A DNA stretch of 64,000 bases from Opitutales bacterium (GCA_965197745.1 CBDANS010000006.1:1184001-1248000), one strand, 5' to 3'. Counted from the stretch's first letter, positions 1 to 64,000 are shown. Numbers and translations: made by a program. Notes: a model not told the origin generated them from the sequence alone.

Positions 1-752
1 TGATCATAAGGAAACATGGCTTTGGCATTGAGGGAAGTGGCTACCGGAATTGAGAGTTTCTCGGCCAGGGCGATCAGTTCAGCGCGAGCGCCCGAACTGG
101 TTACACCACCGCCAGCAACGATGACCGGCCGGTCGGCCCGGTTGAGTAACTGAAGCGCTGCCGAAATTTTTTCGGTCTCCGTTTCCGGACGGGAAGGGGG
201 CAGATGGGTAAACATCTCTTCGATGATGACCTCCAAATCGGCCTCCTCATTAACGACCATTCCTCCTTCAAGGCCCTCCAGGTTCAGATGAACGGGGCCG
301 GGTGTCCCCGATGTAGCTGAGCGGAAGGCCTGGCGTAAATAGATAGGGAGTTGTTCCGGATTGGAGACAAAAGCGCTGTATTTAGTGACGGCCGAGAAGG
401 GATTGACATGATCGACTTCCTGGTAGGCGTGACGTTGTTGGTGGATCTGGTATTCCCGTCCGGTTATGGCAATGACCGGAGAACAGGCGAGGTAGGCGTC
501 CTGTAAACCCGCGGCGAGATTAACCGCGCCCACCGATTGGGCCATACAGAGACCGGGGCTGCGGTTTACGCGGGCGTAAGCATCAGCCATATACGCAGCT
601 GCTTTTTCACCGTGGGTTTGAATCCGCTTTATCCCCAGTTTTTCCATTTCCATCAACGCCCGGGGGGCGATATAGGGCATATAGAAAACATGGGTTAATC
701 CGTGTCCATGGAATGTATCGGCAATGAATTTAGCGCCAGTCATTTTAGTCAT
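1..752 (-). CDS. Thiamine-diphosphate-binding enzyme (acetolactate synthase large subunit-like), 3' end runs off the window
   Basis: Not in ORF track. Manual translation from ATG 752: MTKMTGAKFIADTFHGHGLTHVFYMP...THGEKAAAYMADAYAR...GAVNLAAGLQDAYLACSPVIAITG (TPP_enzyme_N signature); GGAG upstream. Confidence 0.85.
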   Translation of the reverse strand, partial: MTKMTGAKFIADTFHGHGLTHVFYMPYIAPRALMEMEKLGIKRIQTHGEKAAAYMADAYARVNRSPGLCMAQSVGAVNLAAGLQDAYLACSPVIAITGREYQIHQQRHAYQEVDHVNPFSAVTKYSAFVSNPEQLPIYLRQAFRSATSGTPGPVHLNLEGLEGGMVVNEEADLEVIIEEMFTHLPPSRPETETEKISAALQLLNRADRPVIVAGGGVTSSGARAELIALAEKLSIPVATSLNAKAMFPYD

Positions 753-994
753 TATGCTTACATCTCCTGATTATATTTTACCTGGTTAGCACCCTCAGTT
801 GGCTAGAACAGGTAGATTCGGAATTGAATGCTCACTCGGATCTTCACGCTGCCATCTGGAATCGATATGATTTACTACCAGGCTTCCGGGCAATAGGACG
901 TATCCTGTTTAATTACGGGTTTATGTAACTTTCCCCCCGCTGTTACGAAAAACAGCAGCGATGTCTTAAAAAGGTGAGAACTTATTGAGATCGA

Positions 995-1300
995 TCACTT
1001 ACTATAACCGTTTAATTTATACAGGGTGTATTTGACCGTAATTTCTTCCCCGGTTTTAATCTCTCTATTGGTTTCCATCAAAGTACAATCATCGCGTTCT
1101 AACTTAGAACAGTTTGGGGTGTCACTGTGATTTACATAACCCCCCAGAGGCGTGCGAATGGCGCCGTGATCAAATCTTTCATCCTTAATGTGAATGATGC
1201 CTAAAAGCGTCCCTCGCGGGAGGTCTTCTTTTGCGTAGATACCAAATCCATGAAGGGGGGATGCTTTGATGGTAAGAAAGTCGGGTAATGGTTTATACAT
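995..1300 (-). CDS. Small SET-domain protein (putative lysine methyltransferase)
   Basis: SPLHGFGIYA, YVNHSDTPN and GEEITVKY SET motifs. Confidence 0.85.
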   Translation of the reverse strand: MYKPLPDFLTIKASPLHGFGIYAKEDLPRGTLLGIIHIKDERFDHGAIRTPLGGYVNHSDTPNCSKLERDDCTLMETNREIKTGEEITVKYTLYKLNGYSK

Positions 1301-1434
1301 AATTCAAGGGTTTGTTTAGTAGATGATGACCCATCTTTTTTTTATTTTAAATCACCGCAGTCAAGAAAAAGATAAAGATATAGCTTATAAATTGAAAATA
1401 TACGCATTTCTAATCCCCTGGCAGACTTTTTTGA

Positions 1435-2343
1435 CTAGATGCGGTAATATATTTCCGCGTTTTTCCAGAACAAACGTGAACGTTCCCTCTCGGAAAAATC
1501 TTTGACAATCTCAGCATAGGCGCCCCATAGCCGGCTGTAGCCGGACATGATTTTATCGACGGGAAAATTACTGGCGAACATGCAGCGTTCGACTCCCATG
1601 ATCTCAATCGCACCCAGGACAAACGGTCTTATCATTTCCATGGTCCAGTTTTTGTTCATCATGGGCAAAGCCGAGATCTTGACTGAGACCTGCGACGCCT
1701 CGGCAAGTGATTGAAGTCCGGACTTCCACTGGTCCAGGTTCGATAGGTCCAAGTCTTTCGGCATTCCGGTGTGATTTAATATGATCGGAACCTCCGGGAT
1801 TTTTTTCGCAAGCTGGGCGGCCTCCTCCAGCTGCCATGGCCAGATCTGCAAATCGAAAGATAAATTGTTTTTACCCAGGAATCGAAAGCCACGCTGCCAA
1901 TCGGAATCGTTCATGAGGTGATTGTGATCAGTGAATCGAAGAGTGGAGTCTTCCGCAAAATTTAACATTTGACGAATACCGCGCATGTTCGGGTGCTCTA
2001 TGTGACGGGCCAGTGTATCGGCGACTTCGGGTGTGGATAAATTCGCAAACCCCACGATGGCATGGGGCATACCGCGGGAATACGGGTCGTCGGCAACAGA
2101 CTGAAGCCAGGCCGTCTCTTTCACGGGATCTTCGTCGTGATCGAACTCTACCTGGATATGAACGCACTTGTGCAGTTCAACGGCTGAGGCATCATTATGC
2201 AGGTCGACAATAAGGTATGACTTGGCGAGGTCAGAAAAGTCACCCGCGAAATGAGAAATGGGTTCGACAAGCCAGGGGTAGTGATTTTTTTCGAGATCCC
2301 AGAGGTGGATGTGCGTATCAATAATTTTCATCGTGGATTTCAT
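1435..2343 (-). CDS. Amidohydrolase_2 family (L-fuconolactonase-like)
   Basis: IIDTHIHLWD, LNHTG, KISAL, MFASNFPVD. Confidence 0.85.
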   Translation of the reverse strand: MKSTMKIIDTHIHLWDLEKNHYPWLVEPISHFAGDFSDLAKSYLIVDLHNDASAVELHKCVHIQVEFDHDEDPVKETAWLQSVADDPYSRGMPHAIVGFANLSTPEVADTLARHIEHPNMRGIRQMLNFAEDSTLRFTDHNHLMNDSDWQRGFRFLGKNNLSFDLQIWPWQLEEAAQLAKKIPEVPIILNHTGMPKDLDLSNLDQWKSGLQSLAEASQVSVKISALPMMNKNWTMEMIRPFVLGAIEIMGVERCMFASNFPVDKIMSGYSRLWGAYAEIVKDFSERERSRLFWKNAEIYYRI

Positions 2344-2400
2344 AGAGCCTTCATTTTACGGGGCAACAACCGTATGGCAAAATTGGCATTCGAGGCAGGT

Positions 2401-3345
2401 TTATTTTTCGATAAGACCCGTGATGAATGCCTGAAGTTCATCCTGTTGTTGATCATTGAACGTGTAATAAGGCGGTCTGCGGTAGCGTTTCGAATGGCCG
2501 GCAAATTCCAATATGCCGTGAACCGCCGCGTCAAAGCCACCTTCTACGGCATTTTCGCCAACAGCTTTTATATAATCAAATAAAGGCATATCGTAGTCAC
2601 GTATGAAATCGGTGGCTGTTTTCATATCCCCTTCGGATATGGCATTCCAATAGCGCCACGCCAATTCCGGGCAAAAGAGAATAAATAATGAGAAACCGCC
2701 ATCCACGCCATAGGGCAGCATGTTCATATGATTCTCTTTTAACCCTCCCGCGATTATCGCCCAATGGTCATGGGCAATAAGGCATACCTTTCGAACAAAT
2801 ACGCCGCCAACATCGTCCTTGAGAGCAACCACCCCGGGCGCGCGATTAACAAGGGCCTCGATTACTTTGTAAGCAAAAGCCTCCGGACGGTTTCTTAAAT
2901 AATTTGTTACAATCATAACAGGGATATGCTCACCTGCGGCACTGTAATGTGCGACGAGTGTTTCTACGGTTGTCGAACCCGCCCAGTCGGGAGGTAAAAC
3001 CATGAGCATATCCGCCCCCAGGTCCGCGCAGTATTTCGCGAATGCTTTTGTTTTTCCCGTCCACCATTGATGGGTGGCTGCAACGACCATGGCGCGATTA
3101 TTGACGTGCTTAACGACCACTTTGGTAACCTCTGTGACTTCACTATCATTGAGAAGGGAAAATAAACTGTCACCCCATGTAAGAATAACGTTCTTAGCAC
3201 CTGCCTCGATGACATAGTCCAGTTGCCGACACAGACCACCCCAGTCAATCTCACCATCTGATTTAAAAGGGGTTCGAATTGACGGACAGGGACCGGAGAG
3301 AGCGGTCCGAAGTTCGGGGGGGCATTTCTCAATAGTGTGAACCAT
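2401..3345 (-). CDS. Dihydrodipicolinate synthase/N-acetylneuraminate lyase family aldolase
   Basis: TPFKSDGEID, GADMLMVLPP, Schiff-base VALKD. Confidence 0.8.
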   Translation of the reverse strand: MVHTIEKCPPELRTALSGPCPSIRTPFKSDGEIDWGGLCRQLDYVIEAGAKNVILTWGDSLFSLLNDSEVTEVTKVVVKHVNNRAMVVAATHQWWTGKTKAFAKYCADLGADMLMVLPPDWAGSTTVETLVAHYSAAGEHIPVMIVTNYLRNRPEAFAYKVIEALVNRAPGVVALKDDVGGVFVRKVCLIAHDHWAIIAGGLKENHMNMLPYGVDGGFSLFILFCPELAWRYWNAISEGDMKTATDFIRDYDMPLFDYIKAVGENAVEGGFDAAVHGILEFAGHSKRYRRPPYYTFNDQQQDELQAFITGLIEK

Positions 3346-3366
3346 AAATAATTCGTCAGACGTATA

Positions 3367-3978
3367 TTACTCTTTCTCGGTGTAACAGGACTCGACGATG
3401 GACGGATTTAAGAGGGAAATTTCTTTTGCAATCTCGTCGGTGGTATAGCGCGGCGTGATGTGTTGAGGGCAATTCCAATCATATGCGCGAATTTTCATGA
3501 TAAATATACGCTCGATGTGAGCTTCGTAGTCAGGCATTTCAACGCTCTTTACCAACTCAGGTTCTTCGTTGGCATGATGCACTTCGCTCTCGGCCCAGAT
3601 CTTCAGACGCTGCTTTGTCGGATAATCAATTAAAAACAGGGAAGTCTTTTTAGTGCTGATTATATTTCCGGAGCTGATGTACTGACGGTTTCCCCGGAAA
3701 TCAGCAAAGCCCAGGGTGCTATCGTCGAGAACTTTCAAGAAACCTATCGGTCCGCCGCGGAATTGAACATAGGGCCAACCGTTATCACCGACGGTTGCGA
3801 GATAAAAGCTGTCACGACTTTCAATAAAAGGTTTTTCGCGATCGGTAAGAACGTAACGATCACCCGAAAGTTCCATACGTGAGTAGGATTTGCGCGAGCC
3901 ATACTGCTCCTGAAACTGCTTTACGCTCTCGGTAAAAGCATACTTTGTGAAATTTTCATTCATTTTATTTCCTTTCAC
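3367..3978 (-). CDS. Pyridoxamine 5'-phosphate oxidase-like FMN-binding protein
   Basis: GWPYVQFRGGPIGF, DFRGNRQYIS, DWNCPQHITPRY. Confidence 0.85.
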   Translation of the reverse strand: MKGNKMNENFTKYAFTESVKQFQEQYGSRKSYSRMELSGDRYVLTDREKPFIESRDSFYLATVGDNGWPYVQFRGGPIGFLKVLDDSTLGFADFRGNRQYISSGNIISTKKTSLFLIDYPTKQRLKIWAESEVHHANEEPELVKSVEMPDYEAHIERIFIMKIRAYDWNCPQHITPRYTTDEIAKEISLLNPSIVESCYTEKE

Positions 3979-4124
3979 TTAATTTATTTACAGGAGGCTA
4001 TATTTCTGAGGGATTAACTGTCGAGGATTTGAGGCAGCTTACTTTCCTTGTATATTTAATTTAATGCGGATTTAATTACCTGTTACCGGGTCATTTTCTT
4101 CAAGATTATTTAGCATGCAAGGTT

Positions 4125-4608
4125 ATGAGAACGCTTCGTGAATATTGGGTATTCGCGATTATTTTAAAGGCTGCGATCATCATGGGTCTCCTGGGCTGCT
4201 CGGAGAACAATGATTCCAGAACTGAAATCGAACGGGATGTGCCGAAACGAGGACCCGTAAATACTGAAGGATTCCGCTTTCATTACACCGGTCCGTTCCC
4301 CACAACCTTCAGTGAAGCTCCAGAACTTGCTAAAATGGTCGAAGAGGGTAAATTGCCGCCAATCATAGACCGCCTTCCGGAGGAACCCCTGGTTGTTCCC
4401 CCTATCGAGAGGATCGGGCAATACGGCGGCACCTGGAAGCGCGGATTCACCGGGCCTATTGACCGTCAAAATATCGACCGGATTATGCATGACCATATGG
4501 TCTATTACGACCTGGACGGACATACCCTGATGCCGCATATTGCGAAAGGTTGGGATATGAGCGAAGACGGAACTACCTTTACTTTCCATCTGCGCAAGGG
4601 GATGAAGG
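4125..4608 (+). pseudogene. 5' fragment of family-5 ABC solute-binding lipoprotein, truncated by IS3
   Basis: Lipobox LLGC; EAPELAKMVEEGKLPP...IGQYGG...TFHLRKGMK, then IS end begins at 4609. Confidence 0.85.
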
Positions 4609-5926
4609 TGGTCGTGACCACGAAAACTGGTACACTTGAAAAGTTAGTCTGGGTAACCTAGAAAGGACTCAGACAATGAAAGGCAAAAGATACACAACTG
4701 AAGAGAAAATACGGATGCTGCGGCAGGCGGACAAAGGGAAAACGATCCTGGAAGCATGCCGCGAGAACAACATTAGCGAACAGACTTTCCACCGCTGGAA
4801 GCGTGAGTTTGGGATGATTGATGTCGACCAGGCCAAGCGGATGAAGGAACTCTTTGAAGGAGAACGCGCGGTTAAAACGGATGCTGGCGGACAAGATGCT
4901 GGGGATAGAGATCCTGCAGGAGACCCTCGAAAAAAAACTGTAAGCCCTGGGCACAAGCGGCAAGTGGCAGAGAGACTTGTGGCTCGGGGCCAGTGTTCGA
5001 TGCGAGCGGGGTGCCGGTACTTTCGGCTGCACCGTTCCACCTATGCGTATAAGGCGAAGCATCCGGATGCTTGGTTAATGAAACTGAAGGCGGCAGTAAG
5101 GCGGTTATCACGGCAATATGCCAGGTGGGGCTATCCGAAGATCACGAAGCTGTTGAAAGACGAAGGCTGGGAGGTGGGTAAACGTCTCGTGCAAGGTCTA
5201 CGACGCGAACTGGGCTTGGCGATCCCCCAACGCAAGCCAAGACGTCGGGGCAGGGGTGTTTCCACCGGGCTGCCGACCAAGGCCGAACATCCCGGCCATG
5301 TTTGGACCTGGGATTTTATCCACGATAAGACGGTCCGCGGTGGCAGTTTAAAAATGTTGACCGTGCTCGATGAGTACACCCGCGAGTGTCGAGTGATCCA
5401 TGTTGATCGCCATATCAATGCGGAAACGGTGCGCGGTATCATGCAAAAACTGCTTGCCCGTCATGGGCCGCCACAATATATTCGCAGTGACAACGGTTCC
5501 GTTCCGAGGAGCGAAGCGACGACATGCGAAGCCATTCATTGAAAAGGAATTGAGAGCCTGGCTAACTGCGATGAAAATCAAAACCCTCTATATCGAACCA
5601 GGAAGCCCTTGGCAGAACGGATACATCGAATCGTTGCATGCCCGTTTTCGCGAGGAGTGTTTAAACCGTGAACAGCTATGGACTTTGACCGAAGCCCGCG
5701 TGGTGATCGAGGACTGGCGCTGGCTTTACAATAATGTCCGACCCCACCGCAGCCTCGGCAATATCACCCCACGGTGCTTCGCTGAAGACATTAATACCGA
5801 AGGCTTGGGCTCCATTCGGGCTACGCCCTCATTGCGCCCAAGCCTTGACTTCCTCTACCAACTTAACTTCAACATTAACCTCTCCAGACTAACTCTCTCG
5901 GTGGACCAGTTTACGTAACCCGATCA
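4609..5926 (+). mobile_element. IS3-family element type A, copy 1 (1318 bp), defective transposase
   Basis: TG...CA ends; IRL TGGTCGTGACCACGAAAACTGGTACAC vs IRR TGATCGGGTTACGTAAACTGGTCCAC; orfA HTH, A8 slippery site 4930-4937, DDE motifs WTWDF/SDNG/QNGYIES; no TSD. Confidence 0.95.
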
Positions 5927-5970
5927 GGTGCAGACACTCCCGTGAGTTAACATTAGCTTTATGGAGTCAA

Positions 5971-6957
5971 ATGAACGAAGACCGAATAAAACATTTTCTT
6001 GTAGAAATTGGAATTAAAGGAGCGGATGATATCTATCGAAAGTCTTATTTCAGCAATGATTTTACGGATAGGCAGATTTATGTCGTAGAAAATAGTGCAA
6101 TAATAAAAACCTATAGTCGAAACGCACTTGGCAGTTATACGCTTGAGCAATATCTTGGGTCCATTATTGAGCAAGAAAACATATGGGCACCTCAGATTCT
6201 AGGGTATGCTTCATATGATGACGAAGCCTACCTTGTATTAGACTTCGTTGCCGGTCCCGTGTTGAATGATGTATATCAACAGCTGTCGTTTCATGACTAC
6301 TGCTTCATGCTAAGCTCATTGGGAAAAGCGATGCATTCGTTTCATTCCGTAAGCTTAAACGATAGACTGAATGTTCCTACCATTAAAGGGCATTCACCAA
6401 ACCATGTAACCGAGTCCAAGCAAAGATGGCGTGATTACACTGTTACCCTTGAGGCATTGTGCGATGCTGAACTGGTGACTCATATCGGCAAGACTGTCAT
6501 TTGCAGCTGTATTGACAATGTGTCTGACAGGGCGTTTTCAACAGATACCGTATTAAGCCATACGGATATTCACAACGAGAACGTGATGTTCGATAAGCGA
6601 AACTCGGAACGGCCGATCTCGATCATCGACTGGGAAATGGCCGCGATCCAGCCCAAGGAGCTGGACTTCGTTCATCCACTCCTGAATATCTTAGGTGAAG
6701 GATTTCCTGGGAGGCGTTTGGCCAATCAAGTCGTCTGTGGCAGTCAGAACGAGTTTCTAAGATCATTTGAAGATGGATATGGAGAGAGAATTGATTGGGA
6801 GGTTGTGATTTGTCACAGTTTTCTCTGGTATCTGGAATGTGCTCTCGAATCACATAATGAAGGTGAGGAAAGTTTAAGAAACTTCTATATTAAAACAGGA
6901 TTGGGTGGCTTGGAGTTTATAGGAGGGACTCAGTTAGATGAACTAACAAATGTATGA
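5971..6957 (+). CDS. APH/choline kinase-like phosphotransferase
   Basis: Brenner motif HTDIHNEN and IIDWE. Confidence 0.8.
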   Translation: MNEDRIKHFLVEIGIKGADDIYRKSYFSNDFTDRQIYVVENSAIIKTYSRNALGSYTLEQYLGSIIEQENIWAPQILGYASYDDEAYLVLDFVAGPVLNDVYQQLSFHDYCFMLSSLGKAMHSFHSVSLNDRLNVPTIKGHSPNHVTESKQRWRDYTVTLEALCDAELVTHIGKTVICSCIDNVSDRAFSTDTVLSHTDIHNENVMFDKRNSERPISIIDWEMAAIQPKELDFVHPLLNILGEGFPGRRLANQVVCGSQNEFLRSFEDGYGERIDWEVVICHSFLWYLECALESHNEGEESLRNFYIKTGLGGLEFIGGTQLDELTNV

Positions 6958-7056
6958 AAAGTTAAATCGAGTCAGGCCATGTATTCCGGTAAAATAGTAA
7001 AATGCCAGTACCGAGCCTCGAAACTGCGGGACGACAGTTCACATGCAGCGCATGAC

Positions 7057-7989
7057 TTATTTCTCTTCAATCGCCGGATCGCCGTCGTTATCATCGACAG
7101 ATTGGTTGGATAAAATTTGAATTAATACAGCTCGATTCGGTCCGGAAGCAACTATCTGGCATTCGAAATTCTCGTTAACATCTATTGACGACTCCGCCGC
7201 TATTCTGTATTCTCGTTCTGCAGCCCCGAGAAATGTAGATTGGGATCTAAACGCATCCCTGGTGTAGTGTTCTGCAGATAGCCTCAGTCTAACTAATCTC
7301 TCTTCTTTCGCATTGTTTACTATCCGAAAATGCGTATGCGCAACGTTTTCTTCAAATCCCCATGTTGTATCAACTATCTCAATTTCGCTTTGCTTCAGGA
7401 GTGCGTAAATGAGCGATACAATAAGGCAAGCAGCGATAGTAGACCAAAACATCAAAGCATTTCCTTTTTTCCTTTTTTTCATCGACGTAGTTTGTATGCC
7501 AGGCTGTGGGGTGCGGTGCGATTGTAACCTATCGAACCTTTGGCGATTCTCGAAGACATCACTCTTCACGTATGGATTGGATTGCTTCGACCCTCCTTTA
7601 ACTGTCGCCGTTAATTCGCTCATCCGCTTGTCAATTTCGGTCTGGAGCCCTTTACCGACAAAACCAGAACACTTATTATAGAAGAACAATGCTTTTTCGA
7701 AGTTTTCAATCTTCGTGTCATTGCATTCGCTTCCTATTCCTTTCGCTCGATAAATTTCACTCATCAAGTAGCTTTTCTCGATAACCATTCGATCTGATTC
7801 CTCGAAAAGACGATAGACTTCGTCAACCGAGAGTGAAAGCAACATGCTTGCTGGCAAGCCAATCCATTGGCCGGTTATTTCATCAAGATCTGCTTCAATA
7901 CTTTCTTGAGAGGAGCTTTGATTGAGGATGCGGCGAATAAATTCACCTATCTGTTGAATCATCCGTAAAATATAATCTTCTCGAATCAT
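7057..7989 (-). CDS. Hypothetical membrane protein (MIREDYILRMI-type N-terminus, one TM segment, C-terminal domain)
   Basis: 310-aa ORF with hydrophobic segment ALMFWSTIAACLIVSLIYALL. Confidence 0.65.
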   Translation of the reverse strand: MIREDYILRMIQQIGEFIRRILNQSSSQESIEADLDEITGQWIGLPASMLLSLSVDEVYRLFEESDRMVIEKSYLMSEIYRAKGIGSECNDTKIENFEKALFFYNKCSGFVGKGLQTEIDKRMSELTATVKGGSKQSNPYVKSDVFENRQRFDRLQSHRTPQPGIQTTSMKKRKKGNALMFWSTIAACLIVSLIYALLKQSEIEIVDTTWGFEENVAHTHFRIVNNAKEERLVRLRLSAEHYTRDAFRSQSTFLGAAEREYRIAAESSIDVNENFECQIVASGPNRAVLIQILSNQSVDDNDGDPAIEEK

Positions 7990-8255
7990 ATGCCTTCATG
8001 CCCCCAAGCGCTATGACGTGCGCCGACTTGTTAGCGTGCTTTGGTCAGGGTTCAGGTTAATCGCGAGAATGGCGAGCCGAAAGAACGGTCCCTTTATCGG
8101 TTCCACTTTAGCGAAAACGACTGACTGAATTTGTGAAATCCTTGAGGAAATAAGAGTGAGCGCTTCCGAAGCAGAATTGACCTTCTTCTATTATAGCCCA
8201 ATAAATGCTTATTCTTTTGGACTTTTCAGAATCCGTTCAACTCTTTTAGCAAACA

Positions 8256-9077
8256 ATGTCTATAATCAACACAGTAGATCATGAGCACGCATCTCGCTTT
8301 AAAGCAAATAGTGTTGTGGAACGGTATGGGTTTCGTTCTCCTTATCACCGGGATATAATTGATTTTCTCATTTCACTGATCCCTGAGCATGCGACAGCCG
8401 TACTGGATGCCGGTTGTGGACCGGGAAAGATCGCGCGTGAATTAATAGGTAAGGTTGATCGCATCGATGCTGTTGATTTCTCGGAAGAAATGATCCGACT
8501 GGGCAAATCATTGCCTAATGGCGACAATCCTAAAATCTGCTGGATGCACTCGAGAATTGAAGAGGCAACACTCAATCCGCCCTACGGTCTAATAGTTGTC
8601 GGTGCCAGTTTGCATTGGATGGAGCTGAATCTTGTTTTTCATAAGTTTAATGATGCGCTCGATCCAGCTGGCTCTCTAGTTATTATTGATGGGGATGGCC
8701 CCTGCAAAGTCCCTTGGGAGGAATTTCGAAATGATCTGATTTCCGAGTATTCAACCTATAAAGACTTCGTTCCCTTTGATGCGGTAAAAGCGTTGGAAAG
8801 CTCGGGTTATTTTTAGTTGATTGAACATCGCGTAATGGGGCCTTACGATTTCAATCAAACGATTGACCAATTTCTGAACGCAGAACACTCGCGAGCGTCT
8901 CTCTCAATAGAAGGACTGGGGGAAAACAAACGAAATGAATTTGACTGTAAAATGAAGGAAATTCTTCAACCGTTTATCGAAAATGGTATTTTAAAATACC
9001 AAGTAAAAACACGGGTCGTGTGGGGAAAAGCCATACACTGTGAACAGGATAACCAGATGAATAGTTCTACAGCGTAA
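8256..9077 (+). pseudogene. Class I SAM methyltransferase split by in-frame TAG (8814-8816)
   Basis: VLDAGCGPG motif I; ORFs 8256-8816 and 8817-9077 are in the same frame and read as one protein. Confidence 0.75.
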
Positions 9078-9907
9078 TGGCTAAACATATAGAAGAATTG
9101 AATAGGAAAATGTTCTCTTCTGCTTCTAAGTTTCTTGAGGGAAGCAGAAGTGAAATGGATAAATCCTATATCAATTTCATTTCTGCAGCTATAAAGAATA
9201 AAGGCGTAACTAATTTTTTGGACATCGGTTGTGGGTTAGGATTCTTAACGAAAATCACAAAATCACTTGTCCCCAAATCTAGTGCAACGGGAGTAGATAT
9301 TTCTCCTGAATTAATTGAAATTGCTAAAAGAGATTCAGACGAGACATACAATTTTAAAGTCGATGACGCGTACGATTTATCATTTGAATCGGATACTTTT
9401 GATCTAACTATATGTCAGACTTTATTTATGCATTTATCACAACCTGAGAAAGCGTTGCGTCAGATGATTCAGGTTACTAAGCCGGGAGGTCAAGTTTTAG
9501 TAATTGAACCAATAATTCACTCTGACGGAAAGAATAGCTATGTTCCTGGAGAAGGATCAGTGAAAAAGATGCAAAGAGACAAGCTACATCGCTTTGATCA
9601 GACTCAAAAGGAAAGTGGAGGAATTGATATGTTTATTGCACCTAAGTTACCGAGTCTGTTTTTACAAAATAACTTAAATGACGTTCAAGTAACCTCTTTC
9701 AATCATTTTATATTAAAGACAGATTTAGTTTCAGAAAAATTAGATAAGGTTGAATTAAGTTCATATTATAAAATGATGATTTCATTAGGTTATCCAAAAT
9801 CCGAAATTGAAGAACTATTAAAGAATGAAGCTTTGTATAAATCCGTCCCAGGTGAGTTCAATTTTATAACATTGCTTGCGGTATCTGGCATTAAACCAAA
9901 TACATAG
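9077..9907 (+). CDS. Class I SAM-dependent methyltransferase
   Basis: FLDIGCGLG, TFDLTICQTLFMHL, VTKPGG. Confidence 0.85.
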   Translation: MAKHIEELNRKMFSSASKFLEGSRSEMDKSYINFISAAIKNKGVTNFLDIGCGLGFLTKITKSLVPKSSATGVDISPELIEIAKRDSDETYNFKVDDAYDLSFESDTFDLTICQTLFMHLSQPEKALRQMIQVTKPGGQVLVIEPIIHSDGKNSYVPGEGSVKKMQRDKLHRFDQTQKESGGIDMFIAPKLPSLFLQNNLNDVQVTSFNHFILKTDLVSEKLDKVELSSYYKMMISLGYPKSEIEELLKNEALYKSVPGEFNFITLLAVSGIKPNT

Positions 9908-9964
9908 ATTTGATTGGGTTAAAAACGTAGAACATAGGGTAGAAAATAAATAACACGAACCGCT

Positions 9965-10435
9965 ATGAATCCTCAGTACGACGACCAATGTGAATCATGT
10001 AAAAACCTGCAAGGACAGATACGATTATCTAATGCACCAAGAATATTTGAAACTGCTCATTGGATAATTGAACACGTGCATCCCACTTCGGTAGAGGGAT
10101 GGGTGGTGTTGGTTTTAAAGAGACATTGCAAAGCCCTTCATGAACTAACTGCAGATGAATATTCAGAATTTAGTAAATTGCTTAAATCCGTTTGTGAAGC
10201 ATTACACAGTATACTAGATACAGAAAAAGAATACGTCATGCAATTTGCAGAAATGGCTGGATTCCACCACGTTCATTTTCATGTAATTGCCAGAGGAAAG
10301 GACTGGCCTGCAGAACTCAAAGGGCCACGAGTATTTTCTGGACACGGGGAAAAGGTGGAAAATCCTTTGACGTCCGAAGTAACAATTTCAATCGCGCTTA
10401 AAATTCAAAGTTATCTTCAATCACATTTTGAGTGA
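9965..10435 (+). CDS. HIT-family protein
   Basis: CxxC near N-terminus, HVHFH triad. Confidence 0.85.
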   Translation: MNPQYDDQCESCKNLQGQIRLSNAPRIFETAHWIIEHVHPTSVEGWVVLVLKRHCKALHELTADEYSEFSKLLKSVCEALHSILDTEKEYVMQFAEMAGFHHVHFHVIARGKDWPAELKGPRVFSGHGEKVENPLTSEVTISIALKIQSYLQSHFE

Positions 10436-10468
10436 TGACTTTTATTATACTTGGTGAACTGAATTTCT

Positions 10469-11479
10469 GTGATGTCTCCTACATTCCCAATTAATACATC
10501 TATTATATCCAGTGATGCTCTCCTGGAAAGAGTGTTAAATAGATATGTATTTAAAGGGGAAATAGAGTGTCATTTCTTTTGTTCTCGTGTAAATGACACA
10601 TATATTGTCGAAACGGATTCGAAGACTTACTACCTCCGCGTATATTATTACAGATGGAGATCGAGACGAGATATAGATGCAGAAATTGAACTTTTAAATT
10701 ATCTAAAGAAAAAGAAGATACCTGTTTCTGTCCCCGTAAAAAGAAAAGACGGATCATACATTACCAGGATAAATGCACCTGAGGGCATTCGATATGCCGT
10801 GTTATTTACAGGTGCTGAGGGTAGAGTTCCTCTTAATATGAACAATAAGCGTAGTTCATTATATGGAAAACTAGTAGCTAAAATTCACAATGTGACAGAT
10901 AAACTGGATAAAGAATATTTGAGATTCCACATTGATCTGAAGCATTTAATTGATGATCCATTGTGTCATATAGAATCATTACTTAAACATAGAAAAAACG
11001 ATTTTAATTATCTTTGTAAAATTGGAGAATCGCTGAAGCTTGAAATCGACAAGTTGTTACCCAAAACCAAACCACAATATGGAATATGTCATGGTGACCA
11101 CTTTGGTGGTAATGTTTTCTTTAACGAAAACGATGAATTGACGCTATTTGATTTTGATTGTTTTGGATATGGATGGAGAGCTTACGATATTGCTGTTTTT
11201 CTGTCTTCTAGAACTACAATTGGCAATTGGAGTATAGAAGCGAATTCAAAAAGGACAAGACGTTGGAACGCTTTCTTGAAAGGTTATACTAAGGAACGAG
11301 AGCTGAGTGACGAAGAAATAATAGCAACAAAGATATTCGTTCCGATTAGGCAAATATGGGTTTTAGGTTTGCAAACACAAAGTTCCGAACGATTCGGAAG
11401 AGCATGGATGGGCGATGCATATTTCGACCAGCATATTAATTTCATCAAGGATTGGATTAAAAACTACAAAGTATTATGA
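10469..11479 (+). CDS. Phosphotransferase (type II homoserine kinase/APH-like)
   Basis: CHGDHFGGN, LFDFDCFGYGWRAYDIA. Confidence 0.85.
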   Translation: MMSPTFPINTSIISSDALLERVLNRYVFKGEIECHFFCSRVNDTYIVETDSKTYYLRVYYYRWRSRRDIDAEIELLNYLKKKKIPVSVPVKRKDGSYITRINAPEGIRYAVLFTGAEGRVPLNMNNKRSSLYGKLVAKIHNVTDKLDKEYLRFHIDLKHLIDDPLCHIESLLKHRKNDFNYLCKIGESLKLEIDKLLPKTKPQYGICHGDHFGGNVFFNENDELTLFDFDCFGYGWRAYDIAVFLSSRTTIGNWSIEANSKRTRRWNAFLKGYTKERELSDEEIIATKIFVPIRQIWVLGLQTQSSERFGRAWMGDAYFDQHINFIKDWIKNYKVL

Positions 11480-11579
11480 GTGTTCTAACTAGTGATTCTT
11501 GAACACAATTTCATCAATCTATTATTGGAAATAAAGGCTCAATTCAAAATTTAATACCAGCAAACAGTGTCGAATAAAA

Positions 11580-12596
11580 ATGAATATCGACTATATCATT
11601 AAATATTTCAACAAGCGCAAAACCAGAATTAATCCGGATAAAGAACCTGGGTTTAGTTCTGCAATAATCCATAATGGGCAGATGATTTATGAATTAAATC
11701 ATGGTCTAGCCAATCTTGAGCATGAAACTCCGCTAACCAGCAGTTCTCTGTACTATTTGGCTTCAGTGTCTAAACAGTTTACTGCGACCTGTGTTTTAAA
11801 TTTAGTAAACGATAAACGACTAAAGTTAAGTCAGGACATTAGAGAGATTGTAAAGGAGACAAAACATTTTAAAAAGAAAATCACAGTTCAAAATTTATTA
11901 AATCATACAAGTGGTATACCAGATTACTTCCAGTATTTTGCTTGTCAGCTTGGGCGACATCCAAGTGACTACTTTGAAAACGCAGATATTTTAAGAGTTT
12001 TGAGTAATATTTATTCCGTTGATTTTCAACCAAACGAAAAATTTAGTTATAGTAATACCAACTATATTATTCTCACCCAGATAGTAAAACTTATCTCTGG
12101 AATATCGTTTCCTAAGTATGCAAAAAAAGTAATATTCACTCCCTTAGGAATGAAAATAACGCTTTTTGATAACGATAGGTACAAAGTTATTAAGAATCGG
12201 GTATATAGTTATACTACTGAGTCTAACAAACCACGAAGATATAGAGTTGAATTGAAAAATTCGTGTACCGTTGGCGATGGAGGTGTTCTTTCTAATATCA
12301 ACGACCTTGCTAAATGGGAGATAAACTTCCATGACAATAAAATCTTACCAAAGAATATAATTAGAAGACTAACAAACAATTTAAGATTATCGAATGGTAA
12401 GTATGTTAATTATGGTAATGGTCTATTTCTGAAAGATGTAGGTAAATATAAATTAAATTATCATGGTGGAGCGTTTGAGGGATTTCGTACATATAATCTT
12501 AGAGTTCCATCAATGAAATTGTCTGTTATTTATCTTTCTAACAATCCTTCACAAGTTTTTGATTTTAACCCCAGTTTCATTTTTAGAAAGAAATAG
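11580..12596 (+). CDS. Serine hydrolase, beta-lactamase/transpeptidase-like (no signal peptide)
   Basis: SVSK (SxxK), LLNHTSG, YSN, HGG. Confidence 0.85.
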   Translation: MNIDYIIKYFNKRKTRINPDKEPGFSSAIIHNGQMIYELNHGLANLEHETPLTSSSLYYLASVSKQFTATCVLNLVNDKRLKLSQDIREIVKETKHFKKKITVQNLLNHTSGIPDYFQYFACQLGRHPSDYFENADILRVLSNIYSVDFQPNEKFSYSNTNYIILTQIVKLISGISFPKYAKKVIFTPLGMKITLFDNDRYKVIKNRVYSYTTESNKPRRYRVELKNSCTVGDGGVLSNINDLAKWEINFHDNKILPKNIIRRLTNNLRLSNGKYVNYGNGLFLKDVGKYKLNYHGGAFEGFRTYNLRVPSMKLSVIYLSNNPSQVFDFNPSFIFRKK

Positions 12597-12602
12597 CTGA
12601 CG

Positions 12603-13892
12603 TGACCTGCACCCGATTACTGTACCAGAGCCAGTGTTAGATCCGGCAGGGTGGTATGGGTTTTAATTTTCTTAGACATGGCTCTCTGGGCGTATTCGGC
12701 CGGAGGCCGATAGCCCAGAGAGCTGTGTGGTCTTTGAGTATTATAATCAAGCCGCCAGGTTTCAAGTTTTTCTTTCACTTGTACCAGCGTAATAAATATC
12801 TCGGTGTTAAGAAGTTCATCGCGCAAGCGTCCATTGAAGCTCTCTATATAGCCATTTTCTACGGGTTTACCTGGCCGGATAAAATCCAGCTCGATGCCAT
12901 GGCCATAAGCCCACTGATCCATTACTTTGCCGGCAAACTCAGGACCATTATCGACGGTAATGGTTTCGGGAAGACCGATTCGTTCAGCGGCTTTCGTAAG
13001 TGCTGCAGTGACTTTATGACCACCGATGGACGTATCGGCCAGAAGCAGTGGGCAAGCTCGGGTATACTGATCGACAACGGTGAGAATGCGGAAAGGGCGG
13101 CCGTTGACCAGCCGATCGCTCATAAAGTCCATCGACCAGCGTTCCTGGGCAGCTGAAGCCGCGGGCAGTGAGACCCGCCTTTGCGCGGCACGCTTCTTAC
13201 GTTTCTTCGTGCGCACTTCCAGCCCTTCAGCCTTGTAGATCCGATAGACGCGTTTCTTTCCTACCGACCAGCCCTCCCGCTTTAACCAGCCCTCCCGCTT
13301 TAATAACACCGTGATTCGCCTATACCCGTAGCGCACACGCGCGGCGGCGAGGTCTCGTATGCGCACAATCAGCGCGCGTTCGTCCCTCATCACCGGCTGA
13401 TAGTTATAACTCGACCAATACAACTGCATCAGCCTGCACGCCCGGCGTTTGCTCACTGCATAAGCTTCCACTAACCACTCAACAATCGCCTTCTTGCCCA
13501 CTGGCTTTATAACTTTTTTGCGATTACTTCCTGCAGCATGTGCTTGTCCAGGCTCAGATCAGCTACCAGTTTCTTCAAACTGCTGTTCTCTTCGTCAAGT
13601 TGCTTCAGCCGTCTTAATTCACTTATTCCCATGCCCGCGTATTTACCCTTCCAACGGTGGTAGGTCTGTTCGCTCACCCCTAACTCCCGGCACACTTCAG
13701 CGATCCTTCGACCACCTTCAACCTGCCTTAGGGCATAGATGATTTGTTCATTATTATAGCGTTTGTCAGGCCTTCTCGGCTGCGCCTCGTTTTCCTTTGC
13801 TTTTCATGGGTCGTTCTTTCTTCTATTATTTATTTGTTTTTCACCCATGCCAGACTAAATCTTGGCTGCTACAGTTTTTCGGGGACAGGTCA
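12603..13892 (-). mobile_element. IS3-family element type B (1290 bp); orfA disrupted by a 34-bp insertion, orfB 12617-13501
   Basis: IRs TGACCTGTCCCCGAAAAACTGTAG / TGACCTGCACCCGATTACTGTAC; A6G slippery site ~13513-13519; [22 protein letters not shown]; no TSD. Confidence 0.95.
13268..13303. repeat. 18-bp tandem duplication in orfB (LKREGW x2)
   Basis: ccagccctcccgctttaa repeated twice, in frame. Confidence 0.95.
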
Positions 13893-14085
13893 ACTAAAAA
13901 AACTCTTGCCCAATTCCTGGCTGAAAATCAACAAAAAGCATGATTCCTGCCCATTCCTGCCAAGCATTTAGAGGCAACGTCAGGAAATCAGAGGAAAACA
14001 TAAATTATTTATGTATCGCTATTTAAGTTTAAACATTTATTAATAAGTGACTTATGAACATTACTAAGTTCCGTTCATAGTCGGT

Positions 14086-15496
14086 TATACAGTTCGTTAC
14101 ATCTTTCATAAACCGAACTACTCTTTCATCGAGAAAGCAGCGAGTTTGACTGGGGCCGGCCAAAGCGCGCGTCAATATAACTGTCCCTTTTATGCTCCCC
14201 GACATTATTTAAAGCAGTTTCTCCCGAAGTATGTCTCTTCAGCAGAACTCGCTCGTAAAGTTAAAGCCTACGGAATGGAGAGTTGGGTTTCGCTCTTCAT
14301 CCGCGTGTCAAGGTTGCACGAAAACCCGAAATTACCCGTGGTGGGACCATGGAAGACAGTAACACCAATTACCGGTGACGTCTTTTCTCTCGAGCGCAAC
14401 CCCTATTACTTTGCTGTCGATCCCGAAGGGAATCAGTTGCCCTACATCGATCGCATTGAAATGAATCTGGTTGAAGACATAGAAGTCTTTAACATGCGAG
14501 TAATTTCGGGGGCGGTTGACATGCAGCATCGTCATGTCCTTCTCGACAAAGTGCCGGTCCTGAAAAGCGAGGCGAAGAAGGGCAACTACCGGGTGCTTTT
14601 ATGGCCGGGCCTGGGAGGTTCCGATGCGGCTATTTTTTGTCAACCAGACGTGGCAGGGGGATCCGGAGATTGAAAAGTGGCTGCGAAGTCGCGATTTTCG
14701 TATGGCCCTCTCACTCGGCATTGATCGTGAAGAAATTAACGAGGCCATTTTTTTAGGAATCGGTGAGCCGCGACCGTTCGTAACCCTTCCCGGGAACAGG
14801 TTCTACCCTGGCCCGGAATACGAGAGGAAGTATGCCGAACGCGATCTAGTGAAAGCCAACGCGATCTTGGACCGTATCGGCTTAGCGTCGAAGGGCAAGA
14901 ATGGATACCGTTTACGAACGGATAATAAGGAACCGTTGATTTTTACCCTGGCGGTGTTAAGTCGAACCTTTTTAAATTTCGAAGGCATCGGTGAACTGGT
15001 GATTCGCCACGGGAAAGACATCGGCATTAATTTACATTTAAAAGTTGAGGAACGCAGTCTGTTTTTTAGACGATCGGAAAGTAACGAACAACAACTTGCG
15101 ATGTTTGGTCCCGCCGCGGTAAAACCGTGGGCCTATCCACAGATAACCATACCGATTAATAGACAGGCGAATTTCGCACCAGACGTCGGTATATGGTACC
15201 AATCGGATGGTAAAAGAGGAATAGCTCCTACCGGTGGTCTCAAACAGCTGCTCGATATATATGATAAAGGCAATAGCGTACCCTTAGAGAAACGCATCGA
15301 TCTGGGCAAAGAGCTGTGGCGCGTTCACGTTGATAATCTTTACGCCATTGGACTCATTGGGAACTCCCCAGCCTATAACGGCGTGGTAGTGGTGAAGAAT
15401 TATTTTCGTAATGTCCCGGATGTTGCCCCCAACAGCTCAGCTCATCAAAACCCGGGCATTGTTCGTCCCGAACAGTTTTTCTTCGAGCAGAACTAA
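14086..15496 (+). pseudogene. 3' fragment of the family-5 ABC solute-binding protein, with a +1 frameshift at T6 14633-14638
   Basis: YTVRYIFHKPNY...ERNPYYFAVDPEGNQLPYIDRI...FRMALSLGIDREEI...PEQFFFE; continues the 4125 fragment. Confidence 0.85.
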
Positions 15497-15570
15497 CGGG
15501 TAGACGCAAGCTGATCAATAGTTTGACTTTGTTCCTTGCCCATGCAGAGAAAGCAATCTGCCCCTTTTTC

Positions 15571-16484
15571 CTAAATAGTAGTCTTTTCTATGGGGAACGA
15601 GATGGCCGCTCCATCTTCATTCACGAAAGTGGTACTGATCACCTGTTTCGTTGGCTGGGCAGTCCCGTCAGACTTGACATTGTTCTGTATGATCAGGGTT
15701 TCAAATCCTCGACTCTGTGAATTACCCGCCGCAACTCTAACCGATACATTGTTGGTCTGACGAAGATCCCCGCCGGCTACACGCATCCCTGGATTGGGTG
15801 CGGCAACGGTGAAGGAATCATCACCAAATAAAAGATAGGGAACCGCATCGCCCGAGGCGTCGATATCACCGATCAACACCCGGACTGCCACAGACACTCC
15901 GGGGGCTTTTAACCCCACGTCCCCGGTGTCGTGATTGAATCGGGTGTTCGCGCAGAGAATACCTCCAAATCCTGTTGAGTTGGTGATTTCAAGTAGCGCG
16001 ACATCGGCCATGGCGTCATAATCTTCACCTTTGGGAAAAAGGGCTTGATTCACGGCATTGATCGAACCCACCGTGAAGATACTTAAGAAAGTATTTTCGT
16101 CGGCCTGTTCCACTCTTATCGTTGGGCGTCCTCCAACGTAATTCACGGTCGGTTGATTGTATTTTGCCGGTGGGGCCGCGGCGACAAAAGTATCCGGGTC
16201 AAGGCTAACCGTTACCACGGCGTTACCGGAAAACTCAACCTGTGTAATATCTTCGTTCACATCGAGGAAGGAGACACGAGTGATCTCGGAACCATCCGTG
16301 AGCAGCGTCACGCTTTCACCGGTAAGCAAGACCTGATTATAAATATTTCCATCGGGATGGGTGATATCTTCGCCAACAACGACTCCCTCACCGCTTTCTA
16401 CCAGATCGGCAGACTCTAAAGTCGTGCCAAGAAAAGTAAGAAAAGAAAGAGCCACTAAATATTTGTGTAAATCTTCATATCCAT
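15571..16484 (-). CDS. Secreted protein consisting only of the shared 'HPxGxIYDQVLLTG' C-terminal domain
   Basis: ORF 15571-16455; upstream ATG 16484/16478 joins if one A is restored at ~16462 (signal peptide MKIYTKYLVALSFLTFLG); paralogous to C-termini of 48613 and 54272. Confidence 0.75.
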
Positions 16485-16805
16485 AACTATTTTATTATAT
16501 TAAAAGAACAGATAAGTATAAGGAGTTCTCCACACGCAGCAAGAAATTAGGTTTAGGTCTGTTCCACGGGCATTATTTTAACAAGCTCTTTACATTCGAT
16601 TTCTCTCGAGCGAATCAGTATGTCTGACGCTGCTTTGCGGTGTTTCATTCTTTAAGGGATAAGGAAGAATTGGCCTGAAAGTCAGTTTATAAATTTAACA
16701 TTTGATTAATGAGAAAAATTTCGGGTTATATTTGGAGCTATCAATAATGCTTAATCATTCAAATTCTTGCCCCCCATTCCCAATTAGTTAACGGAGGAAT
16801 ATTTA

Positions 16806-18287
16806 GTGCGTATTGCCGTTGGATGTATCGGACACGAAACCAATACTTTTTCTCTTGTTCCCACCACTATCGATAGCTTCAAAAAGCGGAGTTACTTTAT
16901 CGGTGAGGAAATGTTTCCGGAGTTTCGAAATACGGGCACCATCATGGGGGGGGGTATGGACGCCGCAGAGCAATTGGGAATAGAACTTATCCCGCTTTTG
17001 TGGACTTTTGCCAACCCGTCTGGAATCGTGAAGCAAACAACCTACGACACGCTGAAAGCTGAGTTCCTGGATCGCTTAAGGGATGCGGGAAAGATCGATG
17101 GTGTCCTCCTTGATTTACACGGGGCAATGACAGTGGAGGAGATCGAAGATGGCGAGGGGGACTTAATGGCGGCTGTGCATGATCTAGTCGGGGAACTGCC
17201 AATTATAACAACGCTGGATCTTCATGCGAACATAGGTCCTCAAATGGTGAAAAATTCAGACATCATCATCGGGTACGATACCTATCCTCATGTCGATATG
17301 TACGATCGCGGGTATGAAGCGGCGCAATTACTGGTTAAAATTATTAAGGGTAGTGTTAAACCGACGATGGCTTATCGACAGCTCCCCTTGCTCACCCCAC
17401 CTCCCGGTCAATGTACTATGAGGCAACCGATGATTGATGTTCTAAAAAATCTTCACGCCCTGGAAGAACAGCCCGGCGTGGAAACCGCGACACTGGCGAT
17501 GGGATTTCCATTTGCCGATATTAGTATTGCCGGGGTAACGGTGCTGGTGACGACGAATGGGAACCAGACACTTGCCGATAAACTGGCCGATGAATTTTCG
17601 ACCACTATCTGGGGGATGCGAAAAGAAATTCAGGGAAATCTTGTTTCGATTGAAGAGGCAATAGAGTACGCTAATAAATCCGAGGGGAAACCGATTGTCC
17701 TATCGGAAGGTTCCGATAACCCGGGCGGTGGAGCGCCCTGTGATGGCACGCATATTCTCCGTGCCTTCATCGACGCCGATATGCGAGATACCGTCTTTGC
17801 GATCATTGCCGATCCTGAATCGGTTAAACACGCGATTGAGGCGGGAGTCGGAAACACGGTTTCACTCAAGGTAGGGGGAAAGACTGACCCCAGGCATGGC
17901 GAACCCATCGCCCTCAACGGGTACGTAAAATTAATTACAGATGGAACGTTTGTGCATAAGGGACCGATGAGCCGCGGGATAAAATCAGGAATGGGAATGA
18001 CCGTCGTCCTTATAGTCGGAGGCATCGAAATCATCCTGACAGAGGAACGCACTCAGCCCTTTGACGCCGAGGTTCTTCGCAGTGTCGGTATTGAACCAAC
18101 GGACCGAAAAATTATCGTGCTCAAATCCGCCGTTCACTTTCGTGCCGATTACACCCCGATTGCCCATGAAATCCTCGATGTCGATACCCCCGGTATACAT
18201 AGCCCAAATCTATTAAATTACTCCTATAAAAATGTCCGGCGCCCCATCTATCCGCTGGATGAGAATGCAGAATTTGTGAAAGGATAA
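16806..18287 (+). CDS. M81 family metallopeptidase (MlrC-like)
   Basis: HETNTFS, LDLHGAM, LDLHAN, TYPHVD, DNPGGG, KSAVHFRA. Confidence 0.9.
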   Translation: MRIAVGCIGHETNTFSLVPTTIDSFKKRSYFIGEEMFPEFRNTGTIMGGGMDAAEQLGIELIPLLWTFANPSGIVKQTTYDTLKAEFLDRLRDAGKIDGVLLDLHGAMTVEEIEDGEGDLMAAVHDLVGELPIITTLDLHANIGPQMVKNSDIIIGYDTYPHVDMYDRGYEAAQLLVKIIKGSVKPTMAYRQLPLLTPPPGQCTMRQPMIDVLKNLHALEEQPGVETATLAMGFPFADISIAGVTVLVTTNGNQTLADKLADEFSTTIWGMRKEIQGNLVSIEEAIEYANKSEGKPIVLSEGSDNPGGGAPCDGTHILRAFIDADMRDTVFAIIADPESVKHAIEAGVGNTVSLKVGGKTDPRHGEPIALNGYVKLITDGTFVHKGPMSRGIKSGMGMTVVLIVGGIEIILTEERTQPFDAEVLRSVGIEPTDRKIIVLKSAVHFRADYTPIAHEILDVDTPGIHSPNLLNYSYKNVRRPIYPLDENAEFVKG

Positions 18288-18394
18288 TCCGCCGGTGCAA
18301 ATGGCAGAGAACAAAGCTTTTAATTCAGCCCTTGTCATAGGCGACACAGTCATCTCTACTTATACTGGTTTTCATTTTAACTTCGATAAATACT

Positions 18395-19255
18395 ATGGCT
18401 TATAAATTTGATCCGAGTACGATGTACATGATGCCGACCCACTTTGGCCAGGGTCTGGGTCCGAGGCAGGGGCCTCAGAAACGAAAATTCGAATGCAAGG
18501 ATAATCCGAAGAGTAAAAGCTTCTCTGTAAGTTTCCTGACGAATCGCGAACAACTCGAGGCCCTCTTACCCGAACGATTCGAGGTAGGGGAGGAGCCGCT
18601 CGTAACCGTTTTTGCTACATACATGAAAGAAATCGAATGGTTGGCCGGTCGCGGATATAATGTCCTCGGCGTCAATTTTCCGGCTATCTTTAAAGGAGAG
18701 CGAGACCATGCTGTGGGCGACTTCCTGGCGGTACTTTGGGAAAATTTAACTGATCCGATATTAACCGGACGTGAACAGATTGGATATTCTAAAATCTACT
18801 GCGAAATCCCAGAGCCGTCCGTGCTTGGTGGAGAAACCCATATAACTGCCAGTTGGCTCGGTTTCAAGTTTCTGGATATTAATCTCAAAGAGATGACCCC
18901 TTTAGATAGGGGCCAGCCCCCGGATCGATCAGAGGAATCGAGAGATGAGAAACCGAATGATGCTGTTTTAAAAGGAATGCTGCACTATAAATATATGCCC
19001 AGAACAGGAGAGTGGGGGACCGCCGATGCCAGCTATGCCGTTCTCACCCCGGAAGAAAATCCGAATTGGACAGCGAAAGAAGAATCACAGGGCAAGGGAA
19101 CGGTGGAATTTCATAAAGCAAGGTGGGAGGATATGCCGACGCAGTATTTAATCGTCAACGGGTTGCAAGAACTGGAAATAAAGGAATACCGCGATGCGAC
19201 ATATTGTAAAAGTGTGGGTGGAAAAGACTTAAGTGATCAAAGGATCCTTCTCTAA
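18395..19255 (+). CDS. Acetoacetate decarboxylase-like protein
   Basis: PILTGREQIGYSKIY motif. Confidence 0.8.
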   Translation: MAYKFDPSTMYMMPTHFGQGLGPRQGPQKRKFECKDNPKSKSFSVSFLTNREQLEALLPERFEVGEEPLVTVFATYMKEIEWLAGRGYNVLGVNFPAIFKGERDHAVGDFLAVLWENLTDPILTGREQIGYSKIYCEIPEPSVLGGETHITASWLGFKFLDINLKEMTPLDRGQPPDRSEESRDEKPNDAVLKGMLHYKYMPRTGEWGTADASYAVLTPEENPNWTAKEESQGKGTVEFHKARWEDMPTQYLIVNGLQELEIKEYRDATYCKSVGGKDLSDQRILL

Positions 19256-19309
19256 AGACAGGGATAATGGGGGCAAGCGGTAATTTATTTTAATCAGGAA
19301 AAAACAATA

Positions 19310-20275
19310 ATGAAAAAAGCATTTTGGGAAAGTTTACCCAAGGGTTTTCATCACCGACGGATGGGAACCAGGAAAATCGGATTTGAGTGCTTCGTCTGGA
19401 AAGGGGACCCGGGTGAGGTGGTGTTGGCCAACGGTTCCACGCATGGAGATGAATATGAAGGACCGATTTTTTTAATGTCACTGGTCAATACCTGGAGACC
19501 GCTTAATCTTCGGGGCACTGTTATCATTATCCCGATCTTAAATGAAGGGGCCTTTAAGGCCGGGACAAGGTGTCGTCCCGATGATGAAAAAGATTTATCG
19601 CGTGTATTTCCGGGTAAATCGAAAGGGAGCTCCACGGAGCGACTGGCCAACTTATGCCTTAATGAATTAATAAGGCACATCAATTACTGGTTTGATTTTC
19701 ATAGTGCCGGTCCTATTAACGAAATCGCACAGTTCGTCGGTTATTATACTCATCCAAACCGTAAAGTGAATGAAGCGCAGGAAAAGATGGCTGCCTGTTT
19801 TGACAGGTACTGGCACTGGGCTGCTCCTTATCTGCCCGGTCGAACCGCGAGCGCAGCTCACGAGTTAAATGTCCCCTTCAATTACACCGAAAGTCGAGGT
19901 GGGGGAGGTGTATTAAATGAGGACCTGGCGATACACAAAGAAGGGTTCTTCGAATTTTTAAAAAGGTTCAACTTTATAAAAGGAAAGAAGAGAAAATTGC
20001 GCAGGCAGACGATAAGAATCAGCGATCGAGCAGAAGAAGCGCATCTTCAAACAACCCACCTGTCTCCCGCTTCCGGGTTATTGAGATTGAATGTAAAAGT
20101 CAGAGATAGAGTAAAGAAAGGGCAGATTATAGGTCATGTATATCCCCTTGATGGCGCTCCGGCCAAAAGCATAAAGGCGGAAAATTCGGGCACGGTTGTC
20201 GTCCTTCACCGCAGGGGGACCACGCAAAAAGGAGGGGTGACGGTGACGATTGTGCCGTTAAAGGGAAGAATATAA
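19310..20275 (+). CDS. Succinylglutamate desuccinylase/aspartoacylase (M14) family
   Basis: HGDEYEG, DLSRVFPG, DFHS, C-terminal biotinyl-like domain. Confidence 0.85.
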   Translation: MKKAFWESLPKGFHHRRMGTRKIGFECFVWKGDPGEVVLANGSTHGDEYEGPIFLMSLVNTWRPLNLRGTVIIIPILNEGAFKAGTRCRPDDEKDLSRVFPGKSKGSSTERLANLCLNELIRHINYWFDFHSAGPINEIAQFVGYYTHPNRKVNEAQEKMAACFDRYWHWAAPYLPGRTASAAHELNVPFNYTESRGGGGVLNEDLAIHKEGFFEFLKRFNFIKGKKRKLRRQTIRISDRAEEAHLQTTHLSPASGLLRLNVKVRDRVKKGQIIGHVYPLDGAPAKSIKAENSGTVVVLHRRGTTQKGGVTVTIVPLKGRI

Positions 20276-20388
20276 GGTTTAAGCTGTGGCCCTGAAGTGT
20301 ACGGGCCCGTTTTATTTCATAGGGTGATCAAGGACAGACAGCCCGCCTCACCACCGCGCATACCCCTGTTAGACCTTCGACCTAGCAA

Positions 20389-21270
20389 TTAATGATTGTT
20401 TACAAATTTCTGCACCCGCATGCCTAAATTGACGTCCGATACGTAGACAGCTCCATCTTTTCCAACTGCTATATCATGACCCCAGTACAATTGGCCGTTG
20501 TATTTTCCAAAACGACCCCACGTTTCCAAAACGGCTCCATTTAAATCCATTTTCACGGCAACATTGCGTTCCGGCGGGGCCTCTTTGAGTTCACCTCCAT
20601 AGATTACGTAAAGATAACCATCATCTCCCACACTCATTCCCCAGGGTCTTCCGTTTTCTTTGCTAATCCATTCATAGAGGAACTCACCTTCACTATCGAA
20701 TACCTGGATCCTGCTATTTGACCGGTCGGCAACATATACCCTGTTTTTATTGTCTGAGGCAATCCCATGGGGTAAATTGAAGTCACCCGGGGTTTCCCCA
20801 AGTTGGCCCCATTCAGTAAGGTATTGCCCCTCTTTATTAAATTTGACCACGCGGTTATTACCATAACCATCAGATATATAAAAATCACCACTGGGAAGAA
20901 CGGTAACTCCTGTGGGGCCCCCTAAATGGTCATGATCGTCACCGTTGACCTCCTTTTCCCCTATTGTCATCAAGAGTTCTCCATCGTTGCTGAATTTATA
21001 AACTTGATGGTTTCCCGCATCAGTCACCCAGAGGTTATCCTCGGAATCGACTTCAATATCATGGAGGTTATTGAACAAGGTGTCGTCCCAGGATACAACC
21101 TGTTCTCCAGTTTCACCGTCAAAAGCGCGCACTTTGTTGGCGCCGCGATGAGAAATAAACACACGATTGTGAGAATCAACACTGACACCGGTCACCTGAC
21201 CTAAAGAATCGTTTTCCGGCAGTTGTGGCCAACCATGGACCACTTGATAGTTATCGTTAGAATTATCCAT
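20389..21270 (-). CDS. NHL-repeat beta-propeller, peptidyl-alpha-hydroxyglycine lyase-like
   Basis: ISDGYGNNRVVKF, FNLPHGIA, VADRSNSRIQVF. Confidence 0.85.
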   Translation of the reverse strand: MDNSNDNYQVVHGWPQLPENDSLGQVTGVSVDSHNRVFISHRGANKVRAFDGETGEQVVSWDDTLFNNLHDIEVDSEDNLWVTDAGNHQVYKFSNDGELLMTIGEKEVNGDDHDHLGGPTGVTVLPSGDFYISDGYGNNRVVKFNKEGQYLTEWGQLGETPGDFNLPHGIASDNKNRVYVADRSNSRIQVFDSEGEFLYEWISKENGRPWGMSVGDDGYLYVIYGGELKEAPPERNVAVKMDLNGAVLETWGRFGKYNGQLYWGHDIAVGKDGAVYVSDVNLGMRVQKFVNNH

Positions 21271-21434
21271 GATATTTACTTTTCAAATTATTTGTGAAGA
21301 GATTTTTTTAAGTAATTGGGAAGTCTATACTATAGCGAGATAAATTTAATGGAGTTTGGCTATTATTTTTCTGGCAGAAATGCGATCTTACGACAGACTA
21401 TGCCTTAGCCTGTATCAATCATTTCCCTACGTGT

Positions 21435-22451
21435 ATGCCGACAGAATCCACCGCAAAACAAATCTACGACGAGGCCATCATTATCGATGCCTTGAATGTG
21501 AGTAACTGGGACAGCCCAGCTGTATTTGAGAGCTTGGGAGCCGGGCGTGTCACGGCGATCAATGCCACCCTGGTGACATGGGAAAATTATCAGCAAACGA
21601 TGGATCACATCGCGAAGTGGAAGGGTATTTTCAACGAGCGACGAGAGATGCTTATGCAAATATTGTCGGTCGACGACATCATGAAAGCCAAAAAAGAGGA
21701 GAAAGTGGGGGTCATCTTAGGGTGGCAGAACGCGACGCCCATTGAGAATGATTTACGGCGAATAGAATTGTTTCGTGACCTGGGCATTCTTATTATGCAA
21801 CTTACATTTCACGAGCGAAATTTTATTGGCAATGGATGTTTCGAGCGACGTGATGATGGATTAAGCAACTTTGGTGTTGACGCGGTGCGCGAAATGAACC
21901 GCTTGGGTATCCTCATTGATCTCTCCCATTCCGGCGAAAGCACGACAATAGAGACTATCGAGATGTCCAGTAAACCGGTGGCTTTTACGCACGCCCATGC
22001 CCGCAGCTTTTGTGATCACCCGCGAAACAAGACTGATGAAGCCCTTACCCTCCTGGCAGAGCGAGGTGGTGTCATCGGAACCCCGGCATTCAACATGTTT
22101 CTCCCCTCCGGACGCGCATCAACGATTGATGATTTCATTGTTGCCATCGATTATCTGGTCCAGCGTATTGGTGTCGAACATGTAGGTATTGGAACAGACT
22201 TTACCCAGGACCAGCCGCAGGTGTTCTGGGATTACATCGGCGCCCAGCAGGGGACAAAGCTGCCATCCACCTTCTACGAATCTACTGAGGATCACTACAA
22301 ACTACCGCATTCCCCGAAGGGTCTGGAAACGCCGGATAAATTACCCGATGTCGCTGACGCACTGATGGCGCGCGGCTACCATTCATCGGATATTGTCAAG
22401 ATTATGGGCGGTAACTGGCTGCGCCTGTTTCGTGAGGTTTGGACCGCGTAA
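21435..22451 (+). CDS. Membrane dipeptidase (M19) family
   Basis: DDGLSNFG, IDLSH, HPRNKTD, HVGIGTDF, GGNWLR. Confidence 0.9.
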   Translation: MPTESTAKQIYDEAIIIDALNVSNWDSPAVFESLGAGRVTAINATLVTWENYQQTMDHIAKWKGIFNERREMLMQILSVDDIMKAKKEEKVGVILGWQNATPIENDLRRIELFRDLGILIMQLTFHERNFIGNGCFERRDDGLSNFGVDAVREMNRLGILIDLSHSGESTTIETIEMSSKPVAFTHAHARSFCDHPRNKTDEALTLLAERGGVIGTPAFNMFLPSGRASTIDDFIVAIDYLVQRIGVEHVGIGTDFTQDQPQVFWDYIGAQQGTKLPSTFYESTEDHYKLPHSPKGLETPDKLPDVADALMARGYHSSDIVKIMGGNWLRLFREVWTA

Positions 22452-22507
22452 TCTTAAAAGAGTCCATTGACAAAAAAAATCCTTCTAAACCTACAGTTGA
22501 ATAAGCA

Positions 22508-23548
22508 ATGACCAAAAATTTTAAAGTTGGTATTACAAGAGATTCACTGGGTGATGACGGTAAATTAAATTATAAAGATCTGGGTCTTGATATTCTGGAT
22601 CGCGCTGAAAACGTCTCCTATTCGTTCCTCGACAAGTTTGAACCTGTGATGCCACCAGAATATATAAAGGATGTGGACGGAATGATAACGTTATCACCAA
22701 GCTATAACAAAAGCACCTTTACGGGTGGAGCCGAGCGCTTGATAGCGCTCGCCCGGCTCGGGGTCGGTTATGACAACGTCGATGTAGAGGCCTGTAATGA
22801 TTCGAACGTAGCTCTCTTTACAGCGAGAGGCACCGTGAACTACCCTATGGCAGAAGCGACGATTGGATGGATGCTTGCACTGAATCATCATATATTCATT
22901 AAAGACAACCTCGTGCGCACCGGGAATTGGGGTGACCGAAATCTTTATATGGGCACCGAGCTCCGTGACCGCACCATGGGAATTGTCGGGGTCGGTGGCA
23001 TTGGGGGGACTATCGTCCATCTTTTAAAAACATTCAAAATGAAGGAAACACTCGCTTACGATCCGTATTTGAGCGAAGAGCAGGCAACGAAACTCGGGGT
23101 TACACAAGTCGACCTTAATACCTTGATGCGTGAATCTGACTATATCTCGGTCAATTGCCCATTAGTAGAAGAGACGCGTAACCTTATCGATGCTGAACAG
23201 CTCGCGATGATGAAGCCGACCGCTTATTTAATCACGACTGCTCGCGGAGGCATCGTCAACGAATCAGCTTTAGTCGAGGTTCTTCAGAAAAAGAAAATCG
23301 CAGGCGCTGCCGTCGATGTATTTGAAGAGGAGCCGACAGGGGAAAACCATCCCTACGCTGAACTGGATAATGTTATCCTCGCGCCCCACGCGATTGGATG
23401 GACAGACGAGTTATTCCGCGATATGGGAAGAATGTGTTGCTCGCAAATGGTAACACTGGCTAAAGCTGAGATACCCGAGGGGTTGATAAATACGGAAGTA
23501 TTAGAGAACCCCGGATTCCAGGAAAAGCTGGAGCGGTTTAAGGAGTAA
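22508..23548 (+). CDS. D-2-hydroxyacid dehydrogenase (SerA-like)
   Basis: GVGYDNVD, GVGGIG, TARGGIV, DVFEEEP, PH. Confidence 0.9.
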   Translation: MTKNFKVGITRDSLGDDGKLNYKDLGLDILDRAENVSYSFLDKFEPVMPPEYIKDVDGMITLSPSYNKSTFTGGAERLIALARLGVGYDNVDVEACNDSNVALFTARGTVNYPMAEATIGWMLALNHHIFIKDNLVRTGNWGDRNLYMGTELRDRTMGIVGVGGIGGTIVHLLKTFKMKETLAYDPYLSEEQATKLGVTQVDLNTLMRESDYISVNCPLVEETRNLIDAEQLAMMKPTAYLITTARGGIVNESALVEVLQKKKIAGAAVDVFEEEPTGENHPYAELDNVILAPHAIGWTDELFRDMGRMCCSQMVTLAKAEIPEGLINTEVLENPGFQEKLERFKE

Positions 23549-23664
23549 TTGCAAAGCGTGCTAGGGACAGCCCGCTCCACCTTGTTTGGCAATAATTATG
23601 ATGCATAATTGTTTAGGAGTAGAAGTAATAAAGACAAAGAGGCAGACGAAGACGAAGATTTAGG

Positions 23665-24591
23665 TTACGGATCCATCCCTTCGGGCATAAAAGTTTCTAC
23701 GAGGGCATAACGGTGATGACCGGGTTCTTGTGGCCATCCACGATGGGCGCAGCGCTGAAAAGTCATGGCGAAGTCACCGGCTTTGCCGAGAAATTTGATC
23801 TCCCTCTTGCGGTCCCAGAAGTTATAATTCGACCCATTCGACTGTCCTGACCGTTCGGCAATTTCGATGTTGCATTGACGTATTTCCAGGTTGTCATGCG
23901 TGCCGCGCGCGAAGCAATAAGGTCCATCAGCCGGAGAATCCACATCATCAAGATAGAGGAACGCTTTTACTTTATCACCGAATCCATCGGCGTGGAAGCC
24001 ACGCGTCTCGGTTATATTTCTATTTATGTATATATTAAACAGCCGTGAGACATAAGGCTTCCCTGATACGCTCCTTAATACTTTAAGAATAAAATCCTTT
24101 CGCTCTTTATTATTGAAGGTTTCGTGACATTCGGGAAAAAGCGGGTCCGCACGGAAAATATCAACCAGACCGTCATCACCCGGAGGTCCGATATGCCCTG
24201 CCCTGACATTAATTATCGGTCTCCCGTAATTAAATAAAGTGGTGGGATTGGCTTTCTTCCCTCCTGGAATGTTTTCGAAAGTACAATTTAGAAAGTAATC
24301 TTCAGTCTCATCATCCGTGCAATTGGCAATATGGGAAGCGACTTTCTCCCCGCCAAGGAGTGATTCCAGTTTAAAGCGAAGCGTTTGGACTTCGTCTTTA
24401 GAAACAAAATTTCTTAAGATGAGACCGCCATTGCCGGACATACTGCGACAGGTTTTGTCGAAGAGTGAATCTCGATCCTTCTCCTCCTCCCAGTTAAAAT
24501 CATGTTCGGGAAACTCTGCCGGTACGGCTTGTCCTTCACTCATTTTATCAGCCAGTTTATCGACCAGATAATTTATGATATCCACGCTCAT
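23665..24591 (-). CDS. PhyH-like Fe(II)/2-oxoglutarate dioxygenase
   Basis: FHAD, KAFLYLDDV, GPYCFARGTH, HRG. Confidence 0.75.
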   Translation of the reverse strand: MSVDIINYLVDKLADKMSEGQAVPAEFPEHDFNWEEEKDRDSLFDKTCRSMSGNGGLILRNFVSKDEVQTLRFKLESLLGGEKVASHIANCTDDETEDYFLNCTFENIPGGKKANPTTLFNYGRPIINVRAGHIGPPGDDGLVDIFRADPLFPECHETFNNKERKDFILKVLRSVSGKPYVSRLFNIYINRNITETRGFHADGFGDKVKAFLYLDDVDSPADGPYCFARGTHDNLEIRQCNIEIAERSGQSNGSNYNFWDRKREIKFLGKAGDFAMTFQRCAHRGWPQEPGHHRYALVETFMPEGMDP

Positions 24592-24714
24592 ACTAGAGGG
24601 ATGGGGACGAGTAATGGGTTTATGCTTAAATATATTGACGTAATATAAATAAAATCAGCTTATTAGGCTAGAGAAAGTAGCTTGTTTAAAAAACAATTCA
24701 CGTTGGTCAACGCC

Positions 24715-25500
24715 ATGATCACTAAAGAACAGATAGCGCACTTCGAAACCTTTGGTTTTCTCGTACTGAGGCAGGCATTTTCACCAGATGAAATGGAGAA
24801 AATGATTTGCGATTTTGATTACATGATCGAAAAACTAAAACTGAGAGATGAGAACGCGGGCGCGGTATTGAGAACAGAATTATCGGGAGCGTTTATCGAG
24901 AAACATCCCTCATTGGCAAAACTTGCTGAGGATGACCGTATCTACGAGACAATCGAACAGTTACTGGGGCCAGGGTTTATCTGGACAGGATCCGAGGGCA
25001 TATTCGGCCGCAGTCTTGCCCCCTGGCATGCGGACCGACCAGGTAAAATCGAACTCAACTATATGACGATCAAGGTTCATTTATACCTTGATCCGACAAC
25101 GAAAGCATCCTGTGCCCTGCGTGTTATCCCGGGTTCTCACCGTTCGCCTTTCCACGAAATTCTTAAACCGATATTCTCATCTGGAAAAAATCCTGACGCA
25201 CAACCCTACGGAGTGGAGGGGAAGGAAGTCCCCTCGTACCCATTTGAATCCAATCCAGGTGATGTAATATTCTTCAACCAGTGTCTTTTGCACTCGGTGT
25301 ATGGCAATTTAGAAAATGAACGTCGCTATATTGCGCTGAAATTCGGGGAGAGGATTAAGAATGATGACGACATCGCCACATTGCTGCGGTATAAATCAGA
25401 CGGGATAATATTCCGGCCCCATGAAGCGTTTGTAAAAAGTGACAGTGCGCGGATTCGGGGAATGGTGGAAAGCCTCGTCAAGCATGGGGAAAAAGTCTAA
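24715..25500 (+). CDS. PhyH-family dioxygenase
   Basis: HFETFGFL, WHAD, LRVIPGSH, PGDVIFF...LH; ATG 24715 preferred start. Confidence 0.85.
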   Translation: MITKEQIAHFETFGFLVLRQAFSPDEMEKMICDFDYMIEKLKLRDENAGAVLRTELSGAFIEKHPSLAKLAEDDRIYETIEQLLGPGFIWTGSEGIFGRSLAPWHADRPGKIELNYMTIKVHLYLDPTTKASCALRVIPGSHRSPFHEILKPIFSSGKNPDAQPYGVEGKEVPSYPFESNPGDVIFFNQCLLHSVYGNLENERRYIALKFGERIKNDDDIATLLRYKSDGIIFRPHEAFVKSDSARIRGMVESLVKHGEKV

Positions 25501-25526
25501 GGTTTAAATCTTCGTCTGCTTATTTA

Positions 25527-25773
25527 TTGTCATTGCGAGGGAGGTTATCAGCCGACCGCGGCTACCGATCCCCGCAACTGCAGGACGACATCTTTCAATC
25601 CAAGCGAATAATCATTATGTTTCCAGATACTAGATCTGGCACGGATCTTTCCAATGATCGTCAGTATCTTCGAATAATGCATTCGTATAACTGAGAGTTA
25701 ACCCTAACAACTAAGGACTTACTATACGCAACAGACATTGGCCTGGATTGCTTCGCTTTGCTCGCAATGACAA
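25527..25773. repeat. REP doublet/MITE-like unit with TTGTCATTGCGAG...CTCGCAATGACAA ends; left arm carries micro-insertion
   Basis: 13-bp terminal inverted repeat between convergent genes; same family at 43517, 47031, 52993. Confidence 0.85.
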
Positions 25774-25844
25774 AAGGGACAATAACGAAGAGTATTGGCA
25801 CCAATACTTATCAGGGTTCACCATGGAGCCTTGATTCGACTAAA

Positions 25845-27482
25845 CTATTTAAATTTAGAATACTCTACTTCCTTCTTCGTGATAAATTCCAGGAGTGCGG
25901 GTACGCCCTCCTGAGTTTGCTTAATTCCCCGTTGAATGGCAGGGATAATCTCATCTGGAGTCGTGATGCGCTCCCCATAGCCACCAAAGGATTTAGCCAT
26001 ATCAGCGTAATTTCCTGAAATATCGGTAGCCCGGTATTTTTCCGTGGAAACCGGCATAATGCCTATTTCGATAGCCATGGAGAAATTGTTAAAAAGTATC
26101 GAGAGGATAGGAATTTTTTCCCGGACGGCCGTCTCGAAATCCATCCCGGTGAATCCTATGGCGGCGTCTCCCCAAACGTTAATGCAAAGCTTATCCGGCA
26201 TCGACAACTTGGCACCCATCGCCAGACCCAGGCCATAACCGAGTTGGGTCGATTTGCCCCAGCCGATGTAAGAAAGCGGAGTTATCGGTGCCCAAAATGG
26301 GGTGATTTGATCCCGTGGACTTCCAGAATCGTGTGTGATTATCGTATTTGCCACGTCGACGGTGTGCATAAGATCCCATATCACCCTGTAGGGAGTTAAG
26401 GGCACTTCATCTGAAGTGAGCTTCGGCATCCATTTGCCCATCCATTCTGCTTTAACCGAATTAATCTCCTCGGTTACTTCATTGATACGCCCCCTTGGTT
26501 TTCCCTCTAAACGCTCTCGGATATTAGCAAGCAAGGCATTTAAAATCAGGCTGGCATCTCCAACCAGGGGATGATCAGCATCGATGTCTCTATTGATATC
26601 ATCAGGATCGATTGTAGAATGAATAATCGTTTTACCAAAGGGCAAAGGCACTCCGAATATGGTGTGACTGAAACTACAACCGATACCAAACACCACGTCT
26701 GCGTTATTTATAAAATCGTTTACGGCTTGAGGATAGGTATTGCCACCAGAACCCAGAGAGAGGGGATGGTTTTCAGGGAAAGCGCTTTTTCCTGCGAGGC
26801 TTGTGGTTACCGGTGCTTCGAGCAGTTCTGCCAGCTCTTTCAAATCTTGCCAGGCCTGAGCATAATGAACGCCTTGACCGGCGTAAATCACGGGCCGTTT
26901 AGCGTCTAATAATGCGCCGGCCGCTTGGTCTAGCGCTTCAAGATCGGGACCGGAACGAAAAGAGGATGTCGGGTGGTAATCGAGTGGCTCCGGTAATTCT
27001 TCATTAAAGAGATCGGCAGGAATTTCGACCAGAGCGGGACAGGGACGGCCATTCCTGACCGCAGAAAAAGCGCGACGCATGGCTGCCGGCAAGGCGGAAG
27101 CCAGCGTTATCTGTTCGCAGGACTTGGTAATTTCACGAAAATTAATAAGGGAAGAGAAGTTAGGTTGAACAAATGCATGCGCTCTCGAATTACCTGCCGG
27201 AAGCACAACAATGGGCACCGATTCCGCATAAGCTTGTGCCACACCGCCAAAGGCATTCTCCGTGCCGGGTCCATTTTGCATACAAAATACACCGATACGC
27301 TGTCCGGATGACATCCGGCTGAAAGCGTCGGCCATGTGAAGTCCAATCCTTTCCTGACGCACAATGATGGTGCGAATGTCCAGATTGGCGGCGGATTCGA
27401 TAATGGGATTTACGGGGTAGGCAAAAAGGATTTCCACCCCTTCGGCTTTGAGTATTTGCGCGATCGCGTCGACAACTTTCAT
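25845..27482 (-). CDS. Thiamine-diphosphate-requiring enzyme (acetolactate synthase-like)
   Basis: RQERIGLHMADA, WGDAAIGF...NN ThDP motif. Confidence 0.9.
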   Translation of the reverse strand: MKVVDAIAQILKAEGVEILFAYPVNPIIESAANLDIRTIIVRQERIGLHMADAFSRMSSGQRIGVFCMQNGPGTENAFGGVAQAYAESVPIVVLPAGNSRAHAFVQPNFSSLINFREITKSCEQITLASALPAAMRRAFSAVRNGRPCPALVEIPADLFNEELPEPLDYHPTSSFRSGPDLEALDQAAGALLDAKRPVIYAGQGVHYAQAWQDLKELAELLEAPVTTSLAGKSAFPENHPLSLGSGGNTYPQAVNDFINNADVVFGIGCSFSHTIFGVPLPFGKTIIHSTIDPDDINRDIDADHPLVGDASLILNALLANIRERLEGKPRGRINEVTEEINSVKAEWMGKWMPKLTSDEVPLTPYRVIWDLMHTVDVANTIITHDSGSPRDQITPFWAPITPLSYIGWGKSTQLGYGLGLAMGAKLSMPDKLCINVWGDAAIGFTGMDFETAVREKIPILSILFNNFSMAIEIGIMPVSTEKYRATDISGNYADMAKSFGGYGERITTPDEIIPAIQRGIKQTQEGVPALLEFITKKEVEYSKFK

Positions 27483-27698
27483 ATATTTCGATAATTGTAA
27501 TTTATAAATAAATCAGCTTTCTGGCCTTCTAAGGATAACACTCAAAGACTAAGCCCCTGTTAATACAAGCGTGATTTCCTTAAAAATTTTGTGAATAGGG
27601 AAGAATTTATAGATAGACTCGTTTAGGGGATTAATTTATTAGTCTCACCTTTCGTGATTATTCCTCTATCATAACTCCAGAGAAAACCAGTATTAACA

Positions 27699-28877
27699 AT
27701 GAGCAAAATTAATCGGGTAGAAATTCACGAGTTTTCATTCGATATAGAGAACCTCGGGTTGGAGCAGGCGACTTCCGGTGTCGGCAACATGGCCTATGTC
27801 GCCGGTGATAAATTGAAAACGGTCCGCTATGCCGTTAATATAAAAACGGATGACGGGTTGCAGGGAGAATACGTCACACACTGGGGCGGAACGCTATCGT
27901 CCATGGCCCAGTCGAAAATGCTGGCGCCGCTACTCATCGGCCGGAATCCGGAAGAGCGTGAAATCATCTACGATGATCTGAAACGTGATATCAGAGCTTA
28001 TGATCATATGGGTCACGGGCCTCTCGACATCGCGCTCTGGGATCTCGTCGGAAAAATGTATAAGACCTCGGTAAAAAGTCTGCTCGGTGGTTTTCGCGAA
28101 CGCCTGCCCGTATATGCCAGCACTTATCATGGACAGCTCGGAGGAGGGGGTCTGGATTCCATAGAAGCTTTTGCGGACTTTGCCGAGGAGTGCAAGGAAA
28201 TGGGATTTTCCGGCTTTAAGATTCACGGATGGAACGACGGTGACGCAAACAAAGAAGCAGTAAATGTATTAAGTGTGCGCGCACGAGTAGGGGACAAGAT
28301 GAAACTGATGATTGATCCCGCCTGCGAGCTACGCACATGGAATGATGCGCTCTACGTTGGCCGGGCCTGCGATGAAGCTGACTATTTCTGGTACGAGGAC
28401 CCTTATCGTGACGCGGCGGTGTCTGCATTCGGGCACCAGCGACTGCGTGAAAAACTGCAAACGCCGCTTTTAATCAGTGAGCACGTGCGAGGGTTGGAGC
28501 AAAAAGCGAGTTTTCTTGTGAATGGTGGCTGCGATATGATTCATGCCGACCCGGAATATGATATGGGAATTACCGGAGTCATGAAAATTGCCCATTTTTG
28601 CGAGGCCCTCGGATTGGATGTTCAACTCCATGCCTGCGGGCCGGCACAACGAGTTGCCATGTCTGCGATCCGCAATACGCATCTGTATGAAATGGCATTG
28701 ATGGGACCAAAGATGCCAAACTCCGTGCCCCCTGTTTATCTGTGTGGCTATTCCGATCAACCGGGTGATCTGGGAGAAGATGGCTGTGTCCCCGTTCCGG
28801 ATGGACCGGGGATGGGCGTGGTCTACGACTGGGATTTCATTGAAAGAAATCGGACAGAGCACAGCGTTTTCGAATAG
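27699..28877 (+). CDS. Mandelate racemase/muconate lactonizing enzyme family
   Basis: DIALWDLVGK, KIH, WYEDP, PDGPGMG. Confidence 0.9.
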   Translation: MSKINRVEIHEFSFDIENLGLEQATSGVGNMAYVAGDKLKTVRYAVNIKTDDGLQGEYVTHWGGTLSSMAQSKMLAPLLIGRNPEEREIIYDDLKRDIRAYDHMGHGPLDIALWDLVGKMYKTSVKSLLGGFRERLPVYASTYHGQLGGGGLDSIEAFADFAEECKEMGFSGFKIHGWNDGDANKEAVNVLSVRARVGDKMKLMIDPACELRTWNDALYVGRACDEADYFWYEDPYRDAAVSAFGHQRLREKLQTPLLISEHVRGLEQKASFLVNGGCDMIHADPEYDMGITGVMKIAHFCEALGLDVQLHACGPAQRVAMSAIRNTHLYEMALMGPKMPNSVPPVYLCGYSDQPGDLGEDGCVPVPDGPGMGVVYDWDFIERNRTEHSVFE

Positions 28878-28895
28878 AAGATTCTCGCGACACCA

Positions 28896-29798
28896 CTATT
28901 TTAAAGATCGCTTCCCGAAATATTTTTTCCATTTGCTCAGGTTCTCGGACTCATTCCGGATAAAGTCTATGTTTTCCTCAATTTTATTCATGTAAGGGTT
29001 GACGCCATCGGGGTAGGGTTGCGCGAGATATTTATAGAGGCCATGGCACTCATCCTCTAATTTCGGAATGACGATATTTTCCCAAAAATACGGTGTGCTG
29101 CGAATGAGGTCCTCGTGGCTTTTAAAAATACGGTTATCACGAGGAATGTTACGGTAATCGTCGGATTCTTCAAATTCGCGGTAGAGCGATGACAGTTTAT
29201 TCATATAATGGTGATCGCTCATCTGTCCGAGATAATCGGCGGTGCAAATAGATTCCCCAACAATCCTTTCACGCGGATTGTTAAAAGGAACGGCATCAAT
29301 GATACTACGTGGTCCTGTGCAACTGATAAGATGTTGCACGATGAGAATATCGTAATTCGACCAATCTTTTTGCGTCAGGTAGAGCGCGGCCAGTTCACAA
29401 CTCCGTTGCTTGTGGACGAAAGTGTATTTAGCGCCTGTTCCCTCAGTTTCGCCCTGTTCTTTAAGAAAACCTATATCGTGAAGGAGAATAGCAAATAAAC
29501 CATTTTCAAAATCGTTGTCCTCTAAAACGGGGGTGACTTTCTGGAAATGTCGATTGGTTAATAATCGCAGCCAGCAGAGCGTTGCCAGTAATGTGTGTTC
29601 GAGATCATGATATACAGTATCGATTGCCTGGTATTCCCAGAAATTGCCCGAAAATATTTCATTAACGTCCGAAAAGAGCTGTGCAATCATTACCGAATCC
29701 GCATCGGGAAACGCGTCTCTTTGTGCTTCAATTACGGCCTTCTCTACGGCGCGGTAATCAGAGGTATTTATTTCATCCAGTGTGTAGTTTCTAAACAT
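28896..29798 (-). CDS. HD-domain metal-dependent phosphohydrolase, paralog 1
   Basis: YHDLEHT, LLHDIG, ADYLGQMS. Confidence 0.8.
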   Translation of the reverse strand: MFRNYTLDEINTSDYRAVEKAVIEAQRDAFPDADSVMIAQLFSDVNEIFSGNFWEYQAIDTVYHDLEHTLLATLCWLRLLTNRHFQKVTPVLEDNDFENGLFAILLHDIGFLKEQGETEGTGAKYTFVHKQRSCELAALYLTQKDWSNYDILIVQHLISCTGPRSIIDAVPFNNPRERIVGESICTADYLGQMSDHHYMNKLSSLYREFEESDDYRNIPRDNRIFKSHEDLIRSTPYFWENIVIPKLEDECHGLYKYLAQPYPDGVNPYMNKIEENIDFIRNESENLSKWKKYFGKRSLK

Positions 29799-29838
29799 CG
29801 CTCTTAATCCATAGACAAGACCATCAATTATTTAAATC

Positions 29839-30180
29839 TTATAATAAGCTATCGGTTTTTGCGGCCATAATAAAATCATTGCGATGCAACCCCCTGATTT
29901 TATGAGTCCACCAGGTAACGGTCACTTTTCCCCATTCGGTGAGAAGAGCAGGATGATGCCCTTCCGTTTCTGCCAAAGCACCCACATTATTCGTAAAGTC
30001 AAGGGCCTCGGCAAAATTTTTAAAGAGAAAGACCCGCTCTAATTGATTAATTCCGTTAGACTTAATCATATTCCAATTGGGGATCTGCGGATTCAGCTCG
30101 GCGATTTCCTCATCAGAGATGGTTGGCGCGCCTTTGCGGCATACCTCACAATTCAACTGTTTCAATTTGTGATTACCCAT
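29839..30180 (-). CDS. phhB: Pterin-4-alpha-carbinolamine dehydratase
   Basis: [27 protein letters not shown]. Confidence 0.9.
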
Positions 30181-30311
30181 GGTTATAGGCTCATTTACTT
30201 TATATCTTGTAACACTACGATAAGATATTTAAATACACTATAAAATAGAAGCGATACTTGATTATGGCAAATGTCCATGAAGTGAATCTGTGAATTGGGT
30301 GGGGGATTAAT

Positions 30312-30602
30312 ATGAGCACTAAATCAGAGAAAAGCTATGTCGTCGCGGTCTCACTCTCAGGATTTTTTGGGTTTTTAGGTGTCCAGCATTTCTACCTGGG
30401 CAGGTACCTTGAAGGGTTAATCGATGTATTGCTGACGATAGCATGGCTCTATTACTTTATTGTCGAAAGACCGTTAATTGGACTCACCTATTTAGGGATC
30501 GATTTTTTGCACGCTTTTATTACAACTATTCTCTTACTAACAGGGTCGATGAAAGATGGTAAAGGCCATGTCGTCTGTTATCCAGGTCAAACACTAAAAT
30601 AA
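30312..30602 (+). CDS. TM2-domain membrane protein
   Basis: GFFGFLGVQHFYLG. Confidence 0.8.
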   Translation: MSTKSEKSYVVAVSLSGFFGFLGVQHFYLGRYLEGLIDVLLTIAWLYYFIVERPLIGLTYLGIDFLHAFITTILLLTGSMKDGKGHVVCYPGQTLK

Positions 30603-30615
30603 TAAAGGAAATAAT

Positions 30616-30846
30616 ATGAATGAAACTATCGCAAAAAGTGAAAAAGGATTTGTACCCACAATCCTCCTATGTTTTTTCTTGAGTTTTCTCGGCGTGCACC
30701 GTTTCTATGTGGGAAAAATCGGCACCGGTATATTAATGCTGATAACTATGGGTGCATTAGGAATATGGACCCTGGTTGACTTTATTATGATTGTCTGTGG
30801 ATCCTTTACGGACAAAGACGGATTACCGATAAAGCCCCAATCCTGA
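30616..30846 (+). CDS. TM2-domain membrane protein
   Basis: FLGVHRFYVGKIGTG...GIWTLVD. Confidence 0.9.
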   Translation: MNETIAKSEKGFVPTILLCFFLSFLGVHRFYVGKIGTGILMLITMGALGIWTLVDFIMIVCGSFTDKDGLPIKPQS

Positions 30847-31027
30847 GCTCGGGGTCCCGTTACCCAGGACCTGGAGCTTGATGCGTTTCACTACGCTCAA
30901 CAGTAATTTCGTAAACAGCCGTGGGATCGATGCCCAACGTGTATTTATGGTTTTTGCTTATTAAAATTACGACCTAGCCAATGCATTTTTAAGATCGTTA
31001 TCATCAGATAGGCGGTGTTTCCCGCGG

Positions 31028-31312
31028 TTAAAGATCCGAGGTAAGTTCATCAAATTCTTCCACGGATAGCGCGGGCGATGATGAGATGGCAATACCTGTC
31101 AGTTTTGTCAATGTCACCGAGGCTAGAATAGCGTCGGTCAAATTCGGGAAATTAACGATAAATACTAAATCGTGCTCTCCCAGCAGAATATAATGGGCAA
31201 TGACTTCACCGCCGTTATTTTCGATCACATCCACGGCCCATTGCGTGCGCTCAGCGCTGATGCCTTTAATGGCGTCAGGGGTATATTTACCAAACATGAA
31301 GAATGTAGCCAT
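31028..31312 (-). CDS. GYD-domain protein
   Basis: MATFFMFGKYT...LLGEHDLV; ATG 31312 preferred over ORF-track start. Confidence 0.8.
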   Translation of the reverse strand: MATFFMFGKYTPDAIKGISAERTQWAVDVIENNGGEVIAHYILLGEHDLVFIVNFPNLTDAILASVTLTKLTGIAISSSPALSVEEFDELTSDL

Positions 31313-31560
31313 AATCCAATTCCTTTCCTTGAGTGTTAATGAGCTGTGGATTCTTATCTTCTCTCCAATCAAATTGAATAGCGATAGAGATCAAATTTCG
31401 CTCAATTAACACGCATTCGCAAATAATTAGGACGGAATTAATAACGCCCGGTATTCCGCCGATAATCGTCGCTTGGACCGTAATTAAAACCTGTGAGCAA
31501 TCGCTAATTGCCTGATGATTAGCGCATTCAATTAAGCGGGGTGTGTAGTGTGCACGTCAC

Positions 31561-33066
31561 TTATCTAAACATCCCCACTTTGTGCAATATAGAATTAAAC
31601 CGTAAATCGTCACGAATAGGATCGAAGGCGGGATCGTGACTGATAACAAAAAGCCAGGGAGCGCTTTCCTCAAGGGCTTTTTCAAGCCATTCAAGGGCTT
31701 TTCCATAATTACCCAATCCTATATAGACGATAGCAATAAAATTGGGCTGTATATATTCATGGCTCGAACGCTCTTTCAAGTCGTCGAGTATTTTTCGAGC
31801 TTCGTTATGCTCACCGGAAATAGCGTAGGCCCATCCCAAAGTGGCTGTCGTCCACGCGCTTTCTCCCGAGAAAATCACTGATTTTTGAAGCTGGGTGATA
31901 CCCTTTTTATAACGGGCTTGAATGATGTAAACCTGGCCCAGGAGGTAATGGGCAAGAGCAAATTGGGGATCGAGTTCGAGTGCTTTGATTAACCGGGCTT
32001 TGGCGCGATCATATTGACGATTACCCAGAAGTATCCATCCCACCGAGGTATTTGCCATGATGGAAAGAGGATCAGCTCTCAGTGCCAGTTCTCCTTCAAT
32101 TATAGCTTCATCAAATCGCCCGCGCATACTTAGATAGAGCGCATACCAATAGCGAGCGGGTATATATTGAGGATTAATTTCAATAGCGCGTTTGAATTCA
32201 TTGCCTGCAGCGATCCAATCTTTTTCGTAGAGCAGACGCACGACACCAAGAGACCCATGTGCTTCAACGATGCCGCTATTTATCTCCAGAGCCGTTAAAG
32301 CTGCGCGCTTAGCCTTAGGAAAGGCTTCATCGGGGGGTAGATTGCCATAAAATCCGAATAGACTGTAGGTATCTGCAAGTCCGGCATGGGCGTGTGCGTA
32401 GCGTGAATCTTTTTCAAGAGCTTGTTCGAAGAAAGAGACAGCCTTTTTCAATCCGGCTCCCCGTTGGTTCCAGAAAAAACGGCCTTTTAAGTACAACTCA
32501 TAGGCTTCCATGTTTGGGGTGGCAATTTCAACGAGAGGGGCACTCGTTTCGCCCACTAATTTTACCTTCAAGGCATTAACAATAGCCCGAGAGATTTCGT
32601 CCTGAATGGCGAACACACTCTTAAGCTCACGGTCATAGGTGTCGGACCAAAGGTGGAAACCATCCGCGACATTTATTAACTGGGCTGTTATCCTCACCGT
32701 GTTTCCCTCTCTGCGAACGCTTCCTTCGAGAACGGTGTCGACCCCCAACCTTTCACCAATGGTGGGAATATCTCTATTTCTATCCTTGAAATTAAAGGAC
32801 GAAGTTCGAGCCGCCACGCGCAGTCCTTCTACTCTGGCAAGGGCATTCAATATTTCTTCTGCGATTCCATCGCTAAAATATTCCTGGCTTTTATCCGGGC
32901 TCATATTCACGAAGGGAAGAACAGCAATGGATGGTTTGACTGCCGGTTCCATCTCCTTTCGGTCTTTGGATGGGAGGACATCACGAAACCCGGAAAAAAT
33001 AAAGGCACCTATCAGAGATAAAAGAATCGTCCCCAATTTTAAGGATGCTGATCGTTTTCCATTCAT
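31561..33066 (-). CDS. TolB-like/TPR protein (type usually fused to cyclases or kinases)
   Basis: SIAVLPFVNMS...YFSDG...ARTSSF...LEGSVR, multiple TPRs, DPAFDPIRDD; N-terminal hydrophobic segment. Confidence 0.85.
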   Translation of the reverse strand: MNGKRSASLKLGTILLSLIGAFIFSGFRDVLPSKDRKEMEPAVKPSIAVLPFVNMSPDKSQEYFSDGIAEEILNALARVEGLRVAARTSSFNFKDRNRDIPTIGERLGVDTVLEGSVRREGNTVRITAQLINVADGFHLWSDTYDRELKSVFAIQDEISRAIVNALKVKLVGETSAPLVEIATPNMEAYELYLKGRFFWNQRGAGLKKAVSFFEQALEKDSRYAHAHAGLADTYSLFGFYGNLPPDEAFPKAKRAALTALEINSGIVEAHGSLGVVRLLYEKDWIAAGNEFKRAIEINPQYIPARYWYALYLSMRGRFDEAIIEGELALRADPLSIMANTSVGWILLGNRQYDRAKARLIKALELDPQFALAHYLLGQVYIIQARYKKGITQLQKSVIFSGESAWTTATLGWAYAISGEHNEARKILDDLKERSSHEYIQPNFIAIVYIGLGNYGKALEWLEKALEESAPWLFVISHDPAFDPIRDDLRFNSILHKVGMFR

Positions 33067-33160
33067 TTAAATTCCTCTTCAACTCAAATGAATAATCGAG
33101 TTAAGCGAACGAGTCTAATGATAACCGTTTAAGAGCAATGACAGATAATTTATCAGAGGG

Positions 33161-34478
33161 TGATCGGGTTACGTAAACTGGTCCACCGAGAGAGTTAGTC
33201 TGGAGAGGTTAATGTTGAAGTTAAGTTGGTAGAGGAAGTCAAGGCTTGGGCGCAATGAGGGCGTAGCCCGAATGGAGCCCAAGCCTTCGGTATTAATGTC
33301 TTCAGCGAAGCACCGTGGGGTGATATTGCCGAGGCTGCGGTGGGGTCGGACATTATTGTAAAGCCAGCGCCAGTCCTCGATCACCACGCGGGCTTCGGTC
33401 AAAGTCCATAGCTGTTCACGGTTTAAACACTCCTCGCGAAAACGGGCATGCAACGATTCGATGTATCCGTTCTGCCAAGGGCTTCCTGGTTCGATATAGA
33501 GGGTTTTGATTTTCATCGCAGTTAGCCAGGCTCTCAATTCCTTTTCAATGAATGGCTTCGCATGTCGTCGCTTCGCTCCTCGGAACGGAACCGTTGTCAC
33601 TGCGAATATATTGTGGCGGCCCATGACGGGCAAGCAGTTTTTGCATGATACCGCGCACCGTTTCCGCATTGATATGGCGATCAACATGGATCACTCGACA
33701 CTCGCGGGTGTACTCATCGAGCACGGTCAACATTTTTAAACTGCCACCGCGGACCGTCTTATCGTGGATAAAATCCCAGGTCCAAACATGGCCGGGATGT
33801 TCGGCCTTGGTCGGCAGCCCGGTGGAAACACCCCTGCCCCGACGTCTTGGCTTGCGTTGGGGGATCGCCAAGCCCAGTTCGCGTCGTAGACCTTGCACGA
33901 GACGTTTACCCACCTCCCAGCCTTCGTCTTTCAACAGCTTCGTGATCTTCGGATAGCCCCACCTGGCATATTGCCGTGATAACCGCCTTACTGCCGCCTT
34001 CAGTTTCATTAACCAAGCATCCGGATGCTTCGCCTTATACGCATAGGTGGAACGGTGCAGCCGAAAGTACCGGCACCCCGCTCGCATCGAACACTGGCCC
34101 CGAGCCACAAGTCTCTCTGCCACTTGCCGCTTGTGCCCAGGGCTTACAGTTTTTTTTCGAGGGTCTCCTGCAGGATCTCTATCCCCAGCATCTTGTCCGC
34201 CAGCATCCGTTTTAACCGCGCGTTCTCCTTCAAAGAGTTCCTTCATCCGCTTGGCCTGGTCGACATCAATCATCCCAAACTCACGCTTCCAGCGGTGGAA
34301 AGTCTGTTCGCTAATGTTGTTCTCGCGGCATGCTTCCAGGATCGTTTTCCCTTTGTCCGCCTGCCGCAGCATCCGTATTTTCTCTTCAGTTGTGTATCTT
34401 TTGCCTTTCATTGTCTGAGTCCTTTCTAGGTTACCCAGACTAACTTTTCAAGTGTACCAGTTTTCGTGGTCACGACCA
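33161..34478 (-). mobile_element. IS3-family element type A, copy 2, inverted relative to copy 1, 4-bp TSD AGGG
   Basis: Same length and identical ORF translations as 4609-5926; AGGG at 33157-33160 and 34479-34482. Confidence 0.95.
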
Positions 34479-36922
34479 AGGGTAATATTAGTTTCGGGTA
34501 AGATTGAGAAGCTTAGTAATAAGTTTTTAAGTTAATAACCTTTTGTAAAAATAGTATCAGCTTTGGTTTTAATCCATTTAAGCTCATCTTGAGAAAGATT
34601 TTTCGCGGTAAGGACAATGACTGGAATATTAGAAAACCTTTCCTGGTCCCGAAATTCTTTTAAAAAACTCAACCCATCCATTACCGGCATGATAAGATCG
34701 AGGAAAATAACATCCGGGGTGAATGATTCCAGCGATTCTAAAGCTTCCCTTCCATTAGCGGCTGTGCGAATTTCGTTTTTATCCTCTTCCAGCCATAATT
34801 TTACCATTTCCTGATATTCGTGACTGTCTTCAACGACTAATACTTTTCTATCTTCAATCTGGTCTGAATTCAACGATCGTCTGATACAAGCGAGAAAATC
34901 GGTTTCCCCAACGGGTTTCGTCAAAGCGTCAACAGCTCCCAGGGAGATGGCCTTACTCTTATCTCTATCGGCTACCATACTGATGATAATAACCGGGATA
35001 TGGGATAAATTCGGATCTTTTTTAAAGCGCCCAGTAATTCCAATCCGTTAGCCTGGGGCATCATTATATCCAGGGTAATAAGGTCGGGTTTGTATTCGTT
35101 AACAACGTAAAAAAATTTTTCCGGCTCGCCGCACTCCTGGTACTCAGCGCCTATTTCTTTTATATACTGACCGATAAATTCCCGAGCGTCGGAATCATCA
35201 TCCACCACGAGTATGCGTTTACCCGGTGTGATGGGGAGAAATCTTTTCAAAGATGATTTTGAGTCGTCAATAAGGGACAAGGTCTCAACGACGTCAGCTG
35301 CTTCTCGCATTTTCTTTTCCTCGGTTTCCTCTTCATCCTTTGTGGATACTGGTTCTTCCTTTTCTATTTTTTCCTCTTCTTTGATAGTGACCCCGTTTAA
35401 TTCAATCGAAAAAGTACTTCCTTCTCCATATTCACTACTGAGGGTTAAATTACCGCCCAGCAGTTTGACCATGTCGCGGGATAAGGTAAGACCGAGTCCG
35501 GTACCTCCATATTCTCGTGAAGTGCTGCTGTCGGCCTGGGTAAAAGGTTCGAATATGGTATTGATCATTTCAGGCATGATACCGATTCCGGTATCGGCAA
35601 TGTCAATGAGAGCTTTTTGTTTATCCGCGTCGAGCAATTCACACCGCACAATTACCGATCCCTCATTTGTAAATTTAACCGCGTTTCCAACTAAATTTGT
35701 TAACACCTGTTTTAATTTGAATCCGTCAGTGTTTAAGAGGATCGAAGAATCAGAAATCTCGCTTTTTAAAATTATATTTTTACCAGTGGCTTCCTGTTGA
35801 AACATATCGACGACATCTCGGATTATGGGGATCAAGTCAGTACTTTCCGGCACTAAATCCATACGGAGCGCTTCAATTTTTGCCAGATCCAGAATGTCAT
35901 TGATTAATGATAAGAGATGTTTCCCGTTATTATTTACTTTTTCTATTCGGTTGATATCCGCGGAGGTGAGATTCCCATTACGGTTTTTCACGAGGATACC
36001 TGAAAATCCAATAATGGAATTAAGCGGGGTGCGTAATTCGTGACTCATATTAGCGACAAATTCACTTTTTTGCCGGTGCGAAGCCGCCAGTTCTTCATTA
36101 GCTTCTTCCAAGAGGATAGACTGTTTGTGAACCGCGCGATAAGTGATAGCATTTATAATTGAATTGGCGGGGACCTCGGTATGGTTAGACAGATGTTGGC
36201 GCGTCTGTTTATCCATTTTGCTATGACTGGCGAGAATCACCAACCCGAGAATTTTCTTTCGGAAAATTAAAGGGATTCCATAAATATTTCTGATTTTAGC
36301 ATCAGTGGATTCTAAATTTATATCGGGCAATGCCTCGAGGTCCATATCATCGAGAATAATCCACTCACGCCTGCGCAATATTTCACCGGGAAAACCGTCC
36401 ATGATATCGGTATCGGAAAAGTGTCGAAGGAATGAACGATCCTCGCTTTTGCGAACCAAAGGAACCAGCTCATCTTTTTGTTCCTCATAAAGATAAAATA
36501 TGCCTACCTGGCTGTTGGATATCCACATCAGGTAGTCGATTGAAGAAGAGGCAATCGTGTTAATTTCAATCGATGCTATTTTAGAAAGGAATTCTCCGAA
36601 CATTTCCTGTCTCGCTACGGAGAGGGAAAGTTCCTGATTCTGATCTTCCAGTTGCAATCTCGAAGAATCTATTTTATTGCGTGATGATTCCAGCTCAGAG
36701 ATTGAAGAGGAGATTTTCGCCGCCATCTGATTGACGGAGGCAGCCAGTCTTCCCAGGGAATCTGAACTTATGTCATCGGATCGGGCCTCGTAGTCTCCTT
36801 GACCGATATTATCGGCAATGATGGAAAGCTGACGTAAGCGAATTGAGGTGTACCTGAATTGATTTAATATTACGCGTTTATAACCTTAACACAAGACAAC
36901 AACCATTAATTATGAAACATAA

Positions 36923-37330
36923 GTGGTTAAAAGACTTAGAAACTGTTTCCTGTTTGGCTTTGGAGTCGGGATTGGTCTTATTATCGAGTTCTACATCCAC
37001 CAGGAGTCCACAATGATATTGTTTGGCTTTGCAAGTTTGATGCTTTTGTGTGTTCTTTTATGTGCTATTCCTGAATTAAAAACGTGGCTTTTTGTTTTCA
37101 AACAAAACTATGTGATATATGTTTTGAGAGTTGAGAATATTGATGGTCTCGATCACTTTTTTGCTCGAGATATGCAAGGCGAATTTTTATACGACATTCA
37201 ATGCTCTACAAAAGATTATAAACGCCCTCCATACGATGTTGGAACTGTAGTATATGTACGTGGTAAACGTGGCTGTAAGAGGAAAGGAGCTTATCAATTA
37301 CTCGTTGATTGCTTTGTTACCATACCATGA
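36923..37330 (+). CDS. IS1595 passenger: hypothetical 2-TM protein
   Basis: 135-aa ORF inside IS ends, two hydrophobic segments. Confidence 0.6.
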   Translation: MVKRLRNCFLFGFGVGIGLIIEFYIHQESTMILFGFASLMLLCVLLCAIPELKTWLFVFKQNYVIYVLRVENIDGLDHFFARDMQGEFLYDIQCSTKDYKRPPYDVGTVVYVRGKRGCKRKGAYQLLVDCFVTIP

Positions 37331-37410
37331 TCAGAAATAGAACGCTTAATGACTCAAAATGACAACTAAATCACAGGCGAGGTTTAATGCACTGATCAAA
37401 GCAGCGTGCT

Positions 37411-38265
37411 CTAAAGATTTGCGACCAAATCCCCAAAAATCGCGTTCGGCCAATCCCGACGATTGTAGCGATATTCAAACTCCTTCACATATTTCTGGAG
37501 ATGCTTCTTCGAAACGTGGACGTGCGTCCCGCGTATCGAAAGCTTCAAGCGCGCCCAGAACCCCTCAATCCCGTTAACATGAATATCTCCCCGACTATAT
37601 TCGCCATCCCCGTGATTAACAGTTCTATGCCTATAACCAATTTTATTAATCCCATTATAAGATCGGAGTTCATCAGTATGCATTATGCTTCCTTGTTTCA
37701 CGTTTTCTTTAACAATGGGTTGAAGGACGTGTTTGCGAACATTAGGAACAATTTTAGTCATTATTTCGCCGTTACGTTCAAGCATCCCAAAGACCACCGT
37801 TTTATTAGATGCACCACGTCCACGCTTGCCCCCAGAATGTCTCCCCCAAATATAGATTTCGTCGGCTTCTACAATACCTTTCAAAGTATTTTCACCGTCA
37901 ACGTCCGCCATATATTTGCGAATTTCGTGCGCCATACGCCATGCGGTTTTGTATGGCACGTCAAGTTGCCGACTCAGTTCCATTGCTGCAACACCATGCC
38001 GAGAAGTAGAAAACAAATACATGGCGTAGAACCACTTATGGAGAGGAAGGTGGGTATTCCCCATAAGTGTTCCAACACATGGGTAAAGATGATGACCACA
38101 GTGTTGGCATACATATCCACGATCTCTTGTCATGCGATAAAACTTACTAAAAGCGTCACATTTTGGGCAGTCAAGCTCTGTGCCACCATAGCGCTCAACC
38201 ATAATACGTTGCAAACATGCTTCATCGTTAGGGAATTGCTTTTGGAATTCATAGAAACTTTTCAT
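37411..38265 (-). CDS. IS1595 transposase
   Basis: Zn ribbon CPKC...CQHC, VEADE, HTDE, NGIEGFW, EFEYRYN. Confidence 0.95.
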   Translation of the reverse strand: MKSFYEFQKQFPNDEACLQRIMVERYGGTELDCPKCDAFSKFYRMTRDRGYVCQHCGHHLYPCVGTLMGNTHLPLHKWFYAMYLFSTSRHGVAAMELSRQLDVPYKTAWRMAHEIRKYMADVDGENTLKGIVEADEIYIWGRHSGGKRGRGASNKTVVFGMLERNGEIMTKIVPNVRKHVLQPIVKENVKQGSIMHTDELRSYNGINKIGYRHRTVNHGDGEYSRGDIHVNGIEGFWARLKLSIRGTHVHVSKKHLQKYVKEFEYRYNRRDWPNAIFGDLVANL

Positions 38266-38660
38266 ATTGTCCTTAATTTTGGTTTAATTGAGGGTAAATA
38301 TAACACACAATTAAACTTGTGTAAAGGTTATAAACGCGAAATATTAAGATCAATGCGAGGATAATGAAACCTATGGTTAAAACACGTGGATCAATTACCT
38401 GGGTATCTGCTTTTTCCGCTTCAAGTATAGTTGGGTAATAAACAATGGCTAAAACAGAGAAGAGAAGAATAACCAGTAAAAAGCCGCCAAAGACAGAAAA
38501 AGGGCGGGTTTTATTTAACTTTAATCCTGTTTTTTCTTTGATGCTCATGACAAAGCGTACACCTCCCAACGGGTCCTAAAGTAAAGAAAAGAGAACATCA
38601 TTTTATCAACTTGAAATCAAGGATATAAGGGTAAATGCCGTCCTCAATTCCCCTTTTCCC

Positions 38661-39614
38661 TTATTTTTGATTTAATATTATAATCCTGGTCCTGTCATCT
38701 GGCTGACCCGCAACCCATTGATTGTTCCACTCAGGGATAAAAGATTCATTTTTGAATTTCTGGTCATTGAGCCCAATCGTCGAAAGGATTAACTGATTTC
38801 GGTCTCTTTCCATTAAACGCATTTCAAATGGATACTCAATGAGTGCCCCCGTTTGACAATGAATGGCGCCACCCATACCGGTGATATCCGAGATGTGCCA
38901 GTGCCCGCAAAATACGGCAATGATATTTGTGTGTTGCGAGATCATCCTGCGCAGCGATTCCTCATGTACGCTGTAGGAGGCAAAGTGATGATAAGGTGTC
39001 GGGTAATCATTTATTGGTTTCCCCGTCTGTAAAGTTTCAACAGGATAAGTTGGCTTTGAATGTATCGGCGCATGGGTAACAATAATTGTCGGCTGGTCTT
39101 GATTTTCGGTGAGTTCATTTTTCAGCCAGTCAAGAACGTCCTGCGAAGGGCCAATGCCTGAATAATCTTCTTCCCGAACAATTGTCGTTTCTTGATAATC
39201 ATACGCTTTCCCGTCTTTTGTTATCCAGTTAGCGCTATCGAGGAAAATAAAACGTAGCCCGGCTAAATCACGAGAATAGTATAAGTTGCCGTTTTCATTT
39301 TCAATGAGAGTGGTGATGGATTTCCGAATCCCCTCGGTTTGTGCGTCGTGATTTCCAAGAATAATATAATAGGGGCAAGCCATGCGGTCCATGATATCCA
39401 CCCCAAATTGAAAACTTTCTACATCTCCAGGATGAGTGAAGTCACCACAATGGATAATATAATCGGGGGACAGATTCTTAACGGTTGAAATGAGCGCTTC
39501 ACCGATTTCAGCTGACCGCGAACCGAGCGTTCGATTCCACCAGCGACTGTCCTGACCTTTTCCCGGTGGAGAAAAATGGGTATCGGTCATAATTACAAAT
39601 CGGGCGTCTATCAT
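38661..39614 (-). CDS. Calcineurin-like metallophosphoesterase
   Basis: DTH, GD, GNHD, GHWH. Confidence 0.9.
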   Translation of the reverse strand: MIDARFVIMTDTHFSPPGKGQDSRWWNRTLGSRSAEIGEALISTVKNLSPDYIIHCGDFTHPGDVESFQFGVDIMDRMACPYYIILGNHDAQTEGIRKSITTLIENENGNLYYSRDLAGLRFIFLDSANWITKDGKAYDYQETTIVREEDYSGIGPSQDVLDWLKNELTENQDQPTIIVTHAPIHSKPTYPVETLQTGKPINDYPTPYHHFASYSVHEESLRRMISQHTNIIAVFCGHWHISDITGMGGAIHCQTGALIEYPFEMRLMERDRNQLILSTIGLNDQKFKNESFIPEWNNQWVAGQPDDRTRIIILNQK

Positions 39615-39711
39615 GATCGACTAAAAAGTAATATATTTAAACGCACTATGGGTCTGTATTAGATGGGACATTTTATCAACAGATTAATTAAAGTCCGGAA
39701 ATGGGCGGTTA

Positions 39712-41445
39712 CTATGAATCCTCGATCGGCGTCTCTCCCGTCGACCATAGGGTTAAGCCGAAATGTTTTTTCTTTTCCGGCTTGCGACAGAATAAGAGCA
39801 AACCAAAACCGACAAATAAAAAGATAAAGATTCCGGGAAATTGTACCCATTGAAAGCTAAGCACGCCCCCCTCGGTATAACGGCCGGAATAGTACCAGAA
39901 ACTGGTGCTGAATGAATAAGCCAGGGCAAATACCGCAAGTAACCCCGCGCTGAATACGTGAGATTTACGACTGATTTTTAATAGAGCCGCAACGAGAAAT
40001 AAAAATCCGGCCACGGCCAGTGGAATTAAAATAGTCTTAATGGGTATGGCCCCTTCGAGGCCGTTCTTTGATGAAACGTACCAGGTAATCATTCCCGTTA
40101 TTACTCCCCAACTAAAAGTTAATCCTACCCAGATGACGCGACTGTTAACTTTGCGGGAGCATACGGTGATAAGAAAGACAGGCCCCAGGACAATGCCATA
40201 GGAATTCCATATCGCACCGGCTTCAACTACGGTCTCTCTCAGTTTAGATGCAGTCCCCGCAATAGATAAGGCCACGGCAATCGCGATTACTCCAATCGCG
40301 ACCGTTAAAATACGTGCGATCGCATATTGCCTGCCTTCCGTCGCCGACGGATTGATGTATTTCAAATAGACATCTTTAAGCATCACCGCTGAAAGGCTGT
40401 TTATTCCCGAGTCAAGAGTCGACATCGCTGCTGCCAACATTGCGGCAAGAATCAATCCCGGCAGCGGGGCTGGCATTTTCGTGGCAATGAAGGTATAAAG
40501 CGCGGCATCACCTGTAGTCACACTGGGATCAGGATACAGTCCATAGTAAGTAAAAATAGAAAAACCGATTAACCAGAGCATAAGAACCATGGGAACGAGA
40601 AGCACAGAGTTGGTGTATGCGGCATACTTGGCTTTCTCATAAGTGCCTGCGCTCAGCAATCGCTGGATGGTGATCTGGTCTGCACAGGCAATATAGATAG
40701 GGTTTACCAATTCGTTGATTAAAATAAACCAGAAACATAATCGCAGATAGGGATCCAATCGGTAAAAATCGGGGTTGGCGTAATGTATCGGTCCACGGTC
40801 ATGCTCTAATGAATAGTTGAGAACTCCGATAAAGCCACCGTCGACATTTTTGCAGATCATTACAATGATTAGCAACATCCCGCCAAAAAGAACGAAGAAC
40901 TGGATAACATCGGTCCAGATGACTACGCGCATGCCCCCGAGAAAGGTATAAAAAATACCAATCATCGCGATTACAGGAATGGTAATCATTACCGGCCATC
41001 CTACCGCGCTCTCGAAGATTTTCGACGAGGCATAAAGAACCATCGAGAGGTAAGCGAGCCGGGTCCAGAAATATAGCATGCTGATTACAATCCGAACACT
41101 TGAATCATAGCGACGCTCGAGGTATTCGAAGGGAGTGAAAACCTTCAGCTTAAAATAGAACCGCACACAGAGAAAAAAACCAATCAGCGAGGTGATCGGC
41201 AGGAAGATTTGTGCTAAAAACAACGACAATCCATGATTATAGATCTCCCCTGGAATCATTACCAAAGAGATGGTGCTTATGATGGATATTTTATAGGAGA
41301 TACCTACCGCCCACCATGGCATCTTTCGTCCTCCCAGAAGGTACTCCTCGCTCGTTTTCTCCCGGCGCGAAAACCAAAAACCCATCGCCACCATCATACC
41401 CATGTAAATGACAATGGTCAGGTAATTGATAGCCCCAAAATTCAT
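39712..41445 (-). CDS. Sodium:solute symporter (SSS), paralog 2
   Basis: YLLGGRKMPWW, EYLERRY, GGMRVVIWTD, AAAMSTLDS. Confidence 0.9.
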   Translation of the reverse strand: MNFGAINYLTIVIYMGMMVAMGFWFSRREKTSEEYLLGGRKMPWWAVGISYKISIISTISLVMIPGEIYNHGLSLFLAQIFLPITSLIGFFLCVRFYFKLKVFTPFEYLERRYDSSVRIVISMLYFWTRLAYLSMVLYASSKIFESAVGWPVMITIPVIAMIGIFYTFLGGMRVVIWTDVIQFFVLFGGMLLIIVMICKNVDGGFIGVLNYSLEHDRGPIHYANPDFYRLDPYLRLCFWFILINELVNPIYIACADQITIQRLLSAGTYEKAKYAAYTNSVLLVPMVLMLWLIGFSIFTYYGLYPDPSVTTGDAALYTFIATKMPAPLPGLILAAMLAAAMSTLDSGINSLSAVMLKDVYLKYINPSATEGRQYAIARILTVAIGVIAIAVALSIAGTASKLRETVVEAGAIWNSYGIVLGPVFLITVCSRKVNSRVIWVGLTFSWGVITGMITWYVSSKNGLEGAIPIKTILIPLAVAGFLFLVAALLKISRKSHVFSAGLLAVFALAYSFSTSFWYYSGRYTEGGVLSFQWVQFPGIFIFLFVGFGLLLFCRKPEKKKHFGLTLWSTGETPIEDS

Positions 41446-41540
41446 TTCGATTTTCGTTTAACGCTCAGGAATTTAAAGAGGATTGAAAGAATGGATGTGT
41501 GAAATAATGTATTCATAACCGCTGAGACGCATTTCAATTG

Positions 41541-43268
41541 TCAGCCCTTCCCCATTGACCAAAGTGTCAGGCCTTCATGTTTTTCCTTTGCCGGCGCTTT
41601 GAAGAATAACATTGATGCATAACCGACGATCAGAAACGCGATCATGCCGGGAAAAGTAACCCACTGAAAACTCAATTCACCTCCCTCGGTGTAGCGACCA
41701 CAATAATACCATAAGCTCGTGCTTAGTGAATAGGCAGTGGCACATACTGTTACCACCGTGGCGCTGAATGCATATTTTCTCCCACTGACTTTAAGTGCGA
41801 CAGCAAGGACGAGAAATAGAGCAGCTACGCTTAGAGGTATCAAAATCCAGTTAAGGGATATGGCTCCAATCCATCCGCTCTGTGATTTTAAATACCAGGA
41901 AATCATTCCCGAGTTGATCCCGATACCGGTAAACAATCCAAGCCAGATGCCAAAGTTGGTAATCTTTCGTGAGGTCACGGTGATGAAAAAGGCGGGTGCC
42001 AGCAAAATACTGAATGAACCCCAAATCGCGAATGCTTCGGCCACCGTTTCACCCAGATTCGATGCGACTGCCGCAATCGATAAGGCAACGACAATGGCGA
42101 ATGTCCCAATCGCGATAGTCAAAATACGCGCTAACTTAACTTGCCCTTCTTCTGTCGCCGAAGGATTGAGGTATTTCAGGTAAAAGTCCTTGATCACTAC
42201 CGTTGACAGGCTGTTCATTCCCGAATCCAGGGTGGACATCGAAGCGGCCAGCATCGCGGCCAGCATCAATCCCGGTAAAGGGGTTGGCATTTTCGTGGCA
42301 ATAAAAGTGAAAAATGCTCCATCTCCCGAGATCACGCGGGGATCTGCGTTTTGCGCGTAATAGGTAAAGATAGATAAACCCACTAACCAAAGCATGAGGG
42401 TTAATGGAATTTCCAAAAGTGAGTTCATGTATGCGGCCTTCTTCGCTTCTTTATAGGAACCGGTACTTAGCAACCGTTGAATCGTGATCTGATCCACACA
42501 GGGGTAGAAAATTGAGTCTAAAAGAACACTGATTAACATAAACCAGAAACACAGTCGCACATAAGGATCAAAGCGATAAAAATCCGCTTCGGTAAAACGC
42601 TCCGGACCGCGACCATGCTCAAATGAATAGGTCAGCACTCCCATGAAGCCCCCATCCACACTCGCGATGCAGATGATAATGGCTAAGGAGAGTCCACCAA
42701 ACAGGGCAAAGAACTGGAGCACATCGGTCCAGATGACGGCGCGTATACCCCCAAGAACGGTGTAAACAATACCAACAATCGCGACTACCGGGATGGTAAC
42801 CCACACCGACCAACCCGCCGCGCTCTCGAAGACTTTTGCCGAGGCGTAAAGGACCATGGAGATATAAGCGATCCGTATCCAGAAATAAATTAAACTTACT
42901 ACGAGGCGGACTCGGGCATCGTAGCGTCGTTCAAGGTATTCGAAGGGAGTGAAAGATTTAAGCTTGAAGTAGAACCGCACACAGAGAAAAAACCCAAGTA
43001 AAACCGTGATGGGGAATAACAAACTCATCATCCATAAGGATAAACCATTGTTATAGATCTCGCCGGGAACCATTACCATCGAAATGGTACTCGTAATCGA
43101 CATGTAATAGGAGATACCGACCGCCCACCAGGGGATTCTCCGTCCCCCCAGGAGGTATTCTTCACTCGTATTTTCACGGCGTGAAAACCAGTAGCCCATC
43201 CCTACAACTGCACCCATGTAAATTATGATCGTCAGGTAATTGAAAGGTCCCAGGCTTATTTCACTCAT
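41541..43268 (-). CDS. Sodium:solute symporter (SSS), paralog 1
   Basis: Same motifs; tandem paralog of 39712-41445. Confidence 0.9.
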   Translation of the reverse strand: MSEISLGPFNYLTIIIYMGAVVGMGYWFSRRENTSEEYLLGGRRIPWWAVGISYYMSITSTISMVMVPGEIYNNGLSLWMMSLLFPITVLLGFFLCVRFYFKLKSFTPFEYLERRYDARVRLVVSLIYFWIRIAYISMVLYASAKVFESAAGWSVWVTIPVVAIVGIVYTVLGGIRAVIWTDVLQFFALFGGLSLAIIICIASVDGGFMGVLTYSFEHGRGPERFTEADFYRFDPYVRLCFWFMLISVLLDSIFYPCVDQITIQRLLSTGSYKEAKKAAYMNSLLEIPLTLMLWLVGLSIFTYYAQNADPRVISGDGAFFTFIATKMPTPLPGLMLAAMLAASMSTLDSGMNSLSTVVIKDFYLKYLNPSATEEGQVKLARILTIAIGTFAIVVALSIAAVASNLGETVAEAFAIWGSFSILLAPAFFITVTSRKITNFGIWLGLFTGIGINSGMISWYLKSQSGWIGAISLNWILIPLSVAALFLVLAVALKVSGRKYAFSATVVTVCATAYSLSTSLWYYCGRYTEGGELSFQWVTFPGMIAFLIVGYASMLFFKAPAKEKHEGLTLWSMGKG

Positions 43269-43399
43269 GGTTAGAATTCAGATATAATTACTTAGTACAT
43301 AAATTCACTGCAAAGATATGTGTTGGACAATAGGTTGCGATCATTCCAGATGAAAGGTTTTTTATTGGAAAACATGCTTTCATTGAAGGTGCAATAGGC

Positions 43400-43424
43400 G
43401 GAGGGCCACGCTCCGTCGTGGCCG
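43400..43424 (+). repeat. REP-like hairpin GGAGGGCCACG-N-CGTGGCC (related copy 46990-47014)
   Basis: Short palindrome preceded by GG(A/C)G, two related copies. Confidence 0.6.
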
Positions 43425-43516
43425 TTTTATTAATATTGAAAATTATAACGAAATAGAGAGTCGATTCCCCATAGGAAAGACTTGATTGGTAGCCGGCATC
43501 TTAAAGCACGATGTCG

Positions 43517-43590
43517 ATTCGCCTGGAATGGAAGATGTCGTTGCGCTCGGTAGCTTCGTCTCCCGCGGATGCGGATCCTCGCAATGACAA
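43517..43590 (-). repeat. TTGTCATTGCGAG REP arm with 33-bp micro-insertion
   Basis: Reverse strand: ttgtcattgcgagg...gaagc[taccgagcgcaacgacatcttccattccaggcg]aatc. Confidence 0.85.
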
Positions 43591-43599
43591 AGGTGGGAG

Positions 43600-44601
43600 T
43601 TATCGCGGTCTTAAGGGTGAGCTGAACGAGGCGGAGGGTTTGCGAACGACAGGGTTTCCTCTCTCTTTCAGGGCCCCATCAATGCGAGCGAATTGTTCGG
43701 GCGTCAGCTTCCATCCCATAGCACCGGCGTTCTCGCAATTTTGGGCGACCCGCTTGGCGCCACACAAGGCGACAGTGACACCTGGTTGATGAATAGTCCA
43801 GTTGAGGACTAACTGCACCACGGTCTTTCCCGCGTCTTCGGCAATGCCCTTGAGCTTGTCGACGAGATCCAGATTCTTTTGATACTCCTCTCCCTGGAAC
43901 ATGACATACTTCGCACGACCGTCTTCGGGAGGAAAGACATGGTCGCGTTTCAATTTCCCTGCTAACAGCCCTAAGAGCATCGGCCAGTAGACCATCACCG
44001 AGATGTTGCGTTCACGACACCAGGGAAGGGTGTCGTTTTCAATCTCTCGCATGAGCATGTTATAAGGGGGTTGGTAAGCGGAGATCGGACAGACGGCATG
44101 AAACGCTTCGAGTTGGGCCACGTTCATATTCGATGCGCCGACACTTCGCGTTTTTCCTTCTTCCATGAGTTCTTTTAATGCGCCGGCAGATTCGGCGGGT
44201 GGCACATTGGGATCGGGTGAGTGGAGATAAAGCAACTCGACACAATCGGTTTTTAACCGCTGCAGACTTATCTCACACTGACGCTTCAATGTCTCCGGAC
44301 GTCCATCGCGTTCCTGACGTCCATTATCGTTCCAATGAAGCCCCCCTTTGGTGGCGATAACCATCTCATCGCGTCGGTGACCGAGGGCCTGCGCTATCAG
44401 CTGCTCACTTTCACCATTGGGGCCGTAAAGATAAGCGGTATCAATAAAGTTTATGCCATTGTCAAAACAGGATTCAACCGTTGCCAGGCTGTCGGTGTCA
44501 TTGACATCCAGGGTGGTTAAACCCGTGATCGGCCAGCCTCCAAAGGCAATGGGGGAGACTTCTATTCCGGTGCTTCCTATCTGGCGACGTTCCATGGACA
44601 A
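43600..44601 (-). CDS. Aldo/keto reductase
   Basis: FIDTAYLYG, IATKGG, LYLHSPD, GASN. Confidence 0.9.
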   Translation of the reverse strand: MSMERRQIGSTGIEVSPIAFGGWPITGLTTLDVNDTDSLATVESCFDNGINFIDTAYLYGPNGESEQLIAQALGHRRDEMVIATKGGLHWNDNGRQERDGRPETLKRQCEISLQRLKTDCVELLYLHSPDPNVPPAESAGALKELMEEGKTRSVGASNMNVAQLEAFHAVCPISAYQPPYNMLMREIENDTLPWCRERNISVMVYWPMLLGLLAGKLKRDHVFPPEDGRAKYVMFQGEEYQKNLDLVDKLKGIAEDAGKTVVQLVLNWTIHQPGVTVALCGAKRVAQNCENAGAMGWKLTPEQFARIDGALKERGNPVVRKPSASFSSPLRPR

Positions 44602-44681
44602 TTATGGTTTTAAACATTCAAGTCGTATTTATAAACGTCAAGAGAAGAAGCTTTCCACCTCAACTCTGGAGCGAATAAAAA

Positions 44682-44937
44682 AACCGCTGAGGCACAAAGA
44701 GCGCTGAGATTTTAATTTAGGGTTTTCTGAAATCAGTTATCAATACTTTAACTCAGCAGGGAAAAAAAATTAACCACAGATAACACGGATAGATACGGAT
44801 GCAGAGGCATAGAATGAAAATTCGACACAAAAGAGCATAGGTAATGAACCTTGTTTCGGCTTTTGAAATACTTATCCGCTTAATCCGTGTAATCTGCGGT
44901 ATTATTTACTTCTGCGCTCTCTGCGCCTCAGCGGTTA
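44682..44937. repeat. Nested inverted repeats of two REP-like families
   Basis: Outer aaccgctgaggc.../...gcctcagcggtt; inner aaccacagataacacggat (44772)/atccgtgtaatctgcggtt (to 44901). Confidence 0.8.
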
Positions 44938-44942
44938 CTAAC

Positions 44943-45926
44943 TCAATCTTTCTCGTCTATCGCCTGCATCAATGCATGCAGATAACCATAGCAGTAGGCG
45001 AATCCGACACGACCCGCTTCATCACCATCAATCCCTGGCACATGGTCCGGCATTACCATGTAGGGATATCCGACTTCTTTATAGACGCGTAGAGCTTTTA
45101 ACATGTCAACCTCACCCTCGTCCGGAAACACTTCAACGAAATCGAGAAACCCACCCTTTATATTGCGGAAGTGAAGATTAAAAATCTTATTCCGTTCACC
45201 GAAATATCTTATGATCTTAAAGATTTCTTCACCCGGATTAGTCAGCATTTCCGAGATCGTGCCCTGGCAAAAATTCAAACCGTGCCAGGGGTTCTCGTGC
45301 ATGGACACATATTTTTTAAGCCCATCGACGGTCCCCATCACCCTGGCTACGCCCCGGTAAGTATCGTCGCCGATGCCGGGGTCCTGCGGATGACAGGCCA
45401 ATTGAACCTTATATTCTTCGGCTACCGGGACTACCCGTTCCAGCCAGTAATCGATGCGCTCCCACATCGTGTCGGCATCCGCGGCTCCCCCTTCGAATTC
45501 ACCCAGTGATTGATCTAATTTTTGGTAATCGAATGATGAGAGCTCAGCGCCCCCCCGGCCGTGACGGGATTCCGTTCTCAGGTGCCCGAGAATGGTAATA
45601 TTATAATTAACTCCGCGCAGACCGGCAGCGGAGGCCATTTGAATGATTTCGCAAGCACCATCGATCTCTCGCTCGCGCTCGTCGCTCGGGCCGAGAAAAA
45701 TATGAGACATTTCTCTTTCAAAAGCCGATCGTGAGCTGAGGGGAAGATGAATCATTTCCACGGTGATTCCGTGTTTGGCGTAATTCTCCCGTATGGAAGT
45801 TAAAGAATCGACTGACCATTCTCTCCAGGGTTCCTGCGGTGTGACATCGACATGCTCGACTCCCAACTGAGATAATTGTAGGATGTCCGTTTCATGTCGG
45901 TCGGTATATTGTGTGCCTAAGTACAT
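44943..45926 (-). CDS. Mannonate dehydratase (UxuA)-like protein
   Basis: LACHPQDP, GLNFCQG, HFRNI, MPDHVP. Confidence 0.85.
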   Translation of the reverse strand: MYLGTQYTDRHETDILQLSQLGVEHVDVTPQEPWREWSVDSLTSIRENYAKHGITVEMIHLPLSSRSAFEREMSHIFLGPSDEREREIDGACEIIQMASAAGLRGVNYNITILGHLRTESRHGRGGAELSSFDYQKLDQSLGEFEGGAADADTMWERIDYWLERVVPVAEEYKVQLACHPQDPGIGDDTYRGVARVMGTVDGLKKYVSMHENPWHGLNFCQGTISEMLTNPGEEIFKIIRYFGERNKIFNLHFRNIKGGFLDFVEVFPDEGEVDMLKALRVYKEVGYPYMVMPDHVPGIDGDEAGRVGFAYCYGYLHALMQAIDEKD

Positions 45927-45976
45927 GCGAAGTCTCTTAAAACAATGTCACGAATCATGCAATTGAGGAATTTGGG

Positions 45977-46084
45977 TTGATTCACCGCAGAGTCGCGGAG
46001 AACGCAGAGATAAAATTTTAAAATCAAGAAAAACAAACCCTAAATTAAATTCTCAGCGCCCTCTGCGCCTCTGCGGTGAATCAA
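45977..46084. repeat. Inverted repeat unit with perfect 16-bp ends TTGATTCACCGCAGAG
   Basis: 45977-45992 is the reverse complement of 46069-46084; internal 9-nt periodic cgcagag motifs. Confidence 0.85.
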
Positions 46085-46088
46085 GAAG

Positions 46089-46874
46089 TTACTTCACAAA
46101 ACGCTTGAGGTGATCCCGCAGGACTTGCTCGCCACCGAGTTTTACTAATTCACCGTCTTCCGCGGTGAGCAGCAGCTGTATCCCTTCGGCGTTTTTCTCA
46201 ATCCACTCGGCGGCCTGGTTGAGCTCGCCAAATGAATCCACCGCGATGCCGGCTGCTTTATTATTGTCTTTCGCCGCCTTCACGATACGCGATATCGCGG
46301 ACTTAAAATCGGGATGATCCCACTGCTGAAAACAACCCATGCCGAGGGAGAGATCGGAAGGGCCAATGAAAACAGAGTCCAATCCCTCCAATTGCGCGAC
46401 TTCTTCAATCACATCGAGGAGGCTGGTCAATTCTACCTGGACCATGACGATGACATTGTCATTCCAGTTTTCAAAATAGCTGTCGTCCGCTCCATAGTTC
46501 GAAGCCGCCTTCGGTCCGAATCCGCGAATCCCCTCGGGAGGGTATTTGCAGCTGGCAATAGCCCGCTTCGCATCTTCTACCGTCCCGACTAGAGGAACGA
46601 GAACGCCCTGAGCGCCATGGTCTAAAACCTGTTTAATAACGTCGGGTCGGTTATCCTCAACGCGAACGAGGGGCACGGTTTCGGAATCTCTGAACATCCA
46701 TAATATCTCGCGCAAAGACTCGGTGTTGCGCGGGGCATGTTCATTATCGATGATCACATAATCAAAACCAACCCTCGCCAGGTTGACTGCAATGAGCGCA
46801 TCCGACGACGTCGACCAGCCGCCTACACTGATTTTACCCTCACGCCATTTGTTCTTTAATTCCCGTCCCGTCAT
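46089..46874 (-). CDS. HpcH/HpaI aldolase family
   Basis: IDNEH, YPPEGIRGFG, FIGPSDLS; ATG 46874 preferred start. Confidence 0.9.
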   Translation of the reverse strand: MTGRELKNKWREGKISVGGWSTSSDALIAVNLARVGFDYVIIDNEHAPRNTESLREILWMFRDSETVPLVRVEDNRPDVIKQVLDHGAQGVLVPLVGTVEDAKRAIASCKYPPEGIRGFGPKAASNYGADDSYFENWNDNVIVMVQVELTSLLDVIEEVAQLEGLDSVFIGPSDLSLGMGCFQQWDHPDFKSAISRIVKAAKDNNKAAGIAVDSFGELNQAAEWIEKNAEGIQLLLTAEDGELVKLGGEQVLRDHLKRFVK

Positions 46875-47030
46875 CGCTGTGAATGGATAGTTATATTTCT
46901 TTGTCTCCGAAATCAAGCTGTATCTATGGATAAGGAAAATGAGTATAAGCGAACAAGCGTGAATGCGGATTCGATGCAGGAACCAAATTGGCGGGCCACG
47001 CATCGTCGTGGTCGCGCAATACCTAAATTC

Positions 47031-47102
47031 TCATTGCGAGGATCCCGCAGTTGCGGGTGACGCGGCTACCGAGCGCAACGACATCTTCCATTCCAGGCGA
47101 AT
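47031..47102 (+). repeat. TCATTGCGAG REP arm with 33-bp micro-insertion
   Basis: tcattgcgaggatcccgcagttgcgggtgacgcggc[taccgagcgcaacgacatcttccattccaggcg]aat. Confidence 0.85.
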
Positions 47103-47211
47103 ATACGTTATGTATACACTATCAACGGATTCCAGATAACAACTGGCACCGCAGTCTAAACTAGTTTAAGAATAACAATTGGCTTTTATAGCATGAACCT
47201 TGCGCTATCCA

Positions 47212-48402
47212 CTATTCAGGCTTTCCAAGGAAGTTAAACGTCGACGTCGTTATTTTTAAAATATCACCGTCATCATTAATGCCATCAGCCCAAGTCCCCT
47301 GCTGCACTAATACAAGGAATAGAGTATATTCACCGATTGGTTCTACTCCAGACCAAACATATTGGAAAACACTGAAGTTATCGACAATGAATGGATTAAT
47401 CAGATCTACCCCGGCTACGAAGGGAGTAAGGGTTGAGAAATCAGATAAGTTTCCCTGTGTAATTGTGGATCCACTGTTACTAATGCAGAATATTATTCCA
47501 AAGGGGCAACCCATTCCCACATAAATGTCAACGAATACATCTACGCCATGATTGTTTACATTCATGGTTATATTCATGGGATCGCCAATATTATATTCAT
47601 CCTGATCTGCATTGATGTTACTTTCAAACAATATATCTATATCATCTGGAATGGATATGGCAATTGGGCCCTGAACAACGGCATAGCCTAGGTTAGGACG
47701 GTCATCTTTTCTGATATCTTGTTTGCCCGTTTTGGTTGCTGAAAGAACACATCCAGTATCAATGCTTAACCCTGACACCAGTGCTGATTGATCGAATGTG
47801 ACCGAGACAATGCGGCAGATGGTGCCTCCATCTCCATTATCGTCGTCGTCACCGTCATCATCATCACCTTCGTCACCGTCATCGTCATCACCTTCGTCAC
47901 CGTCATCGTCACCGTCATCGTCGTCGTCGCTGTCATCAAATTCAAACTTAATTCCCTTTATCTGGGTTGTTGGATCATTGCTTGCTATTTCGCAATCGCC
48001 TTCTCCATCAAATCCACATTCTACGACGAAGTCATTTAAGGTATTACCCTCGGCTAAAAATGGTTTAATTTGGTCAAGTGCAAGTACCCAATGGCCAAGA
48101 TCTTTTACCTGTGGACTCTGTTTGCATATATCATAAATAAATGTAACGAAATTTTCTTCAACCTCTACTGTCAACAGCTCAACACTGAACTTGCCGTTAT
48201 CAGTAATCGCCGGGTTGTCGTCACAGTTTGAAACTTCAGGGAGTTCTACTTCAGTATCGGGTGGTTTACCCTTCGAATGATCATCTTTATGTTCGGCGTA
48301 TGATACTACGCCAGTCAACATAACCAGGCTAATTACGACTGGAAAATAAATTAAAAACTTTCGAATAATAGAAATGGGCACTCTGCTTATATAGCTGAAC
48401 AA
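47212..48402 (-). CDS. Secreted acidic hypothetical protein with Asp/Gly-rich tract
   Basis: Hydrophobic N-terminal segment; DDDDGDEG repeats from a 24-bp tandem unit at 47861-47908. Confidence 0.7.
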   Translation of the reverse strand: MFSYISRVPISIIRKFLIYFPVVISLVMLTGVVSYAEHKDDHSKGKPPDTEVELPEVSNCDDNPAITDNGKFSVELLTVEVEENFVTFIYDICKQSPQVKDLGHWVLALDQIKPFLAEGNTLNDFVVECGFDGEGDCEIASNDPTTQIKGIKFEFDDSDDDDDGDDDGDEGDDDDGDEGDDDDGDDDDNGDGGTICRIVSVTFDQSALVSGLSIDTGCVLSATKTGKQDIRKDDRPNLGYAVVQGPIAISIPDDIDILFESNINADQDEYNIGDPMNITMNVNNHGVDVFVDIYVGMGCPFGIIFCISNSGSTITQGNLSDFSTLTPFVAGVDLINPFIVDNFSVFQYVWSGVEPIGEYTLFLVLVQQGTWADGINDDGDILKITTSTFNFLGKPE

Positions 48403-48612
48403 TGATAATTATCCTTTCTTAAACTTGTGATAATTGCTTATCGTGTAAAGCGACATATGGTGAAAAAACATCATTTTTGTTGTTATTAGGTATAACGTAT
48501 AAATCCCTATGTAGTATAAGCTCAGCTTAGATTATTGTATAATAAAACGGAGCCGGGACGCTGAAGTAAATCGGGAAACAGTCGTATCATAAAACGGAAA
48601 ATAGCAATGGCA

Positions 48613-50905
48613 TCACTCAATCGTGATCTCATCGGTTGTCACTGAAATCTCATCCCCGTCCTCGTTGGCGAAAGTGGCATCGATACTCTGGGTCGGTTGA
48701 GGGGTGTTATCGGACTTGAAGTTGTTTTGAGTGATCAAAGTCTCAAACCCGGGTATCGTCGATCCACTCTCCGCGACGACGATTGAAGCTCCGTTCGTCT
48801 GCGAAAGGTCGCCACCTGTGATCCGCAAACCGGGGTTGCCCGCCGGCACTGTGAAAGAACCCCCTCCAAACAGAAGGTGGGGTACCGCGTCGCCACTGGC
48901 ATCGATGTCGCCCACGGTAATGCGTACTGCGATCGGCACCCCGCGCGCATCCACGCCGGTCTTGCCGGTGCTTCCCGAAAAAACAGTGTTCGACAGCTGC
49001 ATCCCTCCCATTCCAGTGGAATTTATTACTTCCACCAGGGTCACATCCGCCTGTGCATCATAAACTTGCCCCTCGGGGAAGAGGGCCTGGTTCACGGCAT
49101 TGATGGATCCTACGGTGAAGATACTGAAGAAGGTACTGGAGTCCGCACCGTCGATGACCACGCTCGGTTTGCCCGTAACGTATTCTACTGCCTGGTTGTA
49201 GCGTGGGGGAATAGCAGGGGGCAGGAAGGTAGCCGGGGCGAGGGTTACGGTAAAGGATCCTGCACCCGAGAACTCTACCTGCACAATGTCCTCGGTTTCA
49301 TCCATAAAGGAGACCCGGGTAATTTGACCCGGCCTGGCTTGGAGCTGGATCGTTTCACCGGTAAGTAGAATCTGGTCGAAGATGTTTCCATTCGGATGCT
49401 GGATGTTCTCTCCCGCGATATCGCCTGTACCGTCAAGTACCAGAGGGACGGAGGGTGCCGCTACAGTGATGACTGCCGTTTCACTGTTTGCGTTGCCGCC
49501 GGCATTGGTAATTTGCACCCAGAAATTCGTGCTAACGGTGAGAGAACCCGTGGTCAAGGTGCCGCTCGTGGCCCCGGTGACAGGATTCGCGGAGTCACTG
49601 CTGTTGCCGGAAAACCATTGGTAGGTAAGATCATCGCCGCTTGCCGCTACTGATAAAACAACAGCCGTTCCGGTTTGCACTTTCTGGCTCGCAGGTTGGG
49701 TAGTGATGGAGGGGGCACTCGGTCCTCCTCCGTCGCTCGGTGCGCCGATCGGGGTGAAGCCTATATCATCGATGGCAATATTTAAAAATGAGCCGGATGC
49801 CGTCACCGTTTGAGGGTTTATGTAGCGAATTTCACCAATGCCCCCCCGGAGCACCCAGTTCCTCTGCAACGAATGAGAACACCTCGAAAGGTGCCTCATT
49901 GACATCAAACATGTTCAGAGGGATGTCCGTAGTCGAGAGGAGTAAATTTCCCTCTGCGTCATAAACTTCTAATTCGCCATCCCCTTGCTCTATAACCGCG
50001 GCGTAAAATTCAACTTTGGCAGCTGGAGTTTCAAAAGTAATTATCCCGGTCCCTTCGTCCGGAACTTGCCAGGATCCTCCACCTACATCACCGGTAGGTT
50101 CACCGCCTTCAGAGGATAAAGGTAGGGTGTGGTTAAATCTATAAAATGTCGAAGCAATAATGGTTGAGACGATACCACCGGTAAAGGTGGCCGTAACCGG
50201 AGGTGTTCCCAGCGTGAAATTTACACGGTTTACAAAAGTGCTGAAGATAGGATGATTATCCAGACCTGAAAAATCTTCGAATACGGTATTGTTAGGCGGT
50301 CCATCGACATAAGAAAATCCCAGGTCATCAAGGGCGACGGCTCCACCTGGATTAACTATTTTAATTTCTTTTATTCCGTTCGTAAAATTGAGGTCGGTAG
50401 TGATGTTGGTATCTCTAATGAAGGCGACAAAACTTTGTAGAGGGGGATTAGCACCCGGGCTGATATTGGCGGGTAGGCCTTCAACTACACCTGGATCCGC
50501 CAGAATAATAAAGTTTTTATCTCTTAACTCGATTCGACTCCCGCTCTGGGTATCCACCGCAAAGAACTGAAGTAAGTTAACCCCTCTTTCGAAGACGATT
50601 TTTCCCTCTGAGGCACCTGGAGCCAGGACTAATGCCTGGGTACCTGAATGAGCGAGCGCAGGGTCAGTTACGGTTTCCAAGGAAAAATTAAAAACCTGGA
50701 TACTGTTCGGGGATTCACCAAAAACAAATGTAGTACCCTCTGCTGATACCCCTTCAAAATCGAAGAAATTATCCAGGTTCTGTTGGGCTGCAAGGTATGA
50801 CGGCCAAAGAAGGATGAGTATTAAACAGAGTTGAATATATTTAGTGAACATAAGCTGCTTCCTGTCAGATTTTATCAGATCTCCCAATTTTACAAAAGAG
50901 CGCAC
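48613..50905 (-). CDS. Secreted multidomain protein (two tandem N-terminal repeats, Ig I-set-like domain, shared C-terminal domain), split by +1 frameshift at C7 49841-49847
   Basis: ORFs 49832-50905 and 48613-49908 join to AEELGAPGGIGEI, matching paralog AEELGAPGGIGKI; likely start ATG 50851. Confidence 0.85.
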
Positions 50906-50997
50906 TTACTAGCCACCAGACTGTTGAAAGTCAAGGGAGGTTCCCTGCCAATGACGATTGCGTCGAATGATAATTTTAAATTGAAAACCGTCAGTTA

Positions 50998-51060
50998 CAA
51001 TCCGCAATCGTACCGAGGACGAAGGCCGACATCTTACAAATCAGCAATCCGCAATCGAAT
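50998..51060 (+). repeat. AATCCGC/AATCAGC heptamer repeat containing a micro-insertion (51011-51037)
   Basis: caatccgcaatcg[taccgaggacgaaggccgacatcttac]aaatcagcaatccgcaatcg. Confidence 0.65.
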
Positions 51061-51063
51061 GTC

Positions 51064-51756
51064 TCAGGTATTTAAAATACCTTTGCGTCTATAGACTATG
51101 GCAACAACAAGCGCGTATATTACGTGATTTATCCAGCTGATCACGCTGGTCTTGACGATGCCATTCCCACCATCTTGAGCAGCCATTTCAGGTTCGACAA
51201 GGTCTTCACTAGGGAGAGGTGCTTCCGCGACAGCTTCTGTGGGGCTATTGGATTCGCTCGAATCAACATTTTCGCCGACTTCCTCAGCTGCGTCCACACT
51301 GGCCATTTCCTCTTCCGTGAGGGGGATATCGATGCTAACTTCTGCTTGCGGAAGGTCGGCATTGCTAAAGGCCAGATTAGTGAGAACGGGTAAACCGAGT
51401 ACCGCGATAACACTTAATACGGTTCCGTAAAGAACACCTTTTAGAATTTGAGAAGCGCCGAGCGGAGAAATAAGCCCGGCATAGATCACGCCGTAAAAAA
51501 TACCAATCACTAAATGAAAGGCGCCACCTACAAGGTAGTGGCTTAACTGTCCTGCCCCCGTTCCCATGAACTTGGTTCCAAGCATGATGATATCGCCCAG
51601 ATCCTTCATGATATTCAGACCGAAAAGGGCCATGGTCCCGGTCATTACCGCGGTAGCAATTATACTGGCAATAATTGCGCGACCCCATCTCAAGCCCTGT
51701 CTTATATCAAATGCCGTCTGGCTGGACGCTCTGTGAGGAGGGGGATTTTCTTCCAT
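51064..51756 (-). CDS. Hypothetical 4-TM membrane protein with acidic loop
   Basis: ATAVMT, HLVIGIFYGVIY, NHVIYAL. Confidence 0.7.
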   Translation of the reverse strand: MEENPPPHRASSQTAFDIRQGLRWGRAIIASIIATAVMTGTMALFGLNIMKDLGDIIMLGTKFMGTGAGQLSHYLVGGAFHLVIGIFYGVIYAGLISPLGASQILKGVLYGTVLSVIAVLGLPVLTNLAFSNADLPQAEVSIDIPLTEEEMASVDAAEEVGENVDSSESNSPTEAVAEAPLPSEDLVEPEMAAQDGGNGIVKTSVISWINHVIYALVVAIVYRRKGILNT

Positions 51757-51961
51757 AATGGATAACCGGATTTTGGATATTATTGATTGAAGTAAAACGA
51801 CAGGCTAATGTTTAAATGAATATTTATTCTCAACCAAGATTTTTTTTATATTTTTAAGCGTTTATTAATATGACCTCACAATTTACCGACTGCGGCTTCG
51901 TTAGGTTATGGAGCCAGGTGGATAACTCCTTTGAATAAAACGATTAATGTCGGTTGATGAA

Positions 51962-52858
51962 TTACCGGGTTTCTGTTAAAACATGTTCGATAAGCGATTC
52001 CGCATAGTCGGATTCAGCTTTGCTCAGCGTGTAGGTAGAGGAGCGCACGACAGGCTGATCGATTAATCCCTGACGGGCAAGCAAGCGCTTTTCTAAATGG
52101 AGAAGAATTTCCAAATTTTGCAGGGAATAATTGATGAAGGGCAATAGACGCCCCATTTCGGTAATAGCATTTGTCATCTCATCATCCCTGGCCAGGCGGT
52201 AAATACGGTTAAGGGGTTCGAGCAATGCCATACCCGGCATCACGCCGCATAATCCATGGGGAATTAATTCTAACATATAGTAACCACCCCAACCCTCGAG
52301 GACACCCACGCGATCATTCACGCGATCACGAATCGCCAGTAATTTATTAACAAATAAAGGTTCCTCCAGTTTAACATAGGTAAAATTAGGATGATTCTTG
52401 TTCAGGGTGTGTATTAATTCAGGACCAATTGTCGGTCCCCCGGGATTGAAATCCTGGACTAATAAGGGAAGGGAAATTGCGTCAGCAATTCTGCTTAAGT
52501 GGTTCAAGACATCACTTTCACTTATAGCGAACAGGCGTGGAACCGCAGTGGAGATCATGTCCACGCCCATTTCCTGGTAATGTCGGGCTATCTCGCAAGC
52601 AACACGGCTGGATACATGATTGGCCTGTCCAATAACCGGTATTTTTTTTGCGGCCGCTTCTACGGCAGTACCGATAACCGCTTCGCGTTCTTTATCTGTC
52701 AGCTTATAAAACTCACTGGCATAAGCAGGGAGACAGATTGCTTCCGCGCTTGATTGGGAGCAGAATTCAACCAGGCGTTTTAAATCCGCATGGTTAATGG
52801 ATTCGTCTTCATTGAACGGAACCGGAACAATAGGGACAATACCATCAATATTTATCAT
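51962..52858 (-). CDS. DHDPS-family aldolase/dehydratase
   Basis: VPFNEDESI, ASEFYKLT, VQD, YVKLE. Confidence 0.85.
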   Translation of the reverse strand: MINIDGIVPIVPVPFNEDESINHADLKRLVEFCSQSSAEAICLPAYASEFYKLTDKEREAVIGTAVEAAAKKIPVIGQANHVSSRVACEIARHYQEMGVDMISTAVPRLFAISESDVLNHLSRIADAISLPLLVQDFNPGGPTIGPELIHTLNKNHPNFTYVKLEEPLFVNKLLAIRDRVNDRVGVLEGWGGYYMLELIPHGLCGVMPGMALLEPLNRIYRLARDDEMTNAITEMGRLLPFINYSLQNLEILLHLEKRLLARQGLIDQPVVRSSTYTLSKAESDYAESLIEHVLTETR

Positions 52859-52992
52859 GGGGGTGATCTTTTATTTATATAGGGATAAATGGCAAAGGAG
52901 AATTAAAATTTACCGCGGAGGTGTTAAGATCGCTATGTCAATGGAATGATCAGGCGGTGTGTTCTAAATGTCATTTTACAAAAATACTCCTA

Positions 52993-53248
52993 TTGTCATT
53001 GCGAGGGAGGCTATCAGCCGACTGCGGCAATCCAGAAATATTGAATTGACCGATATTACATTTGAACCGAACTAAAAGTATGTGCGCAATATCTATTACG
53101 AATTACAACCTTGCTAATAAGCATGACAGAGGACTCATTGGGTATTTATGAGCGAAGAATGATATTTGCAGGCACAGTGACTATTCGCCTGGAATGGAAG
53201 ATGTCGCTGCGCTCGGTAGCCACGTCGCGCTGCTCCTCGCAATGACAA
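52993..53248. repeat. REP doublet/MITE-like unit (left arm empty, right arm with micro-insertion)
   Basis: TTGTCATTGCGAG at 52993 and CTCGCAATGACAA ending 53248. Confidence 0.85.
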
Positions 53249-53374
53249 AAGGGAGATTAATGAAAACTGTTAAGAACAACCTTAAATCCGCAACTTGTCA
53301 CGCCATTGCCTCGTCATCTCGAGGAGCGATGGCTGATTCGCAATAGGATCGAGGGCGAAGCCCGCCATTTCCCA

Positions 53375-54130
53375 TCAACCTCGAAAATCTTCAGCAGAAT
53401 CCTGGGGCACATATCCCAAGACTTCCCGTGGATGTTCTATATCTCTAATTCCCCACTTGTTGTTCGAAGAGGCGAAGAATATATCATACTTTAAATCATC
53501 AGGCGCTTCGATACAACGATGAAGAAAATCTGCGGTATCCCGGTGGCTGAGGAAAGCTGCGTATTCAAGGATATCAACGGGTCGATTCTCGGTGCGCACC
53601 CGTCCTAATCGAACACAGAGAACGGAGATGCCGTAAGCATCCGCATAATGACGGCCCAACGCCTCTCCCCAGACTTTCGACGCGCCGTATAACCCTCTTG
53701 CACGAACCATATCGTGGGTGAGCATGGGCCATTTTTCAGGAACTTCATCGTAACGTCCGGCAAATATAGCTTCATAGGGGGCTTCTGTGACCCACCCCGC
53801 GCAGGTGGCTACTGAACTGGCGTAAACGATGCGCTTGACACCGGCCAGTCTCGCAGCCTCGAAAACATTATAAGTCCCCATAACATTAATGCGCAGCATC
53901 GAGTCTCGGTCATCTTCAGAAATTTGTGCCGCGAGATGGACAACGACATCCTGTCCAACAAAAGCCGGTTTAATAGCCTCCAGATCACCGAGGTCGGCCT
54001 GAGTAGTCGGGACCCCTTCGACCATTCTCCTATTTAATGCGCTGAGCTCATACCCACCCACCGTTTCCAGGTGCTTGCGTAAAACCCCGCCAATCAGCCC
54101 GCTCATCCCGGTTATCAGTATTTTCTTCAT
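53375..54130 (-). CDS. NAD-dependent epimerase/dehydratase (uronate dehydrogenase-like)
   Basis: ITGMSGLIG, YGASK, LGYVPQDSAE. Confidence 0.85.
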   Translation of the reverse strand: MKKILITGMSGLIGGVLRKHLETVGGYELSALNRRMVEGVPTTQADLGDLEAIKPAFVGQDVVVHLAAQISEDDRDSMLRINVMGTYNVFEAARLAGVKRIVYASSVATCAGWVTEAPYEAIFAGRYDEVPEKWPMLTHDMVRARGLYGASKVWGEALGRHYADAYGISVLCVRLGRVRTENRPVDILEYAAFLSHRDTADFLHRCIEAPDDLKYDIFFASSNNKWGIRDIEHPREVLGYVPQDSAEDFRG

Positions 54131-54271
54131 CCCTTTTTTATGTCACCGTAAATGATTCTTGAGAATTACGATGAATCCTAAAAATGAGGGCAAGAATTTC
54201 TGCAAATGTAATCAAGCTTATTCGTAAATCATCGGCATTAAATGTGCTTCAGGACTTGCAGGTTGGTTTAC

Positions 54272-56317
54272 TTACACCGAAGTCTCTACGACGATTATAA
54301 ATATCGTGGTACCCTCGCCGTTTATAAATCTGACATCGATGTTTCGCGATGGCTGATCTGTATTATCGGATTTAATATTATTTTGTGAAATCAAGGTAGA
54401 GAAGCCTGCTTTCGTCGAATCACCTGGCGCTATAATGATTGGAGAACCGTTACTCTGCAATAGGTCTCCACCCGTAATTCTTAGCCCCGGGTTAGGGGCA
54501 CGGACCGTGAATGACCCACTGCCAAATTGAAGGTAGGGAACAGCATCTTCACTAGCGTCAATATCACCAATTAGAATACGTACCGCTACCGGTACTCCGC
54601 GCGCGTCAATCCCTATTTTTCCAGTCTTACCCGAAAACCTGGTATTCGCACACTGAACACCCCCTATCCCGGTAGAATTTATAATTTCAAGTAGCGCTAC
54701 GTCCGCCATGGCATCGTATGCCACCCCGTTGAGAAGCAGGTTTGAGTTTACAGCATTGGTCGACCCCACGGTAAAAATGCTGATATAGGTATTATCGTCT
54801 GCTTCTTCGATTGTCACCCGGGCCCGGCCTTTGGCATAATTTACAGCCGGTTGGTTATATTTGAGAGGTGGAGCTGGCGGCTCATATGTCACTGGATCCA
54901 GGGTAAGGGTCATTAACCCATTTCCGGAGAATTCTACCTGCACGATGTCATAATTTTCATCAATATAGGAAACGCGGGTGACATGTCCCTCTCTGCTTCG
55001 AACTTTAACGCTCTCACCGGTAAGCAGCACCTGGTCATAGATGATACCGCTTGGGTGTAAGATATTTTCTCCTGCGATTTCCCCTGATCCCTCGATCACG
55101 ATTGGATCGGAAAGCGATCCGACGGTAAGTTGGGAATCGGCAGCCGCGATAGGAGTGAATCCAAAGTCGTCGAGAGTAACGGCATGAAATTTCGTATTGA
55201 TAGAGAGAAGAGGACTATTGCTATAGGTGATTTTACCAATACCACCGGGCGCCCCTAATTCCTCAGCGTTGAAGTCGAAATAGGTAAATGGAATATTGGA
55301 TATGATTGCGATACTGCGAGCGAGATCCTTTCTCGAAGTGAGGAGATTGTCGTTTGTGTCAAAAACTTTAATTTCTCCGTCACCCAATAAATAAAGTGCG
55401 GCATAGAACTGGACTTGTGCCGCGGGTGTCTCAAAGGTAATCGTTCCTGTGCTGTTATTATGTATTAACCAGGCAGCCTGGGCTAAATTTTCATTACTTA
55501 TGGGATGAGAGTGATTATAAGAGGTTAATCGCAACGAGGTTCTTCCGATAATGCCATCAGCGAGGCCACCGGTAAAAGTAGCGGTAACGGGTGATTGGCC
55601 GATAGTAAAATTTTCCTGGTCCGCAAATACTGGATTATTTACTATCTTTTCAAAATCTTCGAAGACAGTATTATTCGGTGGCCCCTCGGTCAGTGTATAC
55701 CCTAAATCGTCAAGAGCAAAGAGACCCCTGACATCCTTAATTTTAATTTCTCTAATACCACTTGTGTAATTGAGATCTTCAAGGTCTTCAAACTCGCCAC
55801 TGAAAGCGACAAAGCTTTGTCGAGAGGGGACTGCTTGTGAATTAATTGAGGTCGGCAGACCTTCGACGAAGCCATTCGACTGGATGAAGAAATCATTTCT
55901 ATCCCTGAGTTCGATACGCCCTGCCCCCAAAGTTTCAGCGGCATGGAATTGCAGATGATTTACGCCTCGATTGAATAAAATTTTTCCTTCTTCACCGGCC
56001 TCTAGAACCAAAGCTCTGAATCCTGAATGAGCGAGGTTAGGATTATCTACCGACTCTACTTTGAACCCAATAAAGCGAATCCTGTTTGTCGGTTCACCGA
56101 GGGAAAAATCCTCCATTCCGAAGACATCTTCAAAATCGATAAATACTTCGAGGTCACGGGGCTCGGCAACGAGCCTGGAGGTAAATCCTAAAAATATTAA
56201 AAGTAAAACTTGAAAGCATATGATTTTTAAACGAGCAAATGTCATATACACATAGGCAGCTCCACCCATATTAACGGAAAAAATCCGGTCGATGCACACA
56301 AGTTGTGCTGCTCTCAT
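54272..56317 (-). CDS. Secreted multidomain protein, paralog of 48613-50905 lacking the Ig domain
   Basis: Two DFE...DD(L/F)G repeats plus HPSGIIYDQVLLTG C-terminal domain; likely start ATG 56245. Confidence 0.85.
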   Translation of the reverse strand: MRAAQLVCIDRIFSVNMGGAAYVYMTFARLKIICFQVLLLIFLGFTSRLVAEPRDLEVFIDFEDVFGMEDFSLGEPTNRIRFIGFKVESVDNPNLAHSGFRALVLEAGEEGKILFNRGVNHLQFHAAETLGAGRIELRDRNDFFIQSNGFVEGLPTSINSQAVPSRQSFVAFSGEFEDLEDLNYTSGIREIKIKDVRGLFALDDLGYTLTEGPPNNTVFEDFEKIVNNPVFADQENFTIGQSPVTATFTGGLADGIIGRTSLRLTSYNHSHPISNENLAQAAWLIHNNSTGTITFETPAAQVQFYAALYLLGDGEIKVFDTNDNLLTSRKDLARSIAIISNIPFTYFDFNAEELGAPGGIGKITYSNSPLLSINTKFHAVTLDDFGFTPIAAADSQLTVGSLSDPIVIEGSGEIAGENILHPSGIIYDQVLLTGESVKVRSREGHVTRVSYIDENYDIVQVEFSGNGLMTLTLDPVTYEPPAPPLKYNQPAVNYAKGRARVTIEEADDNTYISIFTVGSTNAVNSNLLLNGVAYDAMADVALLEIINSTGIGGVQCANTRFSGKTGKIGIDARGVPVAVRILIGDIDASEDAVPYLQFGSGSFTVRAPNPGLRITGGDLLQSNGSPIIIAPGDSTKAGFSTLISQNNIKSDNTDQPSRNIDVRFINGEGTTIFIIVVETSV

Positions 56318-56514
56318 GTATCAAGGATAGTTACATTTTATCCCATATAAAGAAAAAGGGGGAGAAACAGTATGGATTATTTCCCCAAATATATTTCAAG
56401 AGAGGGTCTGAAATGGGGGATATTTCCCAAATACCCATTAGATTTTCATCTCTGAAAACACGATCAGATTTATAATTAACTTAAATTTAACAACCTACGC
56501 ACCAAAGATAAAAG

Positions 56515-56531
56515 TTGGCACAGGGTATGCG
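56515..56531 (+). promoter_or_regulatory. Putative sigma54 -24/-12 promoter
   Basis: TTGGCAC-AGGGT-ATGC, one mismatch to TGGCAC-N5-TTGC, 36 nt before the cyclase ATG. Confidence 0.6.
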
Positions 56532-56566
56532 TAATAATGATTGTTAATCTAACAAGCTAACCCTAT

Positions 56567-57487
56567 ATGAGCTGTCTTCAATTTGGAAAATATTTATTAT
56601 CTGTATTTCCGTCATTAAGGCGTGAAACAAATCCCCCGTTATCCGGAGTAAAGGAAAATACGGACGTCGGTAAGGAAAGGAAGAGGGGGTGTATTAAAAA
56701 GGATTATATTTATGCCGATGAACTGAAGCAAATAATAGCCAGTGTCTGGAAGCTCAATGATCTGGCGATAAAGAATCGGGAACTGTCGGATCAACTGTCA
56801 GAAAACAGAAACGCCCAGGATAATGTTCTGAAATTACTCAAACGTTATGTTCCGGAACAGGTATTAACCGATGTATTAGACACCAGAAACATTGATATCA
56901 CGCCGCCCGGGAAATCCAGATTTGTCTCGATCTTGTTTTCCGACATTCGAAGTTTTACGAGGATATCCGGCAGGATGAAACCCCACCAGGTGGTGGCGTT
57001 CTTGAACGATTACTGGAAAATAATGCTGAGAAGTGTTATAAAGAACAACGGTTCAGTGAACAAATTTATGGGTGACGGGTTACTGGCAATCTTTGGCACC
57101 CCATTGCCTTATGCTGATAATCATGAAAATGCGGTCTACGCCGCTTTAGATATGGTTAAAGAACTGGAGAAAATAAATGAACAATATTCTGCTATACTAG
57201 GATCTGAGATTCAGATTGGAGTTGGCATCAATACAGGTGAAGTTGTCGTCGGGAATATTGGAACCGATGACTATATGGAATATACGGTAATTGGAGATAC
57301 CGTTAATGTAGCCTCACGACTTGAATCCTTAAGCAAACCCAATCCCAATTCCATAATTATCAGTGAGCGGACTTATGACTATGTGAAAAACGTTTTTCAA
57401 ACTACCGAAATGAAAGAATCCATGGTTGCAGGTAAAGATGAACCGATAGTCTTTTGTGAAGTATTGGGAAAAAAGAGACTAAATTAG
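56567..57487 (+). CDS. Class III adenylate cyclase (soluble, coiled-coil + CHD)
   Basis: FSDIRSFT, KFMGDG, YTVIGDTVNVASRLE. Confidence 0.9.
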   Translation: MSCLQFGKYLLSVFPSLRRETNPPLSGVKENTDVGKERKRGCIKKDYIYADELKQIIASVWKLNDLAIKNRELSDQLSENRNAQDNVLKLLKRYVPEQVLTDVLDTRNIDITPPGKSRFVSILFSDIRSFTRISGRMKPHQVVAFLNDYWKIMLRSVIKNNGSVNKFMGDGLLAIFGTPLPYADNHENAVYAALDMVKELEKINEQYSAILGSEIQIGVGINTGEVVVGNIGTDDYMEYTVIGDTVNVASRLESLSKPNPNSIIISERTYDYVKNVFQTTEMKESMVAGKDEPIVFCEVLGKKRLN

Positions 57488-57658
57488 TCGCGACTCTGCG
57501 GTAATTTTGGATATTTACGGTTGATAGACGGTGACGTATTCCGGTCTATGGCTCGGCATTTAATTTCTGATCGCAATTTTCAGTGCTCTGCTTTGTTATA
57601 GACCTGGTCCATTTGAATATCTCAGAAAAGTTTATTGAATAAGCACGGAGTCTGAAGG

Positions 57659-59569
57659 TTGAGTAGAGAATATTTCTGCGTTCCGAAAAAGTTAACCTTG
57701 TTTTATGACAAGGATGAAGAATCCCGGTGTTACCAATATGCAGTCTCGGAAACGGGACGTCTTTTCGGGCGTATCGGAGTGGCGACGGATAAGGTTCACG
57801 GGGGATCAGGTGGGGCCCCATTCTATCTTCAACTGGTGACACCCGATCAAAAGTCTCGCGAAGTTGAAATCCCTTCTCTGGGATCAATCGATGATGGCTA
57901 TCGAATTTCAATAACTGATACCGGTGTCACCCTCTACTCAGCATCGACGAAAGGAATACTCAACGGAGTTTATGATGCAGCAGAACGCGTTGGCTACTTT
58001 TTCCTTTACCCCGGCCTTGACGGCGAATGGCAACCCTCGGCAGAAGATACTATCACGCTGTCCCTGGTCGATGAGATCGTGGAGCCGAGATTTCCTCATC
58101 GGGGCGTGTTTTGGGAGGGTAAAAATGCTAACGATTATACGGATGAAGAGTGGCTGCGTTTTTACGCCAAGCTGCGCTTCAACGCGTTGAGACACGAGAT
58201 CGACGATCTTAACTTAACGGATGAACTTGGATTACGTTTAGAAGTGGGGGGTCATGAGTTGAAAGAGCTATTACCGCGTGAACACTATGATAAGCACCCG
58301 GAATGGTATCGTTTGGTCCAACCAAAAGACTTCAGCGGTCAGCGTTCAAATGATTTGAATTACTCGGTAACTAATGAGGAGGCGCGATTGGAAGTTAAAA
58401 GTAATTTTCGAGAAAAACTTAAAACTGTCGCCGGAGTCCATGCCCTACATGCCTGGCCGGATGATTTACCCGGAGGGGGATGGTGTTACTCTTCGACAAG
58501 CCGGGCGTTTTCTCCCGCTGATCAGGCAATGCTGGCGATGCGCACTTTGGCCGAAGTAGTGGAAGAGGAAAAATTGCCATTGCGCATTCCGGTCTTAGCT
58601 TATCATGACACCCTGTTTCCGGGTACGCAGGTTGATGTGTCTAAAGAATGCTTTCTCCTCTTTGCTCCGCGTGAACGATGTTATGGTCATGCCTTGAATG
58701 ACCCTGCCTGTAAACGGAACCAGGTCTACTGCCAGGCCTTAAAAGAATGGATGGTTAAATTTGAAAACATCGACGATGCGCACACATTCGAATATTATTT
58801 TGACCAGATCCTCTTTCGTGGAATCTATCCCTTTCTTCCCGGTGTTATCATTGCCGATATGAGTGTTTATCAGGATCAGCGTATTGAATGCCATATGTCC
58901 CTTCAGGTAGGCGGCCCGGCGATCGCGCCTGAGCACAATATGCTTCTCTTCGCGCGCGCGCAGTGGGACGAGGATCTGACAACGGAATCCTATATCGATT
59001 ATTTTGCAAAACACCTTTGCCCTGAACATTGTGAACCATGGGTGGCGTTCCTCACCCGTCGCGGCCAGATATTTGCCGACGCATTGCGAATGTGCGACCA
59101 TGATTTAAATAATTATTTCGATTATCGCTGGCTCCCTGAAACGACTACACCCTTTGGAAAAGCAGTCGCTCAAGCTTATGAAAATGCTGCCGTTGCGATG
59201 GGTCACGCCACCGACAATCTGGAAAGTTCTGTTGAGACTTATTGGCCGACACGCTTAAGTGAGTTGGCGAAGAATGAAATCAGCCGCGCGCGATTCGAGA
59301 CCCAAGAGTTTCACGTCATGCACCTCCAGCAATTAGCCATGTATAATTTCGGCTTTTTCCTCAATACGCGCGAAGTTAAATACGCGGAAAAGGGAGTAAA
59401 ACTCCTGGAACAGACTATCATCGCGCAAGATGAAGCGATAAAGAAAGCAAAGAAGGCAAAGCTTCCCGCCGACAGTTATTACTTTAAATTGGTGAAAGAT
59501 TGGCTTCGTCCTGAATTTGAGGAAAAAATCAAAATTTACCGATCGGCTATCGGAAAAATTAATAAATAA
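57659..59569 (+). CDS. DUF4838-like putative glycoside hydrolase
   Basis: GH20/67-like N-domain (DGYRI...GILNGVY...EPRFPHRG), HPEWY, LAYHDT. Confidence 0.65.
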   Translation: MSREYFCVPKKLTLFYDKDEESRCYQYAVSETGRLFGRIGVATDKVHGGSGGAPFYLQLVTPDQKSREVEIPSLGSIDDGYRISITDTGVTLYSASTKGILNGVYDAAERVGYFFLYPGLDGEWQPSAEDTITLSLVDEIVEPRFPHRGVFWEGKNANDYTDEEWLRFYAKLRFNALRHEIDDLNLTDELGLRLEVGGHELKELLPREHYDKHPEWYRLVQPKDFSGQRSNDLNYSVTNEEARLEVKSNFREKLKTVAGVHALHAWPDDLPGGGWCYSSTSRAFSPADQAMLAMRTLAEVVEEEKLPLRIPVLAYHDTLFPGTQVDVSKECFLLFAPRERCYGHALNDPACKRNQVYCQALKEWMVKFENIDDAHTFEYYFDQILFRGIYPFLPGVIIADMSVYQDQRIECHMSLQVGGPAIAPEHNMLLFARAQWDEDLTTESYIDYFAKHLCPEHCEPWVAFLTRRGQIFADALRMCDHDLNNYFDYRWLPETTTPFGKAVAQAYENAAVAMGHATDNLESSVETYWPTRLSELAKNEISRARFETQEFHVMHLQQLAMYNFGFFLNTREVKYAEKGVKLLEQTIIAQDEAIKKAKKAKLPADSYYFKLVKDWLRPEFEEKIKIYRSAIGKINK

Positions 59570-59696
59570 GATTGGCTCGCCTCGAGGTGAATTAAATTAC
59601 GCCCTATCGGTTTGAGCACAAATTCCTTGCTTTAAAGGCAGCGGCTAACAATCTTTTATTGTTCAATTAAACGGTAACCAGGAAAAAACATTACAC

Positions 59697-60161
59697 ATGA
59701 GCGCAGATGCACGTATATCAGAACTGAACCTTGAACTGCCACCAGCCACTAAACCCGCAGGTGTCTATAAACCAATAGTCATAGCGGGTAACATGGCATA
59801 TATATCCGGGCACGGGCCTTACAAGTCCGATGAGACCATGATTCAAGGCCGCGTCGGGGAGGAACTCGATCTTGATGCCGGAAAAGCGGCGGCTAGACAG
59901 GTGGGTCTAGCGATTTTAGCGACCCTTCGCGAGAACCTGGGAAGCCTCGATCGTGTTAAAAGGGTGGTGAAGCTGTTGGGCATGGTAAACAGCACCCCCG
60001 ATTTTTTAGATCATCCTATAGTTATCAATGGATGCAGTGAATTATTTAGCGAAGTATTCGGCGAGGAAAATGGAATTGGAGCCCGCAGTGCTGTCGGTAT
60101 GGTTGTCTTACCGGGAAATATCACGGTTGAAATTGAAGCGATTTTTGAAATTGCGATGTGA
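59697..60161 (+). CDS. RidA/YjgF family protein
   Basis: ISGHGP, NGCSELF, ARSAVG, VEIE. Confidence 0.9.
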   Translation: MSADARISELNLELPPATKPAGVYKPIVIAGNMAYISGHGPYKSDETMIQGRVGEELDLDAGKAAARQVGLAILATLRENLGSLDRVKRVVKLLGMVNSTPDFLDHPIVINGCSELFSEVFGEENGIGARSAVGMVVLPGNITVEIEAIFEIAM

Positions 60162-60206
60162 ATCGAAGGGTGCCCGGTTTAAGCATTGATTCATCATCTT
60201 CGTCGC

Positions 60207-61121
60207 TTAATTACTTTCCAATTTTAAGGATCGTTTCCCGAAGTATTTTTCCCAGCGGCTGAGATTTACAGATTCTTTTTCGATGGTGCGTATGTGTTCT
60301 TCTATTTTTTGGACGTAAGGATTTACACCGTTTGGCCAGGGTTGAGCGAGAAATCTGAATAGACCGTGGCATTCTTTATCCAGTTTTGGAATTACCAGTT
60401 TTTCCCAGAATATTGGGGTGCCACGAAATAGTTCTTCCGTGTTTTTGAACATGCGATTATCCTTGGGGATATTGCGGTAGTTATCTGATTCTTCAAATTC
60501 AAGAAACAGGTTCGGTAACTTATGCAAATAGTCAGGGTCGCTCATCTGGCCGAGGTAATCTGCGCTGCACACGGATTCTCCGATAATTTTTTCAAGAGGG
60601 TTATGAAAGGGGATTGCATCGATAATGCTGCGAGGACCGGTACAGCTGATGAGATGCTGAACGGTGGTTATGTCTTTTTTTTGCCACTCTTTTTGTGAGA
60701 GGTAATAATCAGCCAGTTCACAGCTTCTCTTCTCATGGACAAATGTGTATTTTGCCCCAGTGCCTTCATCGTCACCTTTCGCTTTAAGAAATCCAACATA
60801 ATGAAGCATTACCGCAAACAGGCCTATTTCAAAATCTCTGGACGTCATAATGGGTTTGGCTTTGAGCAAGGTTCTATTGGCAATCATCCGCGTCCAACAT
60901 AGGGTCACCTGCAAAGTGTGTTCCAGGTCATGGTAGAGCGTATCCATTGCCTGATAATCCCAGAAATTGCCGGCAAAGATCTCACTTACATCCTCAAAGA
61001 GCTGGGATATTGCTGCGGTGTCAGCTTCAGGAAATACTTCATTCTGTATTTTCAAAACCGCTTTAGTCACTTCACGAAAGTCGTGTGTATTTAATTCCTC
61101 GAGCGTGTATTTTAAAGTCAT
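60207..61121 (-). CDS. HD-domain protein, paralog 2 (HD motif reads HY)
   Basis: YHDLEHT, MLHYVG, ADYLGQMS; colinear with 28896-29798. Confidence 0.8.
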   Translation of the reverse strand: MTLKYTLEELNTHDFREVTKAVLKIQNEVFPEADTAAISQLFEDVSEIFAGNFWDYQAMDTLYHDLEHTLQVTLCWTRMIANRTLLKAKPIMTSRDFEIGLFAVMLHYVGFLKAKGDDEGTGAKYTFVHEKRSCELADYYLSQKEWQKKDITTVQHLISCTGPRSIIDAIPFHNPLEKIIGESVCSADYLGQMSDPDYLHKLPNLFLEFEESDNYRNIPKDNRMFKNTEELFRGTPIFWEKLVIPKLDKECHGLFRFLAQPWPNGVNPYVQKIEEHIRTIEKESVNLSRWEKYFGKRSLKLESN

Positions 61122-61323
61122 GTTTAGCAGTCAGAAAAACCCAATAGTTACTAATAATAAAGTAAAATAATCTTAAGATCGGATATCTGCTTAGTCAAGT
61201 TGAGGACATATTAAAGGAAAAATGACTGGATATAAGTTGCATGTCCCCTGTCTCGAGAAGTATCATTAAAGTATGCGAAAACTATTGATAATCAGCTTTT
61301 AAGCTGTAAGAAAAAAACCGCGC

Positions 61324-62583
61324 ATGCCTGCCAAAACCGATAAATCTACTGCAGATTCCGTTTTTTCGGTAAATAGACGCACTTACAAACTAACGAATGT
61401 TCCTGTAGTTGTTCTCTGCCTTGATGGCTGCTCTGACGAATATCTTGACGCCAGTTTGGAACAGGAGAGAATGCCTATCCTTGCCAGGATGCTGCAGCAG
61501 GGATATCGAGGGAAGGCGCGTGGCGCATTGCCCTCGTTTACAAACGTAAATAACGCTTCAATTGTCACGGGGCTGCCACCTTCTGGCCACGGCATTAGTG
61601 GCAATTTTTTTCTCGATCCCGAATCGGGGGAGGAGGTAATGATGAATTCCGCTCATTATTTGCGCGCACCGACAATCCTAGCCGCGGCAGAGCGAGCGGG
61701 CAGATCGGTTGCGATGGTGACCGCTAAAGAAAAACTGCTTGATATTCTTTCAAACGGTTTAGCGGGAATCAGGTTTTCCGCGGAAAAGGCAAACCAGGCG
61801 CAAATGGAGACCCATGAGATCGATAAAGTCGAGCAGCTCGTTGGGTATCCCACCCCTGACATCTATAGTGCTGAAGCGACACTGTTTGTCCTTCGCGCGG
61901 GTGCGGCACTCTTGGAACACAACCTCGCTGATTTCCTTTATCTTTCAACTACGGATTATATGCAACATACTTACCCGCCCGAGGCTCCTGAGGCACTCGA
62001 TTTTTACGGCGAAATGGACCATGCGATTGGCCGATTATTAAATACCGGCGCAATTATTGGTGCTACTGCGGATCATGGAATGAATGCTAAACATAATGCG
62101 GATGGTTCGCCGAATGTAGTCTTTCTGGAGCAGCTGCTTCGAGAAGAATTCGGTGAAGGGGTGCGTGTCATCTGTCCGATTACAGATCCCTATGTTAAAC
62201 ATCACGGAGCACTGGGTTCACTGGTCATGGTTCACTTGGCTGATCGTAATATTAGCGGGCGGGTTGAGAAGCGGCTCTTGCAGATCGAAGCGGTAACTGA
62301 AGTCTACGATCGAGAGCAGGGGGCGCATCTACTTGAGCTTCCGGAAGATCGCATCGGTGATTTAGTGGTACTGTCCCGTCGCGACTTTGTCCTCGGCCGG
62401 TCTCCCCGGTATCATGATCTCTCAGCACTCGATGGCCGACTCCGCTCGCATGGGGGGCGATTCGAAGAAATTGTCCCGATCCTTATTTCAGAAGCGCTGA
62501 CGCCTGAGTATGCGGTTAAAGCAGAGAATGATCTGCGCAACTTTGATATTTTTGACTTCACTATCAACGGAACACAACGATAG
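61324..62583 (+). CDS. phnA: Phosphonoacetate hydrolase
   Basis: CLDG, PSFTNVNNASIVTG, TTDYMQH, TADHGMN, PITDPYVKHHGALG, RSHGG. Confidence 0.9.
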   Translation: MPAKTDKSTADSVFSVNRRTYKLTNVPVVVLCLDGCSDEYLDASLEQERMPILARMLQQGYRGKARGALPSFTNVNNASIVTGLPPSGHGISGNFFLDPESGEEVMMNSAHYLRAPTILAAAERAGRSVAMVTAKEKLLDILSNGLAGIRFSAEKANQAQMETHEIDKVEQLVGYPTPDIYSAEATLFVLRAGAALLEHNLADFLYLSTTDYMQHTYPPEAPEALDFYGEMDHAIGRLLNTGAIIGATADHGMNAKHNADGSPNVVFLEQLLREEFGEGVRVICPITDPYVKHHGALGSLVMVHLADRNISGRVEKRLLQIEAVTEVYDREQGAHLLELPEDRIGDLVVLSRRDFVLGRSPRYHDLSALDGRLRSHGGRFEEIVPILISEALTPEYAVKAENDLRNFDIFDFTINGTQR

Positions 62584-62816
62584 ACAATGCTTTTCAGCAT
62601 GCGATACAAAGCCGTGCCTTTCGCGTCGCGATAGTTCCGCATGGATTAAAAGGTTAAAATAGGGAGATAAAAACTTAAGGTGTGATGAAACCACACCTTT
62701 CTTCATTCACAATGCCTATCAATTGCCGGACCGAGGCAATAATAGTGGGTAAAAGGGTGTGTCAAACTGGGCGCTATATTCAACTCAGGTAGATTTATCT
62801 TCTCTCAACGCAAATT

Positions 62817-63683
62817 TTGAATATTTATGGAACGATGAATGCGGAAACAGAATACCCACCACCAAGCCTGGAGATAGCGGCAATCGATGTTCACGCCCAT
62901 TACGGCAATTATATAAATAAGGTTAAGGGACTTGAATCTCAGTTTCCATCCGGAGATGCAGCTACGGTTGCCTCACGGGCAAAAAAGTGCAATATCGAAC
63001 ACACTATTGTCTCGCCGTTACTGGGTCTTTTCCCCCGCGGCAAGGCAGATGCGGCGGTGGGAAATGAAGAAGCGGTGAAAGTAGTACCGCAGACCACCGG
63101 ATTACTGCAGTGGGTGATTATCAACCCTCTTCAACCAAAGACCTACGACCAGGCGCAGGAGATGCTTTCCTTACCGCACTGCGTGGGCATTAAAATCCAT
63201 CCCGTAGAACATCAATACCCCATATCCGAACACGGCGAAGCGATTTTTAAATTTGCTGCGGAACGGAAGGCTGTAATCTTAACTCATAGCGGTGATATAT
63301 ACAGTTGGCCGAATGAATTTATTCCATTTGCCAATGCCTTTCCTGAAGTTCCCCTTATTCTCGCTCATTTAGGCAATGGCGGCCTGGCCAAAGGGCGTGT
63401 CGACTTGCAGGTTGAAGCGATAAAATCGATAAAACATGAGAATGTCTATGTCGACACTTCAAGCGCAAGAAGTGTATTGCCCAAACTTGTTGAATGGGCG
63501 GTCGGTGAGGTAGGAGCAGAGCGCATTCTTTTCGGTACCGATACCCCCCTTTACTTTACCGCCTTTCAACGCGCTAGGATTGATTACGCCGATATCACCC
63601 TTGAGGAAAAACAGCGAATATTGCGCGACAACGCGATTAATCTATTAAAACTTGAGCATGTAGTATCTACCCCTCTGCTATAA
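62817..63683 (+). CDS. Amidohydrolase_2 family protein
   Basis: DVHAH, GIKIHP, LAHLG, LFGTDTP. Confidence 0.85.
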   Translation: MNIYGTMNAETEYPPPSLEIAAIDVHAHYGNYINKVKGLESQFPSGDAATVASRAKKCNIEHTIVSPLLGLFPRGKADAAVGNEEAVKVVPQTTGLLQWVIINPLQPKTYDQAQEMLSLPHCVGIKIHPVEHQYPISEHGEAIFKFAAERKAVILTHSGDIYSWPNEFIPFANAFPEVPLILAHLGNGGLAKGRVDLQVEAIKSIKHENVYVDTSSARSVLPKLVEWAVGEVGAERILFGTDTPLYFTAFQRARIDYADITLEEKQRILRDNAINLLKLEHVVSTPLL

Positions 63684-63757
63684 TAAACGCGAAATTGGAT
63701 TACATTTAATTTTCATAAATGGACTATTTTTTTCTCTTAGATTAAGGGTGATATAAA

Positions 63758-64000
63758 ATGGGTAAAAGATTATCGGATAAAGTCGCATTAGTAACGGGTT
63801 CGACATCAGGCATCGGGCGAGCGACAGCAAAGCTGTTGGCTGCTGAGGGCGCGCAAGTAGTGCTTGCTGGTCGTCGAAATGAAATGGGGGAGGAAGCAGT
63901 AGCTGAAATTTCGAAAGAGGGGGGTGAAGCTTCTTTTTTCCAGGCAGATTTTGAAGTGAGCCAGGCGGTACGTGATACCGTTCATTTTACACTTCAGCAG
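63758..64000 (+). CDS. Short-chain dehydrogenase/reductase, 3' end runs off the window
   Basis: Not in ORF track. [32 protein letters not shown] (TGxxxGIG). Confidence 0.85.

Follow-up and report, generated by a model that had tools for sequence, protein, structure and literature searches.

To our knowledge, the RAYT/REPIN and IS200/IS605-derived (Y1 HUH) systems are the only well-understood precedent for units as small as those described here. Elhai and colleagues reportedly described, in 2008, small dispersed repeats (SDRs) of Nostocaceae, with sequence families SDR1-8, which are said to insert in tandem heptamers and in some cases to form hairpins; we are not aware that SDRs have been seen to fill transposase genes. 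In yeast mitochondria (byps and mobile GC clusters) and in gene 60 of phage T4, otherwise conserved genes have their reading frames broken by 27-55-nt hairpin inserts, which the mRNA retains. MITEs generate target duplications. According to the parts of the survey by Di Nocera et al. (2013, PMC3733652) that summarize these classes, MITEs are 70-300 bp long with terminal inverted repeats, and Rickettsia palindromic elements lie in frame in ORFs whose proteins are likely functional. The sections of the same survey on REPs describe 20-40-nt units that combine a tag with a stem-loop and an unpaired tail. Their many dispersed copies include some nested within other palindromes and some lying in genes, where they add residues to ORFs, genes inactivated by REPs being presumed lost. 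REPs tagged with CGTC, often in the form TGTC, make up a class for which no dedicated transposase is known; in its families 1-4, stems are 8-9 bp long, their first two positions being A/T, loops measure 4-5 nt and tails read CCA. Opitutus terrae (Opitutales) is listed there as REP-rich, intragenic REPs included (PMC3733652).

In an Opitutales bacterium and a few relatives, we found a family of 23-45-nt insertions in which a variable small hairpin is enclosed by an asymmetric frame that stays fixed. The full unit is S^TACCGAG-hairpin-CGACATCTTCC^A (carets mark junctions), and its opposite strand reads GGAAGA-TGTCG-hairpin-CTCGGTA, a stem-loop with a putative TGTC tag. A preliminary description of the window (the whole 64-kb stretch analyzed) had recognized the asymmetric frame and the variable hairpin, both of which hold, but had drawn the unit too short, as T[A/T]CCGA-hairpin-CGACA: the tail is longer, and the copy in the insertion sequence (IS) is a 32-nt two-hairpin form. 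Using the loose motif T[AT]CCGA-N5-25-CGACA, we obtained 337 genome matches compared to 66-102 (mean 83.5) in ten dinucleotide-preserving shuffles, while the stricter pattern TACCGAGN{5,22}CGACATC gave 86 matches and its reversed-pattern control none, confirming the predicted genome-wide enrichment. Chance accounts for ~80 of the loose matches, one example being a 12-copy coding repeat without a hairpin. Eight loose matches are present in the window, where ~1.2 per 64 kb are expected, and all eight sites originally named fit the motif (5502, 7009, 25563, 47067 and 51011 on the plus strand; 53218, 43552 and 33585 on the minus strand). Across 74 independent loci, the tail after CGACA was TCTTCC in 31, with close variants at some others, the base 3' of the tail was A in 62 and the base 5' of the unit was C (n = 38) or G (n = 29) in 67. 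The ends of the unit, TACCGAG and ATCTTCC, have no complementarity, so terminal inverted repeats are absent.

The 5' frame TACCGAG is conserved and unpaired, the hairpin keeps its shape while its sequence varies, and the 3' frame CGACATCTTCC is again conserved. Hairpins at the 74 loci fell mainly into length classes of 11 nt (n = 31), 7 nt (n = 18) and 18 nt (n = 15), with GC-rich stems of 2, 4 or 7 bp and loops of 3-4 nt. Stem pairing was found in 90 of 104 cells in the 11-nt class (mean 79.6 and maximum 87 in 1,000 shuffles) and in 84 of 98 cells in the 18-nt class (mean 78.0 and maximum 83 in 1,000 shuffles); pairing exceeds every shuffle in both classes, and the hairpins are maintained through compensatory stem changes. 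Hairpins of 7-8 nt belong to the very stable DNA mini-hairpins of the GCGNAGC / GCGNNAGC type, a motif that has been described (PMC13037366). Longer relatives (32-43 nt) bear a second, GCGAAGC-like hairpin, and these two-hairpin forms are located in IS genes.

We next considered the hosts of 79 independent loci with a CGACATC tail, comprising 32 REP arms, 15 heptamer-type arrays, 4 ATAGCCAC arrays, 2 IS and 26 other loci, of which ~7 lack a hairpin and are probably due to chance. With 47 of the 79 loci outside REP arms, the units are not confined to one REP family, in line with the preliminary description, and the data support a micro-element family that occupies unrelated hosts, without terminal inverted repeats and without coding capacity. 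The units sit almost only where insertion is harmless, namely in other repeats and IS copies, and we found no convincing unit in non-IS genes. One event had been thought a possible origin of all four units that the window's REP arms contain (Table 1), but these bear an 18-nt hairpin and two kinds of 7-nt hairpin, and the same REP position accepts hairpins of three lengths within one frame.

Filled and empty states were found at five positions (s1 to s5) in two IS3-family lineages, ISa and ISb, and in several kinds of repeat. In the ATAGCCAC^AAAGGCAC arrays, 13 canonical filled copies are one A shorter than 10 canonical empty copies; in AACCCTG and ATATCG heptamer arrays a 6-nt unit follows the insert, and the AAATTAC arrays of G015 likewise contain filled and empty pairs. 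Both REP arms originally read as empty (52993-53033 and 25745-25773) do lack the unit, and empty alleles also exist at the three other kinds of site where they had been anticipated: at IS site s2 (8 of 75 copies), in the 7009-type repeat, a 75-nt repeat with one filled and one empty copy (...CAG^CATGCAG...) in genome G001, and in the 51011 array, for which the orthologous arrays in two related genomes, G001 and G002, are empty and the unit following the insert has 6 nt, not 7. The empty junctions recur in DNA contigs from two independent studies, where AG or A separates the flanks, and no target duplication occurred at any filled/empty pair compared. Most contexts lose one purine, S-AR-N becoming S-[insert]-A-N. 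The junction is not uniform, with no base lost in REP arms (GC^AATCC becoming GC[unit]A(T/A/C)TCC) or in the 75-nt repeat. Units have a single orientation relative to the target and enter after C or G, ahead of an A-rich stretch. Structured DNA had been suggested as the target, but the five IS target sites are unstructured (MFE only -2.7 to -6.8 kcal/mol for ~61-62 nt). Like the preliminary description, we infer that the micro-elements were inserted in trans; three 12-20-kb syntenic comparisons of G001 with G002 contained no recent insertion or excision.

Table 1. Micro-elements, empty sites and host insertion sequences in the window
Feature	Position	Strand	Remarks
ISa, IS3-family element hosting s2 insertion	4609..5927	+	State E-E-F-E-E for sites s5, s1, s2, s3, s4
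Two-hairpin micro-insertion, 32 nt, TTCCGAG-GAGCGAAGCGAC-GACA-TGCGAAGCC	5502..5533	+	Site s2 of ISa transposase, directly after SDNGS codons
Micro-element, 18-nt-class hairpin, diverged tail GACAGTTCA	7009..7041	+	Near center of ~75-nt repeat, between two convergent ORFs
Micro-element in REP long arm, 18-nt-class slot imperfectly paired, tail TCTTTC, then AATCC	25563..25596	+	
Partner REP short arm without element (...GAAGC^AATCCAGG)	25745..25773	-	
Second ISa copy	33161..34478	-	100% identity over 1318 nt
s2 insertion in second ISa copy, identical type	33554..33585	-	
Micro-element in REP long arm, 7-nt mini-hairpin-class insert GCGCAAC	43530..43552	-	
Micro-element in REP long arm, 7-nt insert GCGCAAC	47067..47089	+	
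Micro-element, 11-nt hairpin GGACGAAGGCC, tail TCTTAC	51011..51037	+	Within AATCCGC-type heptamer array
REP short arm without element	52993..53033	+	
Micro-element in REP long arm, 7-nt mini-hairpin GCGCAGC	53196..53218	-	
Degenerate copy GATCGAG-GGCGAAGCC-CGCCATTTCCC	53347..53373	+	Matched by eye to consensus

Among the 75 IS copies, the five sites form 11 filled/empty state patterns, and each has its own commonest variant (47 of 67 filled copies at s2, 23 of 30 at s1 and 7 of 9 at s4). Four of the five IS inserts shift the frame or introduce a stop, only the s3 insert staying open, and one of the five sites bears the unit antisense to the gene. At 5502..5533 in the window, the s2 insertion adds a net 31 nt and thus shifts the frame, the ORF stopping 13 codons into the insert and continuing in a different frame; ISa paralogs without it read ...TCCG-AG-TTT.... 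Between ISa and ISb, inserts are 98% (s2) and 94% (s1) identical, compared to 49% and 57% for the 150+150-nt flanks in the same alignment, with gaps scored as mismatches. Simple old insertion followed by neutral decay does not explain inserts this similar amid flanks so much less alike. The same inserts occupy the same sites in IS copies of another genus. At 99.5-100% identity, a group of at least 12 ISa copies bearing the frame-breaking s2 insert has multiplied recently.

The family was abundant in only 5 of the 241 Verrucomicrobiota genomes searched, all five of them Opitutales. RVT_1 (PF00078) had no match in G000, G001 and G002 (E <= 1e-5), compared to 3 in G015 and 11 in G040; with no match in these three of the five family-rich genomes, a retro-mobilized element and the earlier guess at a nuclease-RT-like enzyme are unsupported. 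The parallel guess at an HUH/RAYT-like enzyme fared no better, as Y1 transposase genes neither track element abundance nor flank elements. The single Y1-type gene of the window's own genome, G000 (C6:163149-163745), has a frameshift, and the 7 kb around it (C6:160000-167000, ~3 kb on either side) contain neither units nor REP arms. Six Y1 loci from relatives, only two of them from element-rich genomes (G015 and G002), had no adjoining unit, and Y1 matches were numerous in element-free genomes (26 in G035 and 7 each in G007 and G008). Replication-strand bias was absent (G-rich stretches, 30 plus and 23 minus; C-rich stretches, 16 plus and 13 minus), and the 74 loci had no conserved target tetranucleotide 5' of the unit, with only position -1 constrained (C or G).

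Compared to the known systems, the micro-elements resemble RAYT/REPIN and IS200/IS605-derived units in that a hairpin is accompanied by short conserved single-stranded motifs, target duplication and terminal inverted repeats are lacking, and the units are non-coding and apparently mobilized in trans; they differ in losing one base at most junctions. We excluded a RAYT-REP (REPtron/REPIN) assignment, in which the mobilized repeats flank a Y1 transposase gene, because no element adjoins any Y1 gene examined and the G000 gene is frameshifted. An IS200/IS605 type, which inserts 3' of a conserved tetra- or pentanucleotide and has an orientation bias with replication, was excluded because the units show neither a target tetranucleotide nor such a bias. 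At 23-45 nt, with 79 CGACATC-tail loci plus IS-borne forms, they are REPs in the general sense of short dispersed, mostly extragenic palindromes, and like REPs they combine a putative tag, stem-loop and tail, are nested in other repeats and sometimes lie in genes. Tagged REPs carry a conserved GTAG or CGTC/TGTC tetranucleotide at one end, directly against the stem. The reverse complement of the units, TGTC-G-stem, may correspond to the TGTC variant in this position; GTAG arises only at the 38 of 74 loci where C flanks the unit, with CTCG between it and the stem. Stem, loop and tail nevertheless mismatch CGTC families 1-4: here stems of 2-7 bp vary in sequence, three length classes share one frame, the tail is CTCGGTA and long frames of 7 and 11 nt enclose the hairpin. 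Unlike intragenic REPs that add residues to ORFs, most IS inserts break the gene. MITEs and Rickettsia palindromic elements are likewise non-coding mobile repeats, some of them intragenic, but the micro-elements are not MITEs, having non-complementary ends and no target duplication, and are without the in-frame insertion in functional ORFs seen in Rickettsia. SDRs are described as ~21-27-nt repeats, presumably mobile, that are inserted in other short repeats (HIP1), and the micro-elements show a comparable nesting in heptamer arrays.

Taken together, we consider the units to be probably non-autonomous REP-like or SDR-like DNA micro-elements moved in trans by a putative enzyme. Such an enzyme would recognize the unit as a single-stranded DNA hairpin plus frames and would cut and join it; the nearest precedent is of Y1/HUH type, albeit without direct support. 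Once inside transposase genes, where they destroy the reading frame, units spread passively with IS copies, and diverged IS lineages and genera have site-specific inserts in common; exchange between lineages would involve recombination or gene conversion, and most insertion events would be old. It is not very likely, in our view, that no dedicated enzyme was involved and that a few founders spread solely as their host repeats (REP arms, IS, arrays) were duplicated or as similar sequences underwent gene conversion or template switching, their stems kept perfect by quasipalindrome correction. The fixed variant at each IS site and the mosaic of filled/empty combinations agree with such a history, as do an ISa-type tract between the s2 and s3 inserts of one ISb copy (C7:1673279-1674707), the lack of recent insertion in the G001/G002 comparisons and the TTC beside the insert in filled ISa, as in ISb, where empty ISa has TTT, which looks like co-conversion. 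However, conversion requires flanking homology, which is absent between unrelated hosts, and flanks are unrelated at no fewer than 47 independent non-REP loci, three hairpin lengths occur in the same frame at the same REP position and the junction rule is repeated across unrelated hosts as well as in the genome of another family. Rather unlikely, too, is an undescribed DNA-joining chemistry that would recognize the frame with any small hairpin and swap the unit for 1-2 target nt without duplication, the IS-gene variants being kept near-invariant across lineages and genera by 'homing' into or regulating transposase genes; if so, the units would in effect parasitize or silence insertion sequences.

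There is only a slim chance that the transposase inserts are functional intervening sequences that are removed from RNA, skipped by ribosomes during translation or excised at the DNA level so that the transposase is switched on. This would account for the multiplication of insert-bearing IS copies, including the near-identical ISa group: 71 of the 75 copies have at least one insert, and the four insert-free copies are all ISa, with none in ISb. The similarity of inserts between ISa and ISb, their recurrence in another genus and the common codon phase of the four sense-strand inserts, each of which splits a Glu or Gln codon behind its first base, point the same way. Nonetheless, RNA contigs, in which rare forms could be missed, pass through s1, s2, s3 and s4 without a gap, and splicing is therefore unsupported. 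All insert-skipping joints of the two RNA runs have counterparts in the DNA runs, bridged by identical letters (AG, A), and therefore represent empty DNA paralogs. Linking the two flanks directly leaves the codon at a filled site one base short, and inspection of the inserts revealed no matching take-off and landing codons. Introns and translational-bypass elements like byps or T4 gene 60 were rejected on these grounds; the host genes here belong to IS copies, which are dispensable, and transposase could come from the copies without inserts, at least one ISa (C7:406740-408025) having a normal OrfA / -1 frameshift / OrfB layout with which it could mobilize other IS copies in trans. A further, very unlikely proposal is that selection keeps the units as sites where a host protein or RNA function binds or acts in processing, transcript-end hairpins being one example, with dispersal secondary. 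Strongly conserved frames, compensatory changes in stems and the many intergenic units are consistent with this, and REPs are often transcribed and downstream of genes, according to the relevant section of PMC3733652. Set against these are the location of most units within other repeats and dead transposase genes, the antisense unit at one IS site, the lack of any Rfam family match in the window and, among the genomes searched, abundance in a few Opitutales only.

Finally, the degenerate copy suspected near 53347 was located at 53347-53373 (Table 1), and the ~75-nt repeat holding the unit at 7009..7041 has inverted ends (GGTCAGGCC...GCCTGACC in the G001 copies).

The hairpin units form a real family that is richer than its preliminary description, and in kind they represent a new variant among small REP-like mobile repeats. 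T[AT]CCGA-N5-25-CGACA was present at all eight sites first reported, the unit was absent from both window REP arms (dispersed palindromic repeats) claimed to be empty, and the suspected degenerate copy could be located (table). In the source Opitutales genome (G000; 4.45 Mb, seven contigs), where the window spans C6:1184001-1248000, the loose regular expression matched 337 times compared to 66-102 times in ten dinucleotide-preserving shuffles, which bears out the predicted enrichment; about 80 of the matches are therefore due to chance, and those beyond this share form one genuine family. The strict pattern TACCGAGN{5,22}CGACATC yielded 86 matches, and its reversed-pattern control none. Rfam gave no matches over the window at the gathering threshold, and no prior description of the family was found in the literature searched.

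Merging of copies with the same flanks left 74 independent loci whose insert is paired. The 5' frame at these loci was T(A/T)CCGA followed by G and the 3' frame was CGACA followed by TCTTCC or a near variant, with C (n = 38) or G (n = 29) 5' of the unit and A after the tail in 62. Inserts fell mainly into classes of 11 nt (31 loci), 7 nt (18) and 18 nt (15), giving standard units of 23, 27 or 34 nt (TACCGAG-hairpin-CGACATCTTCC), in which interchangeable hairpins sit inside a constant frame of 7 + 11 nt. Stem sequences differed among loci while pairing persisted: 90 of 104 stem cells were paired in the 11-nt class (mean 79.6, maximum 87 in 1,000 shuffles) and 84 of 98 in the 18-nt class (mean 78.0, maximum 83). 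Most hairpin loops were GAA or AAA. The 7-8-nt inserts GCGCAGC, GCGAAGC and GCGTAAGC match the GCGNAGC / GCGNNAGC 'mini-hairpin DNA' motif, characterized as extraordinarily stable in PMC13037366; this is a hint that the unit matters in its single-stranded DNA form. The 5' frame was shared by a two-hairpin form of 32-43 nt (TWCCGAG-GAGC..GCGAC-GACA-N-GCGAAGC-N), a long form of 43 nt (TACCGA-GCGAAGC-GACACCTCAACGAGCCAAAGCGAGAATAAC) and a tail variant with GAGATC replacing GACATC.

Units were found in a range of hosts. REP arms accounted for 32 of 79 independent G000 loci with a CGACATC tail, heptamer-type arrays for 15, ATAGCCAC arrays for 4 and insertion sequences (IS) for 2; the other 26 lay mostly in short-period repeats and included about 7 chance matches. 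The 47 loci outside REP arms show that the family is not confined to one REP family, in line with the preliminary description. Heptamer arrays of AATCCGC, AATCGAC and AACCCTG type are numerous in G000 and, together with the 8-mer arrays, are preferred hosts. REP arms and units share one plan, the arm reading TGTCATTGCGAG-hairpin-CGNRGC-AATCCAGG; short arms numbered 75 and long, unit-bearing arms 49, the latter with unit hairpins of all three length classes. The arms often occur as inverted pairs ~100-250 bp apart, like REPIN doublets, and their frame (..CGAG-hairpin-CGA..TCCA) is similar to that of the units. Deleting units in silico and seeking a restored ORF revealed no convincing case of a unit in an ordinary gene of G000; the loose regex mainly picked up chance matches within ORFs that are intact (the reversed control gave 29), and two candidate gene interruptions were judged unconvincing.

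Using alignments of IS copies from two IS3-family lineages of G000, ISa (which includes both window copies) and ISb, we identified five sites, s1-s5, with both filled (unit-containing) and empty copies (table). The junction was the same at all five: S-AR-N became S-[unit]-A-N (S, C or G; R, purine), with one purine lost and duplication absent. In ATAGCCAC|AAAGGCAC arrays, 13 canonical filled copies were one A shorter than 10 canonical empty copies; for the AACCCTG and ATATCG heptamers, the array repeat following the insert was 6 nt; and a one-base deficit was also found in AAATTAC arrays of G015, a genome from another family. REP arms (GC|AATCC to GC[unit]A(T/A/C)TCC) lost zero bases, as did the ~75-nt repeat around the unit at window position 7009, so the one-purine-loss rule is dominant, not universal. 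Empty alleles had been anticipated at 7009 and 51011 and were found at both: G001 has one filled and one empty copy of the ~75-nt repeat, in which the unit lies near the middle between inverted ends, and in G001 and G002 the orthologous heptamer arrays (71-77% identity to the window there) lack the 51011 unit. DNA folds of the five empty IS sites were weak, so these targets are not structured, contrary to the suggestion that insertion may occur at structured DNA. Relative to each host sequence, the orientation of the unit is constant. Between G001 and G002, three syntenic regions of 12-20 kb (~93% identity) contained no clean presence/absence difference of a unit, their intergenic repeat tracts being too rearranged.

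Features located in the window and in related genomes, and states of the five IS sites
Feature	Location	Description
s1		empty GATG-AA-TAT, filled GATG[43 nt]ATAT; net +42, brings TGA
s2		empty G-AG-TTC or G-AG-TTT, filled G[32 nt]ATTC; net +31
s3		empty TGGC-AA-AAC, filled TGGC[43 nt]AAAC; net +42, stays open
s4		empty GATG-AG-TGT, filled GATG[35 nt]ATGT; net +34
s5		antisense, adjoining A8 slippery run; in unit orientation, empty C-AG-T8, filled C[24 nt]A-T8; net +23
Degenerate unit copy	window 53347-53373	
~75-nt hairpin repeat	window 6956-7056; G000 C6:525915-525990; G001 L008-L010	GGTCAGGCC...GCCTGACC
Modular REP arms	window 25531-25775, 52993-53245; genome-wide	TGTCATTGCGAG head, one of several swappable hairpins, CGNRGC, AATCCAGG
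8-mer arrays	G000, e.g. C7:301179, C7:1033770, C6:1369044	AAAGGCAC / AAAAGCAC, headed by (A/G)ATAGCCAC
Coding repeat, 12 G000 copies	e.g. C1:29602, C4:23696	TACCGATCGCGGTACG...GGCGACATCGATGCC; chance loose-regex match without hairpin; looks like a repeated protein domain outside the unit family
Chimeric IS	G000 C7:1673279-1674707	ISb backbone, ~75-nt ISa-type tract exactly between s2 and s3 inserts
Many ISa copies	e.g. window 4676-5542; G000 C4:136857-138146	OrfA leucine-zipper region in OrfB frame from 'KEL' onward (...KELFEGERAVKTDAGG...)
ISa copy	C7:406740-408025	normal OrfA stop retained after ...LEKKL
Sole G000 Y1_Tnp match	C6:163149-163745 (-)	~330-aa-type gene, frameshifted into 199-aa and 175-aa frames; no repeats nearby
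AAATTAC-type array	G015 L129 (C44:4364-6362)	genome search, 3 matches to the 43-nt form ~55 nt apart; regex, 2 units ~165 nt apart
24-nt difference	G001 L018 vs G002 L021	GCCTGCGACGAGTTTTGTCGAATC present/absent in another conserved repeat, …AAAGGTGGAACGCG|GTGTCCCTACCGCG…

We determined the state of all sites in 75 near-full-length IS copies by alignment (order s5, s1, s2, s3, s4; F, filled; E, empty). ISa comprised EEFEE (29 copies), FEFEE (4), EEEEE (4) and one copy each of EFFEE, FEEEE and FFFFE; ISb comprised EFFEE (23), EFFFF (5), EEFFE (3), EEEFF (3) and EEFEF (1). Site s2 was filled in 67 of the 75, and the predicted empty IS alleles extended to four entirely insert-free copies, all ISa and none ISb. 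Every insert except that at s3 causes a frame shift or stop; in the window ISa, the ORF ends 13 codons into the insert and then continues in a different frame. With 71 of 75 copies hit, micro-elements are the main IS inactivators in this genome. The normal OrfA / -1 frameshift / OrfB layout is kept by at least one of the insert-free ISa copies, which makes trans-mobilisation of broken copies possible; of the broken ISa copies, at least 12 share 99.5-100% identity.

Each IS site has its own insert variant, and the inserts are islands of identity common to diverged IS lineages. Between ISa and ISb, insert identity was 97.9% at s2 and 93.7% at s1, compared to 49% and 57% across the 150+150-nt flanks (same alignment, gaps counted as mismatches); by BLAST the lineages were alignable only around the inserts, at ~73-76% identity. 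ISb copies in another genus had the same inserts at the same sites in mosaic states (s1-s4: E-F-F-E in G001, F-F-E-E in G002). The base triplet beside s2 is TTC in filled ISa and in ISb, and TTT in empty ISa. We read this pattern and the chimeric ISb copy as exchange between the lineages, and infer recombination or conversion in which the inserts may act as patches of identity.

The family was abundant in only 5 of 241 Verrucomicrobiota genomes searched. Strict-pattern matches numbered 86 in G000, 130 and 143 in G001 and G002 (closely related complete genomes from another genus of the same family), 138 in G040 (another family) and 37 in G015 (a third family, one variant predominating), compared with 0-3 in the other 36 Opitutales relatives and at most 3 in any of 200 genomes drawn across the phylum, a few of which were already among those 36. 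The 43-nt and two-hairpin forms occur outside IS in G015 and G040. Scanning contigs of a genome collection with TACCGAGN{5,22}CGACATCTTCC gave at least 103 loci, with ~300 chance matches expected by our own estimate; among the matches listed, family-like copies (paired insert, S before, A after the tail) were from Opitutales wherever a record title was given (none for L103-L125), and the remainder resemble coding motifs or chance matches. The same pattern matched 16 loci in viral contigs, and a stem of at least 3 bp was present in none of the 15 matches listed, which are therefore due to chance. Neither of the enzymes guessed at in the preliminary description was borne out: G000, G001 and G002 yielded no reverse transcriptase (RVT_1), and Y1_Tnp, the domain expected of an HUH/RAYT-like enzyme, matched in each of the five element-rich genomes (1, 6, 4, 17 and 46 matches; G002, G015 and G040 encode intact Y1 proteins) and likewise in genomes that lack the family (26 matches in G035, for one), with no unit beside any Y1 gene examined. 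Units in G000 showed no replication-strand bias. By eye, the C-terminal part of the single G000 Y1 gene looks like a DnaA-C-type helix-turn-helix.

We consider the unit to be probably a REP/SDR-like non-autonomous DNA element, which a putative enzyme would recognize as frame plus hairpin and move in trans. The main rival, spread solely via duplication and conversion of host repeats, appears unlikely; the signs of exchange between IS lineages speak for it, and the junction common to different hosts speaks against it. That the units are host binding or processing sites seems quite improbable.

Very improbable, in our judgment, is that the inserts in transposase genes are functional intervening sequences, which would add a new layer of transposase control; their sameness across lineages would fit this reading, and an RNA comparison speaks against it. 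An ISb locus filled at four sites was compared with contigs from two metatranscriptome runs and two DNA runs, which came from different studies. RNA run X20 contained joints skipping s2, s3 and s4, and the DNA runs contained identical joints with identical bridging letters (AG, A, AG), so the RNA joints represent empty DNA paralogs. RNA contigs continued through s1, s2+s3 and s4 with no gaps, and the RNA-covered parts held no RNA-specific joint across inserts in these contigs, in which rare forms could escape and whose libraries may hold DNA. Nothing in these contigs supports splicing or other RNA removal of the inserts.

For the element reading, the closest parallels are other small repeats. 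In passages of PMC3733652, REPs tagged with GTAG or CGTC/TGTC have unpaired tails and lie nested within other palindromes and, in some cases, within genes; the CGTC class is presented as having no dedicated transposase, and Opitutus terrae as REP-rich. On its other strand the unit reads TGTC-G-hairpin, but in stem, loop and tail it departs from the four published CGTC families as they are defined there (PMC3733652). Nostocaceae SDRs, going by passages that cite their description, are the other close analogue. For the question of how the smallest bacterial repeats (RAYT-less REPs, the CGTC class and cyanobacterial SDRs) move, this family is unusually clean material: a constant frame, interchangeable hairpins, many filled/empty pairs, a reproducible junction, a narrow host range and two complete related genomes with ~130-140 strict-pattern copies each. 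Three features call for explanation: the interchangeability of hairpins inside a fixed frame, the single-base loss at the junction and the near-invariance of IS-borne inserts across IS lineages and genera.

Two minor observations concern neighboring sequences. In many ISa copies the OrfA zipper region lies in the OrfB frame, which fuses the two into one ORF that dispenses with the usual -1 frameshift. The 24-nt difference between G001 and G002 is a separate small insertion family.
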